Position numbers and translations under genes: made by a program. DNA of 64,000 nt from a virus (taxonomy: Duplodnaviria > Caudoviricetes). Location of the stretch: IMG/VR virus record IMGVR_UViG_3300009709_000023, positions 18,862-82,861 of that record. One strand, written 5' to 3'. Below, one piece after another: positions 1 through 64,000 of this stretch. The notes below the pieces were generated by a model. The model was not told the origin of the DNA. It saw only the letters and a list, made by a program, of their open reading frames with translations, and did not search any database. Numbering within the stretch: the stretch's first letter is position 1; each line of letters opens with the position of its first letter.

Positions 1-574
1 CCATGCCAGGAGCGCCCATACCTTGGTCAACGCTTGCTGCACCTTGCGACAATGTATCGGCAACGATACCGTCAAAAATTTGATTCAATGAACCACCACC
101 GTTACCGATAGCGTTCTTAGTAGGCAAAGGTTTAATCTTTGCGTCATCTTCAGCGACCAGTTGGGCGCTGCCGACTTGTGCCTTGTTAGGCACTTGGCCT
201 GCTACAATACCATTTTCGGTATTGCCATCACCGGCGTTAGCGATCTTTTGCAGGATCGCATCAGCGATTGCTGCACCAGCAGCGGCGGCTTGCTTATTCA
301 TAGAAGTTTCCTTGGTTTGCGTTTGGGCAGCAAAGCGTGCTGCAATTTCTTTAGCGAGGGCAGCACCCTTTTCGTGTGCTTCTTCGCATTCTTCGTCATC
401 TTTTTCTTCTTTTTCGTTTTCGCCTTCAGCTTTCTTTACTTCTTTTTCGCCTTTGCCGAAAAACGATTCAGCTTTTTCTTCATCCTTCTTCTCTTCCTTT
501 TCAGTCTCTTCGCTTGCTTGCTTATTCAGACCTGCCGAGGCAGAGAGGGTATTGATGATGTCATCGAGGTTCAT
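1..574 (-). CDS. Putative capsid scaffold / head protein (partial, runs off the left edge; missing from the ORF track)
   Basis: Hand translation from ATG at 574 (AGGA upstream) gives MNLDDIINTLSASAGLNKQASEETEKEKKDEKKAE... open to base 1. Charged low-complexity tract, KQA motifs, directly downstream of the prohead protease. Confidence 0.6.
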   Translation of the reverse strand, partial: MNLDDIINTLSASAGLNKQASEETEKEEKKDEEKAESFFGKGEKEVKKAEGENEKEEKDDEECEEAHEKGAALAKEIAARFAAQTQTKETSMNKQAAAAGAAIADAILQKIANAGDGNTENGIVAGQVPNKAQVGSAQLVAEDDAKIKPLPTKNAIGNGGGSLNQIFDGIVADTLSQGAASVDQGMGAPGM

Positions 575-624
575 CTTTAATCCTATATAAATGTTACTTA
601 ATCTTTGAAGAGCCAACCTTCAAA

Positions 625-2115
625 TCACCGGACATATTTATTAATAGTGCGGATCGTATCGGCGGTCGAAAGACAGTAGGTAGAACGATAGTCAGACGAC
701 TTCTTCACTAAAACGATTTTAACCTCTCCATCAGGAGCATTTTGCTCCTCTTGGATTTTTTCTTTGATAAGGGAGGTTATATACCACTTAGCTGCAAGCG
801 CAGCAGCTCCTAAAGCAATAAGTCTAGAGAACAGGTTTGGCTTTTCAGTTTCGCCTTCTTCTTTCATTTTTCTTGCTAAAGCAGCTTCAAATTTTTCTGT
901 TACAGTTGGCTCGATCTTAGGACCATTCCCGGAATAGCCAACGTTCGTACCTGGCATCCACATAACTGAAGACCGTTTTTCAACATATTCAGGAAGCATT
1001 GAAGATGCATGCACACTAGGAGCCAAGGCTACAGCAACTTCACGAAGTGGCCGGCCTTCCTGGTGTGAAAGTTCACTCGGAATATGTGAATGGACGTCCA
1101 TTCCTTTTTCACCTAGAATACGTTCCACCTCTTTTCCAATGCCTTTTAATTCATGCCCAAAATGTTTACGACCAATAATTTCAGCAAGAAAACCGACTGA
1201 AGGTGAAATACCCATAGACGCCATTGTTGTGAAAATGTCCTGAGGACTATGTACAAGAATGTCATCGATAGCGCGTTCTTCTGGGTCACGAACTTTATTT
1301 AGAATATCATCGAGTTGCCCGGATGTATCAACAACATGACCGGCCTCGGCAATTTCTTTAACGAGTTCTGAAACTTTTTTATGGCCAGCAGTTTTTTCTT
1401 TAAGACCTTCTTGTTCCGCTCTTTCAGCCGAACCTATTGGGCACTCTTCAGAAGTAGACGCTAATTTTTGGAGGAACGAAGAAGTTGGATCAGCACCTTT
1501 ATAAACGTAGCTGATATCATGGAAGCTTAAGGGCTTCTCATTAATTGCGTAGACACGGCGGCCATCTGGATAAATATGACCTAGCTCTTGGCGGAGATGT
1601 TTACAATATTGGGCACGAGTTGAAGCAATATTGCCACAGATACTACAAGTATCAGAAGCAACCTTACAAGCCATGGAAGTCGACGGGTACTCACCACGCT
1701 CAATTCTAGAAACTATATCACCGGCTCGTTTACGATCAATCTCAACAACGAGTTCAACACGATGCATACGTTCATTGTAAATAGCAAAGATGACTTTACC
1801 CATTGCAATGGTTTTGTCTTTGTTTACATGATGCTTGAAAAAGTGTGCCGGGTTAGTTTCAAAAGTTTTATAACTACGAAGCAAATTTTCTTCAGGAAAA
1901 TAATCGCAGTTTAAGTTGCATCCATAATATTCTGAAGCGCCCATAGCTAGAATATGGGCGTAAATTTTATCAGAAGATTGTTGTAGTTTTGATGCGTACT
2001 CAGAAATACGTAAATCTGCGGCTTGCTTAACAAGACCTTTTACGTTTTCTCTATCTATGATCCTGATGGAAGGTTCATCATAGAAATTATTCTGAATATC
2101 AAAAATTTTTAACAT
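625..2115 (-). CDS. Prohead (capsid maturation) serine protease with C-x2-C...C-x2-H zinc finger
   Basis: HFFKHHVNKD and YPSTSMACKV (candidate catalytic His and Ser) followed by CSICGN...YCKHL, an arrangement typical of HK97/assemblin-fold phage proteases. Head-cluster context. Confidence 0.7.
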   Translation of the reverse strand: MLKIFDIQNNFYDEPSIRIIDRENVKGLVKQAADLRISEYASKLQQSSDKIYAHILAMGASEYYGCNLNCDYFPEENLLRSYKTFETNPAHFFKHHVNKDKTIAMGKVIFAIYNERMHRVELVVEIDRKRAGDIVSRIERGEYPSTSMACKVASDTCSICGNIASTRAQYCKHLRQELGHIYPDGRRVYAINEKPLSFHDISYVYKGADPTSSFLQKLASTSEECPIGSAERAEQEGLKEKTAGHKKVSELVKEIAEAGHVVDTSGQLDDILNKVRDPEERAIDDILVHSPQDIFTTMASMGISPSVGFLAEIIGRKHFGHELKGIGKEVERILGEKGMDVHSHIPSELSHQEGRPLREVAVALAPSVHASSMLPEYVEKRSSVMWMPGTNVGYSGNGPKIEPTVTEKFEAALARKMKEEGETEKPNLFSRLIALGAAALAAKWYITSLIKEKIQEEQNAPDGEVKIVLVKKSSDYRSTYCLSTADTIRTINKYVR

Positions 2116-2121
2116 TACGAT

Positions 2122-2364
2122 TTAACTTTGATTTTCAAGGGTTTTGTGAATACCCTTTAAGGTTGACAAAGATTGTTCTTCCATACTAACTTTCTTCTCT
2201 TCTCGGCCTTCCCTGTGAAGACTCATACCGAGATTAGAAGCTCCCATGGCCAATCCGGTTCCGGACATACCAAAACCAAGCTGTTCAAGAGGAGTCATAT
2301 TTTTAAACCCCTCTCTAAGTCCGGTCTTCCACCCAGCAATTTTTTCGAGATAGCGATTAGCCAT
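2122..2364 (-). CDS. Small putative head protein with NRYLEKIA N-terminal tag
   Basis: MANRYLEKIAG start, Gly-rich hydrophobic middle, tightly packed in the operon. Confidence 0.6.
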   Translation of the reverse strand: MANRYLEKIAGWKTGLREGFKNMTPLEQLGFGMSGTGLAMGASNLGMSLHREGREEKKVSMEEQSLSTLKGIHKTLENQS

Positions 2365-2372
2365 GGCTTACC

Positions 2373-2867
2373 TTACATAAACATTTTAGGGCTGAATGCA
2401 TTATTCTGCTGGTAACGACTTTCCAGTTCCGTCAGCATTTTGATAGTATCTGGAAATATACCATTGAAGTGAATCGCATTGCTTAAAACAGCACCAAGGA
2501 CATTTGGATCGGCAGCAACCGAAGGGCTGAATTTAAAAATAGTTTCGCCGTACTGAGCAAGCTTAGCTTTATCAGCATCATGGAGAACAGGATTTGATTT
2601 GATAGCAGCATCTAAAGCTGCTTGAAATCGAGCATGACTAGAATGGGCTTTAGAATCCATTAATCCTTTCCCAGCAAGGGCTACTCCTCCGCCAACCACT
2701 AAGGCACCTAAGCCTTTTCCAAGACCCCCAGCAAATTGTTTTGCCAGTTCATTAGATAACCGTCCCCAATCGGCAGCCTCTTTATAAAAACCTTCCACGA
2801 AAGCGGCGGCTTTCTTTTCATCCCCATCAAACTCTTTAAGTGCGTGAGCCGCAATTTTATCTAACAT
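2373..2867 (-). CDS. Putative virion head protein
   Basis: MLDKIAA and KEAA motifs, Gly-rich hydrophobic segment, operon packing. Confidence 0.55.
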   Translation of the reverse strand: MLDKIAAHALKEFDGDEKKAAAFVEGFYKEAADWGRLSNELAKQFAGGLGKGLGALVVGGGVALAGKGLMDSKAHSSHARFQAALDAAIKSNPVLHDADKAKLAQYGETIFKFSPSVAADPNVLGAVLSNAIHFNGIFPDTIKMLTELESRYQQNNAFSPKMFM

Positions 2868-2882
2868 GTTATTATCCGTAAA

Positions 2883-3905
2883 TTAGTGCAATGCTGACCA
2901 AACATCATTTGAAAGACCTGTTGTAGAATTAACACCCGGGTCGTAAGCCACAGCATCCAAAAGAGGTCCTGTTGCAAGGCCTCCAAGAGCTTTTGCATTT
3001 TTAGCTGCTGTAAGAGGTGCTTTGGCAACAGTCTTTACTACCTTACCAATTCCTTTACCAATCACTGATCCAGCTTGTTGTCCAACATTTACAGGCTTGA
3101 CTTGTGGAATCGTAGGACTTGGAGTTGAAGAACCAATTCCCATAAACGCTGCTTTCTTAACCAAGGGTTCCAGACGAGCATGATTGTTTTTACGTTCTTT
3201 CAACTCTTCAACAACGTTGCAAGCCTCTTTATGGAGAGAGGCAAGTGCTTTTACTTCACGAAGACTGGCTTCTTTAAACATATCGTAACTACCGAGATTA
3301 CGATAGGTTTTAACATCGCCAGTAACGAGATATGAAAGTTGTGAGAATTGATTTTCGTCTGTTATAGAAGCTAGCTTATCCATAGCTACCGGATCCGCAT
3401 TAACAAGTTTGGCTTGCTTGATCAACTTCTCAGCAAGAATAGAACTATATCCGCTTAAATGTTCGAGATGTTTACGATTGGATTCATACTCAGTTTCCAA
3501 TAGCTTGAACTGGGCTTCCTTAGATAAGCCAAGGATGTATTCTGTTTCTGCAGCTTTCTTATCCATTGCCGTCTTCTCAAGATTCGGAGCCGAGGCTTGC
3601 ACCTCTTTCTGGGCATCTGGTGTAGATGTTTTGGGAAGGCCATCTGGCAAAACCATATGGGCCAAAACTTCTTTGTAATTAGCGACTGGAAATTCAAAAG
3701 TTCTATCTTCTGCTTCACTCAACATCTTTAAATATGTGATGTTATTTGTCGCTTCAATTGTTCGTTTAATTTGCTCAGAATTAAATCCATGAGCCGATGC
3801 TTCCTTGGCGATACCAACGCTCAAAGGAATTTTATCGTTAAGGAAACCTTCAACTGTTTTTACAGAGAGATTTCTAATGAGTTCGGAGTTAAAGTCAGGT
3901 ACCAT
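2883..3905 (-). CDS. Putative virion head protein with many K-x-A sites
   Basis: KEAS, EKTA, KKAA, KQA, KLAS, KEAS, KKAA motifs; TAAAATAC motif 5 nt before the ATG. Confidence 0.6.
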   Translation of the reverse strand: MVPDFNSELIRNLSVKTVEGFLNDKIPLSVGIAKEASAHGFNSEQIKRTIEATNNITYLKMLSEAEDRTFEFPVANYKEVLAHMVLPDGLPKTSTPDAQKEVQASAPNLEKTAMDKKAAETEYILGLSKEAQFKLLETEYESNRKHLEHLSGYSSILAEKLIKQAKLVNADPVAMDKLASITDENQFSQLSYLVTGDVKTYRNLGSYDMFKEASLREVKALASLHKEACNVVEELKERKNNHARLEPLVKKAAFMGIGSSTPSPTIPQVKPVNVGQQAGSVIGKGIGKVVKTVAKAPLTAAKNAKALGGLATGPLLDAVAYDPGVNSTTGLSNDVWSALH

Positions 3906-3927
3906 GTTGTGTATTTTAGTCTACAGG

Positions 3928-4632
3928 TTAGTCTGAACTAATCCCTGAAATAGGAGTTAGTTTCACCTCAGAAGTAAGAAGTTCTAGGTCGATTCCGAGA
4001 TCTTCCTTAATCGTATCGAGTCCATCAAATTTAGGACGAATATCCTCAAGAGCCAATTCAATGTCCCTACGAGCAGAATCTCCATCAAGCACCCATGCTT
4101 TAATAAGTCTAGCAAGGTCCGCTGATGTTTTAACCCACTTCACCGCTTCTTTGCTTGCGTCTGTTGAGTTAGCAGAGAATAGAGCTTCTTTAGATTTGTA
4201 GGTGGCAATTGTGAAAAGGTCATTTAGACCTTCAACGGGATCAATACTCACAGCCCCGCCAATTCGCCATGTAATGAAGTCTAGGCCTTGAGATAGGGCC
4301 CAAGTTTTGAGCATTGATTCTTCTCGGTCTGTACTTTCTAAAAGCTCAAGACGGTCGAGATTATCCATCCCTTCTATGTCGTAGAAAATCTTTTGGTAGA
4401 TTTCCAGGACAAAAGCAGGGATACCGAGAATATTGGAGATTTTTGGAATATCAGTAGAAGCAAGAAAACACGCCTCAATATAGCGCTTTTTGACTATCTT
4501 ATGACGCAAATCACAAGCCTTGTTAAAAGCCTGTTTTTCCGGGGAATCAGACTCGGACAGTATTTTGTCAACAAGTTCATCAACCCCGGTTTTCCTATCT
4601 CTGATTAAGACATACCGGTCACAAACTGCCAT
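3928..4632 (-). CDS. Hypothetical protein of the structural operon (likely start 4632; track start 4686)
   Basis: Long ORF; AGGAG upstream of ATG 4632 overlaps the stop of the previous gene. Confidence 0.6.
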   Translation of the reverse strand: MAVCDRYVLIRDRKTGVDELVDKILSESDSPEKQAFNKACDLRHKIVKKRYIEACFLASTDIPKISNILGIPAFVLEIYQKIFYDIEGMDNLDRLELLESTDREESMLKTWALSQGLDFITWRIGGAVSIDPVEGLNDLFTIATYKSKEALFSANSTDASKEAVKWVKTSADLARLIKAWVLDGDSARRDIELALEDIRPKFDGLDTIKEDLGIDLELLTSEVKLTPISGISSD

Positions 4633-4639
4633 ACTGGTA

Positions 4640-6583
4640 TCATTCTCCTGCGGCTCCGACGGTTTCATCCAGAGCCTGATGAACATTAACCATGTTCTTT
4701 AACTTCATCAGATTCTGACCGAGCGTGATATACGCCGTCTTAAGAGAAGCGAGGAAAGAAAAAATTGAATCGGCGTCGTTTGCGTCTGCAAGTCTATCAA
4801 TGTGAACACGAGACATAAACAAAATACGACCAAGCTTATCTACAGCTTCTTCGATGTCTGGCAAATATTCACCAATTTCGATAATGACATCTGGTACTTG
4901 AAGCAACTCTGAAATAATCGTTGCTTCTGTAGTTTGCGCATCACCAAGCTCAGCGGAGTTAGCAACGCGTGGCAAGAATGCACCATTCATACCTACGTCT
5001 TTGCTACTATCGTCTGGGACCTGACCATACTGAGGGACATTAGCATAGTTCTCATCAGTGGAGAACGCTTGCTTAGTCATATAAATTTTAGCGAACTTGG
5101 ATAGCTTGGCTTCCTTAACAAAGCTCTTAGCAACATCAGGATCGATGCCTTCCTTGATAACGAGGCGTTCCATCAAGTCTGGCTCAGAACCAACTGGAGA
5201 GCCATTAACAGCAAATTCAACTCCGTCATAGCCGATATTTAATTCATCGCTCAGAAGTTTTAATTGGTTAGCTTCACGCTTTTTCCATGCGGCATTTGTA
5301 GAGCATTCAAGCTCAAGGCTTACATCTGAGCCAAGTTTAATTACAATTGCTGTAAAAGGAATATAAATGTCGTAGCTAACACGATCATATTGACCCTGGA
5401 AATTACGGTAAGCATAAAGATGTTCAACCTTACCAGTGGCAAGATTATAAACCTTGGCTTCAATACCCAAGCTACTGAGAACTACATTGGCAGCCTGGTA
5501 AGGACCGAGGAATGTACCATCTCCTAACATAATAGTGAACGTGTCATTCATGTACAAATCTTTGAGCATAACCGGAGGGTTCATATCAAAGAGTACTTTG
5601 AGAACTTCACGACGATCTAATTCTTGGCCAACGGCGATGAAAGATTTTCCAAGGGCGTAATCACCATTAGTAAAAATAGCCATTGGAATATGATTTGATC
5701 CGTTTGCATTCATCTTAGGAATAAAAGCTTCACGAGAAGTACCATTGGCGAAAGCAACGTCATAATCCTTTCCGCCATCCAAATCAGTTACTGCTTTAAA
5801 AACACCATCAACATCATAGTTCTGAGCAGAGACGGCGACACGGTAAGTAGGTTGTTTACCGATGAAATGGTATCCGTCATCCAAAATACTATTAATCTGG
5901 ACTTCTCCCAGGCCAGCAGCTTGGTTATCTGCAGTGGCGATGGAAATGGGAACCTGGTTAGTTGCTTGGGGGAGCGCTGCCATTGACGGTGCTTTGAGCA
6001 CGTCGAAGATGGCCTTGAGTCCGAATTGCTCATCAAGGTTGTCGTAGACAGATTTTTCAGCCGAGAGTTTTTCAAAGACTTCATCCTTGACTTCATATGG
6101 AAGTTGGGCTAGGAATTCCACGAGCCGACTCCGAGACGCATACACGAATTTGCCCGTCCTGGGCGGATTCAGTAGCCAATACGTTGAAGGATTCGTGTTT
6201 ACAGTCTCGGGAATTGTCTTCGATTTTCCTAAAGCCGAAGTATCCGTAGCGCTCATTGCTAAAATGAACTGAACTGTCTTCTTCGACAATGGGAAGAATT
6301 TTTGCTGCGAGTCAATAAAAATTGAGTCAATTGGATAAACGTTATCCGAGCGTGCTACAACTGGAACATAAAGTAATTCCGCACCTGGTCGAAGAATAAA
6401 TAATCCAACTCGGACACTTGGGTCTTCTCCCATTTCATCCGAACAGTCTTTAAAGGTCAAAATGAAAGGACCCAATTCAGGAAATGACTGAAGAAATTTT
6501 GCTAAACAAATATCAGCAAATTGATCTTGTAAATCTTGATTTTGGTCACCTGGGCTCATGCCCTGATTCATACCTGGATTCAT
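4640..6583 (-). CDS. Large hypothetical, probably structural, protein (647 aa)
   Basis: Long ORF in the head cluster with KEA/KQA motifs near the C-terminus; no recognisable catalytic motif. Confidence 0.6.
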   Translation of the reverse strand: MNPGMNQGMSPGDQNQDLQDQFADICLAKFLQSFPELGPFILTFKDCSDEMGEDPSVRVGLFILRPGAELLYVPVVARSDNVYPIDSIFIDSQQKFFPLSKKTVQFILAMSATDTSALGKSKTIPETVNTNPSTYWLLNPPRTGKFVYASRSRLVEFLAQLPYEVKDEVFEKLSAEKSVYDNLDEQFGLKAIFDVLKAPSMAALPQATNQVPISIATADNQAAGLGEVQINSILDDGYHFIGKQPTYRVAVSAQNYDVDGVFKAVTDLDGGKDYDVAFANGTSREAFIPKMNANGSNHIPMAIFTNGDYALGKSFIAVGQELDRREVLKVLFDMNPPVMLKDLYMNDTFTIMLGDGTFLGPYQAANVVLSSLGIEAKVYNLATGKVEHLYAYRNFQGQYDRVSYDIYIPFTAIVIKLGSDVSLELECSTNAAWKKREANQLKLLSDELNIGYDGVEFAVNGSPVGSEPDLMERLVIKEGIDPDVAKSFVKEAKLSKFAKIYMTKQAFSTDENYANVPQYGQVPDDSSKDVGMNGAFLPRVANSAELGDAQTTEATIISELLQVPDVIIEIGEYLPDIEEAVDKLGRILFMSRVHIDRLADANDADSIFSFLASLKTAYITLGQNLMKLKNMVNVHQALDETVGAAGE

Positions 6584-6632
6584 AGTTTAAATAGCTCGAA
6601 GCGACTTAGGGCCGCTAATAGTCCTTCTGATT

Positions 6633-7349
6633 TTAGCTTTCTTTTATTGTAACACATTCACAAGGCCAGCCTTGGCACTCAATACACCAATAATGACGCT
6701 TTGCTCTGTTTTTTGTACGCGTTAAAACTTGTAAATTAAATTCATTGTGTAAGCCACAAACTAACCCATCTTTGTGTTGCAAAGGAATAATATGATCCAC
6801 TTCATGTGGCTCCCCTGTTTTTTCTAAAAGTGCTTTAGATTCTTTGTAGAATTCTTCTATTACTTCTTCATCCGCCCAGTCAACAAAAGCGTTTAATTCT
6901 ACCGCCCGCCTCTTAGAATCTGCAAGAAGAAACCTCTCGGGGCACTCCTTCTTCATTCGTTCATAACTTTGTTTTTTTCTTATTCTAGCTTTTTCTTTGA
7001 AATCGGGATCATCTTTGTGTTCTTCATGGTACGCCCTGGATCTCTCTGCTGCTCTAGCCCTGTATTCCGGGTCTAATCCATATTTATTATGAAATCGAGC
7101 TAATTTCTTAGCATTAATATTTGCCCTGTACATTTCATCTGTACATAATTTTTCAAGGTGTTTTTCGTACGCTATCTGGGCTTTACGTTTGTATTCTTCA
7201 GTATCTTTATGGGTTTCGTAATGACGCTGAGAAGCAGCTTTTTTTCTAGCTCGATAAGAAGGATCATCTTTTAATCTCTCATAACGTTTATGATCTTTTT
7301 CTTTTTGTTTAGCTTTACGTTCTTCTTCGGTTAAAACTTTACGTGGCAT
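6633..7349 (-). CDS. HNH homing endonuclease
   Basis: HEVDHIIPLQ...VCGLHNEFNLQVLTRTKNRAK; Lys/Arg-rich N-terminal region. Confidence 0.85.
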   Translation of the reverse strand: MPRKVLTEEERKAKQKEKDHKRYERLKDDPSYRARKKAASQRHYETHKDTEEYKRKAQIAYEKHLEKLCTDEMYRANINAKKLARFHNKYGLDPEYRARAAERSRAYHEEHKDDPDFKEKARIRKKQSYERMKKECPERFLLADSKRRAVELNAFVDWADEEVIEEFYKESKALLEKTGEPHEVDHIIPLQHKDGLVCGLHNEFNLQVLTRTKNRAKRHYWCIECQGWPCECVTIKES

Positions 7350-7403
7350 ACATCAATCTAATGAAAATAAAGGATTGATTATACAATAAGAAGGAAACCT
7401 ACG

Positions 7404-8201
7404 TCAACAACCCGGTGGAACCTGGTTATTCCCACTCGCAATATTCACAACTTGGCCAGAACTAGTAGTAGCAACGCTTGTTGCATTGCCAGAAACACCA
7501 CCAGCCGCCGAACCATTAGCAAGCACATACATTTTTCCATACAAAATATTACTGACGTATTGGTTTGGCGTCATACCGGTAGCTCTGTCATATCCCCCCA
7601 AGCCTAGATAAGCGCCAATTGAGGCTGCTATTTTGGAGCTAAAGTATTGACTAGAGTTACCATAGTGCCATCCACTTGAAGTTTGACTAATATGTTTGTA
7701 TTTACTTTCAAGAATAGTCAGGCCCGCCAAAATTTGGTTAGAAGCGGTAGCCTGCCCTTGATACAAAGTAGTTAAGTCTGTTCCAGGTGGAACACAAAGA
7801 ATACTGGCAATATCAGGTCTAGAGATTTGAATTTCAGTTTGGCCATTTTTTTTAGATGCCCCCTGAATAAAATTCCATCCCATACACTGCAAAAGTCCAT
7901 AGGCTTGGAGGCCCTGAGCAACCAACGATTTTTGTGTGGGAGTGCCCGTTGCCAAAAGATTTTGAATCGGTTGACTATTCCAGTAATCCTTAGCCCCAGA
8001 CGAAACAGACGTAGAAATAACAGGGCCAATAGCATTGTAGCTAAAAGAACTTTCCTGTTGGACCATAGCCATGACAATGTTAGCAATATTGCTTTCATTG
8101 TTTAAAGTAGAAGTGAAATATTGACCAAGCAGATTTGTTATAATTGTCTTAACATTCTGCTTGGTAGTGGTCGTAGTACTTGATCCGGCAACCGACGCCA
8201 T
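7404..8201 (-). CDS. Lysozyme-fold / SLT-like transglycosylase, probably virion-associated
   Basis: AMVQQESSF (catalytic Glu motif) and AYGLLQ; start overlaps the stop of the beta' C-terminal gene. Confidence 0.65.
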   Translation of the reverse strand: MASVAGSSTTTTTKQNVKTIITNLLGQYFTSTLNNESNIANIVMAMVQQESSFSYNAIGPVISTSVSSGAKDYWNSQPIQNLLATGTPTQKSLVAQGLQAYGLLQCMGWNFIQGASKKNGQTEIQISRPDIASILCVPPGTDLTTLYQGQATASNQILAGLTILESKYKHISQTSSGWHYGNSSQYFSSKIAASIGAYLGLGGYDRATGMTPNQYVSNILYGKMYVLANGSAAGGVSGNATSVATTSSGQVVNIASGNNQVPPGC

Positions 8202-10027
8202 TAGTAAGCCCCGTCTTCACCTTCACCGAATTCTCGTCCCAGAATGTACGATGGAATTGGATCAGTGCTATGAATGTCGGACGAATCACCGACTGCGGCA
8301 GAATCTGTAATTGTGTCTTTAAGTCGGGTGAAAGCAAGGCGTGAAACCCAGTTTGAATCATAATTCTTCGCTGACTCCAGGCCGGGAACGATCGGAGTAA
8401 CTTTGAGACCAGAGCCAGTCACTTTCACTGTCTTGACACCTTTCTCTTCCAAGTCTTCAATGTGGTTAGCATCCAGCAAAGTACCGGGCGTTAATTCGTG
8501 GACACCTTTAGCTAAAACAGTACCTTCAGCATGGCTAACAGGAATTTCTTTAGTGCCAGTACGAAGAAATTTCTCGGCTTCTCCAACACTTACAACTTGG
8601 CCTGGCATAAAACCAGTTTGTCCTGGATCTTCGACTTGAACATATTTCAGCAGATTCTTGGCAACGATTTCAAAGTGACGGGGATCCAAGCCGCCACCAT
8701 AAATTTCACGAAGTTCGTTAGCCATATAACGACGGCCAGCCCCTAAACCCCTGAGCTGAACAAGCTTACGGGGGTTAATAACGCCTGATGACAAAGCTTG
8801 TCCTGTTTTAACTTCATCTCCAACGTCAACATTTAAAGTCTGAGCTTGAGGGACAAAGTGAGAAGTATCTTTCACATAAACATTATGGTCACCCAGCGCT
8901 GTTGTAGAGATATGAGTAATCTTCCCATTATGTTGAGCAAGCGTTGCCTCATCCTGGAAGTTTTCAGTCGGGTTACGCATCAAGTTAGAAGCTTGTTCGT
9001 ATGCATTGCCTTTACGTTCACCCACTGACGCTTTGTGCTTTGTTGACAGAATGCTCTGTGTCAAAACTTCCGAAATAGATTGGGCCGCAATGACCCCGAC
9101 GTTTTCACCAATCTCAGGAGGGAGACCGTTTCCCATCAAACCGAAACATTTAACACAAACGCCATCATGAGCTTCACAAGTCATAGCGCTCCGGCATTTG
9201 ATAAATTTGCGTCCGGATTGAGCACATTCTTTATAGTACTGATCAGTGATGAGCCTGTTAGTTTCAGCTTCATAACGACCAATGATTGATTTCTTATCTG
9301 AAACGGGGAGATTGATACCATTTTTGGTCCCGCAATCAACAATGGTTACAACTTCATGATACACAGTGGGGCCAAGTCGTTTAAACAGTGCTCCTGGCTT
9401 TGACGTAGCAAGCTGTGTCAATACGCTATTGCCACGGCCCATATAGGAAAGTGCCGTTTGCTCTGCAGGGGTCATACCCTCTGCGAATGAATGTTTAATA
9501 ACAACAGGAACAATCTCACCGCTCAAATTATTTGAAATTAAAGGGGTAGCAGTACCTGCAGCCAATTGCTTTGGATTACCCCGTGCTCCAGTTTGAGCCA
9601 TCTTTGCAGCAACAGAGCCTTTACCAACGAGATAAGCAAGGTTCTGCTTTTGTACTTTGGATTCGTATTCGGTGATGAGAGACAACAGTTCTTTATCTTT
9701 GTCGACTTGAGATTTGTTAGTATTTAGAATTTTTTGAGCTTTGAAATCAAATTCGTCGATCAGTGTAGTACGTTCTTCAGAATCATTGATATAATCAGAT
9801 AAAGGCGTAGTTGCACCAATATCTGTAGCAACGTTAAAAAATTGTTTCGCTAAATCGTTAATGGTTTCGCCTGCGCCTGGCCCACCGTGTTTCAAAATCA
9901 TATTGACAAGGCTAGATACCCCACCTTTGTCTAGAGATTTATAGGGATCAAAGTGTGCCTTAGCGGCTTCAGTTGGAAGGGAATGCTTAATGAGCAAAGA
10001 CCCAGCAGTAGTGTATTTTTGTGCCAT
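8201..10027 (-). CDS. rpoC: RNA polymerase beta' subunit, C-terminal part
   Basis: TTAG start region, MAQTGARGN, bridge helix SFAEGMT...PGALFKRL, Zn site DCGT...RSAMTC...VCVKCFG, trigger loop GVIAAQSISEVLTQ...KH, HFEIVAKNL. Confidence 0.9.
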   Translation of the reverse strand: MAQKYTTAGSLLIKHSLPTEAAKAHFDPYKSLDKGGVSSLVNMILKHGGPGAGETINDLAKQFFNVATDIGATTPLSDYINDSEERTTLIDEFDFKAQKILNTNKSQVDKDKELLSLITEYESKVQKQNLAYLVGKGSVAAKMAQTGARGNPKQLAAGTATPLISNNLSGEIVPVVIKHSFAEGMTPAEQTALSYMGRGNSVLTQLATSKPGALFKRLGPTVYHEVVTIVDCGTKNGINLPVSDKKSIIGRYEAETNRLITDQYYKECAQSGRKFIKCRSAMTCEAHDGVCVKCFGLMGNGLPPEIGENVGVIAAQSISEVLTQSILSTKHKASVGERKGNAYEQASNLMRNPTENFQDEATLAQHNGKITHISTTALGDHNVYVKDTSHFVPQAQTLNVDVGDEVKTGQALSSGVINPRKLVQLRGLGAGRRYMANELREIYGGGLDPRHFEIVAKNLLKYVQVEDPGQTGFMPGQVVSVGEAEKFLRTGTKEIPVSHAEGTVLAKGVHELTPGTLLDANHIEDLEEKGVKTVKVTGSGLKVTPIVPGLESAKNYDSNWVSRLAFTRLKDTITDSAAVGDSSDIHSTDPIPSYILGREFGEGEDGAY

Positions 10028-10031
10028 GCAA

Positions 10032-10040
10032 GTATTTTAG
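10032..10040 (-). promoter_or_regulatory. CTAAAATAC motif, putative late/phage-specific promoter (also at 3911-3919, 23680-23688; TAAAATAC core at 26290-26297)
   Basis: The same TAAAATAC core lies 1-5 nt upstream of four minus-strand start codons. Confidence 0.55.
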
Positions 10041-10053
10041 ATCGGCATAGTTT

Positions 10054-10063
10054 TGGTATAAGT
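10054..10063 (+). promoter_or_regulatory. TGGTATAAG(T) motif, putative phage promoter (also 16988, 26363, 27367, 33155, 35324, 43128, 45827, 47705)
   Basis: Nine TGGTATAAG copies, all at or next to gene boundaries upstream of plus-strand gene blocks. Confidence 0.75.
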
Positions 10064-10097
10064 AAAGTAGAGAAGAACCCTATTTTAGGAGAATCCT

Positions 10098-10394
10098 ATG
10101 TTCTGTGCATTTCGTTGCCAATGGTTTGAAAAATCAGACGGAGTAGAACAAGCAGATGGTTTTTCCTATGCATTTCGAAGGGATGATTTGGAGCTTTGGA
10201 TTAAAACCCAAAGTAATCCAACATTCTCAGATGTGCTACAATACAGGGCTAGCAAAGTTGAGCTTGTTCGTATAACTTCTGAACTTGCTGAAAATATCTT
10301 TAGGCATCGAGTTTTTAATTGCGGTCTTGAAAATGGGGAAGCCCCTGATCTTGGACTGTTATCAGAATATAAGGCTTCCCTTGGCATCAACTAA
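10098..10394 (+). CDS. Hypothetical protein
   Basis: AGGAG RBS, first gene after the TGGTATAAGT motif. Confidence 0.6.
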   Translation: MFCAFRCQWFEKSDGVEQADGFSYAFRRDDLELWIKTQSNPTFSDVLQYRASKVELVRITSELAENIFRHRVFNCGLENGEAPDLGLLSEYKASLGIN

Positions 10395-10521
10395 CTTCAT
10401 CCCCGACATAATCACTAATCCTCTCACCAATTCCTCCGCCCCAACCCACCATTATACTTGGACTCGTGGGACCGGGTGGGGCGTTATTCCTGTAAACCCT
10501 TTTGATACAGAGAGAACTACC

Positions 10522-11976
10522 ATGGCGCAATCTACGTCTGCATCTGTCACCCCCGTTACTCCAGACCCGAATCGTCCGTATCGCCCGCCGTTGGTTGGAA
10601 CTCCTGACGTTACTATTCAGTACATCTCGGGTCAAATCCAACGAACCAGGGCATCTTCGGGTCAAGAAATTATAGTGCTTTTGACTCGCTTCCTTGAATT
10701 CGCAACGGCTAGGCCAACAGGCAGTATGACTTACTCCATGCTTGAACCTCCTCGTTGGCAGAATGCTGAAGAAGGATACCCTTTCGAATTGGTAATTTAT
10801 GGTAATAATCTACCGGCGGATTTAGCAAGCACTCAACAGGCACTTCGCCTCCTGATCAGCGGCTGTCCGGATATGATCTTTTCCAACACCATGGAAGGTC
10901 CGTCTGGAGAAAGCTCAATACCGAATATTTTCTTTACACCCGGTAGAGTCAAGTTCCTTCAAAACTTGGAGATTTTTGATACTCCATGTGGATTCGGTCT
11001 GAAGGGAAATTTCATGCTTAGGCGGTCGGCTACCAGGTATTACGCCTACCCTTTCAAGGTTCATATTGTTAAGTTATCAGACCAATCTTTGCAATTGTTT
11101 CACAGTCATATTGCGTTTAGTGGAGATCTGGAGAAGCTCATAGACAAAATGCTGGAGTACTGGGACCTAAAACTTGACAGAAGCATGATGGGGGCCGATT
11201 ATTCGTCTCTTTCTATGAACTATGATGGAGAAGATGTTTTTCTTACCCGTGGAAATTCTGTAATGAATTTTCTGCCCAACATTACTACTTCTATGTTTAG
11301 CGGCCTTTCGACAGAAGCGATTGTTAATTGTCTCAAAACCCTGAGGTTTTGCACGTCCGAGTCTTTGATTTACGCCCTGGGAAAGTTAGAACCAAACAAC
11401 CAACTACGTAAAGCAATTAGCACTCAGGTCAGTGGAAATACTGTACGTGGTGCTGACTATCACTATCCGTCCCCCCTAGATGAAGAAGCCAGACGAGAGG
11501 GGTTTAAAACATGGCTCGTTAGTTTGCTTCAGCAACGTTCCTTAGGCCCTCGTAATTTGCACGAGGATCCTGCCATGAAATGGGGCCTGGGGTATATCTC
11601 TGAATTGGAAAGGAGCAAGCAAACGGTCGGTGTCGTTGAAAACCGAATCAGTAACGCCGTCGGTAAAGAGGTATATAATAAGTTGGTAACACCGAAGTCC
11701 AAATTGGCGGTATTGGACGAGTACATCGCCCGTATCGAAGCTCAAGGTCTGGATTTCATGCACATCTCTGAAGGCCGGCTCGAACTTGATTTCATCGAGT
11801 TTGCTCAAGAAAAAGGCTTACCACTTCCTGATGAAGTCATAAACAAGGAAGAATTGGTTAGCAAACCTGAAGAGAAAGCTTCGATGCTACTCGTTGAAGC
11901 TGGAAGTAGCACTAAGTGTGATGTTAAGGATAACCCGGCTCCAATATGGGGTAAGGTTAAGGTAAGCGCCATTTAG
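10522..11976 (+). CDS. Large hypothetical protein (likely start 10522; track start 10285)
   Basis: Long ORF followed by a terminator; no recognisable motif. Confidence 0.65.
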   Translation: MAQSTSASVTPVTPDPNRPYRPPLVGTPDVTIQYISGQIQRTRASSGQEIIVLLTRFLEFATARPTGSMTYSMLEPPRWQNAEEGYPFELVIYGNNLPADLASTQQALRLLISGCPDMIFSNTMEGPSGESSIPNIFFTPGRVKFLQNLEIFDTPCGFGLKGNFMLRRSATRYYAYPFKVHIVKLSDQSLQLFHSHIAFSGDLEKLIDKMLEYWDLKLDRSMMGADYSSLSMNYDGEDVFLTRGNSVMNFLPNITTSMFSGLSTEAIVNCLKTLRFCTSESLIYALGKLEPNNQLRKAISTQVSGNTVRGADYHYPSPLDEEARREGFKTWLVSLLQQRSLGPRNLHEDPAMKWGLGYISELERSKQTVGVVENRISNAVGKEVYNKLVTPKSKLAVLDEYIARIEAQGLDFMHISEGRLELDFIEFAQEKGLPLPDEVINKEELVSKPEEKASMLLVEAGSSTKCDVKDNPAPIWGKVKVSAI

Positions 11977-12001
11977 GAAGAGCTGTCTGAAGTAAAATAA
12001 G

Positions 12002-12037
12002 AGCTAGGCCTGATGTATTTACGGCCTAGCTTTTTTT
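12002..12037 (+). terminator. Intrinsic terminator
   Basis: AGCTAGGCC / GGCCTAGCT stem followed by a T-run. Confidence 0.75.
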
Positions 12038-12054
12038 AGTTTTTCTCACTCACG

Positions 12055-13965
12055 ATGCCCTACGAAACTGCCCATCCGGTTGAACATGAACATCAGCTCA
12101 AACCTGGGACTGAAATTCTGTTTACCCGTCAACGCCATGAAGCTGAGCGTATGGGCTTACATTGGGATTACCGACTGGTAGTTGGGAATTTAGCTTACAG
12201 TTGGGCTACTAAAAAACCAATGCCAGAGCCAGGTAAAAGCATCGTTCTCTTTGAGCAACCGATTCATGACAAAGACTATGCCCTGAGTCCAAAAGTTGTT
12301 ATCCCTACTGGTAGTTATGGTGCTGGTGTTACTTACCTTGACTTTGTACGCAAAGCAAAGATCGGGGACAGTAGCACACAAAAACAAATGACAATCGTCA
12401 CCCATGACGGTGAGAAGTATTTGCTAAAGCATATTCCTGATACTCAATGGGGAGAGAAAGCTTGGTTGTTCCGTAATCTTGGGACAACAGGTAATAAGTA
12501 TTTGGAAAAGGCTGCTAAGCAAACACAGACTCAAAAACAAACTCCTCTTCAACCGCATCAAATTCGTGCGCTTGAAAAGTTGGAAGATGAGGGTGGTCTT
12601 GTAATGAATCACAGCACGGGCTCAGGGAAAACCCGAGTTATGCTTGAGGCTATTCGCCGCGCCCAACAAAAAGATAAAAACGCAAGAGTATTTATGGCTA
12701 CGCCAGCTTCATTACTACATAACGTAGATAAAGAAATTAAAAAGCATGGCATCCCCATTGATAAAAAGCGACTCGACTTATATTCATTCCAGAAAGCGAC
12801 TAGAAATGCAGATCAGCTTCGTAAAAATAAATACGCATTAGCAGTCGTGGACGAAGCCCATGGTCTCCGCAATGAAAGCACAAAGCGAACCCAAGAACTT
12901 CGAGACATTATAGAAGGATCTGATCAACGTCTTTTAGCTACTGCAACGTCTAACTACAATGCTATTAGCGATATGTCAACTTTGGTTAACATTGCCGCTG
13001 CTGATAAAGTGTTGCCTGAATCTAAGCGAGATATGTATGATAAATATGTGGAGACCTACAAAAAGCCTCGGGGACTCATCAGCACCATTTTACGTCATCA
13101 AGCCGACGAAGGCCAGCGGTTGAGAAACAAAAAGAAACTTCAGAGTGTCCTGGGTAAATACGTTGATTATTATGATACTAAGGACTCCGCTAATGGCCGT
13201 AGCCATTTCCCTAAAAAGACAGAGGAAACAATTGAAACGGAAATGTCTCCTGAACAAATGAAGTATTACAAATACGTTGAAGGAGACTTGCCTCTTTTAC
13301 TTAAATTTAAAATTCGTCACAATCTTCCATTGGATAAAAAGGAAAAGGCAAGCTTAAATAGTTTCTCCACAGGGGTGCGCCAAGCCTCCAATTCGTATAG
13401 GCATTTGCATCAGCATGGGGAAGATCTGCCGTACACACCAAAAATTGAAGCCGCTACTAAAAAACTTCAAGAAGCGATTAAGGCTAACCCACGCCATAAA
13501 GCCTTGGTGTATTCTAATTATCTTGACGCCGGTTTGAACGAATACTCCAACAAGCTTAATAAACTTGGGATTAAGCACGGTAAATACACAGGGGAACTTT
13601 CCAAGGAAGAGAAGCATAAACTAGTCGAAGATTACAACAAAGGTAAGCTTCCAGTGATGCTCATTTCTTCAAGTGGTTCTGAAGGTCTTGACACGAAAGG
13701 TACAAGGCAAATTCAAATTCTTGAACCGCATTTTAACAAGAGCAAAATTAAGCAGGTAATTGGTCGTGGAGTTCGTTACAATTCCCATGAGCATTTACCA
13801 GAAAAAGAAAGAGAGGTTCATGTTGAACATTATCTTTCAACATATCCTAAGAGTCATTTCGGTAAAACGCCTTATAGTATTGATAAATATTTGAGTGAAA
13901 ATGCTGAAGACAAAGACGAACTATTTAACGAAGTAAACGGACTAATGCGTGAGAACAATGAATAA
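12055..13965 (+). CDS. LigD-type 3'-phosphoesterase (PE) domain fused to an SF2 (SNF2-like) helicase
   Basis: N-terminal RHEAERMGLHWDYRL...SWATKK...IHDKDYA...IPTGSYGAG matches the LigD PE signature. Linker NKYLEKAA. Then HSTGSGKT, DEAH, ATAT, SEGLD, QVIGRGVR. Confidence 0.8.
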   Translation: MPYETAHPVEHEHQLKPGTEILFTRQRHEAERMGLHWDYRLVVGNLAYSWATKKPMPEPGKSIVLFEQPIHDKDYALSPKVVIPTGSYGAGVTYLDFVRKAKIGDSSTQKQMTIVTHDGEKYLLKHIPDTQWGEKAWLFRNLGTTGNKYLEKAAKQTQTQKQTPLQPHQIRALEKLEDEGGLVMNHSTGSGKTRVMLEAIRRAQQKDKNARVFMATPASLLHNVDKEIKKHGIPIDKKRLDLYSFQKATRNADQLRKNKYALAVVDEAHGLRNESTKRTQELRDIIEGSDQRLLATATSNYNAISDMSTLVNIAAADKVLPESKRDMYDKYVETYKKPRGLISTILRHQADEGQRLRNKKKLQSVLGKYVDYYDTKDSANGRSHFPKKTEETIETEMSPEQMKYYKYVEGDLPLLLKFKIRHNLPLDKKEKASLNSFSTGVRQASNSYRHLHQHGEDLPYTPKIEAATKKLQEAIKANPRHKALVYSNYLDAGLNEYSNKLNKLGIKHGKYTGELSKEEKHKLVEDYNKGKLPVMLISSSGSEGLDTKGTRQIQILEPHFNKSKIKQVIGRGVRYNSHEHLPEKEREVHVEHYLSTYPKSHFGKTPYSIDKYLSENAEDKDELFNEVNGLMRENNE

Positions 13966-14941
13966 GTATTTAGAAAAAATTGCAGAAGATGATGAAGAAA
14001 AAAAGCCGGTGAATGCCTTTGGAAAACTTGGGATAGGTTACTTAGGGGCTTCTCTTGGACTCGGTGCGAGTGTCGTTACAAATAAACCTTTGACAAGGGA
14101 TATCATACATCAAAGTAACAACGAGCATGGTATTTCTGACCATGGTACTGTCAAGAAATTTATGCGAGATAATAACTTTAATAAGCATAATATGACGTTG
14201 AATCATCGTATGCATATTACGAAAAAACTTCCTGAGAGTTTCCAGTATCTTCATCAAAATCACCATAGTCCCGCAGAGCTTACTGATCCCCATACAGGCA
14301 GACATATTCTGTTAGGTATGAGGGATAAAAAAACCGGAAAACTTCGTAATTTAGATGTTGCAATGCATGAACTTGGTCATGCTAAAGATTTCCGCACGCA
14401 TACTGAACTAAAGCATAAAGCACAGATTATTGGAAATACTAAAGGTAATCATGCAGCTATGTTGGGAGTCGCTGCAATGTCCAACGAAGACACTAGACAC
14501 TACGCTCCTCTTGTCGCTGCCGTTCCGGGTGCTATTGTCCTTCGTTCGGAAGCTGCGGCAAATTATCATGCTTATCATGGTATTAAAGCTCACAAAGGAG
14601 CTAAGGCGGCAAATAAATTTTTAACTCGTATGGTTCCTAAACAAATGGCAGGGTATGTTGCAGGAACTCTCGGCCCTGCGGCTGGTTTATATGGTGCCAA
14701 TAAACTTATTGACTATGTTCATAAAAAGCGTGGTATTGATAAGCAAGCTGAAATGTCCGACATGGAAGCCGCTCGTGAATTTCATCATGCTGAAGAAGAT
14801 GATGTCAAGAAATACGAAGAGGCTAAAAAGACGGCAAAAAATCCTAAGCTATTAAAGGCTATTAACTATGCCCTTCCAGAAGAAAAGATCCATGCTCGTT
14901 TGTTTGGTGAAGCATTGAAAGACGAAGAAAAAAGTGAATAA
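13958..14941 (+). CDS. Zinc metallopeptidase-like protein with NKYLEKIA tag (likely start 13958)
   Basis: HELGH motif with downstream SEAAAN (third-ligand Glu candidate); Gly-rich hydrophobic segments. Confidence 0.65.
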   Translation: MNKYLEKIAEDDEEKKPVNAFGKLGIGYLGASLGLGASVVTNKPLTRDIIHQSNNEHGISDHGTVKKFMRDNNFNKHNMTLNHRMHITKKLPESFQYLHQNHHSPAELTDPHTGRHILLGMRDKKTGKLRNLDVAMHELGHAKDFRTHTELKHKAQIIGNTKGNHAAMLGVAAMSNEDTRHYAPLVAAVPGAIVLRSEAAANYHAYHGIKAHKGAKAANKFLTRMVPKQMAGYVAGTLGPAAGLYGANKLIDYVHKKRGIDKQAEMSDMEAAREFHHAEEDDVKKYEEAKKTAKNPKLLKAINYALPEEKIHARLFGEALKDEEKSE

Positions 14942-15098
14942 GTATCTTGAAAAGCTTGCAGTAAGACTCCATTTATACGTTCATTCTCAAGATGAAACTA
15001 AGAAGAGGTGGGTGGAGGAAGGAAAGTCTGTTCCAGAAGGATATGTAAAGGCTGGTCCTACTTTCTATCGCCGCAAAGGTCAAGGTAAAAAGAAATGA
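14934..15098 (+). CDS. 54-aa basic protein with NKYLEKLA tag (not in the ORF track)
   Basis: GTG-start hand translation MNKYLEKLAVRLHLYVHSQDETKKRWVEEGKSVPEGYVKAGPTFYRRKGQGKKK; overlaps both neighbours. Confidence 0.7.
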   Translation: MNKYLEKLAVRLHLYVHSQDETKKRWVEEGKSVPEGYVKAGPTFYRRKGQGKKK

Positions 15099-16012
15099 AT
15101 TTGATTTCCAGAAAAGAAGCTAAAGCGCAAGGATTAAAATTTTATTTCACTGGTAAACCATGCAAGCACCGGCATGTTTGTCCTAGACGCGTTTCTAGCA
15201 AGTGCTGTACAGGCTGTGAAAAACAGTTTTATGATAAAAACAAAACTGAAATACTAAAGTCACGAGTTGAATATTCTAAACGCAATAAAAATAAAATTTC
15301 TGAATACCAAAAGAAATATCGAGAAAACAACAAAAATAGAACTTCCGAATATCTAACTGACTATTTTCAAAAAAATAAAGAAGAAATTTACCTTCAGCGT
15401 CGTCAATATATAGAAAGAAATAAAGCCTATTTTTTTAACTGGCATTCTGAATATAGAGAAAAACATAGAGACATATTCAATGTTCGTTCATCGATAAGAA
15501 GGGCTATTAAATTACAGGCAATACCTACTTGGGCAAATAAAACAGAAATACATGAATTTTATAAAGATGCAGTTCGTATAAGTTATGAAACTGGTGTTAA
15601 ATACAATGTTGATCATATTGTCCCATTACAATCAGATTTTGTTTGTGGATTACACTGGGAAGGAAATTTGCAAATTCTAACAAAAACTGAAAATCTCTCA
15701 AAAAGCAATAGACATTGGCCTGACATGCCAGATACTTCTGACCCAGAAATTAAACACTTAGTAAAACAATTTAAAAAAATGAATAAATATTTATCAAAAA
15801 TAGCAGAAGCATATGATGTTGTAGAAGGTAATAACGGGGCGTCTATTGGTCGAAAAGGCGGCTCTACTCTAGATGGTAAAGACCAAAAAACAACTCCTGC
15901 CTCTGTACGTAACAGAATGCTCGAAGCTGGGAGGGCCAGTGATCCGGACCAACCTGTAAATATGGGTTCAGTGACTGGTGGCTATAGCGATCCAGGCATT
16001 CTGGGCTCCTAA
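15095..16012 (+). CDS. HNH endonuclease read in frame into a 77-aa NKYLSKIA-tagged protein (internal ATG 15779)
   Basis: FYFTGKPCKHRH...C..C; YNVDHIVPLQSDFVCGLHWEGN; WPDMPDTSDPE; then MNKYLSKIAE. Confidence 0.8.
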   Translation: MNLISRKEAKAQGLKFYFTGKPCKHRHVCPRRVSSKCCTGCEKQFYDKNKTEILKSRVEYSKRNKNKISEYQKKYRENNKNRTSEYLTDYFQKNKEEIYLQRRQYIERNKAYFFNWHSEYREKHRDIFNVRSSIRRAIKLQAIPTWANKTEIHEFYKDAVRISYETGVKYNVDHIVPLQSDFVCGLHWEGNLQILTKTENLSKSNRHWPDMPDTSDPEIKHLVKQFKKMNKYLSKIAEAYDVVEGNNGASIGRKGGSTLDGKDQKTTPASVRNRMLEAGRASDPDQPVNMGSVTGGYSDPGILGS

Positions 16013-16022
16013 AAATAAGATC

Positions 16023-16970
16023 ATGAACAAATACTTGACCAAATTGGCTAGTGACGGAATTATCAAAACCGAACATGGTGAAAAAATTCCTTATGAGCGC
16101 CACAAATATGTGGAGAAAGATTGGTCACATCTAGAAAATCCTGTCGGGTCTAATAAATTCGATGGGGCTCATTTCTTTTTAGTTGTTCAACCAGACGGAA
16201 CATTTAAGTATTATTCCCGTAGAGAGAGCGTTAAGGGGCATCATCCTGAACGTTCTGCTCAAATTCCTCATCTCAACGCCAAGCCTTTGCCTGAATACGC
16301 TGGTGATGTGCTCTCTACAGAGTTGATCCATACTGGCTTTTATAAGAACAAGAAAGAATCCCACCCAAAAGTATCAGGGATTCTGAATTCTCTCAAGGAC
16401 CGGGCTATTGCAACTCAAAAAGAAACTGGTCCCGTCCGTGCCGTCCTCCTAGATGTCAAGGATCATAACCTTCCAACTTTCGGATCGAAGATTGATTACC
16501 TAAAAAAGTTTGAACAAGCATATGGTAATTCAGACGTCCTTTACACCCCTAAATTTGTTGAGGGCAAAGAAAACATCAACAAGTACCTTCAGCAAGTTTC
16601 GTCTAAAGGCAGCGAAGGTATCATCGTAACAGATAAGAATATTCCTGAATCAGAGAACGTTCGTTACAAAGTTAAAAACTACAATACTTATAACTTGAAG
16701 GTTATCGGGTTTCAACAAGAAGTAGACATTCATGGTAATCTTAAAAAGTCCATGGGTGCCCTCCTCCTGGCCGACGCGACTGGACGGTTCGTTGGCAAAG
16801 TCGGAACAGGATTTGATCGTAAGACACGGATAGAATCCTGGAATAATCAACCCCTTTGGATTGGTCGGCAAATCCAAGTTAAAGCATATCCACCTAGTAA
16901 ACATATGGGTCATATCCGTTTTCCTATTTATAACGGTGAACCTGATGGTCAACTTGACACAATAATTTAG
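16023..16970 (+). CDS. ATP-dependent DNA ligase with NKYLTKLAS tag (likely start 16023)
   Basis: KFDG adenylation motif, EGIIV, VKNY, OB-fold GKVGTGFD and RFPIY. Confidence 0.9.
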   Translation: MNKYLTKLASDGIIKTEHGEKIPYERHKYVEKDWSHLENPVGSNKFDGAHFFLVVQPDGTFKYYSRRESVKGHHPERSAQIPHLNAKPLPEYAGDVLSTELIHTGFYKNKKESHPKVSGILNSLKDRAIATQKETGPVRAVLLDVKDHNLPTFGSKIDYLKKFEQAYGNSDVLYTPKFVEGKENINKYLQQVSSKGSEGIIVTDKNIPESENVRYKVKNYNTYNLKVIGFQQEVDIHGNLKKSMGALLLADATGRFVGKVGTGFDRKTRIESWNNQPLWIGRQIQVKAYPPSKHMGHIRFPIYNGEPDGQLDTII

Positions 16971-17052
16971 TCCACCGTTGTTCAATTTGGTATAAGAAAA
17001 GTATAGAGAGAGGATCTATTCTCTACTAACCCTTAATCAACCAGGAGCAATA

Positions 17053-17196
17053 ATGGAATCCAAGACGTTTAACAAAGTAGCTACTGGAGTCGTCGTTGCA
17101 ATGACGGCTGCATTGTCGGCTGCATGGTTTTTGGTGTTGGCTAATGCTGTCGCAGTTGGCTACACCGTCGGACTCAAGGACAAGAGCGATGTTTAA
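17053..17196 (+). CDS. 47-aa membrane peptide (not in the track)
   Basis: AGGAG RBS; MESKTFNKVATGVVVAMTAALSAAWFLVLANAVAVGYTVG... Confidence 0.6.
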   Translation: MESKTFNKVATGVVVAMTAALSAAWFLVLANAVAVGYTVGLKDKSDV

Positions 17197-17347
17197 TAAC
17201 ATCAAAACCTCACCCGCTGTTTCACAAGCTCTCGGCATTGGATTAGGTGCATTGAGTTTTGCACTTATGGTCGGGTTCGGTTGGGCTGCCGCAACGGTCA
17301 TCGGGGTCTCCATGCAAGCGGGCCTGGATGGCAAATTTACCAAGTAA
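17189..17347 (+). CDS. Small membrane protein (likely start 17189)
   Basis: Overlaps the previous stop; hydrophobic ALGIGLGALSFALMVGFGW segment. Confidence 0.55.
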   Translation: MFNNIKTSPAVSQALGIGLGALSFALMVGFGWAAATVIGVSMQAGLDGKFTK

Positions 17348-17357
17348 GGAGCAAACC

Positions 17358-17543
17358 ATGCTGGATGGAAACAAGATCATCATCACTCCCATCGAAGGCG
17401 GTGGATTTGAGGTAAGCGAAGAAGCAGAACCGATTACCGTGGAAGATATTGCAGCCGGCATTGGTTCAGTTGTTGTAACGTGCGTTATGGTCCTAGCCGT
17501 GTGCTGGATGATGGATCGGGTTATTAGTTCGGTTACCCGTTAA
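17358..17543 (+). CDS. Small membrane protein (likely start 17358)
   Basis: AAGGAG RBS; C-terminal hydrophobic helix. Confidence 0.6.
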   Translation: MLDGNKIIITPIEGGGFEVSEEAEPITVEDIAAGIGSVVVTCVMVLAVCWMMDRVISSVTR

Positions 17544-17605
17544 GAGTATGGACGGGCCGTGGGTAGCGGCCCTTACTAAATCCCAAATAATGGAGTTTTA
17601 TAACC

Positions 17606-18205
17606 ATGGGCAAGCTGAGCAATACGACGTCTGCAGTATTCGAATTTATTCACGATCAAACCGTTGAACATGCCAACGGGAATCGCCTGCATGAGTTCGA
17701 TATCGTGAAACGGTTTACACCGATAATCGGTCACGCAAATACTATACACGTTTTGGAACGACTCGCAAAGAAGCATCATGTCTTGAAGTCGACTTCCACT
17801 CAGAAAACGGCACGAGGCCGGGCGACGCATTATTATCGTGCTAATCCGGAAAATTTGTATTATGACACCGGAGTTGGACGAAAGCCGGCGCAGGAAGTAT
17901 TGAAAAAGTTGGAAAAACTCCGGGATGTTCCCCTCGGTAGGGATAAGGTAGCAGTCGAGGAAGAACAAGATTCTCAAATTCCGGATGTTTCAGAATCTCC
18001 AGCCAATACCGTACAGACCAGCGGTATTGTGGAGTCCTTGGATCAGGCAAAAGTTTTGAGCTTGGTTCAAGGTATCAGTGAGCAGAATGGCAGAGATTCT
18101 GTCTCACTGGCGTTAGACCTCGGTAACACCCGTACCGAGATAGTAGACGTTGATACGGCATACAAGCTGTACCTCGGTCTAAAAGCCGTCTTCGGACCTA
18201 AGTAA
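17606..18205 (+). CDS. Hypothetical protein, possible N-terminal winged-helix DNA-binding domain
   Basis: GGAG RBS; helical N-terminus followed by a GRATHYY wing-like strand. Confidence 0.5.
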   Translation: MGKLSNTTSAVFEFIHDQTVEHANGNRLHEFDIVKRFTPIIGHANTIHVLERLAKKHHVLKSTSTQKTARGRATHYYRANPENLYYDTGVGRKPAQEVLKKLEKLRDVPLGRDKVAVEEEQDSQIPDVSESPANTVQTSGIVESLDQAKVLSLVQGISEQNGRDSVSLALDLGNTRTEIVDVDTAYKLYLGLKAVFGPK

Positions 18206-18555
18206 CACGGTCTGTCGGCTAGACCCCCCTTCGCCTCAATCCGGAGATTGGTTGAGGAACCAAAGGACAAGTTGAAAAGGTCTCTCAATAAGTCAGAAGG
18301 GTTGTAGTTGACATTCTTAAAGGCGTGGTAAGCACTGCTTAAACCCTCCGGGGGCCGGAAGGAGGCAGTGCTGCCAATGCTACCTAAAACATTAAGCATG
18401 GGATGCTTAACTACTTCGGGTTCGTTGAAAAATGAATACAGTAACAAATACTGGTGTTCAAACAACAAGTGCTTCGGTGACGAAGCTAGAAGTATCAACC
18501 AAGGTTAAGTAAGGACCAACCCTCACTTAATAAACCCGCCGCAAGGCGGGGATTG
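18206..18555 (+). ncRNA. Candidate structured noncoding RNA
   Basis: About 350 nt between convergent genes with several hairpins, including GCTTCG-GTGA-CGAAGC and CCCGCC-GCAA-GGCGGG (GNRA loops on +). Confidence 0.4.
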
Positions 18556-18566
18556 TTTATATTGAA

Positions 18567-19718
18567 TTAAAGCTTTGCGTGTTCTTCAATAATCAAAGGA
18601 GTGTTTTCTTTGATGTGACCATTCTTTAGAGCTTTGAGTGCATCAAGCTCAGTTTTGAAAGTAACAGGTTTTTGTTCAGAATCTGGTTCAGTCAAATATG
18701 AACTGCCCACAATTGCTTCGTGGCCCGGAGCCATCATTGAAATACCGATACCTTTACGATAATCATACGCATGAGCTTCTGGCAATAACTTTTCACGAGC
18801 TTCATTAATTGCCTCGGGAGTCATAGGCGTGTGAATAGACAAAGCGTCACCATCAAAGTCACCGGAATATAAAGCAAGGTGAAGAGGATTAATACCTAAA
18901 GTTTTGCCTTCGACAGGAACTGGGTAGTGAGCAGTAACGTTTGTACGCATTAATGTAGGCGCACGATTCAGAATTACTGGAATCTGCTTAATTAATTTAT
19001 TAAAAGAATTAACTGCAGCAGGTCCACGACTCTCAATTTCTTTTTTAGCTCGAATCAGATCGAAACCTTGCTGAACTAAATCACGCATAATGTGGTACTC
19101 GTACAGAGTCCACAACATGTCTTTGGGAACAGCTACTTCATTGAAACCAAGATTAGCTTCCGCTCGAATCGTCGCACGGCCTGAGAAGTCTTGTTTACGA
19201 CTCAGAAGTTTGGATTGGAAGTAACCGCCTTTTGGGCCGTACTTACCAGCGATTTGAGCAATGAAACCATTTAAATCTTTACCACGAGCGTATCCACTGA
19301 TTGCATCGCCGAGCCCAAAAATAGCTTTGGCACCATCGTATAGCGCTTTGCGTTCTGGAACAAGAGCGTGGGGTTCCAAGGTGTGCCCTAGCTCTTTCAG
19401 ATTATTATTCACCGACATATGATCTCGGTAGAGATAGTTTACATCGGCAAATTCGATACGGTTACCCCCTGTTTGAACCGGAGGCCGGACAATCGGAGGA
19501 ACAACTGGCATGTGCCTAAGAATGAATGCATGCTCGGGTTTAATACCAAGCTTGCGTAACCCCGCCAGGTATTTCAGACGTTTAACAATGCCATCTTTTT
19601 TCGATTTGGATTTAGTGGATTGGTATTCTTTTTGAAGGTCTTTAATTTGCTTTTCGACATCGATGTCCCCAAGCATAGATTCAAAAGCTAATCCACCAAC
19701 TTTAACTTCGTCTGTCAT
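18567..19718 (-). CDS. rpoC: RNA polymerase beta' subunit, catalytic middle part
   Basis: MPVVPPIVRP, LLSRKQDFSGRATI, LNRAPTL, catalytic GDFDGD. Confidence 0.92.
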   Translation of the reverse strand: MTDEVKVGGLAFESMLGDIDVEKQIKDLQKEYQSTKSKSKKDGIVKRLKYLAGLRKLGIKPEHAFILRHMPVVPPIVRPPVQTGGNRIEFADVNYLYRDHMSVNNNLKELGHTLEPHALVPERKALYDGAKAIFGLGDAISGYARGKDLNGFIAQIAGKYGPKGGYFQSKLLSRKQDFSGRATIRAEANLGFNEVAVPKDMLWTLYEYHIMRDLVQQGFDLIRAKKEIESRGPAAVNSFNKLIKQIPVILNRAPTLMRTNVTAHYPVPVEGKTLGINPLHLALYSGDFDGDALSIHTPMTPEAINEAREKLLPEAHAYDYRKGIGISMMAPGHEAIVGSSYLTEPDSEQKPVTFKTELDALKALKNGHIKENTPLIIEEHAKL

Positions 19719-19954
19719 TAACTATAAACCTCATCAGACAAGTTAGGAGTTGTGTTAGCAGGATTCATGCTATCCGTAATAAACCTTGTCGAACATGTAA
19801 TAGGATGACGGACCGGAATCATTGGTTGTTGAGTGTAGAATGTGTGAACTCCTGGCAAATCGATTGTTGCCATCATATTTACTCTCATCACTCCACTGAT
19901 ATCATCAGTATGCATAACAAAGCGATTGGGGTTAAAAAGTGGGCTAGAGATCAT
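19718..19954 (-). CDS. 78-aa hypothetical protein between RNAP genes
   Basis: Fills the gap between the beta and beta'-middle genes with tight stop/start spacing. Confidence 0.55.
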   Translation of the reverse strand: MISSPLFNPNRFVMHTDDISGVMRVNMMATIDLPGVHTFYTQQPMIPVRHPITCSTRFITDSMNPANTTPNLSDEVYS

Positions 19955-19956
19955 AG

Positions 19957-22900
19957 TTATTCCAAGTGACTGACGTCCAGAGATTCTTCTCCGCCCATCA
20001 GATGATTATCTTCTTCTTCATCCGGCTCATCTTCAATTTCTGTAGAAGCAGCAAGATTAAGAGTTTTAACTAGTTTACCTGATTTAGTATCGACTAGATG
20101 GTATGTACTACCTTTGGCTTTTTTTACGCCCATCGCGCCCGATGTAATCCCATTGAACTCATTCTTGTTTAAACCAAGAAGAGTACGGATTGGCCGTTCG
20201 AAACTAGGATTGGCGATTGGTTCATATAAGGTATAATGAGACCAACGTTGGCCACGAACACCGCCAGTAATAGAGTTATCAAACATACCACCTTTAGATG
20301 GTTCAAGGCCACGTGGAGTTAACATCGTAGAGTCTTTGATTTCACCATTACTCATGCCAACAACTTCATCATCAGTTAAAGGGGCAGCAGTAATTTTACC
20401 ATCTTGCATTTTAGCGTTAATGCCGGAACCCTTCAGGTAGTCAAAGAACTTCTGCGTTGCAAAAGTCATCTTAGGTTTAGGCAGAGGCTGCCCCATGCGG
20501 AATTTTGCCCAGTAATCGGAATTCTCTTCTGATTTAAGCGTTGCAATTTCCCGAAGATTCTTACGGGCGTTAGAACCAAGTAAGCCAAGTACTTCCATGT
20601 AGCCAACAGCTTTCGAGCCCTCTTCACCACCTTTTGTCGGTTGGAGAACATTATCGTATGAACCTGTATTACGGGCTGACCAGTTTTGATCGGTTGTTTT
20701 ATATAGTTTCAAAAAGTACTGCGGACCAGTCAAGATTTTGCCAAGATTCTTATTTGTAGTTGGATCAACCATTTCTTCAGAATCTTCCAAGCCATGAGCC
20801 GCAAGTTCATTTTTCATATCCTGAATATTATTTTTTTTACTGAAGTTATGCAGATAATACGGTTTCCCAGTTTTCTGAGCAATCTTTGCTGCTGCAGTCT
20901 CCATAAGCTGCCCCAGGTTAATACGAGAAGTAACTGAGGCTGGATTCAAAAGAATATCAGCAGGCTTACCAGACGCTACATTGTAAGGCATCTTATCGTC
21001 AGGGAGAATCAAGGATACAATACCTTTGTTACCATGAAGACCAGTCAGTTTATCACCTACTTCAAGCGGTTTAACAGAGCGAAGAATAATACGGTAGTCT
21101 TTACCTTCGGTGTGAGTATCAACAACCTCTCCGTTCTCATCATGAGTCCAATATTCGACTACACACCGGTAAGGGGAAACCAATGTTTTGTGTAAACGAC
21201 CGAGGATCAAATCTTCAGCACTTGGTTCACGTTTTTCAAGAACAACATAAACAGGATCCCCATGATGCAAAATAGCACCGACTTTGGCAAAACCTTTATC
21301 ATCCAGGTTATCAAGCTGTGCCCGAGAAAATCGGTTAGGGAATAGAGATCTAACTTGAGCTTTCTTCATGATTACACCGTCTTGGACAGCGTAGTCAACC
21401 TTGTATGCGTGATGACTTTTAAGACCATCAGCACAAGATTGAGAAATAACTAAACCGTCCTCATGGTTATAGCCCCGATATGGCATATAAGCAACATTAA
21501 GGTTTTTACCAAGAGAGAGAACGCCATTTTTCGTGTAGTTGGAATCCAAAAGATCTTGTCCTGCCTTAACTGTATCCCCTTCTTTCACTAGAGGTTCAGC
21601 AAGATCCAGGAAGCCTTTAGCATTGAACGGTAAGTTACGAACAACTTCATGTTTGTGGACTTTGCCATTCTCATCTTTGATATGAATTTGATTTGGGGTA
21701 ACTTTGGTTACCGTACCATTAGTAGGAGACAAAGGAGTAATAATTTTCCCAACCCAACGTACATAAGGAAGTCCGGCCTTGTTTACAGTCTGAACAAGAG
21801 GCTGTTCACGATCAACTAAGGACAGTGCTTGGGTCAGTGCCTTTGACGCCATGGAGAGGCGGCCAGGGTGATTACTATTGATGAAGGGAACCATATTCGT
21901 CGTAATTGTATACAACGAAGTTGCATCATTTAACCAATAATCGACATCTTGTCGTGGGACCATTTTGAAATGACCTTTGACTTGAGCATGGACTATTTTG
22001 TCGTTTTCCTGATTTGGAAATCCGATGGTGTGAGACATCATTTCACCAACGCTTAACCACATACCTTTACCGGTTTTATCAACGACACGAGCGTAGAGAT
22101 TACCTTCTTTATCACGACCTGACGATAAAGTAAAACGTTGATCAATACCAGCACTTCCGGATTCAGGAGTACGGTTAGGGTCGATAATACCCAGGTGAGA
22201 AGGGTCAATGTCACGAGCAGTAAGTGGCACACCTTCAGGCGATGCAATACCACCTTCATCAGGACCCATGACCGTGACCTTACCAACAGACTCAATACTT
22301 TCCAGAGGGTTAGTTTCCGAAAGCGTTGAAACGAGCGTAGATTGAAGCAAATAATTAGAAAGGAATTTATTGTAAGGCTTTGGAGCGATGACCGAACGAA
22401 GCTTTGGCTTTTCCTTATCCATTTTCTCCAATTGATAAGCAAGTTTAGAATTCAACTGCTTGACCATTTGGTGCTTCTCAAAACGTGTGTTGAGATAGTC
22501 CGGGAGACTCTGAACCTTTTTGAACTGGAGAGAATCTCGGTTATCCTCTGGACGTTTACCAGAGTGTGTATCAGCTAGATTCTTCATAGCTAATAACAAA
22601 GTTTCGCCTGTGACATGGGTGAAATCTTTACCCAATGTAATATTGGTTGTTTGGGGAGCCAATGTAGAATTCTGCAATGCTTGTTTGAGTTCTACAATCA
22701 CTTCCTCCGGGGAAGGGTTTGGCTTTTGCAATGACCTATTAACAAGTCGAGTATACAAAGACTGAAGAATTTTATCTTCCTTGCCTTTCGTTGCCGCTAC
22801 GTTCGCTTCCCAAAGAGCGGGAGAAAAATACTTTTCGGCTTCTTTGGGCCCAATGCCAAATACTTTGGTCAGAAGGGGGGCAACTGGGACATAAGACGAC

Positions 22901-23403
22901 TTGATATTGAGGTTGAATAACAACTTCTCGGGATCAAGAGTAATGTAAAAACTTTGGCCTTTAGCCGTGTTGAAGTGAGATTCGAGTACGCCAGTTGGAC
23001 GTCGACGTGTGTAAACGCCCGGCCGGAGCTGAAGCATGTTTGAAACGTTATAGTTATTGCCTTTATACACAAGGGTATGTTTGCCGGTATACGAAAAAGA
23101 ATCCATTAATGCGAAGTTTTTTTCCTCATCTACCAATTTGCCGGTAGCTTTATCGTAAAGTCTCAAGTCACCTCGAATAGGGTACGTCAAACTCTTTGAA
23201 CGAAGAATAGCGTCTTTTTCATCAAGCTGACTGAAATGCTTCTCGTCAGGGTGAACATTGGTAAGTTCAAGCCGATAGTTTTTGGTTTCAATCGGGAATT
23301 GTTTCTGAAGGCCTTCGACAAGGGCCTCATCCTTTTTCGCATTCAGAGAATCCGGAGATGTAAAAATAGGAGTAACATCCAGAGAATTTAACGGCTGTGG
23401 CAT
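19957..23403 (-). CDS. rpoB: RNA polymerase beta subunit fused to the beta' N-terminal segment
   Basis: TPESG, GYNHEDG, GDKLTGLHGNKG, NPASVTSRINLGQ, GPQYFLKL, ARNTGSY..QPTKGG, GYMEV; tail GGMFDNSITGG...WSHYTLYEPIANP resembles the beta' N-terminus. Confidence 0.92.
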   Translation of the reverse strand: MPQPLNSLDVTPIFTSPDSLNAKKDEALVEGLQKQFPIETKNYRLELTNVHPDEKHFSQLDEKDAILRSKSLTYPIRGDLRLYDKATGKLVDEEKNFALMDSFSYTGKHTLVYKGNNYNVSNMLQLRPGVYTRRRPTGVLESHFNTAKGQSFYITLDPEKLLFNLNIKSSYVPVAPLLTKVFGIGPKEAEKYFSPALWEANVAATKGKEDKILQSLYTRLVNRSLQKPNPSPEEVIVELKQALQNSTLAPQTTNITLGKDFTHVTGETLLLAMKNLADTHSGKRPEDNRDSLQFKKVQSLPDYLNTRFEKHQMVKQLNSKLAYQLEKMDKEKPKLRSVIAPKPYNKFLSNYLLQSTLVSTLSETNPLESIESVGKVTVMGPDEGGIASPEGVPLTARDIDPSHLGIIDPNRTPESGSAGIDQRFTLSSGRDKEGNLYARVVDKTGKGMWLSVGEMMSHTIGFPNQENDKIVHAQVKGHFKMVPRQDVDYWLNDATSLYTITTNMVPFINSNHPGRLSMASKALTQALSLVDREQPLVQTVNKAGLPYVRWVGKIITPLSPTNGTVTKVTPNQIHIKDENGKVHKHEVVRNLPFNAKGFLDLAEPLVKEGDTVKAGQDLLDSNYTKNGVLSLGKNLNVAYMPYRGYNHEDGLVISQSCADGLKSHHAYKVDYAVQDGVIMKKAQVRSLFPNRFSRAQLDNLDDKGFAKVGAILHHGDPVYVVLEKREPSAEDLILGRLHKTLVSPYRCVVEYWTHDENGEVVDTHTEGKDYRIILRSVKPLEVGDKLTGLHGNKGIVSLILPDDKMPYNVASGKPADILLNPASVTSRINLGQLMETAAAKIAQKTGKPYYLHNFSKKNNIQDMKNELAAHGLEDSEEMVDPTTNKNLGKILTGPQYFLKLYKTTDQNWSARNTGSYDNVLQPTKGGEEGSKAVGYMEVLGLLGSNARKNLREIATLKSEENSDYWAKFRMGQPLPKPKMTFATQKFFDYLKGSGINAKMQDGKITAAPLTDDEVVGMSNGEIKDSTMLTPRGLEPSKGGMFDNSITGGVRGQRWSHYTLYEPIANPSFERPIRTLLGLNKNEFNGITSGAMGVKKAKGSTYHLVDTKSGKLVKTLNLAASTEIEDEPDEEEDNHLMGGEESLDVSHLE

Positions 23404-23675
23404 TACCGGCTGACCTTTTCCATATACTTTATTACAACAAAATACTGATCCATGAATATATACTTATCCGTAGATAGGAGTACGATGCCATCATTACGTA
23501 TACCTCTTGTTTCTAAATCCGAAAGATCTGCTCGTTCAATATCGTCAGCTAGATTTGCTTTGAAATAACGTATGGCATATTTATTGACATCAAAATCTTC
23601 AGCAGTAGAAAAACTACCTACCGAAGGCATCATTGGAAGTTCTACTGCTTGGCTAAAAGGGTCTCGTGCGTTCAT
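23403..23675 (-). CDS. Hypothetical protein
   Basis: Stop overlaps the beta start; TAAAATAC motif 4 nt upstream. Confidence 0.6.
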   Translation of the reverse strand: MNARDPFSQAVELPMMPSVGSFSTAEDFDVNKYAIRYFKANLADDIERADLSDLETRGIRNDGIVLLSTDKYIFMDQYFVVIKYMEKVSR

Positions 23676-23684
23676 CTTTGTATT

Positions 23685-24401
23685 TTAGGCTAGGTTAATC
23701 TCATCCCAAAAACTAGTATAGTCTTCATGCCTATACCTATCAGGGTCAAACTTATTGCTCTTTGTCAAATTTTCTGATGCCGTCACTATTCTCAGATTAA
23801 AGTGATTGTGTAACCCACACACCAAAGGATGTTTAAGTGGCAAAATATGGTCTGCATGGTATGTAGTTTTTGATTCTTTGTTGAGTAATTTAATTTTTTT
23901 AAAAATTTGTCTGAGAATCTTCTTATCTGCCCACCTGCACTGAGTGGTGCGTTTAAGAGCTTCTCTACATGCATTATGTACTGTAAATGCAAGAGGATTT
24001 TCTTTGTACTTCTCTTTGTACCTTAGTCTAACTTCTTCTGAAGAATAGTATTCTTTCCTATATTCTCTAAGCTTTGTATAATTTTTTTCATTATACTCAC
24101 GAAAATACTCCTTTACTTTTTCTTTGTTAAATTGACGCCATTCTAGTTTGGCTTTAGAAAGGACCTCTTTATTTTCGGTACGATACTTTTTTTGATATTC
24201 TTTATAAGAAGTCCTTTCTTGGTACTCTTTCATATATTCCGCTCGTTCATTTTTATGAGATTTAGCCCAAGCTTTGCTACAATCCACACATGTAGTAGAA
24301 CTTGCGTACCTCTCTGAAAAATGACCATTTTTGCAAGGCTTGCCAGTATAATAAACTTTTAAGCCCTGCTCTTTAGCGTCTTTTCTACTAATGACTTCCA
24401 T
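23685..24401 (-). CDS. HNH homing endonuclease
   Basis: YYTGKPCKNGH...CVDC; YHADHILPL...VCGLHNHFN. Confidence 0.85.
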   Translation of the reverse strand: MEVISRKDAKEQGLKVYYTGKPCKNGHFSERYASSTTCVDCSKAWAKSHKNERAEYMKEYQERTSYKEYQKKYRTENKEVLSKAKLEWRQFNKEKVKEYFREYNEKNYTKLREYRKEYYSSEEVRLRYKEKYKENPLAFTVHNACREALKRTTQCRWADKKILRQIFKKIKLLNKESKTTYHADHILPLKHPLVCGLHNHFNLRIVTASENLTKSNKFDPDRYRHEDYTSFWDEINLA

Positions 24402-24419
24402 ACAACACCAAGCTAAAAA

Positions 24420-26288
24420 TTAAACAACAGGACCAGTCATACCGCCAGAACCTCCTGGAGGTACGCCACCCTGATCGGGATTAGAGTTATCAGACTCCAT
24501 TGTACCAGCATCCCCCCCGTCTTGTCCACCTTGTTGTGCATTGGGATCGCTAGGATCCTGGCCTGGTTGGGCACCGGCTGCTTGCTGCATAGCCATCTCC
24601 GCTGAACGAGCTTCGCTTTCTTCTTGCAATAATTTAGCAACCAGGAGATACATAGCATAGTCTTGAATCTTAAGTTGATTAAGAACTTGACGTTTAGTAC
24701 TTTCATCAGCGCTAAACAACTCTTCAGCAATCTGTTGAGCCTTTTGCAGTGCAGTCTTATAATCGTTATTCTTGTCAAAATTATCAGCGAGTTTTTTGGC
24801 AGCTAAGAAGCTTGCTTGTTCAACCTTAAGCTGAGTTTCAATCTGAGTTGTTGATGTGTCCACTGCTTCTTGACTGATCTTATCAAGCTCATCCCTGTAG
24901 TCTTCTCCAAAACTTTCAAACAATGTTGTGTAAGAAGCCTTACCTTGCGTAACAGCCGCCATAAGCATTTGTTGAAAATTAGTGTCGTCGCTAAGGCGGA
25001 ATGGTGCTAAAGTCACCTGGATATCCTCCCAACCCATATAACCAGAAATCTTACTTACAATCCATTGGATGAAGCCTTCAATTTGCCCTGTGTAGCATTG
25101 GAGAGTGTTTTCAAGCAAACGAAGACCAACTGTGGAACTTGTCCAGTTTGTTTGGCCAGAAAGCAGTTCTTCAGAAACACCAAGACTTAGGAGAATGCTA
25201 CGGTCAGCCGCTTCAATCTCTGCTGAAACAAGAAGCGTTTTACCTTCCCCGGAAATAGTTTGATAGCCAATAGGAATTGGGGCTACAACAACGTGATTTC
25301 TATCTTGTTTATGGCGAACGACGTTTTGCTGCATGTGAGCAACAAAACTTTTTAGACTCATTTGGACGCTAGGATCTGAATTACCTGTTTGTGCCTGAGG
25401 GAAAATAACACGCATCGGACTCATAAAGTCTGTAGCAATGCTTTCATTAGCCCGACGTAGTGTTGCTTGGTAGAAAACTAAATTGAACAGAGAAATCAGC
25501 GGAGGAACAGCAATGCCATTAATAACTTGACCGGTCGAGATGTTGCGTAAATGATAGATCGCATCTTTTGCAAATTCAAAATCTTGCTGATTCTGAATAC
25601 ACTCTATAAATTCCCAAGGAACAGAATCAACGAACAAACGGTCTCCCATCTGAACTCGACGTTTTACGTCATTCGGAATTTTATAGTAGTACTTGAACTC
25701 ACCAGTGATGGGATTGTTATTCACTACAATGTTCAATGGATCCCATTTGATAATATTCATATCAGCGACATTCATTGATTTACGATCATGGCGTTCAAAA
25801 ACCCCACTCCAATGACATTGAGGACATTCTCCAGTAAAACTAAATTTTGAAAATTTTAGAAAATGGGCGGTCTTAGCTTGATATCTTCCCTGACAATTCC
25901 TACATACCAGTTCTCGATGGATTGGAGTGTATAGGGATAAGAATACATTTCCAATAGAATGATATTCAAATCCAATATCATGAAGCACACTTTTCATCTT
26001 CATAGTTTCGAAAAGATTCGAATAAAGATTTTTAGAAGCTTCATTATCTGTTTCGTAGACAAAATCGGTGATTGGATACGTTGAGTACTTTCTCAGTACC
26101 TCCGTCGTAACCGGTGACTGCATGGTAATGTACCGTGCCCAACGAATAACGTCGTGAAGGTTCCGTGGAAGAAACTGATTGGCAATGGTAAAGAACGGAG
26201 ACGAAGTCGGAGCATAGTTTCCGCTCAATGGAATACCCGGCATTCCAGGTACTAAAGGCGGTTGCAAAGACATCTGAGAAGGATTCAT
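24420..26288 (-). CDS. Putative portal protein with inserted C-x2-C...C-x2-C element
   Basis: Size, N-terminal IRWARY...SPVTTEVLRKYSTYPITDF pattern, helical body, Q/G/P-rich tail. No search was run. Confidence 0.45.
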   Translation of the reverse strand: MNPSQMSLQPPLVPGMPGIPLSGNYAPTSSPFFTIANQFLPRNLHDVIRWARYITMQSPVTTEVLRKYSTYPITDFVYETDNEASKNLYSNLFETMKMKSVLHDIGFEYHSIGNVFLSLYTPIHRELVCRNCQGRYQAKTAHFLKFSKFSFTGECPQCHWSGVFERHDRKSMNVADMNIIKWDPLNIVVNNNPITGEFKYYYKIPNDVKRRVQMGDRLFVDSVPWEFIECIQNQQDFEFAKDAIYHLRNISTGQVINGIAVPPLISLFNLVFYQATLRRANESIATDFMSPMRVIFPQAQTGNSDPSVQMSLKSFVAHMQQNVVRHKQDRNHVVVAPIPIGYQTISGEGKTLLVSAEIEAADRSILLSLGVSEELLSGQTNWTSSTVGLRLLENTLQCYTGQIEGFIQWIVSKISGYMGWEDIQVTLAPFRLSDDTNFQQMLMAAVTQGKASYTTLFESFGEDYRDELDKISQEAVDTSTTQIETQLKVEQASFLAAKKLADNFDKNNDYKTALQKAQQIAEELFSADESTKRQVLNQLKIQDYAMYLLVAKLLQEESEARSAEMAMQQAAGAQPGQDPSDPNAQQGGQDGGDAGTMESDNSNPDQGGVPPGGSGGMTGPVV

Positions 26289-26431
26289 AGTATTTTACTA
26301 AAGGTTAGCATTGTAATTTTAGCAGAGCGATCCTTATAAGTCAATGTTAAGGCAGTGTAAATTGGTATAAGTATTATGGAAATAGACAAGGGGAATTTCC
26401 ATCAACCAGACTATTTCAGGAGAATTACTAT

Positions 26432-26881
26432 ATGCCTAAAATGGCCCCCCAGCTTTCAAGGTTTAAAAATAAAGAAGTACGAGCCAGAAAGAATTCAGAA
26501 GCAACGGATTCTGGCCGTAAAAAATCCGCTTTCGTGCAATCAGGAAAGCCAGTCAATTTTGGACCAGGATGGGAGAAAAAAGAACAAGAACAGCGGGAAC
26601 GAAAATGGAAGAACAATAGGACAAGAACTCCTCGAAGTCCTTTTATGACCCAACGCGGCGCTAAAAATCTCGACTTGCGACGCGAGGCATCTTTGGCAAG
26701 AGCTGAAGAGCAACTGCGCGCCCAGACAGATTCTGTAGTAGAAGTTGATGTAGAAGTACCAACGGTGCCAGTTATCGAAGCGCAAAAATCAGCGCTTTCT
26801 AAATTGGCGGATATGGCTGAATCATCCCTAGGGTTAGTTGCGGCGGGGATTACCGGTCGGTTTTTGCGTAAGAAACGTTAG
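26432..26881 (+). CDS. Basic hypothetical protein
   Basis: AGGAG RBS after TGGTATAAGT; R/K-rich with a C-terminal hydrophobic stretch. Confidence 0.6.
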   Translation: MPKMAPQLSRFKNKEVRARKNSEATDSGRKKSAFVQSGKPVNFGPGWEKKEQEQRERKWKNNRTRTPRSPFMTQRGAKNLDLRREASLARAEEQLRAQTDSVVEVDVEVPTVPVIEAQKSALSKLADMAESSLGLVAAGITGRFLRKKR

Positions 26882-26889
26882 GAGGGTAT

Positions 26890-27105
26890 ATGGGGTACTA
26901 CGCTCGTCGAGATAAGCGAAAAGAAACCTTGAAAAGACGGCTTGCGATGTTGTCTGAACAAGTGGCAGCCGAGCAAGACCCGCTAGTGAAATTCACCAAC
27001 AATGCCAAGGATATCATTGTCTTGACATTGACGGTCGCGGCTGCGCTGATTGCGGTTAGTGCTCTCCAACGTGCTTTTTGGGTGGGGTTTCGAACAGACA
27101 CCTAG
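26890..27105 (+). CDS. Small membrane protein
   Basis: GGAGG RBS; IIVLTLTVAAALIAVSAL. Confidence 0.6.
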   Translation: MGYYARRDKRKETLKRRLAMLSEQVAAEQDPLVKFTNNAKDIIVLTLTVAAALIAVSALQRAFWVGFRTDT

Positions 27106-27114
27106 GGATCCATC

Positions 27115-27348
27115 GTGAAAAAGAAAAAACTGTACGATGTTACCGACGTTGAATTCGAAGAGCTACATCGATATCGGCCAGACTCTAGAGCCAGAACTCT
27201 TTCCCCTGTTGAAATAAAACCTAGTCTGAAAAACTTCATTAAGTTTACAGGCCGGGTTTTATACTACGGTGTAGTAGGGATAGGCCTGGTTATAAAGTTT
27301 GGCCGAGTTGGAAAATCAGTTAGAGGTAGCTCCAGAAATAAGCGTTAG
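27115..27348 (+). CDS. Small membrane-associated protein
   Basis: Operon packing; VLYYGVVGIGLVI. Confidence 0.5.
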   Translation: MKKKKLYDVTDVEFEELHRYRPDSRARTLSPVEIKPSLKNFIKFTGRVLYYGVVGIGLVIKFGRVGKSVRGSSRNKR

Positions 27349-27451
27349 TAAATCAAGACTTGAAATTGGTATAAGTAAAGTAAGCGGAGAAAATAGATTT
27401 ATCTAGAGTATTCCGTGTTTATTAATTCATTCCTGATAAAGGGGAAGTTCC

Positions 27452-27754
27452 ATGGAAAACGCAGCAAACGATCAACCTTTGAGCGCAGCAGAAGCAGGAA
27501 ACCAATCGGCGGCAGCGGCGATCCAAGCGGCCGAAGCCCAAAAAGTACTGCGCAACGAAAAGATCAAGGAAACCCTGATTTCGACGGCGAAGGTGGCAGG
27601 ACAGGCGGCTCTCACTATCGTCTCGGCAGCGGTGTTCGGTTACGTCCTGGGTGCTACTCTCCGCAGCGCAACCAACGCCGGCGAAAAGCGTACGGCGGAA
27701 GAAGTTTCGGACGACCCGACAACGGTCATCGAAGCCGATGTTGTGACGATGTAA
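27452..27754 (+). CDS. Small membrane protein
   Basis: After TGGTATAAGT at 27367; AALTIVSAAVFGYVLGA. Confidence 0.6.
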   Translation: MENAANDQPLSAAEAGNQSAAAAIQAAEAQKVLRNEKIKETLISTAKVAGQAALTIVSAAVFGYVLGATLRSATNAGEKRTAEEVSDDPTTVIEADVVTM

Positions 27755-27821
27755 CCTTACAGGGGGCTCAGGACTGGAAGATCCTCGGCCCCCGCGTTCA
27801 CCATGCCGGGGGTACCTTTTA

Positions 27822-28244
27822 ATGTCAGAACTTCAAACTCACGAACCAGGTTTCGAATCAGATATTGCTTTGAAACTTGGAAAAGTTCGTCCTCAGATTA
27901 AAGTAGTGGCAGACGCAACACGACAGAATACAGATATTACCGAGGACACGCTGCCCCAGCCCGAGCGGACTGGACGCAGGGAGGAGCGTGAGCAGAGGGA
28001 AGTAAGGGAGCCTGTAGTACGGATAACGGAAAACGAAAAAGGTGATTTGACGATCTCAGTTCCTCCATCCATGGATGAGGCAAAGAAGATCGCAGCAGAA
28101 GTTCCTAGGGCTCAGAGGGCCGCGACGAGACAGAAATACACGAGCATGGTTGCTGATGTTGCTATTACGACATTAATGGTGGCATCAAGTATCGTGCTAC
28201 TTGCATTCGCAGCAAAAGGTTTATCTTCTACCCGGGAAGACTAA
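27822..28244 (+). CDS. C-terminally anchored hypothetical protein
   Basis: VAITTLMVASSIVLLAFAA near the C-terminus; followed by a terminator-like hairpin (about 28252-28284). Confidence 0.6.
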   Translation: MSELQTHEPGFESDIALKLGKVRPQIKVVADATRQNTDITEDTLPQPERTGRREEREQREVREPVVRITENEKGDLTISVPPSMDEAKKIAAEVPRAQRAATRQKYTSMVADVAITTLMVASSIVLLAFAAKGLSSTRED

Positions 28245-28299
28245 ACTAGGGATCGAGAGGCTTTACTGGCTTCTCGATTTTTTTAGCCATGGAACATCA

Positions 28300-28638
28300 A
28301 TGTCTCTCATAGATCTCAGCTTCAACAACATTAGCATCGCTAATTATTTTAATGGCGACAACTCTTATGTACCAATCTCTGAATTGATGTATATTCATAC
28401 TCATCCATTGATTCGTCCTAATTTTTTAACGAACATAGAAACACTTATAAATCAGGTTGCAACTAAAATTGCAGCGAAGCCGATTAATGGAGTTCCGGCA
28501 ACCGATTTGGCTAATTACGCAGTAAAGTTAGCTACGGAATTACAAGATCTTACAGAAGAAAATGCCCCAGTCGTGCTGGGGCTGTTGAGAGTTATTTACA
28601 CATATTGTAACAATGTGCTAAAGACTATTGATCAATAA
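28300..28638 (+). CDS. Hypothetical protein (likely start 28300)
   Basis: ORF converging on the tail protein gene. Confidence 0.5.
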   Translation: MSLIDLSFNNISIANYFNGDNSYVPISELMYIHTHPLIRPNFLTNIETLINQVATKIAAKPINGVPATDLANYAVKLATELQDLTEENAPVVLGLLRVIYTYCNNVLKTIDQ

Positions 28639-29819
28639 GTATTTTGACTAAGAAGAACCTTATGCAGATACAAGTTACCTGAATTTGTATCGTTTGATGC
28701 TCCAGCCACGCGCTGTAAAGTTAGTGCTAAGAAACCGGCGTTAACCGACCAGACACCCGCATTAAATCCTGAGAACGCTGTATTTGGAACAACAGCCGCA
28801 CTTGTTTGATAAGTATTGATGGAGTTAGCAGAGACACTAAGATTCATTGTTTCTACTGCGGTACCTGTTAATCCAGCAGTTGTACTTCCACCGACTGCGA
28901 TAAACCCATATGAAGCTTGAATACCGAAGCTGCCTCCAGCCGTATCTGACGAAAATATAAGTTTAAAGGTCAGTGGCGAGTAGGGGTCCAGCTTATTCAA
29001 GTCTACAGGAATCGCAACGGTTTCAGTACCCGACTTCTGAAATTGCAGAGTAGGCAAACCAGCAACAGTTGCAATGGCGGGGCCGCCTGATGCTGGAACA
29101 ACTGGGGTAACTACAACATCTCCCCCACGAAAAACTGGAGCGCCAGAAGCCAGAGCAACAGTTGGATTAGCAACTCCATAGGTAGAAGTAATAACATACA
29201 AGGGTGACTGGCCGGTGGTTGGGCTAGGCGTCGTTTGACTACCGGTCGCCGATGCAGTTCCAGCGACAACTGAAACAATCAATTCCTTATTCATTAACAA
29301 GCAAGGCAAGAAAGTATTAGTTGGATCTACATACGGAAGCGCCGAAGTAGCCATGTTCGTTTGACTAAGGTCATTAATGTGGTATTGAACCAGGTAATTA
29401 ATGGATTGACCTGTTGTCGTTGGTGCTGGAACATTGATGTTAAATGGCGTTAGCAACAACGCTTGCTTGATAATCGGAGTCGATAAACTTGCATTAACAG
29501 GTTCAAGTTCATATACCGAGCCTTGTCCAATTGATACAACTCCAGAGGAAACCTGGCTTACGACCAGGCCGGATGCCATATTTTGTGTTTCTGTTACAGC
29601 TTTAAAAAGCTCTGACCAAGCTTGATTATTAGCGAGAGTATCGAGCAGAACAGCTCGGCGAGAGGAATCTCCGCTACCAGAGCCAATAGCAAGTAAGTTT
29701 GAATCGAGATCCGTAAGAGGACGATTATCTACACTGTAGTAGTAAGGGTCCAATGCGGTATAATATCTAACGGTTGCTAAGGTAGACCCATCTTGGGGAA
29801 CAAAAACTGGCGTTGTCAT
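28632..29819 (-). CDS. Putative tail/baseplate structural protein
   Basis: N-terminal VRYYTALDPYYYSVDNRPL; S/T/G-rich, beta-strand-like composition. Confidence 0.5.
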   Translation of the reverse strand: MTTPVFVPQDGSTLATVRYYTALDPYYYSVDNRPLTDLDSNLLAIGSGSGDSSRRAVLLDTLANNQAWSELFKAVTETQNMASGLVVSQVSSGVVSIGQGSVYELEPVNASLSTPIIKQALLLTPFNINVPAPTTTGQSINYLVQYHINDLSQTNMATSALPYVDPTNTFLPCLLMNKELIVSVVAGTASATGSQTTPSPTTGQSPLYVITSTYGVANPTVALASGAPVFRGGDVVVTPVVPASGGPAIATVAGLPTLQFQKSGTETVAIPVDLNKLDPYSPLTFKLIFSSDTAGGSFGIQASYGFIAVGGSTTAGLTGTAVETMNLSVSANSINTYQTSAAVVPNTAFSGFNAGVWSVNAGFLALTLQRVAGASNDTNSGNLYLHKVLLSQNTY

Positions 29820-29838
29820 CTTTAATTAGTTGTGGTAT

Positions 29839-30358
29839 AATGAAGATACTGATATATTTTAACGATTCAGATCTTACGAGTAACTCTATGTTAGCACTTT
29901 CCAAGCATGGTGTCAATATCCCCTACGGCGGCGACACATTAATTTTTAGATGGAAAAAAATAGATAATCAACGTTGGTGGAGTGAAAATTTTCTGCGTGG
30001 ATTTTCTAGCTTAAGAGAGTATTGGCGTTACGTTGGTGCATCAGAAAGAGATTTAACATACCCCGGCACTCGGTTCCAGGGATACTCTTATATTGAAATG
30101 TTGACTCAATGGGTCAATTACACCTATGGTAAGTTGAACATTGTCATACTCAAAGATATAAATCCACAAGCTAAAGGCATTTCATTCTGGGCACGATTGC
30201 CGAAAGAGAAAGCATCAGAATTTCTCAACGATTTAGTAGTTTTACACTGTAGTGATAAATCTGAAGTGAATAGAATTGTAGATTCTATAGGTTCTGATTT
30301 TGCGGATGCTTATGGCTTTTCTGACGGAAGGCTTATTAACTTTACGGAATATGAATGA
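29839..30358 (+). CDS. Hypothetical protein (approximate start at the second Met; track 29813-30358)
   Basis: TGGTATAAT immediately upstream; stop overlaps the next start. Confidence 0.5.
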
Positions 30359-30609
30359 AAGGTTACATATACTACGATTTTGACAGAAATTTTGTGTACA
30401 AAACAAGACAATATATAGACACAGAAAATCCTGGATTTTGGGATCAAAACAGTTTGTTAATTCAAAGAGTTTGGAGGGTTGATACTGATCAACCGGCCAC
30501 ATTAAAACAATGCTTTGTTCAAGCTCAAGCCTTGGGTGTTACTACATCCCAAGTCAAAGATATGTGCCAAGCTCTGAATTTTGATTTAAGTCTGATCGTG
30601 AAAAAGTAG
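30355..30609 (+). CDS. Hypothetical protein
   Basis: Overlapping stop/start coupling. Confidence 0.55.
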   Translation: MKGYIYYDFDRNFVYKTRQYIDTENPGFWDQNSLLIQRVWRVDTDQPATLKQCFVQAQALGVTTSQVKDMCQALNFDLSLIVKK

Positions 30610-30610
30610 T

Positions 30611-31384
30611 ATGGACTTAGAATTCCAAAAAACGTTACCGAAAATTGCTGGCGTTTATCTTATTACAAATACAATCAACCAGAAAGTATACGTTGGAAGC
30701 ACGATAGATTTACACAGTAGATATCGTACACATTTTTACATGCTCTTTACACAGAGGCACAGTAATGAGTACCTTCAACGATCTTACAATTTGCATGGAT
30801 TCAATGCTTTTAAATTTGAAATACTGGAATTAGTAGAAGACATAAACACCCTATTGAGTAGAGAGCAGTTTTATCTGGATTCGTATGAAGAGGATACTAA
30901 GTACAATATGCTTAAAACAGCGGGATCTACCCTAGGTGCAGTATTCACAGAAGAACACAAATTGAAACTAGCTTTAAGCAATAAAACTAAGTACCCGGAA
31001 TTACCGATGAATGTGCTGTATGACAAAACGTCTGATGTGTATTTAGCTAGAGCTAGGCATTTAGGTAAACGGATTACTTTGGGTAAATTTAAAACTGTAA
31101 AAGAATGTTTGGAAGCTATTGAAGAATTCAAAAAAGACCCGGAAATTTTTTTGTCAGAATTAGAAATTAGAAAACTTAAACGAAAACTCCTCATAGATAC
31201 AAAACCTCTGGGTGTTTTTTACAATAAATCCTTAGGCTTGTATGTAGCAAGAATTGAAAAAGTTATTGATGGTAAAAAAGAAATTCTTCTTAATAAGTAT
31301 TCTAAAAATAAAGACGAACTTATAGAAGCTAGAACGAAATTTGTAGAAAATTGGAATAAAGAACATGATCCTGAGCTTCGATAG
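30611..31384 (+). CDS. GIY-YIG homing endonuclease
   Basis: GVYLITNTINQKVYVGST...RYRTH...LLSREQFYLD...YNM. Confidence 0.85.
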   Translation: MDLEFQKTLPKIAGVYLITNTINQKVYVGSTIDLHSRYRTHFYMLFTQRHSNEYLQRSYNLHGFNAFKFEILELVEDINTLLSREQFYLDSYEEDTKYNMLKTAGSTLGAVFTEEHKLKLALSNKTKYPELPMNVLYDKTSDVYLARARHLGKRITLGKFKTVKECLEAIEEFKKDPEIFLSELEIRKLKRKLLIDTKPLGVFYNKSLGLYVARIEKVIDGKKEILLNKYSKNKDELIEARTKFVENWNKEHDPELR

Positions 31385-33137
31385 AGATAAAACTTCCGTC
31401 TTATTTATGCACGAAGATGGTAAAGAATATAGATTCTTACATGATTTTCCGGCGCTTCTAAAAGGCGCTTTATATTACTATGCTCCGCTAAAACCTGGAG
31501 TAGTTCATAATATCCTAGGTCGTATTCGTCTTCATTATAAAGGCAAAATCAAAATTAATGAAGATGTTCATGCCTGGATGAATACTCCTAATAAACTTCT
31601 AACTATTCCGGAAGACTTCAAATATCACACTCAACCTCACCCCGCACAAGAAGTCGCACTTCGTTTCATGTATACGTTTGGGAGCGGGGGTTTGTTACTC
31701 GATCCGGGCATGGGAAAGAGCAAGACCGTCCTTGATTATGTATGGCTTAAGCAATTCAAAAAAACAGTAGTTATATGCCCTTTACCTCTTTGTTTTGTCT
31801 GGGAAGATGAAATTGAAAAACATAGACCAGAGCTGAGTTATTATGTAGTTAAAACCACAGATTGGGAAAAAGAACAACCTAATATGGAGGTTGATATACT
31901 AATTATTAACTACAATAAAGCCGTTTTATTTGAAAAGCAACTCAAGAAATTTGGATTTGATTTTGTGTATTTAGATGAAGCATTAATTAAAGATCCTACT
32001 TCATTACGTACACAATCACTAACGAATATTGCTAAAGATATTCCTTATAAGTCACTTGGGAGCGGGACATTAATCAATAATAGTATTATGGATACGTTTT
32101 GTCCTAGCCGATTTATTGAACCTGCTCTGGTTGGGTATTCATATAAGAACTTCTTAGATCACCACGCAGTCAGATATAACAATAAAGCATCTGATGCAAT
32201 TCCCCGTATTGTAGGTTTTAAATACGCAAATGAAGCCAGATCTATTCTTCAAACATGTTGTATTGTAATGACTAAAGAAGAATGGCTTAAAGATTTACCG
32301 GGGAAAGAGTTCGAAGATATTTATGTACAACCATCAGATTTCCAACGCAAGTTATACAAAGACTTGTCATCAAATTATATTGCTCAAGTTGAAGATAAAT
32401 GGATAGAAGTGGATAACCCTTTAGTCATGATGGCTAAACTGTATCAGATTTCTCAAGGGTTTATACATAACAACCACGACGAAACTGACATGGATGACCT
32501 TTTGGGTGTAGCAAAACTACTCAAAACTAAAAAGAAAAAAACCCGTAGCACAATTAGGTTTGAAGATCAACCTAAACTTGACGCGTTGGAAAAAATCATT
32601 ACAACAAAAATAAAAGGAAAACGCGCTATTATTTGGTTCAATTTGACGGAAGAATATCAACTTATCAAAGAACGCCTTGAACAAATGGGAATAAAGTTTC
32701 TTGTAATTCGAGGTGGTGAAAAAGATACAGGTGGTAAAGTCAGGTTGTTTAATAAAGATAACTCCTATCAATTTCTTTTAGCTCAAGCAAAATCAGTGAA
32801 TTATGGCATCACTGTGCTAGGCCATTCCAAAGAATCTGACGTCGAAGATGAAGATGACGATTTGGCTGGTATGTACGCGCCGGCCCTTGATTCGGAAGTC
32901 TTTACCGAGATTTTCTATAGCGTTTCTTTTAGTTCTGAGGTATACTCTCAACAACAGGATCGTATTCATAGATTTGGCCAAAAACATACATGTAAGTACT
33001 ATCGTATTTTTTGTAATACTCCTATTGAACACAAGATACGCGTAGCATTAGAAGATAAGTTGATTCTACGTAAAGAAATGCTAGTAGATATTGCTCAATC
33101 ATTGAAAGACGAAGTCGAAGTAGAAGGTGTTGAGTGA
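31365..33137 (+). CDS. SNF2-family helicase-like ATPase
   Basis: DPGMGKSK, LDEAL, SGTLINN, QQQDRIHRFGQ. Confidence 0.8.
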   Translation: MILSFDRDKTSVLFMHEDGKEYRFLHDFPALLKGALYYYAPLKPGVVHNILGRIRLHYKGKIKINEDVHAWMNTPNKLLTIPEDFKYHTQPHPAQEVALRFMYTFGSGGLLLDPGMGKSKTVLDYVWLKQFKKTVVICPLPLCFVWEDEIEKHRPELSYYVVKTTDWEKEQPNMEVDILIINYNKAVLFEKQLKKFGFDFVYLDEALIKDPTSLRTQSLTNIAKDIPYKSLGSGTLINNSIMDTFCPSRFIEPALVGYSYKNFLDHHAVRYNNKASDAIPRIVGFKYANEARSILQTCCIVMTKEEWLKDLPGKEFEDIYVQPSDFQRKLYKDLSSNYIAQVEDKWIEVDNPLVMMAKLYQISQGFIHNNHDETDMDDLLGVAKLLKTKKKKTRSTIRFEDQPKLDALEKIITTKIKGKRAIIWFNLTEEYQLIKERLEQMGIKFLVIRGGEKDTGGKVRLFNKDNSYQFLLAQAKSVNYGITVLGHSKESDVEDEDDDLAGMYAPALDSEVFTEIFYSVSFSSEVYSQQQDRIHRFGQKHTCKYYRIFCNTPIEHKIRVALEDKLILRKEMLVDIAQSLKDEVEVEGVE

Positions 33138-33243
33138 CCAAACTGCGGTTCATTTGGTATAAGTATAGTGTAAGAGAAATTAGATTCGTTTAACAACGCC
33201 TCAGACCTAGCCATTCTGAGGCTTTTTAAGGAGGTGTCCTACT

Positions 33244-33987
33244 ATGGACGCAGAACGGCAAAAGAAATTCCAGCCCTTTATCGATGCAGCGGGGGTGACA
33301 GTAGGTGAGCTGAAACTGGCCGGCGATCAAGAGAAAATCCTGATCGACAGTCTGATTCTGGCCGTCGTCGGCTTCGACACGAAGTACACCGAAGCAACCG
33401 AAGCAGAGGCGAGCGCATTCATTGAAAGGATTCTGAACAATTTGCTGGCGACTCACAAACGCAAGCAAGCCCAGCTTTCCGACAAGCACTCGGCCCCGTC
33501 CCGTGCCATTCGCAAAAACCAGATCGATGCGATCTCGGCGGAACACGGCATCAAATTCTCCTACCTCCGGGAAGAATTCCGTTTCGTATGGCCGTCGGTG
33601 CCGGTCGACGAATCCGAAGCGGATGTGCCGGGGCAGCTTCCGGACCCGGAAAAGACCGAAATCGAGTACGGCAACAAGATCGGCGTGATCGCGTTCAAGT
33701 ATCACCTGAGCCACAAAGGCCAGATCAATGTCGAACTGGCCATGTCTTTCTGTAGCCCGAAGGATACGTTCGACAACCTCGACGGCAAGGAAGAAGCACT
33801 GAAGCATTTCATGGAAGGCAAGACGCTGATGTTGGAAGCCTCTCATGGTGCTCTGTTCGGCAGTCTGTTGGGTAAGCCTTACCCGATTGCTGTCGAATAC
33901 GCAGAAAACGTGCTGAGGGCAAACGGTGTTGTTCGTCGTCTGGAAGAAAATCACTTTCTGACTTCGGTCATGATCGGTCGTCACTAA
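33244..33987 (+). CDS. Hypothetical protein with GC-rich codon usage
   Basis: GGAGG RBS, TGGTATAAGT upstream, hairpin downstream (34001-34023). Confidence 0.7.
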   Translation: MDAERQKKFQPFIDAAGVTVGELKLAGDQEKILIDSLILAVVGFDTKYTEATEAEASAFIERILNNLLATHKRKQAQLSDKHSAPSRAIRKNQIDAISAEHGIKFSYLREEFRFVWPSVPVDESEADVPGQLPDPEKTEIEYGNKIGVIAFKYHLSHKGQINVELAMSFCSPKDTFDNLDGKEEALKHFMEGKTLMLEASHGALFGSLLGKPYPIAVEYAENVLRANGVVRRLEENHFLTSVMIGRH

Positions 33988-34093
33988 TTAATCGTGTTGG
34001 CCCCGCTCGGAGGTCGAGCGGGATTTAACGGGGGATGTAGTCCTTTGTCCGAGACGGAAATAAATAGTCTCAACTCAATAACTAGGAGCAGAA

Positions 34094-34627
34094 ATGGAAA
34101 CCATTAACATTGTTAAGTTCGTGTCGATCAACGATGCTCTAACCACAAACCCGGATGGCTCATTCAGCGATGCTAAGGACAAAACCTTAGTCGTTGATAC
34201 GAGAAAACCTTCTGAGCGTTTCCCCCAGGGTATTTCTCTACTTGGTGACTTTTACTCGCCGGAAATCCTCGATCATATCGATGAAGATCGGTTTTGGACA
34301 GGACTGCCGAATCTCGGCCCTGACCAAGATTTTCGAATCGAACGTATCAAAGAGTTGTTTCCGGTGACCGGTTACTGCCCTGACCCCCGTGTGAATCGGC
34401 GGAAGTTATACACCAAGATTCTCTGGCTTCGGACGGAAAGTACCATTGGTTGGGAATTCGACAAAAAGAAAAGTCGATTCTCCGAAGCCCACGTCCCGGT
34501 TTCTCTCGTGCTTCATAACAGCCGTCTCAATCATGCTCTTGACCTACTCCAAGCAAGATCCGGAGAACCGGCTCATGTACGACTTATTACAACGACCAAT
34601 CAGCCCATCAAAACTTTCGGTCGTTAA
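34094..34627 (+). CDS. Hypothetical protein
   Basis: AGGAG RBS; followed by a terminator. Confidence 0.6.
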   Translation: METINIVKFVSINDALTTNPDGSFSDAKDKTLVVDTRKPSERFPQGISLLGDFYSPEILDHIDEDRFWTGLPNLGPDQDFRIERIKELFPVTGYCPDPRVNRRKLYTKILWLRTESTIGWEFDKKKSRFSEAHVPVSLVLHNSRLNHALDLLQARSGEPAHVRLITTTNQPIKTFGR

Positions 34628-34669
34628 TCTCTGCTCTCTCGATGATCTCGCCCATCATCGAGTTTTCAG

Positions 34670-34700
34670 GGGCTGAGAAGTCTTCAGCCCTCTTTTTTTC
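34670..34700 (+). terminator. Intrinsic terminator
   Basis: GGGCTGA / TCAGCCC stem followed by a T-run. Confidence 0.65.
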
Positions 34701-34754
34701 GCTGTCTAAGTTAAGATTAAAATTTGGCCCTTTACATATGGAGGCATATACGTT

Positions 34755-35312
34755 TTGCTATTTACTAAACCAATGCGACGATGGGGAGTATCCACGCTCT
34801 TAGCAGTTGCACTTCTTCAAAACCCTTCACCCTCTCTTTCTCAAACAACTTCTTATTCAGACACCACCGACTCTAGAGCAGTCAGTGCCGTTGTTCTGAA
34901 CTACGACCAAGACCCCGCTTTCGTACAGCGTCTGGTTAGCATTGCGGAAAAATACGCCTATAGCGATTTTCCTAAGAAGGAGGACATTCTTGCAATTATT
35001 GCAGTTGAGTCCAGGTTCAAACCTGATGCTAAAACTCAAACTTCCAAAGGATTGATGCAAATCAATCTGGACGCAAATCGCAAGAGAATCCAAGGGAGCT
35101 TGTTCAATCCGGATGAGAATATACGGGTTGGCGTTGAAATTCTAAGGGGTTATTATGAACTACTCGGCAGCAATCGTAGCGCCGCTATCATGGCCTACAA
35201 TATCGGTCCTGGCTCATACCTCAAAGGTCGCAGGTCTCGCGTCTATCTTTCCAAAGTTGAAAAGAACGCGAAGTTGATTTACCCAGTAAGGCAGGAAAGC
35301 TCGGTGGAGTAA
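34755..35312 (+). CDS. SLT-family lytic transglycosylase with N-terminal signal/anchor
   Basis: AIIAVESRF, KGLMQI, AIMAYNIGP; hydrophobic N-terminus. Confidence 0.85.
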   Translation: MLFTKPMRRWGVSTLLAVALLQNPSPSLSQTTSYSDTTDSRAVSAVVLNYDQDPAFVQRLVSIAEKYAYSDFPKKEDILAIIAVESRFKPDAKTQTSKGLMQINLDANRKRIQGSLFNPDENIRVGVEILRGYYELLGSNRSAAIMAYNIGPGSYLKGRRSRVYLSKVEKNAKLIYPVRQESSVE

Positions 35313-35386
35313 GACCTCTTTTGTGGTATAAGTTAGATAGAAGAGAGTAAACTAGTATTTTCAACTAACTTATAAGGGTTTCTACC

Positions 35387-35756
35387 ATGTCGGCCAAGGC
35401 TGCTTCACTCCTCTATTTTGGTTCTGTTCTGCTTGCCGTAGCCTTGGCTATTTCGTGTTGCATCCTGGTCGGAGGAAACCAGCCGTTACCATGAGGTGAA
35501 TTATGTTAACGATGATGGCTATCGTGGGGTCATTGTGTGGAGGATTTGTTCTCTTCCTCATAATCCTAGCGTCTATTTTGGCGTCAATCGTGGAAACGCT
35601 AAGGGACGCAAAAGATGTTCTGTTGGATCGAGAATGGTGGAACCAATGGTTACCTTCATTCTGATTCTATTCTTAATACCTTTTGTAATCGTCGCTATTA
35701 TTCTAGGGCTTATCCGTTTACTATTCGGATGGGTTTTGCCTAAGAAGAAACGCTGA
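35387..35756 (+). CDS. Three tiny membrane peptides (35387-35494, 35503-35664, 35646-35756)
   Basis: Hand-translated hydrophobic ORFs of 35, 53 and 36 aa behind TGGTATAAGT at 35324. Confidence 0.5.
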
Positions 35757-35784
35757 CGGGCACTCGGGACTAGTTCCCGAGTTT

Positions 35785-36132
35785 TTAGCTAGTTAACCAG
35801 GAAATGAGCTGGGGATTATCTTTGAACACTGCCAGAAGCCCGGCAGCTAAAGCGAAGACTTGTTTTTCTTTCATACCTAAGCTAAGAGATTCATCGACTG
35901 CATGAATAGTCTCATGTAGCATTGTGTCCTGGACTTGTTCTTTGGCTTCGAGCAGACGAACCCAAATCTGTTGTTTATCAAGCTTCATCCAACCATTTAC
36001 TTCTTCATCTTGACCAGGTGCCAAGACCATTACACTGAAGGATTTGCCTAAAATTTTAAGTTTATCTGGCATGTCCATTATCCAACTTAAATCGGGTTGA
36101 GGAATTTCCTGTTTTTCGGATCCTGAATCCAT
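35785..36132 (-). CDS. Small HExxH metallopeptidase-like protein
   Basis: DTMLHETIHA motif. Confidence 0.65.
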   Translation of the reverse strand: MDSGSEKQEIPQPDLSWIMDMPDKLKILGKSFSVMVLAPGQDEEVNGWMKLDKQQIWVRLLEAKEQVQDTMLHETIHAVDESLSLGMKEKQVFALAAGLLAVFKDNPQLISWLTS

Positions 36133-36240
36133 TTTGGCACCTATGTTTGACCTTATAATTTTAGTCTTAGTAGTCCTAGCAGTTGCGCCCAGTATGTGCC
36201 ATATGGTATAATCATTACCTAAATTTTATGAGATAAAGTC

Positions 36241-36804
36241 ATGCTCCCCGAAGATCTTGCTGAACCTTACATTGATGACGACCAAATTCTTGAAATGGAA
36301 TCCTATATGGATGATTTGGTTTCTCATATGCTTTCGGAGACAGAGGATGGCCAGGAACCGGTTACGTTCTATCGATCCAGAATGGTCGATGCTATTATGT
36401 CTGTAGGCGAATTACTGGATTTGATCCCCCAATTGACAGGGAAAGAATCCAAAGCGGAAGCTAAAAGAATGTCCAAAATTCTACTTTCGATGTGCGATCT
36501 TCTAGATTTCACTTTATTGATGGCTCATGCATTCGAGACAGGTGTTCCAGATGCAGAAATTCTCGAAGCAGAGACTAATAGTGGCATTATTGAAATTCAA
36601 ACTAACGCTACAATTTGTGCCATGTCGTTACTCGATGCAGTTAACGCACTTGGTTTCAATTTCTTCGTAGAAAGAAACTCTGAAAATATAGATGGAGAAA
36701 TTGTTTCTTCAGAGATTCTTGGTATGTTGGCGGGTTTGTGTAAACTCTGCGAACATTTACAAGTAGATCTCTACGATGTAATGTATTCCCGGATTACTAA
36801 ATGA
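36241..36804 (+). CDS. Acidic hypothetical protein
   Basis: TGGTATAAT upstream; coupled to the helicase gene. Confidence 0.6.
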   Translation: MLPEDLAEPYIDDDQILEMESYMDDLVSHMLSETEDGQEPVTFYRSRMVDAIMSVGELLDLIPQLTGKESKAEAKRMSKILLSMCDLLDFTLLMAHAFETGVPDAEILEAETNSGIIEIQTNATICAMSLLDAVNALGFNFFVERNSENIDGEIVSSEILGMLAGLCKLCEHLQVDLYDVMYSRITK

Positions 36805-38423
36805 TTGAAAATCCACTACAATTTTTCCCTCTCGAAAAAGCTCGAGGGTTACAAGCTACCGTTATAGATGAAATAGACAAAGTATTTAAAAGTGGAAAGA
36901 ATATTGTAATCTTAGAGGCTCCCGTAGGGTCTGGCAAATCAGCAGTTGCCCTTACCCTTGGGAGGGCGGCTAAAGATTGTCATATTTTGACGCCGCGTAA
37001 GTCTTTACAAGACCAATATTTCGATGATTTCAAAGAACATATTGTTCTGATGAAAGGCCGTAATTCGTATCCATGTACATTTGATTCAACACCAAATGAA
37101 TACAGAAAAGTCATTAATAAGATCAAGGGCGGACAAATAACTGCCCCTCTAATTAGTGAAGAAACATGCGCCACTGGACCTTGTCGAGACTCCAAACCAA
37201 TGTTTGATAAGTGTGTCGGTCTTAATGGTCCTTGTCCTTACAAAGTAGCAATGGAGGTTGCACAAAATAATGACATTGTTGTACACAACTTACACTCGTT
37301 CATTTTCCAGACTAACTTCACAGAAGCGTTCGTCCCTAGGGAATTGCTTATTGTTGATGAAGCCCATGAAATTGAGGGGATTATGCGAGACTTCATCTCG
37401 AAGCGCTTTACGTCGCATAAACCTGTGTGGACTAGCAGGGTACCGGAAAGCTCAGACCCTGAGGACTGGAGGGAGATCTTATTTTCAGATGATTTCGTAC
37501 CTATCGAAACCGCCTCAGACAGGGCTAAAAAACAGCAAGATCCTGACTTTACATCGGAACGCGATAACTACCTTCTTAAGGTAAAAGTGTTTCTGGATCA
37601 GTTGGAATCAACAGGCCATAAGTATACAGTTAAATTCCACGAGAATAATCATGGTAAAACTGGAGCGCACATCAATTCTACTGTCGAATTCGTTCCTCAT
37701 AAAATTGGTAATTCTGCTCAAAATTCGTTGTTTAAGTATGGTAGTAAAGTTCTGTTGATGTCGGCTACAATTTACGATAAAGATGTATTTTGTCGTAATA
37801 TTGGGCTCAATCCAGAAGATGCCTATTTTATTAAAGCCCCTTCAGCTTTTCCGTTGAAAAATAGGCCGGTCTATTTGAAGTCCGAGTATCAAGTCGATAC
37901 TTCATTTCAAAATTGGGATAGTAATTTTGACGAAATGATTGGTATTGTACAGAAGGTAATGGGCACATTCCACGATACTAAAGGATTAATACACGCGCCT
38001 TCTTACACAGCAGCAGAACAAATTGCAAATGCACTTAACGATCCTAGAGTCGTCATTCACCGCCCTGAGACTTTCCAGACAAAACTGATTGAGTTCTATG
38101 GGTCGAAAGAACCCAAAGTGTTTATCTCCCCTGTCTGTCAACAAGGCGTTGACTTTAAAGGGGATAGGGCGAGATTTCAAATTGTATTGCGAGTCCCATA
38201 CCCAAGTACCCAAGACAAATTTGTATCTGAAAAAGTTGAAACAGACTTTCCGTGGTACAACTATCAGGCTTTAATTACATTCGGCCAACAGTTGGGGCGT
38301 ATTAATCGTTCTGAAACTGATTTCGGTGTAACGTTTCTACTTGACTCTAGATTTAATAAGTTTGTTTCTCGTAACAACAGCAAGTTGCCAAAATGGCAAC
38401 GTGATGCTTTCATTTGGAAATAA
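36801..38423 (+). CDS. DinG/XPD-family SF2 helicase with Fe-S cysteines
   Basis: APVGSGKS, KGRNSYPC...C...C...CPY, DEAH, MSAT, GVDFKGD...RVPYP, QQLGRINR. Confidence 0.88.
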   Translation: MIENPLQFFPLEKARGLQATVIDEIDKVFKSGKNIVILEAPVGSGKSAVALTLGRAAKDCHILTPRKSLQDQYFDDFKEHIVLMKGRNSYPCTFDSTPNEYRKVINKIKGGQITAPLISEETCATGPCRDSKPMFDKCVGLNGPCPYKVAMEVAQNNDIVVHNLHSFIFQTNFTEAFVPRELLIVDEAHEIEGIMRDFISKRFTSHKPVWTSRVPESSDPEDWREILFSDDFVPIETASDRAKKQQDPDFTSERDNYLLKVKVFLDQLESTGHKYTVKFHENNHGKTGAHINSTVEFVPHKIGNSAQNSLFKYGSKVLLMSATIYDKDVFCRNIGLNPEDAYFIKAPSAFPLKNRPVYLKSEYQVDTSFQNWDSNFDEMIGIVQKVMGTFHDTKGLIHAPSYTAAEQIANALNDPRVVIHRPETFQTKLIEFYGSKEPKVFISPVCQQGVDFKGDRARFQIVLRVPYPSTQDKFVSEKVETDFPWYNYQALITFGQQLGRINRSETDFGVTFLLDSRFNKFVSRNNSKLPKWQRDAFIWK

Positions 38424-38424
38424 T

Positions 38425-38652
38425 ATGGCATTCTTTCGTCAAGCAGAAGCCGGTGATACTGGTGCGACAAAACCCAAAGTAGATAGCTTCATTATGTCGG
38501 ATGGAGTTTTCTGTATTAATGACTCAAATTTGGTAAAAGTAATAGGTAACGAGAAAATTATTCCCGAACATGAAAATGAATTCAGAGACCATATTTCTGA
38601 GTTTGTAGACCATGCCGCCGCACAATTTTTTACTCAAAACCCAGATCTATGA
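38425..38652 (+). CDS. Hypothetical protein (likely start 38425)
   Basis: Starts 2 nt after the helicase stop. Confidence 0.5.
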   Translation: MAFFRQAEAGDTGATKPKVDSFIMSDGVFCINDSNLVKVIGNEKIIPEHENEFRDHISEFVDHAAAQFFTQNPDL

Positions 38653-38879
38653 AACTGCCTAATTATTGTTCACCTGAAGAATTTGCTACTTGGCTTTCAA
38701 AACAAGTGGCAACTAATGGTGGAAAACTCCCCACGGAAACTGAATGGGAAGAAATTAAAAAGCGTCTTGAAAACGCTATTGAATGGGTTCACCCTTGGTA
38801 TTTGAAACCGAGTGGTGATGATGGAGACGGCGGGGGGGGGAGAAGATCTTATCCCTCCTTACAACACAACAGACTCTAG
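38649..38879 (+). CDS. Hypothetical protein containing a G9 tract
   Basis: Coupled start; poly-G at 38832-38840. Confidence 0.5.
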   Translation: MKLPNYCSPEEFATWLSKQVATNGGKLPTETEWEEIKKRLENAIEWVHPWYLKPSGDDGDGGGGRRSYPSLQHNRL

Positions 38880-38917
38880 CAAATGGCCATTCCCAACTCC
38901 TAATAGGATACACTGAA

Positions 38918-39466
38918 ATGATGAGAAAATTACTTTTCTGGGTCAGCGGATATCTTCCGACGAAGCTGATTAGCGAAGCTGCGACCGAGAGCACACCGGA
39001 GAGGCCGTACCTAGAGAGGTACTTTCTCCTCGAAACGGAAGAACACGTTGCTTATCTGCACAGGTTTGTAGATAGTGATCCCGATAGGGCAAAGCACAGT
39101 CACCCTTGGAAATGGGCATTATCTATAATTCTTGCTGGATGGTATGTTGACGCGAATACCTATGGTCAAAAGGTAGTACGTTGGATAAATTTCCTAACTG
39201 GCGATACTTTCCATCGTGTTATTCTACCCGGCAGTATGGACAGCAAACACAGAGATGTTTGGACATTGTTCATTCATCCCAAGACAAAATCCAAGTCCTG
39301 GGGATTTGCTGAACGTTTCCCATGGATGGATGCTCAGGGCGCTCCTGAAGATGCCTACATTTATATTCCCCACAAAAGTTCTCCAGAAGAGAGCTGGTGG
39401 AAAGACGCTCCAAAAGGGCGAGACTCTAGGAGGTTAAATGAAAATCTACAAGCATTTAAAACTTAA
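38918..39466 (+). CDS. Cupin-like hypothetical protein
   Basis: YLHRFVDSDPD...HSHPW...FHRV...WTLF pattern. Confidence 0.5.
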   Translation: MMRKLLFWVSGYLPTKLISEAATESTPERPYLERYFLLETEEHVAYLHRFVDSDPDRAKHSHPWKWALSIILAGWYVDANTYGQKVVRWINFLTGDTFHRVILPGSMDSKHRDVWTLFIHPKTKSKSWGFAERFPWMDAQGAPEDAYIYIPHKSSPEESWWKDAPKGRDSRRLNENLQAFKT

Positions 39467-39590
39467 CAACCACGTTCCTGACACCCGTCGCATCTCAAAG
39501 CCCGCCGAGAAACAGCAAGACTCGGCGGTTGTCAAACGAGCCGTGAAGCAGAAAATTCGCAACCTGGCTAAAAGGAAATTTGGGAAATGA
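39438..39590 (+). CDS. 50-aa basic protein (not in the track)
   Basis: GGAGG RBS; MKIYKHLKLNNHVPDTRRISK... Confidence 0.55.
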   Translation: MKIYKHLKLNNHVPDTRRISKPAEKQQDSAVVKRAVKQKIRNLAKRKFGK

Positions 39591-40098
39591 TATGGACATT
39601 ATTCCACATAAATATCGGATTAATCACTTGGTGGACGGTCGTCTTCCGGATTTTAGGTCTATGGTAAACGCCTTACATGGTCAAGCAAAAAATTTTGGCC
39701 ATGAAGATGAATTATACAAGAAGTTTTTTGTAGCGACTAAAAAAATCAAAGTTTTCAAATTGGCTACGGATACTAGTGGTTGTTATCGGTATATCATTAA
39801 CTTAATCATACCTAAAGGAACTAAATTCCACATAGGTTGTACGATGGGAGGCGGAGAATGCTGCCGCTATAAATGTCGTGCAGAAAAAGTTTTTGTACAT
39901 AGTATCGTCGATAAATGGACGGGTAAAGAAGTCAAAATAGCATATAGCTTTATGAAATCAAGACGTACTGATAAACATCTGAAATATGAGGTGGGTAAAC
40001 TGATTGATTTGACTAAAGAATTTAGCCATGAGTACGCTATTTGTGCCGAGGGAATACATTTCTTTCTAGATATCAAATCAGCATACTACTATCGTTAA
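39580..40098 (+). CDS. Hypothetical protein
   Basis: KCRAEKVFV...YEVGK...CAEGIHFF pattern; operon packing. Confidence 0.6.
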   Translation: MGNDMDIIPHKYRINHLVDGRLPDFRSMVNALHGQAKNFGHEDELYKKFFVATKKIKVFKLATDTSGCYRYIINLIIPKGTKFHIGCTMGGGECCRYKCRAEKVFVHSIVDKWTGKEVKIAYSFMKSRRTDKHLKYEVGKLIDLTKEFSHEYAICAEGIHFFLDIKSAYYYR

Positions 40099-40155
40099 TA
40101 ACGTATTAACCAAGGAGACATGCCTCATGCGTTATTAACCAACACGGAGTAAACC

Positions 40156-40440
40156 GTGAAAACCCCGATTGACACCTCAAAAATTTCTAACCCTAACTCC
40201 CCTACGAGGTATTACCGAGCAGCAGAGGCACAGGCGAAAAAATTAAAGAACGTTGAATTGACTTACCAAGATAAAGTTGTAATAGAAAACCAACGACAAA
40301 TGATGTTCCAAAGGGATCTCGTCGACCGAAGTAGGAACGCTTTAGACGAAGATTCTCAACTTTGTCAGGAATTCTATGTAACGGCAGGGTCTGGGAGGGG
40401 CCTGCCGTTTGATGTAGATGCTCTGATGGATTTGCTGTAA
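40156..40440 (+). CDS. Hypothetical protein
   Basis: GGAG RBS with GTG start. Confidence 0.5.
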   Translation: MKTPIDTSKISNPNSPTRYYRAAEAQAKKLKNVELTYQDKVVIENQRQMMFQRDLVDRSRNALDEDSQLCQEFYVTAGSGRGLPFDVDALMDLL

Positions 40441-40552
40441 AGGGTCGATACGGCTGACCCGTTGGATACCTGGAATTGGCCTGACCAGCCAGGTACGGGG
40501 GATAACCTCCCTGAATACAATTTGATGTAGTATTGTTGAAAGCGGGTCTGGT

Positions 40553-41332
40553 TTATACTAGACCCGTCAGTCGATCTTTTAATATTCCAAGGCCCTCCGC
40601 CTTGTATTCTCTCACTTGATCTTTGCTTATTTTTAGCTTTGTAGAGATTTCTGCGTGGGTCATTTCGTCATGTTCCCCAATGCCAAAAGACATTGAGATA
40701 ATTTCTTTGTGTGGACTAGGAAGAGTATCGACCATTTTTTGAATTCGTTCCCGGTCTAGGCGGGTTTCGACTTCTTCTCCGATTGGGTCGATTTCAAAGT
40801 TAGGATCATCGGCGTCCATGTCTTCAAGGTAGAACGTCAGATATTTTGTAGAGTACATCTCTCGAATATCTTTTTCTGCCACGTCAGGAAGGGCTTTCCT
40901 AAGATCTTCTATTGTAACGTTCTCGTTTTGATCAATTATTTTTTGTATTTTTGATGCGAGTTGCTGTTTCCAAATTGGCAATGCAGTGATTCTAACCTTG
41001 CTCATTTCCTTCAGTATTCGCTGCAAAACCCACGACCCAGCATAAGTAAGGAACCGATATCCTTTCTTATAGTCAAATTTGTTAAGTCCTACAAGTAAAC
41101 CTTCGTTGCCAGCGGAGATTAGTTCGGAAAACTGCTCAGGGTCATTCTTGGAATATTTTTTGGCCTGCTTAAAAACAAAACGTAGATTTGCCGTAATTAT
41201 TCTATCTCGTATCTTGTCTCGTTCTTTTTGAGGCAATCCTGCATCTTCAAGTAATAGAAACAATTCAAATTCTTCATCTTTAGTGAGAATTGGTTCCTCA
41301 CATATTTTGTCGTAATAATTGGCAAGGTCCAT
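40553..41332 (-). CDS. Sigma70-family RNA polymerase sigma factor
   Basis: Region 2 ANLRFVFKQAKKY...ELISAGNEGL...KFDYKKGYRFLTYA; region 4 HTH MTHAEISTKLKISKDQVRE. Confidence 0.9.
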   Translation of the reverse strand: MDLANYYDKICEEPILTKDEEFELFLLLEDAGLPQKERDKIRDRIITANLRFVFKQAKKYSKNDPEQFSELISAGNEGLLVGLNKFDYKKGYRFLTYAGSWVLQRILKEMSKVRITALPIWKQQLASKIQKIIDQNENVTIEDLRKALPDVAEKDIREMYSTKYLTFYLEDMDADDPNFEIDPIGEEVETRLDRERIQKMVDTLPSPHKEIISMSFGIGEHDEMTHAEISTKLKISKDQVREYKAEGLGILKDRLTGLV

Positions 41333-41353
41333 GTTGTAATCCTTTATAAAGGC

Positions 41354-41382
41354 ATTGTATGTTAAGTTTTTATAAAAGTCAA
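41354..41382 (-). promoter_or_regulatory. Sigma70-like promoter for the sigma gene
   Basis: TTGACT-17-TACAAT on the minus strand, then AAGGA and ATG. Confidence 0.7.
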
Positions 41383-41448
41383 GTATGAAATATTGACAAA
41401 TTCATTTCTTTCATGATAATATTTGTCTTTATGATGAAAGAAATGACA

Positions 41449-42171
41449 ATGGAAATTATATCGAAAAAAGAAGCTAAAAAATTAGGCCTTAAAAATTACT
41501 TTACCGGCAAACCTTGTTCCAAAGGGCATCTTGCTGAAAGAAAAGTTTCTTGTGGTAATTGTATACTCTGCCAAAGAGAAAATAACAAAACCTACAGAGA
41601 GCAACATAAAGAAAAAATTCAAGCCTACAACAAAGAATACTTGAAAAAGTACTATGCTGAAAATAAGGAAAAATTACTTGCCAATCAGCGAGAATACTGG
41701 GAGAAAAATAAACATAGATTTAGTGAACGCCAAGCAGAATATAGAGAAAAAAACAGAGAACAAAAAAGACTGTCAGACAGAGAATATCGCGTTGTTCACA
41801 AAGAAAAATTTAATCTGTCAACTGCTAATTCGAAGAAGAAAAAACCCGCAAAATACATTGCTCTCATTTTGAGACGGAGAGCAAAACAACGGCAATCCAT
41901 ACCGATATGGTACGACGAATCCGCTGTAGATCTAATTATTCAGCAAAGAGATGAACTCACCGAATCCACCAAAATAATTCACAATATAGATCATATAGTG
42001 CCCGTGATTAGCGATTTTGTTTGTGGCCTACATTGGCATGGAAATATGCAAATACTTACGAAATCTGAAAATAGCGCTAAAAGCAATCTTATTTGGCCTG
42101 ACATGCCTGACACGTCCGATCCAGAACTCAAAGCCCTTGTCAAAACCTTTAAAGAATCTTGCCAAGACTAA
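41449..42171 (+). CDS. HNH homing endonuclease (likely start 41449)
   Basis: YFTGKPCSKGH...CILC; HNIDHIVP...VCGLHWHGN; WPDMPDTSDPE. Confidence 0.85.
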   Translation: MEIISKKEAKKLGLKNYFTGKPCSKGHLAERKVSCGNCILCQRENNKTYREQHKEKIQAYNKEYLKKYYAENKEKLLANQREYWEKNKHRFSERQAEYREKNREQKRLSDREYRVVHKEKFNLSTANSKKKKPAKYIALILRRRAKQRQSIPIWYDESAVDLIIQQRDELTESTKIIHNIDHIVPVISDFVCGLHWHGNMQILTKSENSAKSNLIWPDMPDTSDPELKALVKTFKESCQD

Positions 42172-42215
42172 CCAATTCGTGTTACAATCCAACATCTTTT
42201 CAATAAGAGATTTAA

Positions 42216-42959
42216 ATGACTGCTGTTAAACAACTCAAGTTGCCTTTGAAGGTAGCTAAAAAAGATCTGCCTAAAGCAGTGATCAGTCTAACTGGCCCGA
42301 CAGCATCGGGTAAGGACACTATTCTTAAGTATCTCGAAACTAATTATCCGATCAAGCGTTTAATTAGTGACGTTACTCGTACAAAGAGAGACGGGGAAAC
42401 TGATGGTGTTGACTACAATTTTGTTACCCGTGAGAAGTTCGAAGAAAATCTCAAGAATGGTGAGTACTTTCAACATGTTGAGTTTAAAGGTAACTGCTAC
42501 GGCACTAACTCTAAAGAAGTCAAAAAGACTTTGGAGTCTGGTAAAATCCCAGTGCTGATTCTTGAGCCCAGTGGAGTACCCCACTTGGATATTCTTGAGG
42601 ACGAGTACAAACTTAAACCTTGTAAAGTTTTCGTTTCTGCCCCTCTAGAAGATTTGTTAACTCGATATTTCAAACGTACATCTAAAGAAGAATTCCTTAA
42701 AAATCCTGAGTATGGATATGAACGTCTTAAGGGCATGGTTGTTGAACATGAATTTTGGGAGCGTACTCATAAATGGGACCTAAGAATTCAAAATGATTCC
42801 TACGTAGATTTCGCAATTGAAGAAGGTGCTTTCCGAATTGCAAATAAGCTTGGTTTACTAAGCGATTATAAAGTCCCTGGAAAAATGTGGACTGAACATC
42901 AATTTTTTAAAGAGGTTTTTTGGTATGGCTACGAAGATAGAACTACAAAGTCGGAATGA
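42216..42959 (+). CDS. gmk: Guanylate kinase-like nucleotide kinase
   Basis: TGPTASGKDT, SDVTRTKRDGETDGVDYNFV, NCYGT; TTGCCA-18-TACAAT upstream. Confidence 0.8.
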   Translation: MTAVKQLKLPLKVAKKDLPKAVISLTGPTASGKDTILKYLETNYPIKRLISDVTRTKRDGETDGVDYNFVTREKFEENLKNGEYFQHVEFKGNCYGTNSKEVKKTLESGKIPVLILEPSGVPHLDILEDEYKLKPCKVFVSAPLEDLLTRYFKRTSKEEFLKNPEYGYERLKGMVVEHEFWERTHKWDLRIQNDSYVDFAIEEGAFRIANKLGLLSDYKVPGKMWTEHQFFKEVFWYGYEDRTTKSE

Positions 42960-43125
42960 AAATGGGAAAGAGATTATTGCTCTTGCCTTTGAATGTACGA
43001 AAGCGGAAGAACATGAAATTATCGATGCCGTCCGCGTCGCAATTTTTGAGAATAACCCAAAACGAGGAGGCTATGTTAATAGCAATCGCCTTGTCATCGA
43101 ATTTAGCCTTGAAGATGACTCTTGA
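42925..43125 (+). CDS. Hypothetical protein
   Basis: GGAGG upstream; short ORF. Confidence 0.45.
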   Translation: MATKIELQSRNENGKEIIALAFECTKAEEHEIIDAVRVAIFENNPKRGGYVNSNRLVIEFSLEDDS

Positions 43126-43209
43126 TATGGTATAAGTAAGTTGATACACAACGACCACTGTACTCGCCCTCGCCGACCGCGAGGGCTTTTCATTTGAGGA
43201 GCAACTTTT

Positions 43210-45191
43210 ATGGTTTCCCGGACAAACGTTTTTGCCCTTATCCAAACAGGTCTTCAGGATGCATTTAACAATGAATCCCAATTGGAGCTTGACCGTGTAA
43301 AAAAATTCATTGGAGATGTGAGCTTCATTAGTGAAAAGTTAGGGCATGCTTACCTGCCAACTGTCTTAGACAGTATCAGTTGGAATCTCAATGTTTCATA
43401 TCTTTCGGAAGAGGATAAGAAAATTTTGGTTCCAAATAAGTGGGAACTCATCCAAAGAGATGGTAATAAAACCATTGCCACGTATGGCTGGCGAGATTAT
43501 CGTTGGAATTTAGAAGGACGTAACGGTGATATCGTCGCTTGGAAACTGATCTAAGGAGCTAAAAATGATAGATTCACCTTCTTTATGGATCGATGTGAAC
43601 GCTGGTAGAAGGGTGGCACGTCGGATGCTTGAAGATTTCAACCAAGAAAATTTTGTTGGATACGATAAAAAACTCAGGGAACTTATCGGGCTGCTGTCAT
43701 ACGGGGGCAGATCTGCAGAAGTTTTGAATAGTTTCACCCATGCATTCGATTCTGGCAACCTAGCCGAGCTTGAAAAGACTATTGAAAAATATAATCTCAA
43801 TCCTTCTCAACGCCGAGTTGGACCTTGGATAGCCAACAATGGACATATGCCCCGGCCGGTAAAAGATAGCAAAGTTGAATTCCAAGTTCGTAGTCTTGAA
43901 ACCGGAACTAGCAGAATTTCTCAGCTTAATTGGACTATCCCCTCTCCGACAACGGCTTACGATATCATACGTTATAGGGTAATCGAAAATGAGTAAACTC
44001 GATTTGTTAGATAAATCTGTAACTAGTTTAAACATAACCGAATGTGTTGAGTATTTGGAATACTTATTCGAATCAGAATTTTTCGAAAAACATATTCCAG
44101 CACTCAATCATTTTTGTGATATCGTAGATTACCTTTTGAGAACTTATCCTTCCCAAAGAAACAAGTTATCAGTACGTGGGGAATTGACTCACAAGGTTTT
44201 CGGATATCATAATAAATATCTTATTAACCAAAACGTGCCTGAAACTTATAAGGTAGGCGTGTTGGAGGGAGACTCTAACAAAATACAACTCTCATGTGGT
44301 TATCTGAGAAGTATTGTAAACCTACTTCATCCTGTACTTCGAAATACTGGAGGGAGTGGGTTCATAAAGCGAGTATCTGATCCGAGCATAAGACCAAAAT
44401 TTAGTATTGAATTTGAGGATTCAACGCCCTTGGAAGTCATATGGGGAGTAGATGGTGGGCCTACTAGCATATCCCACGCCCCTATCAGAGATTTAAATTG
44501 GATTCAAGTGCAGGGCAGACCACAGATTTTGTCGTGGAGAGCATCCGAAGATATTTTTTGGGAAGATAAAGAACATGAATGAATTGTCAATCAGTAATAA
44601 ATTGCGAAAAGCTTTTCGGGAAGAAGATGAAACTGGATTTGAAAATATTGTCAAAACTCTGGAGGGCACTGGTGCTGGCAACTGCATACCTTTACCCCGA
44701 GGTTGGGTAATAAACAACGGATTGTCAGGAAACTGTCCGATTGGCGTTAATTTGCAAACTACCGTTAGAGTTTTAACTCGTAACCTTGTTATGGAAAACG
44801 GGCGAGTTAGAGACTATAGTTGGATACTGTCTAACGGTCCTATGGACATCCTTGCTTATATGGTGCGGCATTAGGAGAATAGCAGATGGATAAACCTTTG
44901 AGCATTTCAGAAGCATTACTTCGGGCTTTTGAAAATGAAGACCTGGCAGAATTTGAAGCAATTCTCAAAAAAATCCAAGGCACTTTTCCGAAGTTCCTGG
45001 TAGTTCCTGACAACTGGATAATTCATACTGGGGAACTCGATTCTGACGGGTTTCCGATTGGTATTGACCGAGAGTTAGTTGTTAGAGTTTTAACGAGGGG
45101 TATGGAAACTATTTACGATAGCGTCAAGTATTTCCGTTGGCATATAAATGCGAATGGGGACGATATTATTGCGTATAAATTTGCATCATGA
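43210..45191 (+). CDS. Five tandem paralogs (43210-43554, 43565-43996, 43989-44582, 44575-44874, 44886-45191)
   Basis: Shared C-terminal W...G...V.V..R......W.....(D)I(I/L/V)(A/R/S)(Y/W)(K/R/M) pattern. Confidence 0.65.
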
Positions 45192-45628
45192 TTCATTCAA
45201 TACGTTTCTTTAATCGGGAGTCCGCCCAGAAATGGGTGGCAGTCCCAGACGAAGCTTTAGTCTCAATATATGGTAAGGGAGAAGAAAAACCAAGCATGGA
45301 GCATGAGTGGGATTTTCTTCTTTCTTTACAATTTGATGATGCGGATGAAAGTAAAGAAGACCGTCTTTTGTTTACGTTGGACCAAGCCAAGCAAATAGTT
45401 GAATTTGTTAAAAACGCTGAAGAAGACGGAGCGGAATATCTCTTTGTCCATTGTAAGGGAGGTATTAGTAGAAGTGCTGCTGTAGCAATGGCACTTGGAG
45501 AATACTACAACGTTAAAGTTTTTATGGGCTATAGACTGTTGCCGGAGTCGTACTCTCAGTACAACAAGTTTGTCTATCGAAAAGTTCGGGAGGCATTATA
45601 TGGACCAGAGTTTGGATTCACCTCGTAG
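45188..45628 (+). CDS. Dual-specificity / protein-tyrosine phosphatase-like protein
   Basis: VHCKGGISRSAA (CX5R P-loop); LQFDD. Confidence 0.85.
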   Translation: MIHSIRFFNRESAQKWVAVPDEALVSIYGKGEEKPSMEHEWDFLLSLQFDDADESKEDRLLFTLDQAKQIVEFVKNAEEDGAEYLFVHCKGGISRSAAVAMALGEYYNVKVFMGYRLLPESYSQYNKFVYRKVREALYGPEFGFTS

Positions 45629-45818
45629 GAAATTTAGTCTTGAAGACATTCGCTTCAACTTAAGGGGGCTTGTTGACCCTTTAGAAGTAACGGCCATTTA
45701 CATTCCGAACAACACCCAATTCACACATTATGGTGGTAAAACTACCCTTGAAAACCGGGATATGGCCATAGAAGGGCTTGTTAAGAAGCTTTTTAGATCT
45801 GAAATTCGTAGTTCGTAG
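45600..45818 (+). CDS. Hypothetical protein (likely start 45600)
   Basis: GGAGG upstream. Confidence 0.45.
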   Translation: MDQSLDSPRRKFSLEDIRFNLRGLVDPLEVTAIYIPNNTQFTHYGGKTTLENRDMAIEGLVKKLFRSEIRSS

Positions 45819-45924
45819 TATCAAATTGGTATAAGTATAGTGAAGGAGAAAAGACTATTACTTGACTCTTTCATCATACTTACCTGGTGTAAAAACCAGT
45901 CTTTAAACCTATGGAGCAAGAAAC

Positions 45925-46440
45925 ATGAAGAAGAACATCCTGGCAGTCTTGGTGTCGTTCGTTCTGGCAATGGTGGCAGGTGTCGCAATGGCAGGTCAGC
46001 CGCAAGGCTATTCGCAATCGTCGTCGGGACAAATCAACGTCGGTGCCAATGTCGGCGGCTACTCCGGTACGGGCACTTCGTACACCAGCAGCAGCACCAC
46101 TGGCGGTTCGCAAGCATCGTCGCTGGTCAACGGCTACGGCAACGCCTATGAAACCACCACGGCGTCGAGCAACAACTTCGCAACGGCCGGCAATACGTTC
46201 AGCCAAACCGGCGTCACGTCGTACACCAACACCGGTTCGACTTCGACGGCAACTTCCAGCGGCACGGCGCAGAACGCGTACAATCCGACGGCAACGGGCG
46301 TGGGTGCGTATGGCTCGACGGCCGGTGGCTTCGGCACCAACATCACTGCATCGTCGACGTTCAACGCAAGCTATGCCGGCATTGGCGGCCAGCTCGGAGT
46401 CACGGGTTACGAAGGCGAACAAGGCAGCGGCGGCTACTAA
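45925..46440 (+). CDS. Secreted G/S/T/N/Y-rich low-complexity protein
   Basis: Sec signal MKKNILAVLVSFVLAMVAGVAMA; mature part almost uncharged. Confidence 0.7.
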   Translation: MKKNILAVLVSFVLAMVAGVAMAGQPQGYSQSSSGQINVGANVGGYSGTGTSYTSSSTTGGSQASSLVNGYGNAYETTTASSNNFATAGNTFSQTGVTSYTNTGSTSTATSSGTAQNAYNPTATGVGAYGSTAGGFGTNITASSTFNASYAGIGGQLGVTGYEGEQGSGGY

Positions 46441-46530
46441 GTCTTGCTGCAGTAGTAAGTAGTGAGGACCGAGCGAGCCGATCAGGGGATTGGCTCGCTT
46501 CACAACAAATAGACTTTGGAGTCTTAGATC

Positions 46531-47271
46531 ATGCAGAAGATCGTTAAGGTAGTCCTGGCTTTGGCTTTGGGCTTCGTACTCTCTTCCGGGGCGCAAGCGC
46601 AACAAACATCAACCTCACAAAACCAGAATTCTTCAGGTGCGCAAAGCAGTGCTGCAAACCAGGGAGTAACTCTGGAAAACACCTGGAATACTCCATCGGG
46701 TACGGATGTTCACGAACACATCAGCGGTGTTACTGGCTCCAACGAGCCGGTTGGTCTGGGTTCGTTCTACAGCTCTAACTCACCGGACTACTGTGGCGGA
46801 ACGCAACAGTTCGGTTTCAGCGCTCCGTATGTGACGGCGGCGGCGGGTGGACCGACGATGAAGGAGCCGGGCTATGCATGTGACGATCATCGCACTGCAG
46901 TTCATGCGATGGAATTCGCAGCGACGTTCGGCAACGCAGCAATGAAAGCTCTGCAACTGGCGGATGAAGCTCAGAAAGTAGGGAACGCAGCTGAGGTAAC
47001 GGAGTTAAAGGCAGCTTCGGAGTTGTACTCGAAGATGTCCATGCAACAAGCGAACTTCGCGGTGTTGATGGAATGCGGCCACTCCGAATCGGCTCGTCGT
47101 AACTCTCGTTTGGCAGGTATCAACTGCCCTGAGACTGATGCTGAAAAGTCAGCCGAGTCAACTACATCGGCCGCTGAAGTTCAAGTAGCTGCAGCAAAGC
47201 GAGGAGAGCCAACCGATCCATTCATTCGGTCGCGTGAAGGACTGCCTCCACTGGCAGTAGCTGCAAAGTAG
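46531..47271 (+). CDS. Secreted Cys-containing protein
   Basis: Signal peptide ending AQA; Q/S/N-rich start; Cys at DYC, YAC, MEC, INC. Confidence 0.7.
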   Translation: MQKIVKVVLALALGFVLSSGAQAQQTSTSQNQNSSGAQSSAANQGVTLENTWNTPSGTDVHEHISGVTGSNEPVGLGSFYSSNSPDYCGGTQQFGFSAPYVTAAAGGPTMKEPGYACDDHRTAVHAMEFAATFGNAAMKALQLADEAQKVGNAAEVTELKAASELYSKMSMQQANFAVLMECGHSESARRNSRLAGINCPETDAEKSAESTTSAAEVQVAAAKRGEPTDPFIRSREGLPPLAVAAK

Positions 47272-47289
47272 TTTCGGCCTATTTGGCCA

Positions 47290-47316
47290 AGGCCAATATT
47301 TTGGCCTTCTTTTTGA
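47290..47316 (+). terminator. Intrinsic terminator
   Basis: AAGGCCAA / TTGGCCTT stem plus T-run. Confidence 0.65.
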
Positions 47317-47338
47317 TTAACTTTTATTTTTAGCTTTA

Positions 47339-47367
47339 TTGACAGTTATAAAGTCATTTGGTATACT
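47339..47367 (+). promoter_or_regulatory. Sigma70-like promoter
   Basis: TTGACA-17-TATACT with extended TG. Confidence 0.75.
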
Positions 47368-47387
47368 CCGTAAAAAAGGAGTTTATA

Positions 47388-47684
47388 ATGGTTAAATACA
47401 CAGCTAAGCCAATTACGGTGGAAGCTACTCAATGGCATAGGCCCGGAGATCATCCTAAGATTGTTGAAGTAATTCAACATCGAGATGGAGTCGCCATTTC
47501 AGAATTTGAAAAAGAACGTTGGCGTGGAATTGGGAAAGTAGCTTATGCCCATGTCCAAAGAACAGATCGTGGTTCCAAGGTTATTGGGTATATTCGTCCA
47601 GGCGATTGGGTTATTGAGCATAATAAAAATGATTTGACAATTATGACTAACGCTGATTTCAGATCAAACTTTATTCTTAAATAA
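47388..47684 (+). CDS. Hypothetical protein (likely start 47388)
   Basis: AAGGAG RBS; KYTAKPITVEATQW pattern. Confidence 0.6.
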   Translation: MVKYTAKPITVEATQWHRPGDHPKIVEVIQHRDGVAISEFEKERWRGIGKVAYAHVQRTDRGSKVIGYIRPGDWVIEHNKNDLTIMTNADFRSNFILK

Positions 47685-47754
47685 TAACTTACATGCTTTC
47701 CTTTTGGTATAAGTAACTTGGAGAAATCCATTAACTCATTCTAGGGGAATACAG

Positions 47755-48384
47755 ATGGGGCTCAAAGCTATTATCAGTAGTGTTGCGAACGGCAAAACAT
47801 CTGCAACCGACAATCTTGAGAAACTCAAGATCGGTGGCGTGTCGAGTAGCGATGCAAAGTTCCCGAAAACACCGGGCGATATCAAGTTGGGCATGATGGT
47901 TCAAGATAGTCTGACAGGATGCTTCGGCACCGCTAGTTCTCGTCATGATATGTCATCGGGTAACATTCAGTTCGGCGTACAGCCAGTCGGCGACGGCGCG
48001 AATTATCCTGAAGCGTGGTCGTTCGACTGGAAGCAACTTCTGGTCCTTGGAGACCATCTCTCAGGCCGTGCCGTGAAACCGGCCAATGCTAAATTCGCTC
48101 TCGGAGACCGTGCGAAAGACAAAATTTCCGGGTTCGAAGGTATCATCACCGAAATTTCCACATACTTTAATGGGTGTGTATTTGCCGGCCTGGTGTCATC
48201 AAAACTCAGTGAAATCGACGGTAAACCTAGTTCCCAAACACTGGCTAGTCATCGCATCGAAGTTATTGAACCTGCTGAAAAGGCAAAGGTTCTCGACATT
48301 CCGAAGGCCGTGAAAACTGGGGACGACAAGGCATTGGCGAAAGGGACTGGTGGCCCTGCCCGCCGGGTTGAACGCGTGCGCTGA
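47755..48384 (+). CDS. Hypothetical protein with an internally duplicated domain
   Basis: LGMMVQDSLTGCFGTA and LGDRAKDKISGFEGII repeats. Confidence 0.65.
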   Translation: MGLKAIISSVANGKTSATDNLEKLKIGGVSSSDAKFPKTPGDIKLGMMVQDSLTGCFGTASSRHDMSSGNIQFGVQPVGDGANYPEAWSFDWKQLLVLGDHLSGRAVKPANAKFALGDRAKDKISGFEGIITEISTYFNGCVFAGLVSSKLSEIDGKPSSQTLASHRIEVIEPAEKAKVLDIPKAVKTGDDKALAKGTGGPARRVERVR

Positions 48385-48386
48385 TT

Positions 48387-48769
48387 ATGTGGACCTTCCT
48401 TTTGGGGCTGGTCCTCGGTTTGATTCTCGATGTCAACTGGAAGCCCCTTAAGGAATTCCGAAAGTGGCTTAACTCTAAATAGGAGTTGTTATGCTTACGG
48501 GTCTCATCATCTACGTAGTTAGCTCTTGTGTACTGTCCACCTTGGGTATTCTAATCGTCCGTGGTGGAACGAGCAAACCTTCCCCCATCCGCACCGACCG
48601 CAAGGCCGACCAAAAGTAGAATCAACCCAGGGCTAGTAAAGACTGGGTTGGTTTCCATCTGTTTGCTTTTAGGAAGTACATCATGAACTGGCCCGAATCA
48701 TTCGCTATAGTTGGCTGTGCTTGGGCCTTCGTAGCTCTTATATATGTTTTTACAAATTCTTGGGAGTAG
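48387..48769 (+). CDS. Three tiny membrane peptides (48387-48482, 48491-48619, 48683-48769)
   Basis: Hand-translated hydrophobic ORFs of 31, 42 and 28 aa; AGGAG and AGGA upstream of the last two. Confidence 0.55.
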
Positions 48770-48771
48770 CA

Positions 48772-49566
48772 ATGGATTTCGACCTGGTAAAAATGGGTAG
48801 TCTCATCGACAGTCGCCTTAGTAAGTTTGGTGTGGACTACAACACACACTGCCGCATCGTGAACATTTCTGACGGGTCGGGAACAATGCAGGATCTGTAC
48901 CGCAATGGGACGATGCAAGAACTGATCAATCGCGTCTACGCTGTTGCAAATGTTTTAGCACCGACTTCGGAAATGGAGCAGTATGTTTTCAGCGTTGATT
49001 ACGCAAAACTTCCCTCCGCAACTGGAAACACCATTGAATCGTATTATTCACACACGGTTCGACAAGCATGTACTTGGGGTGGTACGAAATATTCTCCAGT
49101 TCTGCGTGCGGCGATTGATTCATACGATGCCAAGATCAGCGCTATAACAATTGGACATGTCAAGCCACTTGGAGAAATTCCTAAGGTAGGATTTTTCAGA
49201 CGTATTTTCGGCTTAAAGCCTAAACTTGACTTCGATGAAATCTTGCCGCCTGTTACGTTGTATAAACGGCACAATATCACCCCGATGTACCCAATGTTGA
49301 TCATCTTCCAAACGGACGGTGACAATATCAAAACCGATGAAGAGACATTCTTCCGAGTACTTGATGCTGCTCGTAGCAAAGCTATTTTCGTCATGTTCAT
49401 CGGCGTCGGAACCAAAGTATTCAGCCTGTTGAAAATAGCGGGCGGCCGGTACTCGAATTGTGATTTCTTCTCGGCCGTGGACATCGGCGGTTTAACGGAC
49501 GAACAATTCTACGAGAACCTTCTCAGTGAAAAATTCCTCAACTGGCTGAAAGAGACCAAGGTGTAG
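48772..49566 (+). CDS. vWA-domain protein (Ter-associated-like)
   Basis: NISDGSGTM, GTKYSPVL, IIFQTDGDN, FVMFIGVG. Confidence 0.65.
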   Translation: MDFDLVKMGSLIDSRLSKFGVDYNTHCRIVNISDGSGTMQDLYRNGTMQELINRVYAVANVLAPTSEMEQYVFSVDYAKLPSATGNTIESYYSHTVRQACTWGGTKYSPVLRAAIDSYDAKISAITIGHVKPLGEIPKVGFFRRIFGLKPKLDFDEILPPVTLYKRHNITPMYPMLIIFQTDGDNIKTDEETFFRVLDAARSKAIFVMFIGVGTKVFSLLKIAGGRYSNCDFFSAVDIGGLTDEQFYENLLSEKFLNWLKETKV

Positions 49567-49568
49567 CT

Positions 49569-49844
49569 ATGCTTACTCAGGTTGAAAGAAATCTCCTGAT
49601 TCGGGTCAGGGAAGCTATCAAGGCAGAACAAGAGTGGTATATCTGTGTCGCTTTAAGAGACTTGGCTTGGGGACTTGAAGAACACGGGGCTGCTACACGA
49701 CTGAAAACCTACATCACGGAGAGTTTACACATTCTACCGAACACATTGGAAACCTGGCAAATGCACAGAGGTTTTCGAAACCGCACTGGGCCTCAACTCA
49801 GGGCGGATCGTATCGCGTGGATTGATTGGATGTTGGACCAATAA
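49569..49844 (+). CDS. Hypothetical protein
   Basis: Operon packing. Confidence 0.55.
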   Translation: MLTQVERNLLIRVREAIKAEQEWYICVALRDLAWGLEEHGAATRLKTYITESLHILPNTLETWQMHRGFRNRTGPQLRADRIAWIDWMLDQ

Positions 49845-49864
49845 CCCATCAACGAGGAATAACA

Positions 49865-50008
49865 ATGACGGCCTATATTAAACACATAGCGAGGGCGGGT
49901 GCAATATTTTGTATTTTCGAGGTCCTTTCCGCAGTTGTCGGTTTGGAAAGTAGCCAAGCTTTAGAAATTGCGTGTTCCGCAGCAATAGTTTCTCTCATCG
50001 TTGCTTAA
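49865..50008 (+). CDS. Small membrane peptide
   Basis: GAGG RBS; hydrophobic. Confidence 0.5.
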   Translation: MTAYIKHIARAGAIFCIFEVLSAVVGLESSQALEIACSAAIVSLIVA

Positions 50009-50033
50009 TTCCCTTCCCTAATCGGAGATAGTC

Positions 50034-50681
50034 ATGTCGTCATTTCTCAGTGGCATCAAAAAAGCACTCATTTCGGACGATACTCCGAAGCCCGCTGACC
50101 AGTCGGCTAACGCCAAAGTCGCGCCGGAGTATGTCCCGCCGACATCTGATTCCAGCACAGTACTAGCTGCTCAAGGCGTGCTTGATGTCCCGAATATTAC
50201 CAAGGACATCGAGCAACAAATCACAAACAATCCCTCATATGCACTGTACAAGAAGTTCGAAGATCAGCTCGAAATTCTTAAAACTGTGCCGGGAATGGAC
50301 GAAGCAACCCGTTTTCGTGCTTCTGCAGCAACGGTAGGGGCAGCGCCTGCAGACCTTATAGCTGCGTTGAATTCGCATGGAGTAGTACTGGCGGATTCAG
50401 CAACGCGGTTTGAATCGGTATTCATCGTGGCAGGAAAAGGCGCGCTTGAAAATCTCAAGCATGAAATTGAAGCCGCCGAGCAAAAGGTTAAAGACCTTAC
50501 TGATCAGTTGGGCGCTGCATCGCAAGCCAAGACTGATTTGGTCAATGCTTCCCAGCAGCGGGCGGTAGACCTCGGTAAGGCAGATGTTGATTTCAAGGGA
50601 ATCGTCGCTGCCTTGAGTACAAAATACCGCGACCGTGCAGCTAAAGTCCAACAACACCTGGGGGTTGGAAATGCCAAATGA
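50034..50681 (+). CDS. Coiled-coil hypothetical protein
   Basis: GGAG RBS; heptad-rich C-terminal half. Confidence 0.65.
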   Translation: MSSFLSGIKKALISDDTPKPADQSANAKVAPEYVPPTSDSSTVLAAQGVLDVPNITKDIEQQITNNPSYALYKKFEDQLEILKTVPGMDEATRFRASAATVGAAPADLIAALNSHGVVLADSATRFESVFIVAGKGALENLKHEIEAAEQKVKDLTDQLGAASQAKTDLVNASQQRAVDLGKADVDFKGIVAALSTKYRDRAAKVQQHLGVGNAK

Positions 50682-51666
50682 TCTTGTCAAAATAGGCAGC
50701 AAGAAAATTTCCTTCTGGGATACTAAGGAAGGAACGACAGGCATGTTCACTAGTCTAGGCATTCTGGGCCTGTTAGGATTTGGCTTGTATCATGTGCTGC
50801 CGTTCATCATTACCCTGCTGACGAATACCCTCTATGCTCTTGGCCTGGGAGCACTTTTACTGGCTTTCGTCGGAATCATTTTGGAAGGAACATTGCCTAA
50901 ACGGCTATGGCTGGTTTACAAACGGCTCATGTGGTCTCTTACGTACTCTTTCATTAAGTATGATCCGGCGTGGGTGGCCCGTGATAGGCAGAAAGCTGCG
51001 AAAGAAAAACTGCAGAAAGCGGAAGATGCCAAAGGTAAAGTCAAGGGAACCTTACAAAAAATAAAGTCTACAATCGCTGGGTTCCAACGTGATGCTGATG
51101 ACTACCAACACAAGGCCAATTACCTCCAACATCACGGGGGATTGGAAGTGGAAATACGGTCATATGCATCGAGGCTTCAACAGGCGATGAACGCAATAAA
51201 TCGGCTCAAACCAGGAGCAGATCAGATCGAAGTTCTGGATAAGAAACTTAGTGAAGTACTAGGGGCCTTGAAGGAAGTAAATGTCGGTCTGGACTACACA
51301 ATCGACGCCACAATTCGAGAATATGAAGCCACTCAAGCGATGGGTACTCTTTTGAGCGGTTTACGTTCCGCCTTCCGTGGTGACGATGATGTTGAAGGGC
51401 TGCGAGATCAGGCGCTAAGTCTCATGAGTGACGAAACTGACCATCAGTTTGGTCAGATTGATTCGTTCCTGGAAGATGTCGACAAATTCATGAGCAATCG
51501 GAATTTGGAAAACGCAATCAAGGCAGACGATGGCCTTAAGTTGCTGGAAGACTTGAACTCTCGTACCTTGCAGTTGAAAGTTTCTCCTCAACCCCAAACT
51601 CAACCGGCTACTTTGGATTTTAGGTCAGCCGACGCTCAAACCAGTTACTGGATTAAAAAGGACTGA
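50671..51666 (+). CDS. Two-TM, long coiled-coil protein (PspA/IM30-like architecture; likely start 50671)
   Basis: Two hydrophobic helices followed by about 240 aa of coiled coil. Confidence 0.6.
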   Translation: MPNDLVKIGSKKISFWDTKEGTTGMFTSLGILGLLGFGLYHVLPFIITLLTNTLYALGLGALLLAFVGIILEGTLPKRLWLVYKRLMWSLTYSFIKYDPAWVARDRQKAAKEKLQKAEDAKGKVKGTLQKIKSTIAGFQRDADDYQHKANYLQHHGGLEVEIRSYASRLQQAMNAINRLKPGADQIEVLDKKLSEVLGALKEVNVGLDYTIDATIREYEATQAMGTLLSGLRSAFRGDDDVEGLRDQALSLMSDETDHQFGQIDSFLEDVDKFMSNRNLENAIKADDGLKLLEDLNSRTLQLKVSPQPQTQPATLDFRSADAQTSYWIKKD

Positions 51667-51668
51667 TC

Positions 51669-52868
51669 ATGGCACTCACACGTCTCGGTAGAAATATCAT
51701 CATCGTAGTAGCTATTGCCGTTGTGGGCGGCGGAGGTTACGGATATGCAAAGCATGCAGGTCTATTCAACCACGAAGTTGTTTCCCAGCAACAGAATTGG
51801 AACCAGCCTTCGTCGACTCCCGGCTCTGTGGAAGATTCGGTCCCAGCCCCATCGCAGAGCCCGGATCGTTCTTCCGTACAGACTCAATCTTCACCGGCGG
51901 CGGCGGCCTTCCAGCCTTCGTCGGATGCGCTGAAATCAATCATCACCAACGGCGTAGTTCGTATCTCGGTTGAAAACCCATCCGATCCGTTCTACAACGA
52001 CGATAATGGTCAGATCAGTGGCTTTAACGTCGATTTCGCCAAGCTGTTGTTCCAGGACCAGACATTCATGGCTCTGACTGGTGGGCGGGCGATACGGGTG
52101 GACATGAATCACGAAGTCTCGGAATATGCACAAGTTCCGAAGCAATTGCTCGTGAATGGTCCCAATGGGAGTTCGGTCGTGGATATTGCTATGGATGGCT
52201 TGACCTTCCCTGACGATACTCCTAATGGCGTTGTGTACTCGGCTCCATACGTGACCGATTTCGGTTATGCGTTGATCACCGGCCCCTCCTCGAAAATCCA
52301 TACGGCGGCTCAGTTGAACGACCCCGATGTGCGCATCGGCATTCTAAAGGGCGATCCTGATGTGAAAGCGTTTGTACATCGTCAGTTCCCGTTGGCAGCG
52401 GTCGTGGCTGTAGACGACGCGGATCCGCATTTCATCGACAAGTCCGTGGACGATAGCGTGGTGGATGCATTCATCTATGACTATCCATTTGCAGTGTCAT
52501 CGATCAAAGGTACCGATCTGAAGTTCGCTGTGACCAAACTCGATGGTTCGGATATCGCCTACAAGATCGGCGTACGTTCGAATGACGAGTCGTTGCTGAC
52601 TTATCTGAACACTGCTATTGCACGCGTTAAGAACACCGATGCGTACCGTGCTTTGCTCATCAAGTATTTCGTCAGCAACCAGGTCGTGACTACGGCGGCG
52701 TCGGGTGGTGAACACACTTATGTGGTCCGTCAAGGTGATACACTTGGCAAGATCGCAGCAGTGATGTTGGGATCTTCCGGTCAGTATCGCAAGATCCAGG
52801 CCCGTAACAATCTGCCGAATCCGGATTTGATCCAGGTCGGTCAAAGCCTCGTGATTCCGTCACATTAA
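51669..52868 (+). CDS. Membrane-anchored periplasmic binding protein (amino-acid SBP family 3-like) with C-terminal LysM
   Basis: N-terminal TM; PFYNDDNGQISGFNVDFAK, DIAMDGLT, SAPY, DAFIYD; LysM YVVRQGDTLGKIA...NNLPNPDLIQVGQSLVIP. Confidence 0.8.
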   Translation: MALTRLGRNIIIVVAIAVVGGGGYGYAKHAGLFNHEVVSQQQNWNQPSSTPGSVEDSVPAPSQSPDRSSVQTQSSPAAAAFQPSSDALKSIITNGVVRISVENPSDPFYNDDNGQISGFNVDFAKLLFQDQTFMALTGGRAIRVDMNHEVSEYAQVPKQLLVNGPNGSSVVDIAMDGLTFPDDTPNGVVYSAPYVTDFGYALITGPSSKIHTAAQLNDPDVRIGILKGDPDVKAFVHRQFPLAAVVAVDDADPHFIDKSVDDSVVDAFIYDYPFAVSSIKGTDLKFAVTKLDGSDIAYKIGVRSNDESLLTYLNTAIARVKNTDAYRALLIKYFVSNQVVTTAASGGEHTYVVRQGDTLGKIAAVMLGSSGQYRKIQARNNLPNPDLIQVGQSLVIPSH

Positions 52869-52881
52869 CGAAATAGCTGGA

Positions 52882-52905
52882 ACGCCCGAAGTTTGGGCGT
52901 TTTCA
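52882..52905 (+). terminator. Intrinsic terminator
   Basis: AACGCCC / GGGCGTT stem plus TT. Confidence 0.55.
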
Positions 52906-52919
52906 ATCAGGAGATTTTT

Positions 52920-53495
52920 ATGAAAGCATTAACTGTTAAGCGTTCAGGCTGGGCGTTCAAAATTGCACAATTTGGCGGATTTCCGGAAGATGGCGTTGTT
53001 ACAGACAAGGCAATACATCACAGGAATCAACTTTTATACAAGTTATGGATGTCCGACGGCATTGAACATGACGAATATCAGAGCCGTAAACAATACCCCT
53101 ACCGAGACGCCAATTTCTGCGAGTTTTCCCGAGCCATTCTTTTCGGCGCGATTAAAGGACTGTGTATCAGTTTGACTCTTTTCTTGATAGGTTTTTTAGT
53201 TCTTGCTGGAACCATCGCTGATATTGCATGGGTAGTTCACGCAATTATCCATGGAAAATTCTTAGAACCGTCCGTCTATGCGGTGATAGGATTTGCGGTA
53301 TGGGGACTAGCCGTTTTCTTCGCGCTATGTTGTCTAATTGAATTTGCTAGACAGGCTATCGTCAACAATTGGCCGAACAAAACTGGCGAAAAAGAAGTTG
53401 CACTTATTCAAGAAAAACTTCGTAAGAAGGAACTTCGCCAAGCATTCTGGGGAGCTATTCGTAATAAAACCTGTTTCAAGGTTGAAATCAAGTAA
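52920..53495 (+). CDS. Two-TM membrane protein (likely start 52920)
   Basis: AGGAG RBS; two hydrophobic helices. Confidence 0.6.
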   Translation: MKALTVKRSGWAFKIAQFGGFPEDGVVTDKAIHHRNQLLYKLWMSDGIEHDEYQSRKQYPYRDANFCEFSRAILFGAIKGLCISLTLFLIGFLVLAGTIADIAWVVHAIIHGKFLEPSVYAVIGFAVWGLAVFFALCCLIEFARQAIVNNWPNKTGEKEVALIQEKLRKKELRQAFWGAIRNKTCFKVEIK

Positions 53496-53501
53496 CGTCT
53501 T

Positions 53502-53522
53502 GGAGCCTTCGGGCTCCTTTTA
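53502..53522 (+). terminator. Intrinsic terminator with UUCG loop
   Basis: GGAGCC-TTCG-GGCTCC-TTTT. Confidence 0.75.
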
Positions 53523-53539
53523 TAAGCATGGGGGATGAT

Positions 53540-53796
53540 ATGTTGGTAGCCTTAATTGAAATTTTTGCAGGATTAGTTTGTGCCTGCGTAGGTGTCTATT
53601 TTTTCTTTGGAGCAGATTGGTTTATGGGTCTACTCATGATTCTACTGGCGATTATTTTCGGGAGTGGCGTTGTAGATGAACTTGGAGGGTAGCAATGTTT
53701 ATGCTATTATGCAAATGTCTTATCAGTCTGCTCTTCACATTTTGTGGAGCAATACTGTTTTCGACAGGGCATTGGTTTTTTGGAGCACTTTGCTTA
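53540..53796 (+). CDS. Two small membrane peptides (53540-53692, 53695-53796)
   Basis: Hand-translated hydrophobic ORFs of 50 and 33 aa; GGAGG upstream of the second. Confidence 0.5.
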
Positions 53797-53904
53797 ATCC
53801 CCTCAGTAGATTTACTTTGGGACCTGATAACCGAAAATCTTATCTAAATTTACCTGCTCTTTTCTGGTATGAGAAGAGTGGGTAGAAAATTTATTTTTAG
53901 GGAA

Positions 53905-54231
53905 ATGAACATGTACGCAGTTATTGGATCTTGCTCGCTTTGTGGCGGCGAAGTAATGGGTTTTACTGGACCTTGGTTTGGAACTGTTCCCCCGAAATCG
54001 TACTGTGCAATCTGCGGCGCAACAGAAGCACGGAATAAAGCAGTTATTCCTATGGAACATCCTGGCAAAGCTTTTGAAAAAGGCATCGGTATAGATATTT
54101 ACGAATCTATAGATAAAAGCTATTACAAATTTGATAGTATGTTTGACTCCGTAATGAGTCCTGTAGACCGAGCTTTCGAAAATATCGAGAAATTTTTTGG
54201 CAAAGTTAAAGGTAAAAAGAAGGAAGAATAA
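53905..54231 (+). CDS. Zn-ribbon hypothetical protein (likely start 53905)
   Basis: CSLCGG...CAICG. Confidence 0.55.
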   Translation: MNMYAVIGSCSLCGGEVMGFTGPWFGTVPPKSYCAICGATEARNKAVIPMEHPGKAFEKGIGIDIYESIDKSYYKFDSMFDSVMSPVDRAFENIEKFFGKVKGKKKEE

Positions 54232-54767
54232 TGACTACAATGGATGTGAATTCAGATGAGGCGGACGGGGAAGATACTCTTTATACACATGCAGTACCAA
54301 CGTTGTCCCCCTCATCTGTTAATACTGTATACGCAGTTGTCCCAACTCACTATAACTCAGTTGATTCCGACGAACATTATTATGCTGACGGATATGAGTT
54401 ACCAATTGCGTTATTTGAATCTAAAGTCAAAGCTGATATTTTTTGTTTAAATGAAATTTTCAAATTTTTAGCAGACTTTAGTGATGAAGATGACACGGAA
54501 CGAAATGAAGAAGATGAGGATGAAACATCGATCGCACTACAGTATTTCAGGTACATGTTTGATAACATGAGATGGGTACATGACCCCTTCGACAAAGACG
54601 AAATCAAAAAAATACTCGAAATACGATCAGCCTCAGAAAAAGATAAAAAATTAGCTTATGGACTATTTAAAGATTTTCTCTTTTCATTAAATGATTGGAA
54701 AGCAGAAAAATTTCTACAAATGATCTCAATTACTCCATTTACTGTCGTAAAGTTGTTTTGTTACTAG
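54231..54767 (+). CDS. Acidic hypothetical protein
   Basis: Coupled start. Confidence 0.55.
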   Translation: MTTMDVNSDEADGEDTLYTHAVPTLSPSSVNTVYAVVPTHYNSVDSDEHYYADGYELPIALFESKVKADIFCLNEIFKFLADFSDEDDTERNEEDEDETSIALQYFRYMFDNMRWVHDPFDKDEIKKILEIRSASEKDKKLAYGLFKDFLFSLNDWKAEKFLQMISITPFTVVKLFCY

Positions 54768-54780
54768 TTAGAGATTAATT

Positions 54781-55005
54781 ATGTTTTTTATTAAATGCTA
54801 TGGTTGTGGCAGCACAAAACCTTTTGAGGGTGAAATCTCTACTCGTAAGGATTTGGAAAATGCTATTTTTCAAATAGGATTTACAAAGTTGGTAGATGAG
54901 TATAGAACAGTTGCTGTATGTAGTCCGAAGTGTGCAAGTCCATTGTTGACAAAACGTGGACAGCTTTTGAAAAGACTTCCGGAACCCTATTCTGCGGAAA
55001 AGTGA
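54781..55005 (+). CDS. Small Zn-finger-like protein
   Basis: CYGC...CSPKC. Confidence 0.55.
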   Translation: MFFIKCYGCGSTKPFEGEISTRKDLENAIFQIGFTKLVDEYRTVAVCSPKCASPLLTKRGQLLKRLPEPYSAEK

Positions 55006-55012
55006 GATAAAA

Positions 55013-55603
55013 ATGGAAGACGTAAAAGAAATTCCTCCAACAAAAGTGCTATTTTTGGACTTGGACGGGGTTTTAAATTCTGAACGCACTGTTGAAGCAA
55101 CAGGTGGGTATCCACATTCCTTTGATCCTGCTGCAATGGAACAGTTTGATCCTATCGCAATCAAATTGATTCAACGATTGCTAAAGCTGACAAAATCAGT
55201 TGTAGTGTTGTCTTCTTCATGGAGACACCTGTTCACAATTGAGGAAGTTGCAGAAGGCTTGGGCATACCTATTCTAAGCTGTACTCCGAGTTTCGGTAAA
55301 ATTCGTGGGGACGAAGTCCAGGAATGGCTTAGTCTTTACACTGAGAAATACAACGTTACGAAATATGCTATTGTCGATGACAATTCAGATTTTCATTCGT
55401 TCCAAGCTCCGTATTTTGTTAAAACAGATCCGTACAACGGGTTGATGTTTGCAGACTATGATCGCTTGTTCAGATTGTTGTCAGACCATGAAGAGAATGA
55501 GGACCTTATCCTTGAGTACCCTCCTAGTGTTAAGTATTCAGCTCATGGAATCACAGTAACAGTGTCTAACAAAGTTGACACAGAAGATCCTAAAGTGGTA
55601 TAA
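55013..55603 (+). CDS. HAD-superfamily phosphatase (RNA-repair-associated type)
   Basis: LFLDLDGVLNS, LSSSWR, YAIVDD. Confidence 0.8.
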   Translation: MEDVKEIPPTKVLFLDLDGVLNSERTVEATGGYPHSFDPAAMEQFDPIAIKLIQRLLKLTKSVVVLSSSWRHLFTIEEVAEGLGIPILSCTPSFGKIRGDEVQEWLSLYTEKYNVTKYAIVDDNSDFHSFQAPYFVKTDPYNGLMFADYDRLFRLLSDHEENEDLILEYPPSVKYSAHGITVTVSNKVDTEDPKVV

Positions 55604-55604
55604 T
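55575..55604 (+). promoter_or_regulatory. Sigma70-like promoter
   Basis: TTGACA-18-TATAAT with extended TG. Confidence 0.65.
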
Positions 55605-55672
55605 TCAATTTCATTGTACAGCATGGTATAACAACTATGTAGTGCAATGTTTTATTTTTAGGGCAGCAAGGT

Positions 55673-55996
55673 ATGAACCAACGAACTGTTAGTACCTATT
55701 GGGCTCGTATATACATGAGTGGCCCTATAGAAGTTGCAAAGCAGATTTGCCGCGCTGAATGTTTACGTGAAGGTTTATGTGTTACTATTGAACCAACTAC
55801 ATATATTTACACTGGCGGTGAAGAAATTGGATTTGTAATTGGCTTGGTGAATTACCCACGTTTTCCAAGCGAACCTGAAGATCTGGCAAACAGAGGTAGG
55901 GATTTGATGAATAAGTTGCTTGAAGCAACATGTCAACATTCCGCAATGCTTATGCTTCCGGAATCTACTGAGTGGGTTACAAAGCGAGAAGCATGA
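55673..55996 (+). CDS. Hypothetical protein
   Basis: ORF with a conserved-looking YIYTGGEE...GLVNYPRFP segment. Confidence 0.6.
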   Translation: MNQRTVSTYWARIYMSGPIEVAKQICRAECLREGLCVTIEPTTYIYTGGEEIGFVIGLVNYPRFPSEPEDLANRGRDLMNKLLEATCQHSAMLMLPESTEWVTKREA

Positions 55997-56157
55997 TGGT
56001 GATGGAAAAAACAGGGAAAGTTGCTCTAACGTCATATGACCTAGATCAGCTTTCCCAAGGTAAAGTAAGTCAGCGCCTAGAAGAGCTCTGGGGTTTGACT
56101 TTGGAAGAGTTGAAAGAAATTGTTGGCTCTAGAAATTACGTCAAAATTGACGAATAA
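55993..56157 (+). CDS. Hypothetical protein
   Basis: Coupled start. Confidence 0.45.
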   Translation: MMVMEKTGKVALTSYDLDQLSQGKVSQRLEELWGLTLEELKEIVGSRNYVKIDE

Positions 56158-56202
56158 ACGTCTAAATACAAAGCTGTAACTTTAGTTTTATTAGGAAAAC
56201 AC

Positions 56203-57048
56203 ATGGAATTCGAAAAACTATACGAACTGGCAGAACAACTTCCTGAGTCTGTACGAGACAATGCAGTTGAATTACTGACCCGTATGAATACCAAGATTGA
56301 GGGTATCGGTGATACTGATGTTGAATGGTATCCTCCGTTGCTTAAAATTGTGCAAGGTATGAGTGATCGGAATAAACTTCCGAAAGGCGCAATGATCGGC
56401 GACGTGATTATTGGTGAACATAAGGTTGAGTCTCCTTTGAAGTTCATCCCTATTCGTGTTTACGAATCGCGTCAATACTGGTCGCCAGACCAAAATGAAG
56501 CACGTATGTTGTGCAGCAGCCCAGACGCTCAAGTTGGATATCTCGGCTTCAATTGCAAGTCGTGTCCTCACGCAAAGTATGATGAAGAAGCAAAGCGTAG
56601 TGAATGTTCTAAGCTTGAAGTTGTAATGGCAATGTCGGAAGACTTGTCAGAACTCTTTGTAATTAACTTTGCAAAGACGAATTACAATGAAGGCCGTGAA
56701 TTCAAGTCGAAGCTTCGTAAGGCGATGGTTCCTCCTTATAAGCGTGTGTATGGCTTGCGTTCTGAATCGAGCAAAGTTTATAAGAACGTTGAATCAATCA
56801 AGGTTGATGTTCTGGAAAAGGACAAACAAGCCACAAATGAAGCGATTCTCCCGTTCCTCGTTGAGCTTTTCAACCAAATTGGCGTAGACCGCAAGAAGAT
56901 GTTGGATGATTTTCACGCAATGATTAAGGAACGCCAAGCGAACGGAGCCGCTCAGCTCCCGGCTCCGGTTGATTCCGAAATCAAACAAATCACTGTCGAA
57001 ACTAGCGAATCGAATGTAAGTGATTTGGCAGGTAAGTATTCCATTTAA
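56203..57048 (+). CDS. Putative Zn-binding ssDNA-binding / recombination protein
   Basis: CSSPD...CKSC...EC; location next to the nuclease and primase; followed by a hairpin (57059-57077). Confidence 0.45.
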   Translation: MEFEKLYELAEQLPESVRDNAVELLTRMNTKIEGIGDTDVEWYPPLLKIVQGMSDRNKLPKGAMIGDVIIGEHKVESPLKFIPIRVYESRQYWSPDQNEARMLCSSPDAQVGYLGFNCKSCPHAKYDEEAKRSECSKLEVVMAMSEDLSELFVINFAKTNYNEGREFKSKLRKAMVPPYKRVYGLRSESSKVYKNVESIKVDVLEKDKQATNEAILPFLVELFNQIGVDRKKMLDDFHAMIKERQANGAAQLPAPVDSEIKQITVETSESNVSDLAGKYSI

Positions 57049-57088
57049 CAAGTAATACAAGACCCCTACGGGGGTCTTCCCACTAGCT

Positions 57089-57712
57089 ATGTCCGAAGAA
57101 AAACAAGACGTTACTGAATTGGTAGAACTTGAATTAGAAAATGAGGTAAAAAATGAAAACGTCACTGATAAAGAGGATCCGATCCCCGGATATATTGCAG
57201 AAGCTTTTCTGTTGGCTAGTCCAGCATCCTATGTTCCTGAAAGCGTTTTACTCAATGAACGCTGTATCATCATGCCTGAGGCTGTAATTTTTGGATGTTT
57301 GATCCAGGAATTAGCCGATTCATTTTTAGTCGCTTTACCTATGGTTATTCAGGTAAACGAAGAGGGTGAATCACAAGGTAAACTTACTCCTAAATGCAGA
57401 GTCGCAAGATTTTTTAAAGCCCAGATTGAATCGGTTACTATGCCGACTGGACAACAACGTTACTTCTATAGTAAAGCGTTGATAGAACATCAAGATACTG
57501 CTAAAGATTTTTTAACTTCAGAACGTATTTCTCATCTAGAAGAATGGATAAGTAACTTCGAAGAAGAGCAGCCTGATCAAGTACGTTTTAACATTGGTGA
57601 AGTGTTAGGCTTGACAGAAGAATCTGATTCTGTTAAAGTCAATTGGGATATGCCTTCCACCGCAAGCGATAAAGCCTTTCAGTATATTTGGCTTGAAACA
57701 CAATTACACTAA
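57089..57712 (+). CDS. Acidic hypothetical protein
   Basis: Long ORF in the replication block. Confidence 0.6.
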   Translation: MSEEKQDVTELVELELENEVKNENVTDKEDPIPGYIAEAFLLASPASYVPESVLLNERCIIMPEAVIFGCLIQELADSFLVALPMVIQVNEEGESQGKLTPKCRVARFFKAQIESVTMPTGQQRYFYSKALIEHQDTAKDFLTSERISHLEEWISNFEEEQPDQVRFNIGEVLGLTEESDSVKVNWDMPSTASDKAFQYIWLETQLH

Positions 57713-57714
57713 CC

Positions 57715-58644
57715 ATGAATAAAGAACAACTTGAGAAACAGTTCATTAATGAACTGACTGAGGCAACTAATAACCGTGATATGGTCGAAATGACTCCAGA
57801 ATCTTTGGGGCCTTGGTCAATTTCGAAACTCAAGTTGCTTCAAAAATGCCCATTCGCTTTTTACACTAAGTATGTTGTAAAGGTAAAACTCCCGAAAGAA
57901 CTTCAGGCCATGGTTGATACGACCATGGCTGATATTGGTTCTTCCGCTCACAAAATTTTAGAATCACTAATGTTTGGTAAAAGTTTGAGCCAATCATACT
58001 CTATTGCTAAGCATGAATTTGTAGATAGTGGCAAGTTATCTCCTCAGCAATGGGCAGAGAAAATCGTTCCTGTAGAAACCAACATTGTGAGTTTTAAGGA
58101 GCGTATTGAAGCTTTTGAACGTAAAAATCCCATTAAACGCGTTCTTACGGAATTACGTATTGGTGTTACAAAAGACTGGGAACCTACTGGATTTTTTGGT
58201 GACGACGTTTATATGCGTGGTGTCATTGACCTTTCTTTGCACTTAGAAAACAACGATTTAATTGTCATAGATCATAAGTTTGGAGGCAGTTCGGCTTTCG
58301 GCTTGCGTAATTATGAAACACAGTTGAAATCGTATAAACCCCTGTATCACTTTGGTATCGGTAATGTCCGTGGAGCTCAATCTGGAGTTCATTGGATTGC
58401 TGAAGGCGATATGAAGCTGGGAGATTACCATGACCGAGCTGCTATTGAAGGTACCTTGAAGAACGAAATTGAATTTATGATTCAGGGTGCCATTGATGGA
58501 GTTACGGAAAATCATGGGTATTTCAAGCACGTAACTGGAAGCATGTGCCAATATTGCGAATTTCGTGATCCTTGTAAAGCAAAACAATTGTTACCGATTG
58601 AAAAATCCACAAAGAAATTTTTTGAGATTACAAAAATTGATTAA
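57715..58644 (+). CDS. PD-(D/E)XK exonuclease, RecB/Cas4-like
   Basis: WSISKLKLLQKCP, RGVIDL...IDHK, C-terminal CQYCEFRDPC. Confidence 0.85.
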   Translation: MNKEQLEKQFINELTEATNNRDMVEMTPESLGPWSISKLKLLQKCPFAFYTKYVVKVKLPKELQAMVDTTMADIGSSAHKILESLMFGKSLSQSYSIAKHEFVDSGKLSPQQWAEKIVPVETNIVSFKERIEAFERKNPIKRVLTELRIGVTKDWEPTGFFGDDVYMRGVIDLSLHLENNDLIVIDHKFGGSSAFGLRNYETQLKSYKPLYHFGIGNVRGAQSGVHWIAEGDMKLGDYHDRAAIEGTLKNEIEFMIQGAIDGVTENHGYFKHVTGSMCQYCEFRDPCKAKQLLPIEKSTKKFFEITKID

Positions 58645-59292
58645 ATGACAGTTGAATTTGATGATTACGGAATAGAACAAGAAATAATATCAAGGCCTGA
58701 TGCAAGAGCTGAAGGCCGTCAATTTTATTTTACTGGTAAACCTTGTAAACATGGGCATGTATCTTTACGAAGAGTTCATAATCATGAATGCTATGAATGC
58801 GCAAGAATACTTCGTAAAAAATGGCAAGAAAATAATCCAGGATATGCGACGAAAGCCATGAGAGCTTTTACTGCTAAAAATCCAAATTGGTTTAAAGATT
58901 ATTATTGGCAGGATACAGAGCGACGTAGTGAATGGCATAAAAAATGGATAAGTCAAAATCCAGATAAAGTTTATGCATATAACTCTAACAGACGAGCCTT
59001 GAAAATATCTGCTACTCCAGGATGGTATCAAGAGGATAAAGTAGAAGAAATTTTTGCAACGTGTATAAGAATTTCTAGTGAATCAGGAATTAAACATAAT
59101 GTTGACCATATTGTTCCTTTAAATAGTTCGTATGTCTGCGGTTTACATTGGCATGGTAATATGCAAATTCTTACACAAACAGAAAATTTTTCAAAGCATA
59201 ATAGACGTTGGCCGGATATGCCAGATATCTCAGATCCGGAACTTAAGGAATTAGTAAAGAATTATGTTCTCAGCGACAAAACAACAAGTTAA
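58645..59292 (+). CDS. HNH homing endonuclease
   Basis: YFTGKPCKHGH...CYEC; HNVDHIVPL...VCGLHWHGN; WPDMPDISDPE. Confidence 0.85.
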   Translation: MTVEFDDYGIEQEIISRPDARAEGRQFYFTGKPCKHGHVSLRRVHNHECYECARILRKKWQENNPGYATKAMRAFTAKNPNWFKDYYWQDTERRSEWHKKWISQNPDKVYAYNSNRRALKISATPGWYQEDKVEEIFATCIRISSESGIKHNVDHIVPLNSSYVCGLHWHGNMQILTQTENFSKHNRRWPDMPDISDPELKELVKNYVLSDKTTS

Positions 59293-62143
59293 TCTGCTTC
59301 AACACATTTCTAATGATACAAGCCGGTCGATTGTAGAGTCGGGAACAAACACATTTTCATTCGAGGATGATTCATCAGCAGGCTGCCCATTTTGTAATCA
59401 TCACCAGTGTTTCAAATTGTTCTTCGATGAAAATGAACCTGAAAATGCGACATATCATTGCTTCAGTTGTTCTGAGCATGGAGATGTTATTACTTGGCAT
59501 GCTAAACGTAAAGAACTGACGCCGGCTGAAGCCGTTCGGGATCTGGCAAAGATTTACGATATCTCTATTCCGACCAATTACAACCCGATTCAAGACCTAT
59601 TCAATCTCGCAGCGGATTATTACCATAACTGCTTGATGGATGCCTGTGATCGTCCTCAGACTATTCTCAACCGAATGACTCCAAAGCAGTACCAACTGGA
59701 AATTCGGAAACATAAAGAGGAAACCCTGAAACGATTCAAGGTGGGCTGGTCAGATGGTGGCTTGGTTCATTATTTGGAAGGTCTTGGATTTGAGCAAGAA
59801 TTACTTGTCGATTCAGGTCTTGCTAGTAAACGTACTGGTAGAGATTTTTTCCCAGCTAACGTATTCATTTATCCACACACTGTGGATGGTAAGGTCTCGC
59901 ATGTGACATTTAAGGATCCTTCAAAGAGGTTGGCATATCAACTTCCAAACAAGGCTGTCTTAAATAGCCACGAGTTCTACGGACAGGATACAATCAAAGA
60001 TAAGGCGGTAGTATTCTTAGTTGAAGGTGAAAATGATTTACTTTCTATCTATGAAGCTGAAGATTTCCCACACGATGCGGGTGTTCTTGCTACGATTGGA
60101 TCCATTAGCGGCGAGCAATTAAAGTGGATCGAAGATAAGTTAGCTGGTAAGTCAGTGGTTACCTTGTTTGATCCAGACGAAGCAGGGAATAAGTATCGTG
60201 AAAAGACGACACGAGTAGTAAAGACCGTTGAGAAGCTTGTTCAGTACATGCCTCCCAATGATCAGGATATTGATGAGTACTTGAAAAGTGGTAAGACACT
60301 TACTGATCTGCTGGAAAAAGAAACACCGATTCAAAGTGCTGCTAAAGCACCGTCTGCGACAGACCTCCTTGCGAGGCTTAATTCTGGGTTCGGAGCTGAG
60401 GCGGTAGAGGGAATTGAAGGTGATATTGAACTTTCGTCAGAAGATCCAAATGATTTAACGGTTATCGCCAAAGGTGGTTGTTACTTCAAAATGAAGTACG
60501 ACAAGGAAGGCATGCCAAACTTCATGAGAATTTCAGACTTTGTTCTAGAAGTTTTGTCTGTATTTATTCGTGATGACGGTGAGCGGATTCGAGAAGTAGT
60601 TCTACATAAGCAAGGTGGGGCTACCTTCGGACCATTCTATGTAACGTCGGCCAATAAAGTTAATGTCCAATCTTTTCGTAATCTCGTAGCAAATGTTGCT
60701 GACGCAGCATTTAAAGGCGGAGAAAATGAACTAGCCGACGTATGGTCTTTAATTATGTTGAAAAACAAAATTAAGGAAGCTAAAGAAGTTCGAGTAGTTG
60801 GATGGAATGAAGACGTAAATGCTTGGGTATTTAGAAATATTGTCCTCACGAAGAGTGGGGAGGAAGTTGAGCCAGACGAGAAAGGTATTTTCTGGTTAGA
60901 GAATGGACAGAAAGGTATTCGTCCCGCTTCGATCAACGAAACGACTACGGATGGTTCTGATATCCCTTATATTGAAACTTCATTATCTGTGGAAGAAAGT
61001 AAAGAGCTTTTAAAAAACGTGCTGGATAATTTATTCAAGAATTTGAATAGCCTTGGAACTGCATTGATGATGGTGGGCTGGACTCAGGCGATAATGTACT
61101 CAAATTGGATTCATTCTAATAGAACATTTCCGTTCATCTATCTTTGGGGATCCAAGGGAGAAGGTAAAAGCACCGTTGTTAAATGGCTTCAACAATTCTA
61201 CGGCGTTGGGGAATCAGGTTGTACTGCAGTGAAAATGTTGGGTTCGGCAGTTTCGTTTATTCGTCGTTCAGCCTACTATTCCTCATTGCCGATGATTGTA
61301 GATGAATTGAGATCTGATAATGAAACTGAAAAATATTATTCTCTGTTTAGGTCGTTGTTTGACCGAACTGGTCGTACCATATCCGGGGGAGATGGATTTT
61401 CTGTTAAGACTCAGCAAACCAGAGCGTGTTTCGCGTTTGCTGGAGAAGACGCAATACATGATCCGGCCTTGAATGAACGTGCTATTTCTTTGCGTATTCC
61501 CGTCTTCGGACGAGAGACAAAGGAGACTTACACATGGATGGAGTCTAATAAGCATTTGTTTACAAACATTACCTATTATTGGCTTAAAGAGGCTTTAGCC
61601 AAGGATGTTGAAGGACTTCAAAAAGAGATCAGCGATTATGAAAAAGCTCTTGTTGAGCAAGGATGCACGAAGCGTAATTCGAAAAACTGGGCTTCGGTCG
61701 CATACTTTGCGGAACGTACCGCAGCAGAATATTATCCAGATTTCGATTTCAGAACGTATGTACTTGAGGCTGCGTCGGATGCCGCTAAAGTACAGAGAGA
61801 GGAATCTACTGTTGCAAACTTCTTTCAACAAGTGGAAATGCTTCGCGGTGAAGAAGACTCGCCGGTCACAAACGAAGTTATGCAAGTCTCGGGTAACAAG
61901 CTTCATATATGGTTCATGCAACTTTTCCGCTTGGTTAGCAAGGACTCTCGGCAGGGCTTCCCTTTCTCAAAAAAGGCGGTTATGGGGGCGATTATGGATG
62001 AGCCGTACTACATAGCAGGTCCAGAAAATAATCGTATTCAGATGGGTCTTGACGGTGAAAAGCGATCCGTAGTAACACTGGATCTTGATAAGGCTCCTGA
62101 TTTTATTAAAAGTGCTGCAGCTTATGAAGTCAAAGCTGCTTGA
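59264..62143 (+). CDS. Primase-helicase (CHC2 Zn finger + Toprim + P-loop ATPase)
   Basis: CPFCNH...HCFSC; LVEGENDL; LFDPDEAG; WGSKGEGKST; IVDE. Confidence 0.88.
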   Translation: MFSATKQQVNLLQHISNDTSRSIVESGTNTFSFEDDSSAGCPFCNHHQCFKLFFDENEPENATYHCFSCSEHGDVITWHAKRKELTPAEAVRDLAKIYDISIPTNYNPIQDLFNLAADYYHNCLMDACDRPQTILNRMTPKQYQLEIRKHKEETLKRFKVGWSDGGLVHYLEGLGFEQELLVDSGLASKRTGRDFFPANVFIYPHTVDGKVSHVTFKDPSKRLAYQLPNKAVLNSHEFYGQDTIKDKAVVFLVEGENDLLSIYEAEDFPHDAGVLATIGSISGEQLKWIEDKLAGKSVVTLFDPDEAGNKYREKTTRVVKTVEKLVQYMPPNDQDIDEYLKSGKTLTDLLEKETPIQSAAKAPSATDLLARLNSGFGAEAVEGIEGDIELSSEDPNDLTVIAKGGCYFKMKYDKEGMPNFMRISDFVLEVLSVFIRDDGERIREVVLHKQGGATFGPFYVTSANKVNVQSFRNLVANVADAAFKGGENELADVWSLIMLKNKIKEAKEVRVVGWNEDVNAWVFRNIVLTKSGEEVEPDEKGIFWLENGQKGIRPASINETTTDGSDIPYIETSLSVEESKELLKNVLDNLFKNLNSLGTALMMVGWTQAIMYSNWIHSNRTFPFIYLWGSKGEGKSTVVKWLQQFYGVGESGCTAVKMLGSAVSFIRRSAYYSSLPMIVDELRSDNETEKYYSLFRSLFDRTGRTISGGDGFSVKTQQTRACFAFAGEDAIHDPALNERAISLRIPVFGRETKETYTWMESNKHLFTNITYYWLKEALAKDVEGLQKEISDYEKALVEQGCTKRNSKNWASVAYFAERTAAEYYPDFDFRTYVLEAASDAAKVQREESTVANFFQQVEMLRGEEDSPVTNEVMQVSGNKLHIWFMQLFRLVSKDSRQGFPFSKKAVMGAIMDEPYYIAGPENNRIQMGLDGEKRSVVTLDLDKAPDFIKSAAAYEVKAA

Positions 62144-62169
62144 CAAGTTTAATTGAATTGAGTTACAAT
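62140..62169 (+). promoter_or_regulatory. Sigma70-like promoter
   Basis: TTGACA-18-TACAAT. Confidence 0.55.
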
Positions 62170-62200
62170 TCAATATCTAAACTCAATTCATGAATTAATC

Positions 62201-62467
62201 ATGTCAAGTACAACTGAAGTAGAAGTCAAGCCTCCCGTCCCCGCACCTCGCGTTTCTCGCAGTTTTTACGGCCCGGCAAAGTATCGTTGGGCTATTTACC
62301 CTGACTATTGGAAAGATGGTTGGGGTCCTTTGCCTCTCCTGGGGCATGTATGGGCAGACAGTGAATTCGAAGCTGTACGAACTGCCTATGATAAGAAGTT
62401 ACTTACAGTCAATTTTACAATTGCTCCAAAAGCAGTTCGAGTACCTAACCCGACTGCAAAGTGGTAA
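62201..62467 (+). CDS. Hypothetical protein
   Basis: ORF after the promoter. Confidence 0.55.
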   Translation: MSSTTEVEVKPPVPAPRVSRSFYGPAKYRWAIYPDYWKDGWGPLPLLGHVWADSEFEAVRTAYDKKLLTVNFTIAPKAVRVPNPTAKW

Positions 62468-62492
62468 ACTACCCTCACTATTAAGGATTTAT

Positions 62493-63662
62493 ATGAACTC
62501 GCATTTTAATACCGTTGGCCGTAAGTCTTTGTCGCTTGGTCGGCCTCTTGATGTAGAAGCAGAAGAAACTTTTGACCTGGAACCCGCATACGCTTCTGAT
62601 ATTGCTAAAGAGTATGCTACTGAAGAAGTAGACTACGACACCTGTGGATGCAATGGTTGCACCGACAAGGGCAATGACGAATCATGGAACGTTCGTAAAG
62701 ATCTTACAAGTGTTCTTTCTAACTATCTGAAGTCTTTCATTGAGAATATGGAATCTGATTTGACGACCGCGACGGCTCTACTGGATTCAGAAGAACAAGA
62801 AGCAAATAAGCCGTACGAAAATTATCTCGAAATTCATGGCGTTACATCATTCAATGTCAATGGTGGTGATTTATCGCTTATTCTAGACTCCGACGCTGAT
62901 ATTTTCTTCAATGACGTTCTTGCGGAGGATGGCAAGATCGATCATCTAGTTAATGGTGCCGTACACGTGTTCATGGTAGGTGAGAACACCGATACAGATA
63001 TGGATTTGTACTTTGAAAATACAGCTCATATTTTCAGTACTGGTCCTTATAATTTCGGATCTATCGGGCATGATACTGTGAAGTTTCATACCCTTTCCGT
63101 TAGGAAGGTTTGCGAGACTAAAGCCGATGCCGGCGCATCTCTGCAACAAATGTCTTTTGGTTTCAATGAAGCTTCCGTTCTTAATCCCGGTGTGAATTTG
63201 CCTGTTCAAGCGATGACCCAAGCTTCACAGTCCAGTATGTCAGTTAAGGTTTGGGATCATGTGGCTCCTATGACTAAAACCATTAATCAATGGTCTGAAG
63301 CAGCGGCGCATCAAGATTTTGTGTCTGCCAAGTATGAAGATAGCATTGCATCATTAAACAAATATATTGATACACAAGTCCAAGACGAACTTATTCGCAT
63401 GGCTTCTATCGGCAATGAGCCGCTCGGTACCATTGGCAAAGCAACTTCTGGCGTTGTCCACGCCTATGAGTATAAAAAAGAAGATCAGGCTAAGCCGGCT
63501 TTAATGGGTTATGCTGGTATGTTGCAAGGTGCTAACATGGTCGGTGAGGGTACTATCTCAAACGCTCATCCGAATGATCAGGTCAAAGCTTCTATCAATT
63601 CGTATACTGACTCGTTGAACAAGCCTGGAATGGTGCATTCATTCTTGAAAAATGTCAGCTAA
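62493..63662 (+). CDS. Acidic hypothetical protein (likely start 62493)
   Basis: AAGGA RBS; long ORF; terminator downstream. Confidence 0.65.
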   Translation: MNSHFNTVGRKSLSLGRPLDVEAEETFDLEPAYASDIAKEYATEEVDYDTCGCNGCTDKGNDESWNVRKDLTSVLSNYLKSFIENMESDLTTATALLDSEEQEANKPYENYLEIHGVTSFNVNGGDLSLILDSDADIFFNDVLAEDGKIDHLVNGAVHVFMVGENTDTDMDLYFENTAHIFSTGPYNFGSIGHDTVKFHTLSVRKVCETKADAGASLQQMSFGFNEASVLNPGVNLPVQAMTQASQSSMSVKVWDHVAPMTKTINQWSEAAAHQDFVSAKYEDSIASLNKYIDTQVQDELIRMASIGNEPLGTIGKATSGVVHAYEYKKEDQAKPALMGYAGMLQGANMVGEGTISNAHPNDQVKASINSYTDSLNKPGMVHSFLKNVS

Positions 63663-63693
63663 GTTCTGACATAGCAGTATTAGTAGTATCCAC

Positions 63694-63722
63694 GACCCGG
63701 CTTTGTCCGGGTCTTTTTTTAT
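63694..63722 (+). terminator. Intrinsic terminator
   Basis: GACCCGG / CCGGGTC stem plus T-run. Confidence 0.75.
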
Positions 63723-63869
63723 CTTCATTTTGAAACGTGTTTATAGCCTCTTAGAGACGATAGTGATCTCGTGGCTACCGTACCATTGCCCATGTGTTTG
63801 CAGCGGCTCCCAGGTACCTTAAATCAAGTTGAACCCCGGTGAACAATGTTTTACTCAGTGGTACTAACA

Positions 63870-64000
63870 CCTGTACAAAAATTTTCTGTAAATAAAATTT
63901 CTTTACAAAATTGATTTTCCGTTTTTGTAAGACCTAAGTGTTTGATTTATAAAGGAAAAAAGGTCTTTTTACAAAAAAACAAAAATTTTCTTGAAAAATA
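63870..64000. repeat. AT-rich repeat region, possible replication origin
   Basis: ACAAAAATTTTCT at 63875 and 63979; TTTACAAAA at 63902 and 63968; imperfect inverted repeat TTTTGTAAGACCT / AGGTCT(TTT)TACAAAA. Confidence 0.45.

Follow-up and report, generated by a model that had tools for sequence, protein, structure and literature searches.

A probable bacterial-type phage RNA polymerase in three pieces, with beta fused to the N terminus of beta-prime

Multisubunit RNA polymerases are highly conserved, and in cells the boundaries of their subunits are almost fixed. In Helicobacter and Wolbachia, rpoB and rpoC are reportedly fused. T4-like phages are said to carry genes left in pieces through mobile endonucleases, for example the split nrdA of Aeromonas phage Aeh1 and T4 genes 39/60. 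Phages of the phiKZ/AR9 type have two RNA polymerase sets per genome, one of which is virion-borne (PMC7598289, PMC7824862). The mReC enzymes were chosen by the motif NADxDGD (Weinheimer & Aylward 2020, PMC7481178), and Supplementary Data 2 of that study gives separate genes for beta (999-1487 aa) and beta-prime (903-1303 aa). In Salmonella phage Arash (OQ632216), gp206 and gp216 are accompanied by the sigma factors gp10 and gp196; the Arash paper labels gp206 and gp216 as beta and beta-prime, with the fusion unmentioned, and reports that gp206 gave the most spectra in virions, where gp216 and the sigma gp10 were also abundant (PMC10585845). No description of a beta::beta-prime phage fusion was found in the literature searched.

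The locus described here lies in a 64,000-nucleotide stretch of viral DNA, referred to as the window. Its RNA polymerase has about 52% identity to those of Arash (gp206 of 1525 aa with gp216 of 606 aa) and the Vibrio phages D69, D148 and D181. All of these share a direct beta/beta-prime junction, a deletion of the beta-prime zinc finger, a second break before TTxG, the gene order portal, orf90, beta, a sigma factor of their own, and no alpha or omega gene. The difference lies in the first chain, which in Arash and the Vibrio phages extends through DFDGD (about 1450-1530 aa), whereas in the window it is cut at beta-prime ~175 (E. coli numbering, as throughout), carries an acidic tail at its end and has a 78-aa ORF, orf78, after it.

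An earlier note on this DNA had described the polymerase as lying in three separate pieces, and both the ORFs and their domain matches confirm this. The ORFs of 1148, 78, 383 and 608 aa all exist as given there, with the catalytic middle (383 aa) placed after the 78-aa ORF and the C-terminal 608 aa lying apart. Mapping with MAFFT against E. coli RpoB and RpoC puts the two breaks at beta-prime ~175 and ~566. Chain 1 (1148 aa; 19957-23403, minus strand, stop codon at 19957-19959) contains a complete beta and, with no linker, beta-prime ~19-175. Its beta part, residues 1 to about 1002 (20398..23403, minus strand), aligns to bacterial beta nearly full length, up to residue ~979-1015; it matches Rpb2_6 (E 3e-57) and Rpb2_3, and PDB beta chains cover residues 25-979 (E 1e-62). 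In a MAFFT alignment with E. coli RpoB and RpoC, the beta C-terminal helix occupies residues 980-995, and beta-prime begins at about residue 1003, where KITAAPLTDDE lies opposite E. coli beta-prime ~19-26. The beta-prime-like segment first recognised from GGMFD onward is real, and its onset is earlier than had been thought.

The fused N-terminal clamp segment of beta-prime (20047..20397, minus strand) shows a 32-column alignment gap in place of the zinc-binding segment. Residues 1000-1148 of chain 1 are Cys-free, as had been claimed, and the zinc finger (32 residues) is deleted. Alignment of this tail to the beta-prime N terminus, on which the fusion had been staked, is found by profile, hhalign and MAFFT alike: the top 17 PDB matches of the tail profile are all to beta-prime residues 15-55 (E 0.011), and an hhalign comparison with residues 1-200 of E. 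coli beta-prime scores E 1.9e-4. Pfam Rpb1_1 covers residues 1022-1260 of Arash gp206, a fused relative, without interruption (E 6.5e-7), and the predicted structure of a fused relative matches beta-prime and gamma chains (E 3e-32). The zinc-finger segment measures 11-18 residues with no Cys in 73 of 150 relatives, the remaining 77 falling outside the flanking pattern. Existing annotations name chain 1 plain 'beta', which hides the fusion. Chain 1 ends in an acidic tail (19960..20046, minus strand), with 13 Asp/Glu and 0 Lys/Arg in the last 30 residues; this tail is found in the core clade of three-chain forms and is missing in fused relatives and in two split relatives, L033 and L019.

Chain 2 (18567..19718, minus strand) is the beta-prime middle, ~175-566, which takes in the clamp helices region and the catalytic loop. 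E. coli beta-prime aligns to the 383-aa ORF over residues 177-515 (E 4.5e-48), and the ORF also matches PDB beta-prime chains (E 7e-51), Rpb1_2 and Rpb1_1. Its SGDFDGD motif (residues 285-291; nt 18846-18866, minus strand) departs from the canonical NADFDGD and keeps the three catalytic Asp residues intact. In bacteria, beta-prime ~175-566 includes the region bound by sigma region 2. A GC-rich hairpin followed by a T-run (18535..18550, minus strand) resembles a terminator at the end of the beta/orf78/middle transcription unit, and the flank at 18206-18566 (361 nt) folds with z = -6.3; sites fitting the sigma-70-type promoter consensus are not commoner than in shuffles. Between chains 2 and 3 lies an opposite-strand block (10285..18205, plus strand) encoding a 563-aa ORF, a LigD-PE/SNF2 helicase, a 330-aa ORF, an HNH endonuclease, an ATP-dependent ligase and a 199-aa ORF; its content differs among relatives and its size ranges from 0 to ~11 kb. 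Chain 3 (608 aa; 8201..10027, minus strand) is the C-terminal half of beta-prime, mapped by MAFFT alignment to 567 to the end without SI3, the portion that holds the bridge helix and trigger loop. It matches Rpb1_5 (E 2e-16) and PDB beta-prime (E 1e-42), and is 52% identical to Arash gp216 over its full length. It begins just before TTAG, as first reported, and by PDB alignment coordinates the cyanobacterial break lies ~20 residues downstream. Of the hallmarks of a two-barrel RNA polymerase core, the three chains together carry the beta Rpb2_6 barrel (PF00562), the DxDGD loop, and Rpb1_2 with Rpb1_5, and they lack the beta-prime zinc-binding domain with its four Cys near the N terminus. We consider it very probable that the window encodes a bacterial-type two-barrel enzyme with redrawn chain boundaries.

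Searched at E up to 1, the contig, two complete relatives and two isolates contain no match to alpha (PF01000) or omega (PF01192), while the same models found their targets in 14/14 control genomes. This bears out the earlier statement that neither is recognisable; a protein that resembles alpha or omega but has diverged strongly could go unseen by these Pfam models. The architecture had also been called possibly alpha-independent. The alpha gene was indeed not found, and the missing genes suggest such independence. A sigma-70-type factor is present in all five genomes tested (in the window, 259 aa with regions 2 and 4; 40553..41332, minus strand), and each genome has one beta gene only. An ancestral covalent link between beta and beta-prime may explain why no alpha platform or omega gene was kept.

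Relatives put the layout in perspective. Across 38 relatives from IMG/VR and the isolates Salmonella phage Arash and Vibrio phage D69, the family takes three forms: one chain of ~2000-2500 aa, two chains, or three chains as in the window. In the two-chain form, one protein of ~1525 aa holds beta with beta-prime 1-566 and the other has ~608 aa; for example, Arash gp206 and Vibrio D69_0261 are single ORFs of 1525-1527 aa that read through the window's first break. Among the best 150 representatives (50% identity), 98 are at least 1900 aa, 26 are 1400-1650 aa and only 4 are ~1100 aa. The layout is no one-off oddity; a large uncultured clade has it as its normal form, the best 120 stand-alone middle pieces measuring 366-401 aa and being 60-75% identical. 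It derives from a family whose common forms have one or two chains. In a tree of beta plus middle rooted on E. coli, the three-ORF forms group as one clade (SH-aLRT 99) whose sister is the Arash-like two-ORF group, with one-ORF forms basal; the root is one long outgroup branch and the trees are quick ones. The core three-ORF clade was retained after database sequences were added (support 97). Because the three-chain clade is nested among two-chain forms, the ~175 cut appears derived. A middle-only tree places the split forms L033 and L019 beside fused forms with weak support, a placement by which the cut may have arisen one to three times. Judged from these trees, the single chain is likely ancestral. 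Two further proteins from distant lineages, P0178 and P0203 (1095-1096 aa, 35% identical), end at the same junction and are candidates for independent cuts; they had no relative in a viral-contig scan and may be truncated. The window's polymerase belongs to a big, hardly described phage enzyme family and is a further-split variant of it, cut where no cell cuts.

We propose that this family started as, or early became, a single beta::beta-prime polypeptide, that the first cut came at ~566, and that the cut at ~175 followed later in the window's lineage. Chain 1 would supply all of beta with beta-prime ~19-175, chain 2 the stretch ~175-566 with the Mg-binding DFDGD, and chain 3 the remainder from 567 to the end. 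The three would be separate translation products that come together non-covalently as a core working with the phage sigma, and the enzyme would probably be carried in the virion, as in phage Arash. It would be the only RNA polymerase core of an Arash-like phage of roughly 180 kb. We hold this explanation as a whole with high confidence; its three-chain, redrawn-boundary part comes from the ORFs and alignments above, and assembly, activity and packaging are its inferred part. A fuller version would add that the three-chain enzyme is a working, virion-carried, sigma-dependent, alpha/omega-free polymerase with a clamp of three polypeptides, that the acidic tail, gained on chain 1, and perhaps orf78 are adapted to the cut, and that mobile DNA, with an RNA-guided IsrB-like element among it, has repeatedly inserted at the site. 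Taken in its entirety this version is unlikely. If it is true, the acidic tail could serve, for example, as a tether, or could mimic nucleic acid and so govern the closing of the clamp or silence the enzyme while it is packaged.

The ~175 junction itself can be described closely. The chain 1 stop is followed by orf78 (19718..19954, minus strand), which lies exactly between chains 1 and 2, its own stop overlapping the chain 2 start, and the middle piece is a separate ORF after it. Homologues of orf78 occupy the same site in two pairs of relatives (L008/L009 and L007/L023; 33-35% identity) and keep an NPNRFV motif whose codons differ at synonymous positions only; pN is 0.40-0.48 vs pS 0.83-0.87. 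No Pfam or PHROG family matches it. Across relatives the junction houses variable DNA: orf78 in some, different ORFs or an IsrB-like element and its RNA in others. The spacing of chains 1 and 2 varies from an overlap or 35 nt up to 2.1 kb, with 11.6 kb in one genome (G003). For the tail and middle pieces pN is 0.11-0.30 vs a saturated pS of 0.73-0.98, and by such substitution patterns all polymerase pieces are under purifying selection. The predicted structure of a fused relative (pLDDT 84) shows the junction as a coil of 15 residues that links a strand to a helix. On this model the ~175 cut sits in a surface loop that tolerates inserted DNA, and by alignment coordinates of 1l9u vs 2gho the junction would adjoin the site of the ~291-aa extra domain of Thermus beta-prime.

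The small neighbouring ORFs raise the question of a fourth component. Either orf78 or orf90 could be a dedicated fourth subunit or assembly factor that joins the cut clamp, which we regard as unlikely. The tight packing of orf78 between chains 1 and 2 and its partial purifying selection would fit such a role. However, it is present in only 3 lineages among 12 IMG/VR split loci, the others having no insert or unrelated inserts, and its predicted structure (Atlas) is very poor (pLDDT 0.31), with uninformative neighbours. The second candidate, orf90 (23403..23675, minus strand, between the portal gene and beta), is kept beside beta across the group; its stop overlaps the beta start codon, and homologues of at least 49% identity lie upstream of beta in most relatives. 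Against such a role, phages with the uncut two-chain form have it too, it adjoins the portal gene, and no omega- or alpha-like fold was recognised in its model. This AF2 model (pLDDT 79) is good in its beta-alpha-beta-beta core, for which Foldseek against the PDB found nothing below E 0.1 and VIA-align gave a best Z of 5.7, to unrelated chains; among the matches listed, none is an RNA polymerase subunit.

It is very improbable that the break at 19718-19959 is only apparent, with an intron, intein, frameshifting or bypassing yielding an Arash-like chain of ~1525 aa. Mobile elements do enter these genes: LAGLIDADG inteins interrupt beta in L038, L041 and L043, and in the Vibrio phages D181 and D148 the beta match overlies a homing endonuclease. 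However, a scan of 8000-24000 gave no Rfam match at E up to 1, the frame of orf78 relative to beta differs between the window and L008, the termini of the pieces are short acidic or variable peptides instead of intein blocks, and every middle piece has its own ATG start codon. No consistent frameshift rejoins the pieces, and with gaps of such different sizes no single splicing mechanism fits. An intron- or intein-interrupted gene, considered as a candidate in its own right, was rejected on the missing Rfam match, the missing Pfam match in orf78, and the variable, unrelated inserts of relatives.

Decay is an extremely improbable alternative to the three-chain reading: the extra break would be disabling and the phage dependent on the host polymerase. 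The non-canonical SGDFDGD and the lost zinc finger point in that direction. However, the same break is retained across a clade of more than 100 90%-identity clusters, purifying selection is strong on both sides of it, all three catalytic Asp remain in place, and the family as a whole lacks the zinc finger, even Arash, where the enzyme is abundantly made. An assembly or sequencing artefact has a negligible chance of being the answer, since the identical break occurs in independent assemblies from many samples, even though the window comes from a single metagenomic contig estimated to be 47% complete.

Under the three-chain reading, the same core would exist as one, two or three chains, without the alpha platform, omega or the clamp zinc finger, yet with sigma. 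This would amount to a natural experiment on the minimal needs for assembling a polymerase of bacterial type and starting it. A clamp surface loop open to cuts and inserts is pointed out by the three-chain form, which can be useful for engineering split or tagged polymerases. Arash, a two-chain relative, grows on Salmonella, which makes these questions accessible to experiment.

The closeness to mReC that had been suggested is not upheld as stated. Like the window, the mReC phages are uncultured tailed phages with readily alignable beta and beta-prime, but they encode these as separate genes, whereas the window's beta-prime pieces are 383 and 608 aa (the mReC criterion being at least 800 aa) and carry SGDFDGD, not NADxDGD; the contig numbers tried are absent from the mReC supplementary tables (PMC7481178). 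A Gp23-type capsid search, run with no positive control, gave 0 matches in the window's DNA. The phiKZ/AR9-type enzymes are likewise phage-encoded, without alpha or omega, and made of non-cellular pieces (PMC7598289, PMC7824862). However, they are far more diverged (short matches only), their beta is itself split and they have no sigma-70-family factor, whereas the window has one RNA polymerase set plus sigma. The T4-like split genes offer a parallel: there mobile DNA sits at a permissive site where the gene of an essential enzyme is divided, and the pieces still cooperate; in the window, unlike these, the target is RNA polymerase and orf78 is not a recognisable endonuclease. In cyanobacteria and plastids, gamma/RpoC1 and RpoC2 divide beta-prime downstream of the catalytic domain, in the inter-domain region that also holds the window's second break, but there the break follows TTxGR (~20 residues later by PDB coordinates), beta is separate, and alpha and omega are present. 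The Helicobacter and Wolbachia fusions are cellular, contain a whole beta-prime with its zinc finger, use alpha2 and omega and are split no further, unlike the window; as in the window, the beta C terminus is joined to the beta-prime N terminus, and the two ends lie together in the clamp.

The split RNA polymerase (RNAP) picked out by the earlier note, on an 82.9-kb IMG/VR contig of 47% estimated completeness, is correct and well above chance, and its anatomy was rightly drawn. Chain 1 (1148 aa; 19957–23403, minus strand) contains a full-length beta subunit (Pfam Rpb2_6, E 3e-57; PDB beta chains, E 1e-62). It is followed by orf78, a 78-aa ORF (19718–19954, minus), and by chain 2, the catalytic middle piece (383 aa; 18567–19718, minus), whose Pfam and PDB matches place it within beta-prime, equivalent to E. 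coli 177–515. Chain 3 (608 aa; 8201–10027, minus), 8.5 kb downstream, is the C-terminal half of beta-prime by both Pfam and PDB. Alignment of the pieces with E. coli RpoB and RpoC (source NC_000913) and relatives, the check that the earlier note had proposed, puts the final beta helix at residues 980–995 of chain 1 and the onset of beta-prime at about residue 1003 (E. coli beta-prime ~19–26), with no linker between them and with beta-prime residues 1–18 missing. The claimed lack of zinc finger cysteines is borne out, as the zinc-binding segment of beta-prime is a 32-column gap and residues 1000–1148 contain no Cys. Three independent checks support the chain 1 tail as the beta-prime N-terminus, in keeping with the alignment and with the continuation that had been read from the sequence: the top 17 PDB matches of a tail profile are to beta-prime residues 15–55 (E 0.011), hhalign against E. 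coli beta-prime 1–200 gives E 1.9e-4 with the same zinc-segment gap, and Pfam Rpb1_1 runs continuously over residues 1022–1260 of gp206 in the fused relative Arash. The AlphaFold model of a fused IMG/VR relative has a pLDDT of 84 in the equivalent region and matches beta-prime and gamma chains over ~550 columns (E 3e-32).

The same alignment places the two breaks at E. coli beta-prime ~175 (first) and 566/567 (second). In the fused relative's model, the first falls in a 15-residue coil with a strand on one side and a helix on the other. PDB alignments to Thermus start at residue 454 in the full-length chain and at 163 in a deletion-construct chain; a Thermus-specific domain of ~291 aa would be located at this same place, which would make the loop a permissive one. 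On present evidence, the pieces really are separate genes. No intron was found by Rfam in window 8000–24000 (E up to 1), and the relative frame of orf78 differs between the window and a related locus, L008, which argues against programmed frameshifting. All middle pieces start with an ATG of their own, and the spacing between chains 1 and 2 extends from overlapping ORFs (L019) through 35 nt (L016), 70 nt (L012) and 2.1 kb with three ORFs (L017) to 11.6 kb in G003, the contig of L013. The G003 record is flagged with inverted terminal repeats and is 52% complete; its three RNAP genes lie on one strand, each ~10–11 kb apart (59196–62588, ~46436–47560 and 34562–36382). Saturated pS (0.73–0.98) with low pN (0.11–0.30) indicates that purifying selection has continued to act on the chain 1 tail and the middle piece after the cut. 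At 18535–18550, 3' of the middle gene, a terminator-like GC-rich hairpin followed by a T-run probably closes the transcription unit of that gene. This hairpin begins a 361-nt stretch after the catalytic piece (18206–18566, minus) that folds far better than its shuffles (z = -6.3), has no Rfam match and is overlapped by a doubtful 143-aa TTG ORF.

Since its inserts vary from relative to relative, the junction of chains 1 and 2 (split site 1) acts as a landing site, taking up variable and mobile DNA. Two further lineages have homologues of orf78 at this position, with 33–35% identity and a shared NPNRFV motif; the codons of this motif vary only at synonymous positions, so orf78 is a real gene. 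It has no known family and a poor structure model, is missing from most members of the three-chain clade, and is probably an insert, not an obligatory subunit. In L018 (L018:7618–8910), the site holds a HEARO/omega-RNA-like match over the full length of RF02033 (33 bits, under Rfam's cut-off; E 1.3e-4), directly followed by a 342-aa RRXRR/PLMP protein (PF14239, E 8e-33); together, the two look like an IsrB/IscB-like RNA-guided element in a phage polymerase locus. Two other ORFs fill the site in L033, one of which, at L033:7742, begins MENKYLVKIA. ORFs starting MNKYLxKIA also occur in the block between chains 2 and 3 (window 13958, 15779 and 16023, plus strand), and the RNAP chains all lack this sequence. 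In distant one- and two-chain relatives, the beta part carries in-frame LAGLIDADG inteins (L038:6415–7554, with an Intein_splicing domain as well, L041:7096–7974 and L043:6267–7277); an in-frame insert of 334 aa in L045 belongs to no known family. Three HNH paralogues surround the window's polymerase genes (23685–24401, minus; 15095–16012, plus; 6633–7349, minus), with the motif DHIxPL...VCGLH...NL...N and matches to phrog_1081/26577/1035, and a fourth lies in L005 between beta and the homologue of orf90, the small gene beside beta. These are likely free-standing homing endonucleases. The stretch separating the RNAP genes also encodes, on the opposite strand, a LigD-type phosphoesterase::SNF2 helicase fusion (12055–13965, plus) and an ATP-dependent DNA ligase (15978–16970, plus).

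The earlier note's reading of the layout as an unusual architecture is too narrow: the window polymerase belongs to a large family of fused polymerases, within which it has been split further, and is no isolated rearrangement. Among isolates, Salmonella phage Arash and three Vibrio phages (D69, D148 and D181) come closest, at ~52% identity. In Arash and D69, one ORF of 1525–1527 aa spans the window's first break and a C-terminal piece of ~606 aa is its own gene. Scans of IMG/VR gave 38 loci whose open frames fall into one-ORF (an entire beta::beta-prime of 2044–2491 aa), two-ORF and three-ORF layouts, the last with 57–70% identity to the window. When rooted on E. coli, a tree built from beta plus the middle piece has the three-ORF forms as a single clade (SH-aLRT 99), with Arash-like two-ORF forms as its sister and one-ORF forms basal. 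The core three-ORF clade is retained after the addition of database sequences (support 97); in that tree the split forms L033 and L019 group, with weak support, beside fused forms, so the number of origins of the cut at ~175 may lie between one and three. An acidic tail closes chain 1 in the core clade and is missing from L033 and L019, in line with this. Two distant database proteins, P0178 and P0203 (35% identity, 1095–1096 aa), stop precisely where split site 1 lies; they represent either cuts of independent origin or truncated sequences. Long forms predominate across the family's diversity (among the 150 best representatives at 50% identity, the length is at least 1900 aa in 98, 1400–1650 aa in 26 and ~1100 aa in 4). 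In the clade to which it belongs, the three-chain form is a common one, the best 120 stand-alone middle pieces being 366–401 aa long at 60–75% identity.

As the earlier note had it, alpha and omega are unrecognisable: PF01000 and PF01192 have no match in the contig, two complete related genomes (184.9 and 182.6 kb), Arash or D69, with positive search controls in 14/14 genomes. Each genome has one beta gene, and all five encode a sigma-70-family factor (window 40553–41332, regions 2 and 4). Flanked by the portal gene and beta, orf90 is conserved throughout the group; its model has no more than a common small alpha/beta arrangement, and the matches listed include no RNAP subunit. The enzyme is presumed to assemble without alpha, omega or a zinc finger, and roles of the acidic tail and of orf78 are likewise presumptive. 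Because gp206, which has the most spectra, gp216 and sigma gp10 are all abundant in Arash virions (PMC10585845), packaging of the enzyme in virions is likely within the family.

No published account of the fusion or split layout was found in the literature searched. The Arash paper names gp206 'beta' and gp216 'beta-prime', leaving the fusion unmentioned (PMC10585845), and reviews of jumbo-phage polymerases treat the phiKZ/AR9 type only. The mReC phages, to which a kinship had been suggested, do not share the layout: their paper makes no mention of fusions or splits in these genes, and its Supplementary Data 2 gives beta and beta-prime as separate proteins, each of at least ~900 aa (PMC7481178), whereas in the window beta is fused to the start of a split beta-prime. 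Hence the mReC norm, as described, is not what the window shows. The second break also differs from that of cyanobacterial gamma/beta-prime, as had been noticed from the sequence: PDB alignments place the cyanobacterial break ~20 residues later, after TTxG, whereas that of the window comes before it.

Follow-up and report, generated by a model that had tools for sequence, protein, structure and literature searches.

Tagged genes of the window and the contig

The window, that is, the whole stretch of 64,000 nucleotides presented here, covers positions 18862-82861 of a viral contig of 82,861 bp, and the contig was scanned whole. Between positions 12055 and 16970, the window carries a five-gene block encoding a phosphoesterase-helicase, a HExxH protein, two small proteins and a DNA ligase, all of which contain the peptide NKYLEKIA or a variant of it. 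The first gene is an open reading frame (ORF) of 636 aa (12055..13965, plus strand), in which a LigD-type 3'-phosphoesterase and an SNF2-family helicase are connected by an internal tag. This ORF matched SNF2-rel_dom (2.5e-14), Helicase_C (1.6e-14) and LigD_N (1.2e-6, below the LigD_N cut-off) in Pfam and phrog_62 (1.8e-45) in PHROG, and showed 41% identity over 466 aa with Gp217 of the cultured relative Arash. Its AF2 model (mean pLDDT 87) has two folded domains and, between them, one segment of low confidence (residues 146-159), and the tag NKYLEKAA (12493..12516, plus strand; residues 147-154) sits in this sole flexible linker, at the joint of phosphoesterase and helicase. In relatives, the helicase begins directly at the tag (MNKYLEKIA), and LxKxA or tag joints invariably come after the phosphoesterase module.

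The second gene (13958..14941, plus strand), whose start overlaps the helicase stop by 8 nt, encodes a protein of 327 aa beginning with MNKYLEKIAE (ATG at 13958, N of the motif at 13961). It contains a glycine-zipper segment and an HExxH motif, belongs to no family in Pfam or PHROG, and has no orthologue in Arash or D69. Its structural neighbours were weak (M56/M78/SprT-like, TM 0.24-0.36), and we consider it a zincin-like candidate. The third gene (14934..15098, plus strand) encodes a basic protein of 54 aa beginning with V/M-NKYLEKLA (GTG start at 14934, motif N at 14937), and its start likewise overlaps the stop of the preceding gene. It is followed by an HNH endonuclease ORF (15095..16012, plus strand; phrog_1035, endonuclease VII, 4.4e-13; phrog_26577, 1.6e-26), which continues in frame into a tagged tail of 77 residues, MNKYLSKIAE... 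(15779..16012, plus strand; ATG at 15779, motif N at 15782). Three other HNH paralogues in the window have 215-252 aa. The 77-aa unit, a singleton family in our census of tagged proteins, is either encoded by a small gene of its own, with the internal ATG as its start, or fused as a module to the HNH ORF. The block ends with an ATP-dependent DNA ligase of 315 aa, MNKYLTKLAS (16023..16970, plus strand; ATG at 16023, motif N at 16026), which matched phrog_114 (1.6e-21) and scored below the cut-offs of Pfam DNA_ligase_A_M and OB_2. In relatives, the same ligase is found behind an N-terminal or an internal tag. Apart from this block, a glycine-zipper protein of 80 aa, MANRYLEKIAG (2122..2364, minus strand; ATG at 2364, motif N at 2358), is encoded directly upstream of the protease gene, and its family is present in most tag-bearing relatives.

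All six tag sites of the window listed in the earlier note were found at their positions. The view that their carriers have unrelated folds holds for the SNF2 helicase, the ATP-dependent ligase, the LigD-type phosphoesterase and the HNH endonuclease, whereas for the protein that was called a peptidase the only grounds are the HExxH motif and the weak structural neighbours. The tag is also common beyond the listed sites: the pattern N[KR]YL.[KR].[AS] occurs 10 times in the contig, six of them inside the window, whereas mononucleotide shuffles average 0.04 and never exceed 1. The remaining four matches are N-terminal in small ORFs that lie directly upstream of the window, in the interval from the protease/scaffold genes to the major capsid gene. 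The tags of the contig form two clusters, namely the five-gene block and a small-protein set near the protease, scaffold and capsid genes, whose cargo is five small tagged proteins of basic or glycine-zipper type. Accordingly, the single operon of tagged genes proposed earlier does not hold, and beyond the contig the tagged genes form a clade-wide repertoire. Because codons vary from copy to copy and the similarity between copies ends at the motif borders, the tag is a peptide-level signal, conserved as protein and not as a DNA repeat.

Head module, protease and the [LM]-x-K-x-A motif

The head module of the window lies on the minus strand. The prohead maturation protease (496 aa, 625..2115; phrog_18299, 1.7e-12) has the T4 gp21/assemblin fold. 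The best PDB match of its AF2 model was T4 gp21 (5JBL_B; Z 11.3, rmsd 2.7 A over 131 residues), followed by herpesvirus proteases (Z 8-10). In this model, residues 1-31 are disordered, as far as the first [LM]xKxA site, and residues K30, A32, L215, K217, A219 and K241 are invariant in 34 homologues. At least 533 homologues of the protease were found in metagenomes. The adjacent scaffold-like protein is acidic and Ala-rich (381 aa, 1..616; about 176 of its 381 codons, the C-terminal end, lie upstream of the window) and has five [LM]xKxA sites, compared to 0.55 in shuffles. On the other side of the protease, a protein of 164 aa (2373..2867) begins with MLDKIAA and so opens with a cleavage-type motif that lacks the NKY part. 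The next protein (340 aa, 2883..3905) has eight sites, compared to 0.47 in shuffles, and is probably a core or scaffold component; its Arash orthologue, Gp220, has six. A head protein of 647 aa (4640..6583) with two sites near residue 500 is the orthologue of Arash Gp218, an abundant virion protein (PMC10585845).

With its second half (L-E-K-I-A), the tag conforms to a more general motif, [LM]-x-K-x-A. This motif is concentrated in the head module and the tagged block, which hold 36 of the 43 sites of the contig. The head proteins of the contig contain 25 sites, versus 3.06 in shuffles (at most 9 in 2000 shuffles), and 50 related loci contain 1300, versus 182 expected. In Arash, 29 sites were counted in head proteins (2,778 aa) and one in 12 tail-region proteins (6,115 aa). 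The sites are located at the N-terminus of the capsid protein, at both ends of the protease domain, where the invariant residues of the homologues are those of the sites, at module joints and, in many copies, in scaffold-like proteins. The flanks of general sites in the 50 loci also match those of the tag, with E at P4 and S/A/E/G after the Ala; the residue after the Ala is S in 27% and A in 20% of general sites, and S in 23% of tags. The subunits of the virion RNA polymerase have neither the tag nor the [LM]xKxA motif. Two neighbouring patterns are somewhat raised in head proteins too ([LM].K..A, 12; [LM]..K.A, 8), and the motif could be a structural repeat of helical scaffold proteins instead of a cutting site. 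The K-x-A site described earlier is indeed where the tag ends, but it is better written [LM]-x-K-x-A, with a cut probably after the Ala.

The tag in related phages and the helicase of Arash

The Arash-like group, to which the contig belongs, is a widespread clade with hardly any cultured members, whose phages are about 180 kb in size and carry a virion RNA polymerase. A back-translated tag search of IMG/VR matched 53 stretches in about 30 phage contigs, and yielded 105 distinct tagged proteins in about 40 BLAST-unrelated families. The same tag gave only three isolated chance matches in 596 Gb of prokaryote genomes, and was absent from the cultured relatives Arash and D69. In 93 of the 105 instances, a Met lies at most four residues upstream. 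Across all instances, N1, Y3, L4 and K6 are invariant and A8 is kept in 95%, and conservation drops off sharply past position 8. In relatives, 2-7 tags are found at most 10 kb away from the protease gene, and near-complete relatives (CheckV 92-100%, 168-193 kb) have 6-9 tags each, confined to 16-40 kb. The small tagged proteins are mostly basic, with a net charge above +2 in 44 of 50 and a mean of +7.9.

In purified virions of Arash, Gp217 was detected with 38 unique peptides and ranked 7th of 116 proteins by mass spectrometry (PMC10585845). Since this helicase orthologue is packaged without a tag, the tag is not the only route into the capsid, and the presence of Gp217 in virions therefore supports packaging of the helicase family and not the action of the tag. 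The preparation, with 116 proteins including metabolic enzymes and with scaffold-like proteins at 100% coverage, is too impure for processing to be read from it.

A proposed capsid-targeting propeptide and its alternatives

Based on these results, we propose that NKYLEKIA serves as a capsid-targeting propeptide and is cleaved off by the prohead protease, by analogy with the capsid-targeting sequence (CTS) of T4, and we put the probability of this reading at roughly two in three. Proteins with the tag, mostly at the extreme N-terminus and sometimes at a module joint, would be recruited into the core of the assembling prohead. There, the gp21-fold protease would cut within the tag, at the [LM]-x-K-x-A site of its second half and probably behind the Ala, and the cut would free the mature cargo inside the head, from where it would exit with the DNA at infection. 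We infer that [LM]xKxA is the cutting site, that the tagged proteins are packaged, and that the NKY-containing tag directs the packaging. The analogy with T4 had already been drawn in the earlier note. On the one hand, each computational test has favoured it, namely the portable N-terminal tag, the head motif, the gp21 fold, the basic cargo and the helicase orthologue in virions. On the other hand, packaging, cleavage and sufficiency of the tag stand as predictions, and a cultured relative packages its helicase untagged.

In T4, the CTS MKTYQEFIAE of the internal proteins (IPI, IPII, IPIII) is cut off by the prohead protease gp21 (Mullaney and Black 1996; PMC8442874, PMC3012670, PMC5694885), and these proteins are small and highly basic (PMC8442874). 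As in T4, otherwise unrelated, mostly small basic proteins begin with a common peptide of about 10 residues. This peptide ends in a motif found again in scaffold, capsid protein and protease of the respective phage, and occurs alongside a protease of the gp21 fold (Z 11.3); the cargo set also differs between related phages. MKTYQEFIAE and MNKYLEKIAE in register are identical at six of ten positions (M1, Y4, E6, I8, A9 and E10), a single post-hoc comparison that has a chance probability of about 1e-3, counts the initiator Met, and is too short to separate descent from convergence. The E10 is carried by only 20 of the 105 tags. Unlike T4, with its L/I-x-E sites, the predicted site [LM]-x-K-x-A has no terminal Glu, and the tag-bearing phage belongs to the Arash-like group (about 180 kb, virion multisubunit RNA polymerase) and not to the T4 group. 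Also, the tag is found on large enzymes (SNF2 helicase, ATP ligase and the HExxH protein) and at internal joints of multi-module ORFs, and its address function is predicted from sequence.

Other systems show partial likeness. The ejection or inner-body proteins of phiKZ and SPN3US carry long N-terminal propeptides cut at S/A/G-x-E by a gp21-like protease (PMC5694885, PMC10052503). These are large myoviruses in which a virion RNA polymerase is packaged along with numerous ejection proteins, some with membrane-type segments in the mature form, and their propeptides have been proposed to target proteins into the prohead. However, their propeptides have 80-130 residues instead of a shared short tag, the cleavage motif ends in Glu, and the polymerase subunits of the present phage show no propeptide motif. 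In phage P1, the N-terminal packaging signal of DarB, of which the first 30 residues are sufficient (PMC9024508), loads a large defence-against-restriction protein into the head for co-injection with the DNA, and can carry a foreign reporter. That signal is longer than nine residues, is described in PMC9024508 for DarB only and not for many families, and depends on the stepwise assembly of Dar proteins, with no protease-site logic described.

The tag-clade protease shares its fold (Z 8-10) with the assemblins of herpesviruses and, like them, is predicted to cut after an Ala followed by a small residue. The maturation and release sites of assemblins have the consensus (V/L/I)-x-A followed by Ser, for example Y-V-K-A/S, whereas the tag clade fixes Lys at P3 and Leu/Met at P5. 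Considering this resemblance, a cut after Ala is plausible for the gp21/assemblin fold. More tentatively, and with somewhat less than even confidence, we suggest that this gp21-fold protease lineage abandoned Glu-ending sites, as in T4 and phiKZ, for L/M-x-K-x-A, which it would cut behind the Ala in the manner of herpesvirus assemblins, and that a near-invariant universal tag of eight residues evolved around the site. The clade may then use tag and site as standard connectors to load and cut apart a swappable protein kit injected with the genome, including a DNA end-healing set (LigD-type phosphoesterase, SNF2 helicase and ATP ligase) and the zincin-like protein, and the octapeptide may be a minimal transferable packaging signal.

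If the propeptide reading is true, head assembly and cargo loading would for the first time become accessible in the Arash-like group, and a gp21-fold protease with a new cutting rule would be predicted. One could then read from sequence which proteins these phages inject, DNA repair enzymes included, and we know of no earlier report of such enzymes as phage head cargo. To our knowledge, a tag of eight residues would also be the shortest packaging signal, and it would be useful for loading foreign proteins into capsids, as already done with T4 and P1.

An unlikely alternative is that the tag is a processing site or activation switch only, clipped by the prohead protease or another protease, and that the proteins reach the head by other features or by partners such as the virion RNA polymerase. 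Consistent with this, the tag's second half cannot be told apart from the general head-protein motif, the orthologous helicase is packaged by Arash without a tag, and the 164-aa protein starts with MLDKIAA without NKY. However, comparison with 1037 general sites gave N1, K2 and Y3 as invariant in tags and without preference at the equivalent positions of general sites, and the tag therefore holds information beyond the needs of cutting. Moreover, it is not evident what purpose a cut eight residues from the N-terminus would serve on its own, and a packaging determinant of its own in each of about 40 unrelated families is unlikely.

It is rather improbable that the tag docks proteins onto a hub other than the head interior, such as the virion RNA polymerase, the cell membrane, a chaperone or a phage compartment. 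Several tagged proteins (helicase, ligase and phosphoesterase) do act on DNA, many have glycine-zipper, membrane-type segments (glycine-zipper-like in 47 of 99 tagged proteins versus 82 of 366 controls), and the helicase gene of Arash directly follows an RNA polymerase subunit gene. Yet the tags are confined to the neighbourhood of head genes and end in a head-specific motif, which has one site in tail proteins and none in polymerase subunits. As for an import signal of nucleus-forming jumbo phages (Chimalliviridae), a sequence search for the shell protein chimallin with phiKZ gp54 gave no match at E<=1 in the contig (47% complete), Arash or D69, while the phiKZ positive control matched.

We give very little credence to a RiPP-like leader, by which one modifying enzyme would serve many precursors. 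Over about 35 loci, the genes co-occurring with tags are the protease, scaffold-like proteins, the capsid protein and RNA polymerase pieces, with no modifying enzyme detected among them by a non-exhaustive Pfam and PHROG survey, and half of the tagged cargo is longer than 117 aa and includes folded enzymes. Least credible is a nucleic-acid element, either an A/T-rich start region boosting translation or a recombination junction for cassette shuffling: the commonest coding form is A/T-rich (ATGAATAAATATTTAGAAAAAATTGC) and tags do lie at module boundaries that vary between phages, but the DNA upstream of tags is not conserved, synonymous codons are free (all six Leu codons and both codons each of N, K, Y and E among the 105 tags, and CGN/AGR for the R variant), and internal in-frame copies retain the peptide.

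The tag in the present genome and its relatives

We consider that the octapeptide NKYLEKIA is best explained as a capsid-targeting tag that is trimmed by the prohead protease, and we give this reading, which the earlier note had proposed, a probability of about 65%. The evidence for it is convergent but circumstantial. What is new, in a phage clade of which little is known, is the tag, the predicted cutting rule and the types of cargo.

The observation underneath this reading was borne out and extended. All six sites named previously (2364, 12493, 13958, 14934, 15779 and 16023) were found at these positions. When the whole contig of 82,861 bp (CheckV completeness estimated at 47%) was searched with the pattern N[KR]YL.[KR].[AS], 10 copies were obtained, compared with 0.04 in shuffled sequence. 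The window takes up bases 18862-82861 of this contig, and four of the copies precede it by a short distance, each at the N-terminus of an ORF (108, 83, 61 and 178 aa). Of the 10 copies, eight stand directly after a start codon or a few residues from one. The other two are internal to ORFs: one at residue 147 of the ORF 12055-13965, separating a LigD-type phosphoesterase domain from an SNF2 helicase, and one at 15779, in frame behind an HNH endonuclease and with its own ATG.

We recovered relatives by a profile-based scan and with the back-translated tag pattern; when IMG/VR was scanned with the protease (625-2115, minus strand) as the single query, no close relatives were obtained. The back-translated MNKYLEKIA pattern found 53 stretches on about 30 IMG/VR contigs (15-193 kb), often several per contig, and a six-frame scan of these stretches and the present contig gave 105 distinct tagged proteins across the clade. 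A Met lies at most four residues upstream of the tag in 93 of the 105. N1, Y3, L4 and K6 of the tag are invariant in all instances; K2 (92%, otherwise R), E5 (87%), I7 (78%, otherwise V, L or A) and A8 (95%) vary. At position 9, S, E, A and G predominate, and there is no conservation beyond it. The DNA around the copies in the contig aligns across the motif codons only and those codons differ among copies, while the 105 instances draw on every one of the six codons for Leu and on both of those for Asn, Lys, Tyr and Glu. Therefore, selection acts on the peptide, and a DNA repeat, a promoter or a start-region element was rejected, since synonymous sites vary freely.

After removal of the tag, the tagged proteins form about 40 families that are unlinked by BLAST, of which only the helicase and the ligase are recognisable and the rest are mostly orphans. 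Near-complete relatives (168-193 kb, CheckV 92-100%) carry 6-9 tags each, all of them within a part of the genome that spans 16-40 kb. A search of 596 Gb of prokaryote genomes gave three matches to the pattern, isolated and unrelated, and none of the strings NKYLEK, NRYLEK and NKYLTK occurred in the literature searched, where matches to YLEKIA were unrelated words. The protease has at least 533 homologues in a large protein collection. Among 61 protease-centred loci, those with a protease about 42% or more identical to that of the present contig have 1-7 tags within 10 kb of it, and the more distant loci mostly have zero. Accordingly, the tag is derived: it belongs to a subclade and builds on a motif that the whole group shares.

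In the present contig, the tagged genes of the minus strand sit within the head-assembly module. In transcription order, this module encodes a 647-aa head protein, proteins of 252, 340 and 164 aa, a tagged protein of 80 aa, the protease (496 aa, phrog_18299), a scaffold-like protein of 381 aa, tagged proteins of 178, 61 and 83 aa, a 212-aa protein, a tagged protein of 108 aa, a 144-aa protein and the major capsid protein (297 aa, phrog_2522). The plus-strand block (12055-16970), in which gene starts and stops overlap, is flanked by pieces of a multisubunit RNA polymerase (8201-10027, 18567-19718 and 19957-23403, all minus strand; PHROG beta/beta' families) that are interleaved with head genes. 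None of these three pieces carries the tag or an [LM]xKxA site, and in the virion proteome of the cultured Salmonella phage Arash their orthologues rank with the most abundant proteins. Tags are absent from the other 47 kb of the contig.

The plus-strand genes are headed by a 563-aa ORF (10285-11976, with an uncertain TTG start) that carries neither the tag nor an [LM]xKxA site and belongs to no Pfam or PHROG family. Between this ORF and the helicase gene, a GC-rich hairpin (aggcc...ggcct) followed by a T run (ttttttt) at 12003-12040 on the plus strand resembles a terminator, and the tagged block may therefore form its own transcription unit. Four paralogous HNH homing-endonuclease genes (15095-16012, 41413-42171 and 58645-59292 on the plus strand; 23685-24401 on the minus strand) share an N-terminus of the M(N/E)xISRKEAKxxGL type, and the first of them has no stop of its own and continues in frame into the tagged small gene.

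The [LM]xKxA site and the head protease

Because the tag ends in L-E-K-I-A, we counted the motif [LM].K.A in the contig and found that 36 of its 43 sites lie within the head module or the tagged block. Eleven untagged head-module proteins hold 25 sites, compared with 3.06 in composition-preserving shuffles (maximum 9 in 2000); permuted control motifs mostly gave 1-5, and two neighbouring spacings gave 8 and 12. The capsid protein has its site at residues 26-30 and the protease at residues 28-32 and 215-219, and three Ala/Lys/Glu-rich proteins (212, 381 and 340 aa) have 5-8 sites each. In an alignment of 34 protease homologues, K30, A32, L215, K217, A219 and K241 are invariant. Ser147 of the protease is conserved as well. 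Across 50 protease-centred loci, 1300 sites occur on the protease strand against 182 expected, with E at P4 and with S (27%), A (20%), E (12%) or G (11%) after the Ala, and these flank preferences equal those of the tag. In relatives without the tag, pentapeptides recur only as LEKAA, LVKEA and similar forms.

Taken as putative substrates, the site-bearing set (the capsid protein N-terminus, the ends of the protease, multi-site scaffold-like proteins and internal proteins) matches the list of T4 gp21 substrates (PMC5694885). The 212-aa head-module protein (contig positions 16672-17310, minus strand, upstream of the window) has six sites. Almost every tag-bearing locus has a detectable copy of it and few other loci do, and it is a candidate core protein or tag receptor; this pattern is confounded by relatedness and may reflect divergence alone.

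The AF2 model of the protease has a mean pLDDT of 75, mostly above 80 in the catalytic domain. Disorder covers residues 1-31, as far as the first site, and the second site stands at the end of the catalytic domain. Herpesvirus proteases and T4 gp21 were the top Foldseek rows, and on structural re-alignment the best match was T4 gp21 (5JBL_B, Z 11.3, rmsd 2.7 Å, 131 residues), followed by the herpesvirus assemblins (Z 8-10). Herpesvirus assemblins cut after Ala and before Ser, and by this analogy a cut by the phage protease after A8 of the tag would be plausible. At about residues 155-173 of the protease, C157, C160, C171 and H173 (CxxC...CxH) are invariant and probably form a zinc-binding insert in the gp21-fold domain; we know of no such insert in T4 gp21.

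Tagged proteins and module joints

The tagged proteins have a median length of 117 aa, and 44 of the 50 that are no longer than 120 aa have a net charge above +2 (mean +7.9). A glycine-zipper pattern occurs in 47 of 99 complete tagged proteins, compared with 82 of 366 control ORFs. The cargo of the capsid targeting sequence (CTS) of T4 consists of small basic internal proteins (PMC8442874), and ejection proteins typically have membrane-type segments (PMC5694885). For the tagged HExxH protein (13958-14941), the tentative identification as a peptidase leans on weak structural neighbours, with no sequence match in Pfam, PHROG or PDB. A PARP-like match in a tagged 434-aa protein of a relative (E 3e-4, below the cut-off) was unsupported by PDB and PHROG searches.

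The phosphoesterase module is the N-terminal part of its ORF in every case. In closer relatives LxKxA and/or the tag comes immediately after it, and then come modules that differ by phage; in two distant relatives a ligase is fused to it with no tag in between. In these two (in the region L109:6775-8160 and at L119:5550-6794), a LigD-type phosphoesterase is joined to an ATP ligase with a KIDGAA motif, as in bacterial LigD, and in the tag-bearing clade the two activities are on separate tagged units. Modelled with AF2 (mean pLDDT 87), the 636-aa protein shows two confident domains and a single flexible internal segment, residues 146-159, which is the tag. Some other ORFs of relatives have two or three tags in series. 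These joints and the motif in head proteins fit a system that uses the site and the tag as cuttable connectors.

Comparison with T4 and with cultured relatives

The T4 CTS, MKTYQEFIAE, and the commonest E-ending tag here, MNKYLEKIAE, have M1, Y4, E6, I8, A9 and E10 in common; at least four matches in the eight non-Met positions have a chance of about one in a thousand, in a single post-hoc comparison. The two systems also share an N-terminal address peptide with a protease site in it (both predicted in the present phage), small basic cargo, a variable repertoire and a gp21-fold protease. However, the present tag site lacks the terminal Glu of T4, the tag also stands at internal joints, the cargo includes enzymes and the phage group is different. 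The large anti-restriction-system protein DarB of phage P1, with its N-terminal packaging signal, offers a second precedent (PMC9024508). A phage-nucleus import signal was rejected, as a sequence search of the present contig (47% complete), of Arash and of the Vibrio phage D69 gave no chimallin homologue. In a non-exhaustive survey of tag-bearing loci, no radical-SAM enzyme was detected with the tags.

Searches with the RNA polymerase and capsid proteins found, at about 50% identity, the phages Arash of Salmonella (181 kb) and D69, D148 and D181 of Vibrio (each about 187 kb), and these phages have the same protease and head-gene order as the present contig. Arash and D69 have neither the tag nor another N-terminal peptide common to their proteins, their recurrent 5-mers being only of the LxKxA type (LEKAA, LVKEA). 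Neither the HExxH protein nor the ligase has an orthologue in these two phages. In the Arash head module, eight proteins (Gp218-Gp226 minus Gp219) have 29 sites in 2,778 aa and Gp219 has none, compared with one site in the 6,115 aa of twelve tail-region proteins (Gp227-Gp238) and none in the polymerase subunit and helicase. The predicted cuts would make Gly31 the first residue of the capsid protein Gp226 and would fall after A32 and A220 of the protease Gp222 and within Gp220, Gp223 and Gp225.

For the Arash virion proteome, protein-level counts are published, with an annotation table as the supplement. Within the Arash locus compared here (130699-171583), it gives 100% coverage for Gp221 and Gp223, which are scaffold-like and rich in predicted cutting sites. 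This suggests that the virion preparation contained proheads or free protein, and it limits what the dataset can say about processing. Since 116 proteins were detected, presence alone is weak evidence, and we used the rank by unique peptides instead. Arash Gp217, which shares 41% identity with the tagged helicase across 466 aa, has 38 unique peptides and ranks 7 of 116 (PMC10585845), compared with 32 for the portal, 30 for the capsid protein and 2-14 for metabolic enzymes. Considering that the Arash helicase is tag-less, Arash packages it by another route. Orthologues of the Arash-like clade start 3-5 residues before the first helicase motif, whereas those of the tag-bearing clade have (M)NKYLEKIA and 3-10 further residues before it (about 55 in one outlier). 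This difference at the N-terminus indicates that a family of virion components gained the tag as an added module.

Follow-up and report, generated by a model that had tools for sequence, protein, structure and literature searches.

A tagged LigD-like phosphoesterase, Snf2-family ATPase and minimal DNA ligase in an uncultured large phage: a candidate head-delivered module for DNA end healing and sealing

LigD-type end healing, carried out by a 3′-phosphoesterase (PE) domain, is known from bacterial and archaeal NHEJ. Two Snf2-like ATPases, vaccinia NPH-I (D11) and bacterial RapA, are attached to multisubunit RNA polymerase (RNAP), and NPH-I is packaged in the virion together with the polymerase. 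Short peptides can also sort enzymes into protein shells; encapsulin cargo-loading peptides, found at either end of unrelated enzymes, direct these into an HK97-fold shell. In phage T4, the internal proteins IPI–III and Alt carry a capsid targeting sequence (CTS) (PMC9026906, PMC3012670). Polyvalent proteins combine Snf2 ATPases, zincin-like peptidases and ADP-ribosyltransferase-like domains which are delivered with invading DNA, and phage P1 DarB is a head-borne Snf2-methylase; the paper describing them mentions neither LigD PE nor DNA ligase (Iyer et al. 2017, PMC5512222).

The cassette described here shares features with each of these systems. It lies in a window of 64,000 nucleotides, part of an 82,861-bp record which covers about 47% of the genome of an uncultured large phage; the phage is related to Salmonella phage Arash and encodes its own multisubunit RNAP. 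The open reading frames are located where a preliminary description of this DNA had put them (12055–13965, 13949–14941, 14934–15098, 15095–16012 and 15978–16970), and the cassette is flanked on both sides by phage RNAP genes. The features are:

8201–10027, − strand: C-terminal piece of RNAP β′ (RNA_pol_Rpb1_5, E 2e-16), divergent from the cassette
10054–10062, + strand: TGGTATAAG, promoter-like box preceding the + strand unit (exact sequence copy)
12002–12037, + strand: terminator-like hairpin with 9-bp arms and a T7 tail, between an upstream unknown gene and the PE–ATPase gene (sequence reading)
12055–12489, + strand: LigD-type PE domain, residues 1–145 (Pfam, PDB, fold and residue comparisons)
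12493–12516, + strand: internal NKYLEKAA tag linking PE to ATPase (translation, relatives)
12520–13965, + strand: Snf2-family ATPase/translocase (Pfam, PHROG and PDB searches; RNAP β′ neighbour in about 40 loci)
13958–14941, + strand: tagged protein of 327 residues, overlapping the ATPase stop with its start and containing a glycine-zipper segment and a HELGH (HExxH) motif
14934–15098, + strand: tagged 54-residue ORF (VNKYLEKLAV)
15095–15778, + strand: inserted homing endonuclease of the HNH type, in frame with the gene that follows (phrog_26577, E 1.6e-26; phrog_1035, E 4.4e-13)
15779–16012, + strand: tagged 77-residue protein (MNKYLSKIAE; translation, relatives)
16023–16970, + strand: tagged minimal ATP-dependent DNA ligase, 315 residues (PHROG, PDB and motif comparisons)
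16988–16996, + strand: next TGGTATAAG box, at the start of the following unit (exact sequence copy)
18567–23403, − strand: N-terminal piece of RNAP β′ plus β (18567–19718; 19957–23403), convergent with the cassette

The ORF at 12055–13965 encodes 636 residues comprising PE, tag and ATPase. Assignment of the first 145 residues to the LigD-type PE family is based on profile, structure and residue conservation. Against Pfam LigD_N (PF13298) the domain scores 29.1 bits (E 1.2e-6), just below the cut-off of 31.1 bits, and against TIGR02777 28.9 bits where the cut-off is 144; a precomputed PF13298 match is nevertheless present in many of its relatives. Searches of the PDB with phmmer return PE structures from archaea and P. 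aeruginosa (E 3e-7 to 1e-4), and a profile of 19 relatives matches 3p43 over the whole domain (E 2e-10; profile positions 4–125 of 143 against residues 26–147 of 152). The AlphaFold2 model (pLDDT 87) has the PE β-barrel fold; its top seven Foldseek matches are all LigD PE structures (probability 1.00, TM 0.54–0.80). Homology to LigD PE, for which the preliminary description had proposed an HMM search, is supported, the Pfam score falling just short of its cut-off.

That shortfall is the one point which favours reading the PE as a dead relic, or its fusion to the ATPase as an assembly or frameshift error. Residues H28, H36, D38, R40, H71 and Y75, which are equivalent to P. aeruginosa H42, H48, D50, R52, H84 and Y88, are invariant in 19–21 relatives with identities down to 45%, as is the G86-x-Y88-G89-x-G91 motif. 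The preliminary description had noted that the LigD phosphoesterase residues were retained, and this is confirmed. The PE–tag–ATPase fusion recurs in an 85%-identical protein from a different sample, and several further lineages have it too, which rules out an assembly artefact. Decay or artefact, contradicted by the conservation data and by the confident fold model, is exceedingly improbable. The domain is homologous to the PE of bacterial LigD and of the stand-alone archaeal enzymes (3p43, 3p4h, 5dmp; P. aeruginosa 3n9b), sharing their fold and six catalytic residues, and from its sequence it looks active.

PEs of this kind are not known to have been described in phages. In metagenomes they form about 100 clusters at 50% identity scoring E ≤ 1e-30, a distinct subfamily separated from cellular LigD by a large score gap. 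The PE is N-terminal or nearly so in almost all listed members; the tag or a short xEKxA motif comes next, with variable cargo behind it. A search of 50,697 deposited phage genomes and of PHROGs yielded no PE, no cultured phage carrying tag or PE was found, and a literature search turned up no description of a phage PE, in keeping with the statement in the preliminary description that none was known for the combination.

The ligase ORF spans 15978–16970, and its true start is the ATG at 16023 (MNKYLTKLAS). The protein matches phrog_114 (E 4e-22). As a profile it matches PDB ligases (E 5e-12 to 3e-7), in agreement with a nucleotidyltransferase plus OB architecture; as a single sequence it scores under the curated cut-offs of both Pfam ligase models. 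In 22 relatives motifs I (KxDG), Ia (SRR), III, IV (EG) and V (KxK) do not vary, and the K, D, G, SRR, E, EG and KxK residues are invariant also in a set of 13. Judged by these motifs the ligase is intact. It had been described as a minimal ATP-dependent enzyme with the same tag which closes the operon; this holds, and the TGGTATAAG box at 16988, after its stop, is consistent with the unit ending there.

PE and ligase strictly co-occur. Among 71 distinct related viral loci, 23 contain both, 48 contain neither and none contains one alone, and the gene order PE–ATPase–ligase is kept in 19 of 20. The two are sometimes fused directly (P0152, P0175, P0197, P0221, L070), and a 1214-residue PE–ATPase–ligase fusion (P0158) occurs on two phage-like contigs of 50–200 kb. 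As in bacterial LigD, a PE is paired, and sometimes fused, with an ATP-dependent ligase. In contrast to LigD, a Pfam scan found no AEP primase-polymerase domain in the cassette, the primase of the window being of the DnaG/Toprim type, and Ku (PF02735) has no match anywhere in the 82,861 bp of the record, about 47% of the genome; this extends the earlier statement that the window lacks it. The phage ligase also differs in being a minimal enzyme of two domains, divergent and closer to ligases of the Chlorella-virus type, and the phage PEs in being tagged, placed beside an Snf2 ATPase and forming their own subfamily. On these comparisons the pair resembles a LigD-like module for end healing and sealing that has neither polymerase nor Ku, and it is very probable that PE and ligase act as a healing and sealing pair. 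To call the cassette an end-healing and ligation kit, as was done at the outset, is fair.

The part played by the ATPase is less clear-cut. Both lobes pass their Pfam cut-offs (SNF2-rel_dom 53.5 bits against 24.9; Helicase_C 54.5 bits against 23.5). A profile search of the PDB returns SsoRad54 (E 1.4e-17) and places vaccinia NPH-I third (E 6e-16), while NPH-I is the best single-sequence match (E 3.8e-7). The protein is more precisely described as a Snf2/Rad54-family translocase than as an SF2 helicase. Its oldest and widest association is with the RNAP β′ gene; it adjoins the C-terminal β′ gene even in Arash-like loci which lack PE and ligase. Of the earlier description as an intact SF2 helicase fused through the tag, the fusion and the intact lobes stand, whereas a role as repair helicase is weakened by the β′ link and the likeness to NPH-I; the ATPase may as well be a transcription factor.

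These same observations, together with the RNAP genes on either side of the cassette and a second, untagged Snf2 gene within the replication module, favour a transcription-linked module. Here the ATPase would recycle RNAP or release transcripts in the manner of RapA or NPH-I, the PE would trim 3′-ribonucleotide ends of RNA–DNA hybrids or primers, and the ligase would seal ribo-terminated nicks, so that the trio would handle RNA-primed or R-loop intermediates and not damage to the entering genome. Work from the Shuman laboratory reportedly identified ribo-terminated nicks as the preferred substrate of LigD-type ligases. However, PE and ligase are also paired away from the ATPase (L071, L072, L085, L019), the closest Snf2 structures include Rad54-type repair translocases, and the likeness to NPH-I and RapA is limited to the ATPase core, neither of these enzymes being fused to a PE. 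A transcription-linked module is considered quite improbable. It is somewhat more probable than not that the translocase works with PE and ligase. In relatives the tag links the PE to a wide range of neighbours, and the PE–ATPase fusion may be a polyprotein-style concatenation instead of a specific partnership.

The cassette is further held together by its tag. GNKYLEKAAK occupies residues 146–155 of the 12055 product, in frame, and PE, ATPase and ligase are all tagged in this genome. The consensus has eight residues, N-K-Y-L-E-K-I/A-A, with 131 matches in 13,354 ORFs versus about one in shuffles; 93 of the 131 are N-terminal and 38 internal or C-terminal. Conservation ends sharply past the Ala, and synonymous codon variation indicates that selection acts on the peptide. 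The tag is carried by about 30 unrelated cargo families. The exact MNKYLEKIA coding pattern was found in only 53 IMG/VR stretches, mostly contigs already recovered by the ATPase search. The tag is real and restricted to this clade.

A head-targeting role for the tag is suggested by the position of other tagged genes, by the charge of the cargo and by likeness to the T4 CTS. Of the five small tagged genes in the head module, four lie between the scaffold and the major capsid protein, and the fifth immediately precedes the protease gene. Tagged proteins are all basic (+5.6 vs −1.2 net charge per 100 residues, p 4e-5). T4 IPII and IPIII start with MKTYQEFIAE, identical at 6 of 10 positions to MNKYLEKIAE here; in both phages a short common peptide is found on unrelated, mostly basic proteins, the tag being constant and the cargo varying between relatives. 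Unlike the CTS, the tag here is also internal and C-terminal, its cargo includes large DNA enzymes and it has no conserved Glu after the Ala. The residue in that position varies and is Glu in just 15 of 95 tags, so there is no support for cleavage after Glu of the T4 gp21 type. Sites of the form [LIMVF]-x-K-x-A are more frequent than expected (39 observed, 15 expected) and cluster in head proteins. The tag and encapsulin cargo peptides are unlike in sequence.

Arash gp217, a homologue of the ATPase (41% identity), was detected in virions with RNAP β and β′, and RNAP subunits are the most abundant virion enzymes of that phage (PMC10585845). Since gp217 is untagged, association with the virion does not depend on the tag in Arash. 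Co-injection, read from the tag alone, is plausible, and the odds that the tagged proteins are packaged appear about even.

Other features fit an intracellular repair and replication module, made early or mid infection along with the replication genes and absent from virions, which would act within the infected cell, for example on 3′-blocked nicks left by host nucleases or lyases. The tag would then dock proteins to a phage hub, or it would only be a place for cleavage, perhaps by the cassette's own tagged HExxH protein. The window has nine exact copies of TGGTATAAG, each on the + strand and upstream of + strand genes, and the cassette shares strand and box with primase, helicase and PD-(D/E)XK nuclease genes; head and RNAP genes are on the − strand, apart from it. 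Most ligase relatives (295–305 residues) lack the tag, and the RNAP subunits here are untagged. All three observations count against packaging. Tags between the modules of longer proteins (L010, L005, P0162) fit a processing site. Against this, stand-alone PEs may end with the tag (L018, L027, P0163), which makes little sense if separating modules were its only role, and the small basic tagged proteins of the head module, the resemblance to the T4 CTS and the Arash virion data do not favour a purely intracellular function. Such a function is judged unlikely, yet not negligible.

The best overall explanation, given a probability of roughly 55%, is that a tagged LigD-like healing and sealing pair, together with an RNAP-companion translocase, is loaded into proheads and enters with the DNA. 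In this scheme PE and ligase would be an obligate ‘split LigD’ pair, lacking polymerase domain and Ku, which settled on either side of the gene for an Snf2-type dsDNA translocase, itself a conserved companion of the phage RNAP and joined by small accessory proteins. The tag of every cassette member would be a portable head-targeting and processing signal, comparable to the T4 CTS or an encapsulin cargo peptide. The enzymes would be loaded into proheads, cut apart at their tags and carried into the next host with the DNA. There the PE would remove 3′-phosphates or 3′-ribonucleotides, leaving a 3′-OH, and the ligase would then close the nick or break so healed. That the tagged enzymes act on the entering genome ahead of phage gene expression, as the preliminary description proposed, is doubtful, and circularisation of the genome, also put forward there, is a hypothetical role. 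The complete virion-borne repair kit, in which the clade packs PE, translocase and ligase via the eight-residue peptide, separates and injects them and has the nicks and breaks of its entering DNA, older ones or those cut by host nucleases, healed and sealed before phage genes are read, is likewise rather unlikely.

The strict pairing of PE with ligase, and the Snf2 motor linked to RNAP, suggest that phages have an undescribed means of protecting or processing their DNA ends. Counter-defence is a possible use, including an answer to nucleases which leave 3′-blocked ends. If the tag is a capsid-loading signal at either protein end, it would extend enzyme loading into capsids to phages unrelated to T4, and would explain how phages swap injected cargo.

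The remaining products of the cassette recall polyvalent proteins. Besides the Snf2 ATPase, the likeness extends to the HExxH protein and, in relatives, to a weak Tpt1/PARP-like tagged protein; the difference is that these are mostly separate genes sharing a tag, as opposed to one giant polypeptide, although fusions of two to three modules exist. Pfam gives no match for the HExxH protein, zincin and other peptidase families included, and its structural likeness to zincins is weak (TM < 0.4); in relatives it is a frequent fusion partner of the PE. The HNH insertion is missing at the same site in a 92%-identical relative (L005), in which the tagged 54-residue ORF is conserved.

Residues 1–145 of the 636-aa protein encoded at the start of the cassette (12055-16970, + strand) match the Pfam profile LigD_N at 29.1 bits, slightly under the cut-off of 31.1. 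The homology to the LigD-type 3'-phosphoesterase (PE) domain claimed in the preliminary description is nevertheless borne out. The same residues match solved PE domains (E 3e-7), a profile built from 19 relatives finds 3p43 over the full domain (E 2e-10), and an AlphaFold2 model of the domain (pLDDT 87) finds only LigD PE structures among its top 7 matches in a search of PDB structures (probability 1.00). Residues H28, H36, D38, R40, H71 and Y75 are the equivalents of P. aeruginosa H42, H48, D50, R52, H84 and Y88, and these six, together with a G-x-Y-G-x-G motif, are invariant in 19–21 relatives with identity down to 45%. The fusion of PE to the ATPase is not an artefact: a protein 85% identical, from a different sample, has it too, as do several lineages.

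When 1.84 billion representatives were searched with a profile, about 100 clusters (E <=1e-30) emerged as a phage PE subfamily, set apart from cellular LigD by a wide drop in score, from 137 to 87 bits. Nearly every member listed has PE at its N-terminus or close to it; the C-terminal parts vary. A tblastn search of 50,697 deposited phage genomes with PE returned none, no PHROG was found to cover it, and no description of a LigD PE in phages was found in the literature.

The open reading frames are arranged as the preliminary description had them, and the ligase, which starts at ATG 16023, is intact: its relatives show no variation in motifs I, Ia, III, IV and V. Judged by sequence it belongs with the minimal ATP-dependent DNA ligases; a search for cultured relatives gave distant matches only. 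Related loci were collected by scanning IMG/VR with an alignment of PE–ATPase proteins, which yielded 79 loci; their six-frame ORFs were searched with the window's proteins and duplicates were then removed. PE and ligase occur together in 23 of the deduplicated loci, 48 have neither, and none (0) has one alone. The order PE, ATPase, ligase is kept in 19 of the 20 loci that have all three, over a span of 3–6.5 kb, and the trio is a conserved neighbourhood. In L071, L072 and L085 PE stands beside the ligase and there is no ATPase. Fusions among the PE subfamily clusters comprise four PE–ligase proteins and one 1214-aa PE–ATPase–ligase protein, the latter on two contigs of 50–200 kb with phage-like context. 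Co-occurrence, gene order, adjacency and fusions together argue that PE and ligase are a functional pair.

The remainder of the 636-aa protein, past PE, is a Snf2-family ATPase whose best solved relatives are SsoRad54, Rad54, vaccinia NPH-I and DDM1; PADLOC and NCBIfam scans gave generic Snf2 matches only. Its setting is a single IMG/VR record of 82,861 bp, judged about 47% complete, of which the window takes up bases 18862-82861. A multisubunit RNA polymerase (RNAP) is encoded there in pieces on the - strand, and the + strand cassette is wedged among the polymerase genes. The head module, which comes after the beta' C-terminal piece, also holds a scaffold-like acidic protein and several small genes. 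Coordinates are those of the window unless marked otherwise:

8201-10027, - strand, RNAP beta' C-terminal piece
18567-19718, - strand, RNAP beta' N-terminal piece
19957-23403, - strand, RNAP beta
625-2115, protease-like gene of the head module
genome 14899-15792, major capsid protein, head module
13958-14941, tagged HExxH protein (HELGH motif, glycine-zipper segment)
15095-15778, HNH homing endonuclease insertion between two small tagged genes, in frame with the next
31365-33137, second Snf2 gene, untagged, replication module
36801-38423, 57715-58644 and 59264-62143, other replication module genes
10054, 16988, 26363, 27367, 33155, 35324, 43128, 45827 and 47705, + strand, nine exact copies of TGGTATAAG, all upstream of + strand genes

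Besides the second Snf2 ATPase, the replication module includes a DinG/XPD-like helicase, a PD-(D/E)XK nuclease and a DnaG-type primase fusion. An upstream 563-aa ORF (10285-11976) was excluded as a member of the kit: a terminator-like hairpin lies between, and the ORF has no family match. The HNH insertion is missing at this site in a 92%-identical relative, L005; besides the phrog_26577-like domain of this insertion, there is another at 6633-7349(-).

Among cultured phages, Salmonella phage Arash and Vibrio phages D181, D148 and D69 come closest (RNAP beta identity 51–53%); searches with the ATPase and RNAP beta reached these and Pseudanabaena phage PA-SR01. In the more distant, Arash-like loci, where PE and ligase are both absent, the ATPase gene comes straight after the beta' C-terminal gene, and gp216 and gp217 of Arash show the same adjacency. 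The virion proteome of Arash includes gp217 alongside beta and beta', in a list of 116 proteins that is not stringent (PMC10585845). This adjacency, the virion detection and the likeness to NPH-I suggest that the ATPase is primarily a polymerase companion. Support for the end-healing and ligation function originally proposed is good for PE plus ligase and moderate for the ATPase.

Cassette proteins share a short tag, consensus (M)-N-K-Y-L-E-K-I-A, past whose Ala conservation ends abruptly. The 13,354 ORFs of the loci contain 131 copies, where shuffled sequences give about one, and its exact coding pattern is present in only 53 IMG/VR stretches, most on contigs from the earlier ATPase search. 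A DNA-level element was ruled out, since tags differ in synonymous codons and the peptide stays conserved whether it is N-terminal, internal or C-terminal. Within the cassette the ligase, the HExxH protein and two small proteins start with it, and it also stands at the junction of PE with ATPase and of the HNH insertion with a 77-aa protein. Five small basic head-module proteins begin with it, as do unfused ATPases of the clade; in longer proteins tags also separate internal modules, and tagged proteins are uniformly basic. Ligases of one lineage (loci L004, L007, L008 and L010–L014) are extended N-terminally by a tagged stretch of 150 aa that weakly matches helix-hairpin-helix, and have a second tag, often degenerate, before the ligase core. 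Past the PE domain, most of the clade's PE proteins have the tag, in full or abbreviated to xEKxA, and some stand-alone PEs end in it; the peptide therefore seems to work at either end of a protein. No description of it was found in the literature.

At 13958-13965 and 14934-14941 the upstream gene's stop TAA falls within the first codons of the tag (ATGAATAA, GTGAATAA). With such overlaps translation would be tightly coupled, and a shift of a single base there would fuse the neighbouring genes through the tag.

T4 IPII and IPIII begin with MKTYQEFIAE, a capsid targeting sequence (PMC9026906), and this decapeptide matches the tag at 6 of 10 positions. Sites of the form [LIMVF]-x-K-x-A are enriched in head proteins. 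From its statistics, its placement, the charge of its carriers, these related sites and the T4 likeness, the tag is best read as a head-targeting and processing signal. Unlike the T4 sequence, it has no conserved Glu past Ala, which puts it outside the T4 protease rule and also weighs against virion delivery; T4-style cleavage after Glu was ruled out, that position being variable. The HExxH protein, which relatives often have fused to PE, could be a peptidase cutting at tags. It matches viral hypothetical clusters only, with weak zincin likeness, in a protein atlas, and its structural likeness to M56, M78 and SprT-like zincin peptidases is only weak.

Several observations count against virion delivery. 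Most ligase relatives (295–305 aa) and the polymerase subunits have no tag, and it is absent from Arash gp217, which also counts against delivery, and from the PA-SR01 helicase, the two cultured-relative N-termini read. The cassette, moreover, stands on the + strand behind a TGGTATAAG box, as the replication genes do. This box looks like an extended -10-type promoter class; genes downstream of its copies are those of the cassette and of replication, including primase, helicases and nuclease, and none of the nine exact copies in the window precedes head genes, the - strand head and RNAP genes being without it. Co-injection of the cassette proteins is nevertheless plausible. The virion polymerases of N4 and phiKZ are enzymes that enter with phage DNA. 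Such delivery is an established idea, exemplified by T4 internal proteins, Alt, P1 DarB and polyvalent proteins (PMC3012670, PMC9026906, PMC5512222). The polyvalent cargo of Iyer et al. includes Snf2 ATPases, zincin peptidases and ADP-ribosyltransferases, but names neither LigD PE nor DNA ligase (PMC5512222).

Among tagged proteins of relatives, three carry a Y-H-G-T/S motif (L008:3-437(-), L100:138-917(-) and L005:9340-10008); the first has weak matches to Tpt1/KptA and PARP (E 4e-4 and 5e-3), which recall T4 Alt, a packaged ADP-ribosyltransferase. The scaffold-like protein and its 212-aa neighbour (genome 16672-17310(-) and 18332-19477(-); L087:2673-3311 and 4333-5478) contain repeated G-V/F-D-F/V-x-x-A-x-x-L-V-K motifs, which might be docking modules for capsid protein or tag. 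In the head module, a 340-aa protein without a known family (window 2886-3905(-)) shows the genome's strongest enrichment of [LIMVF]-x-K-x-A sites, with five where 0.5 are expected.
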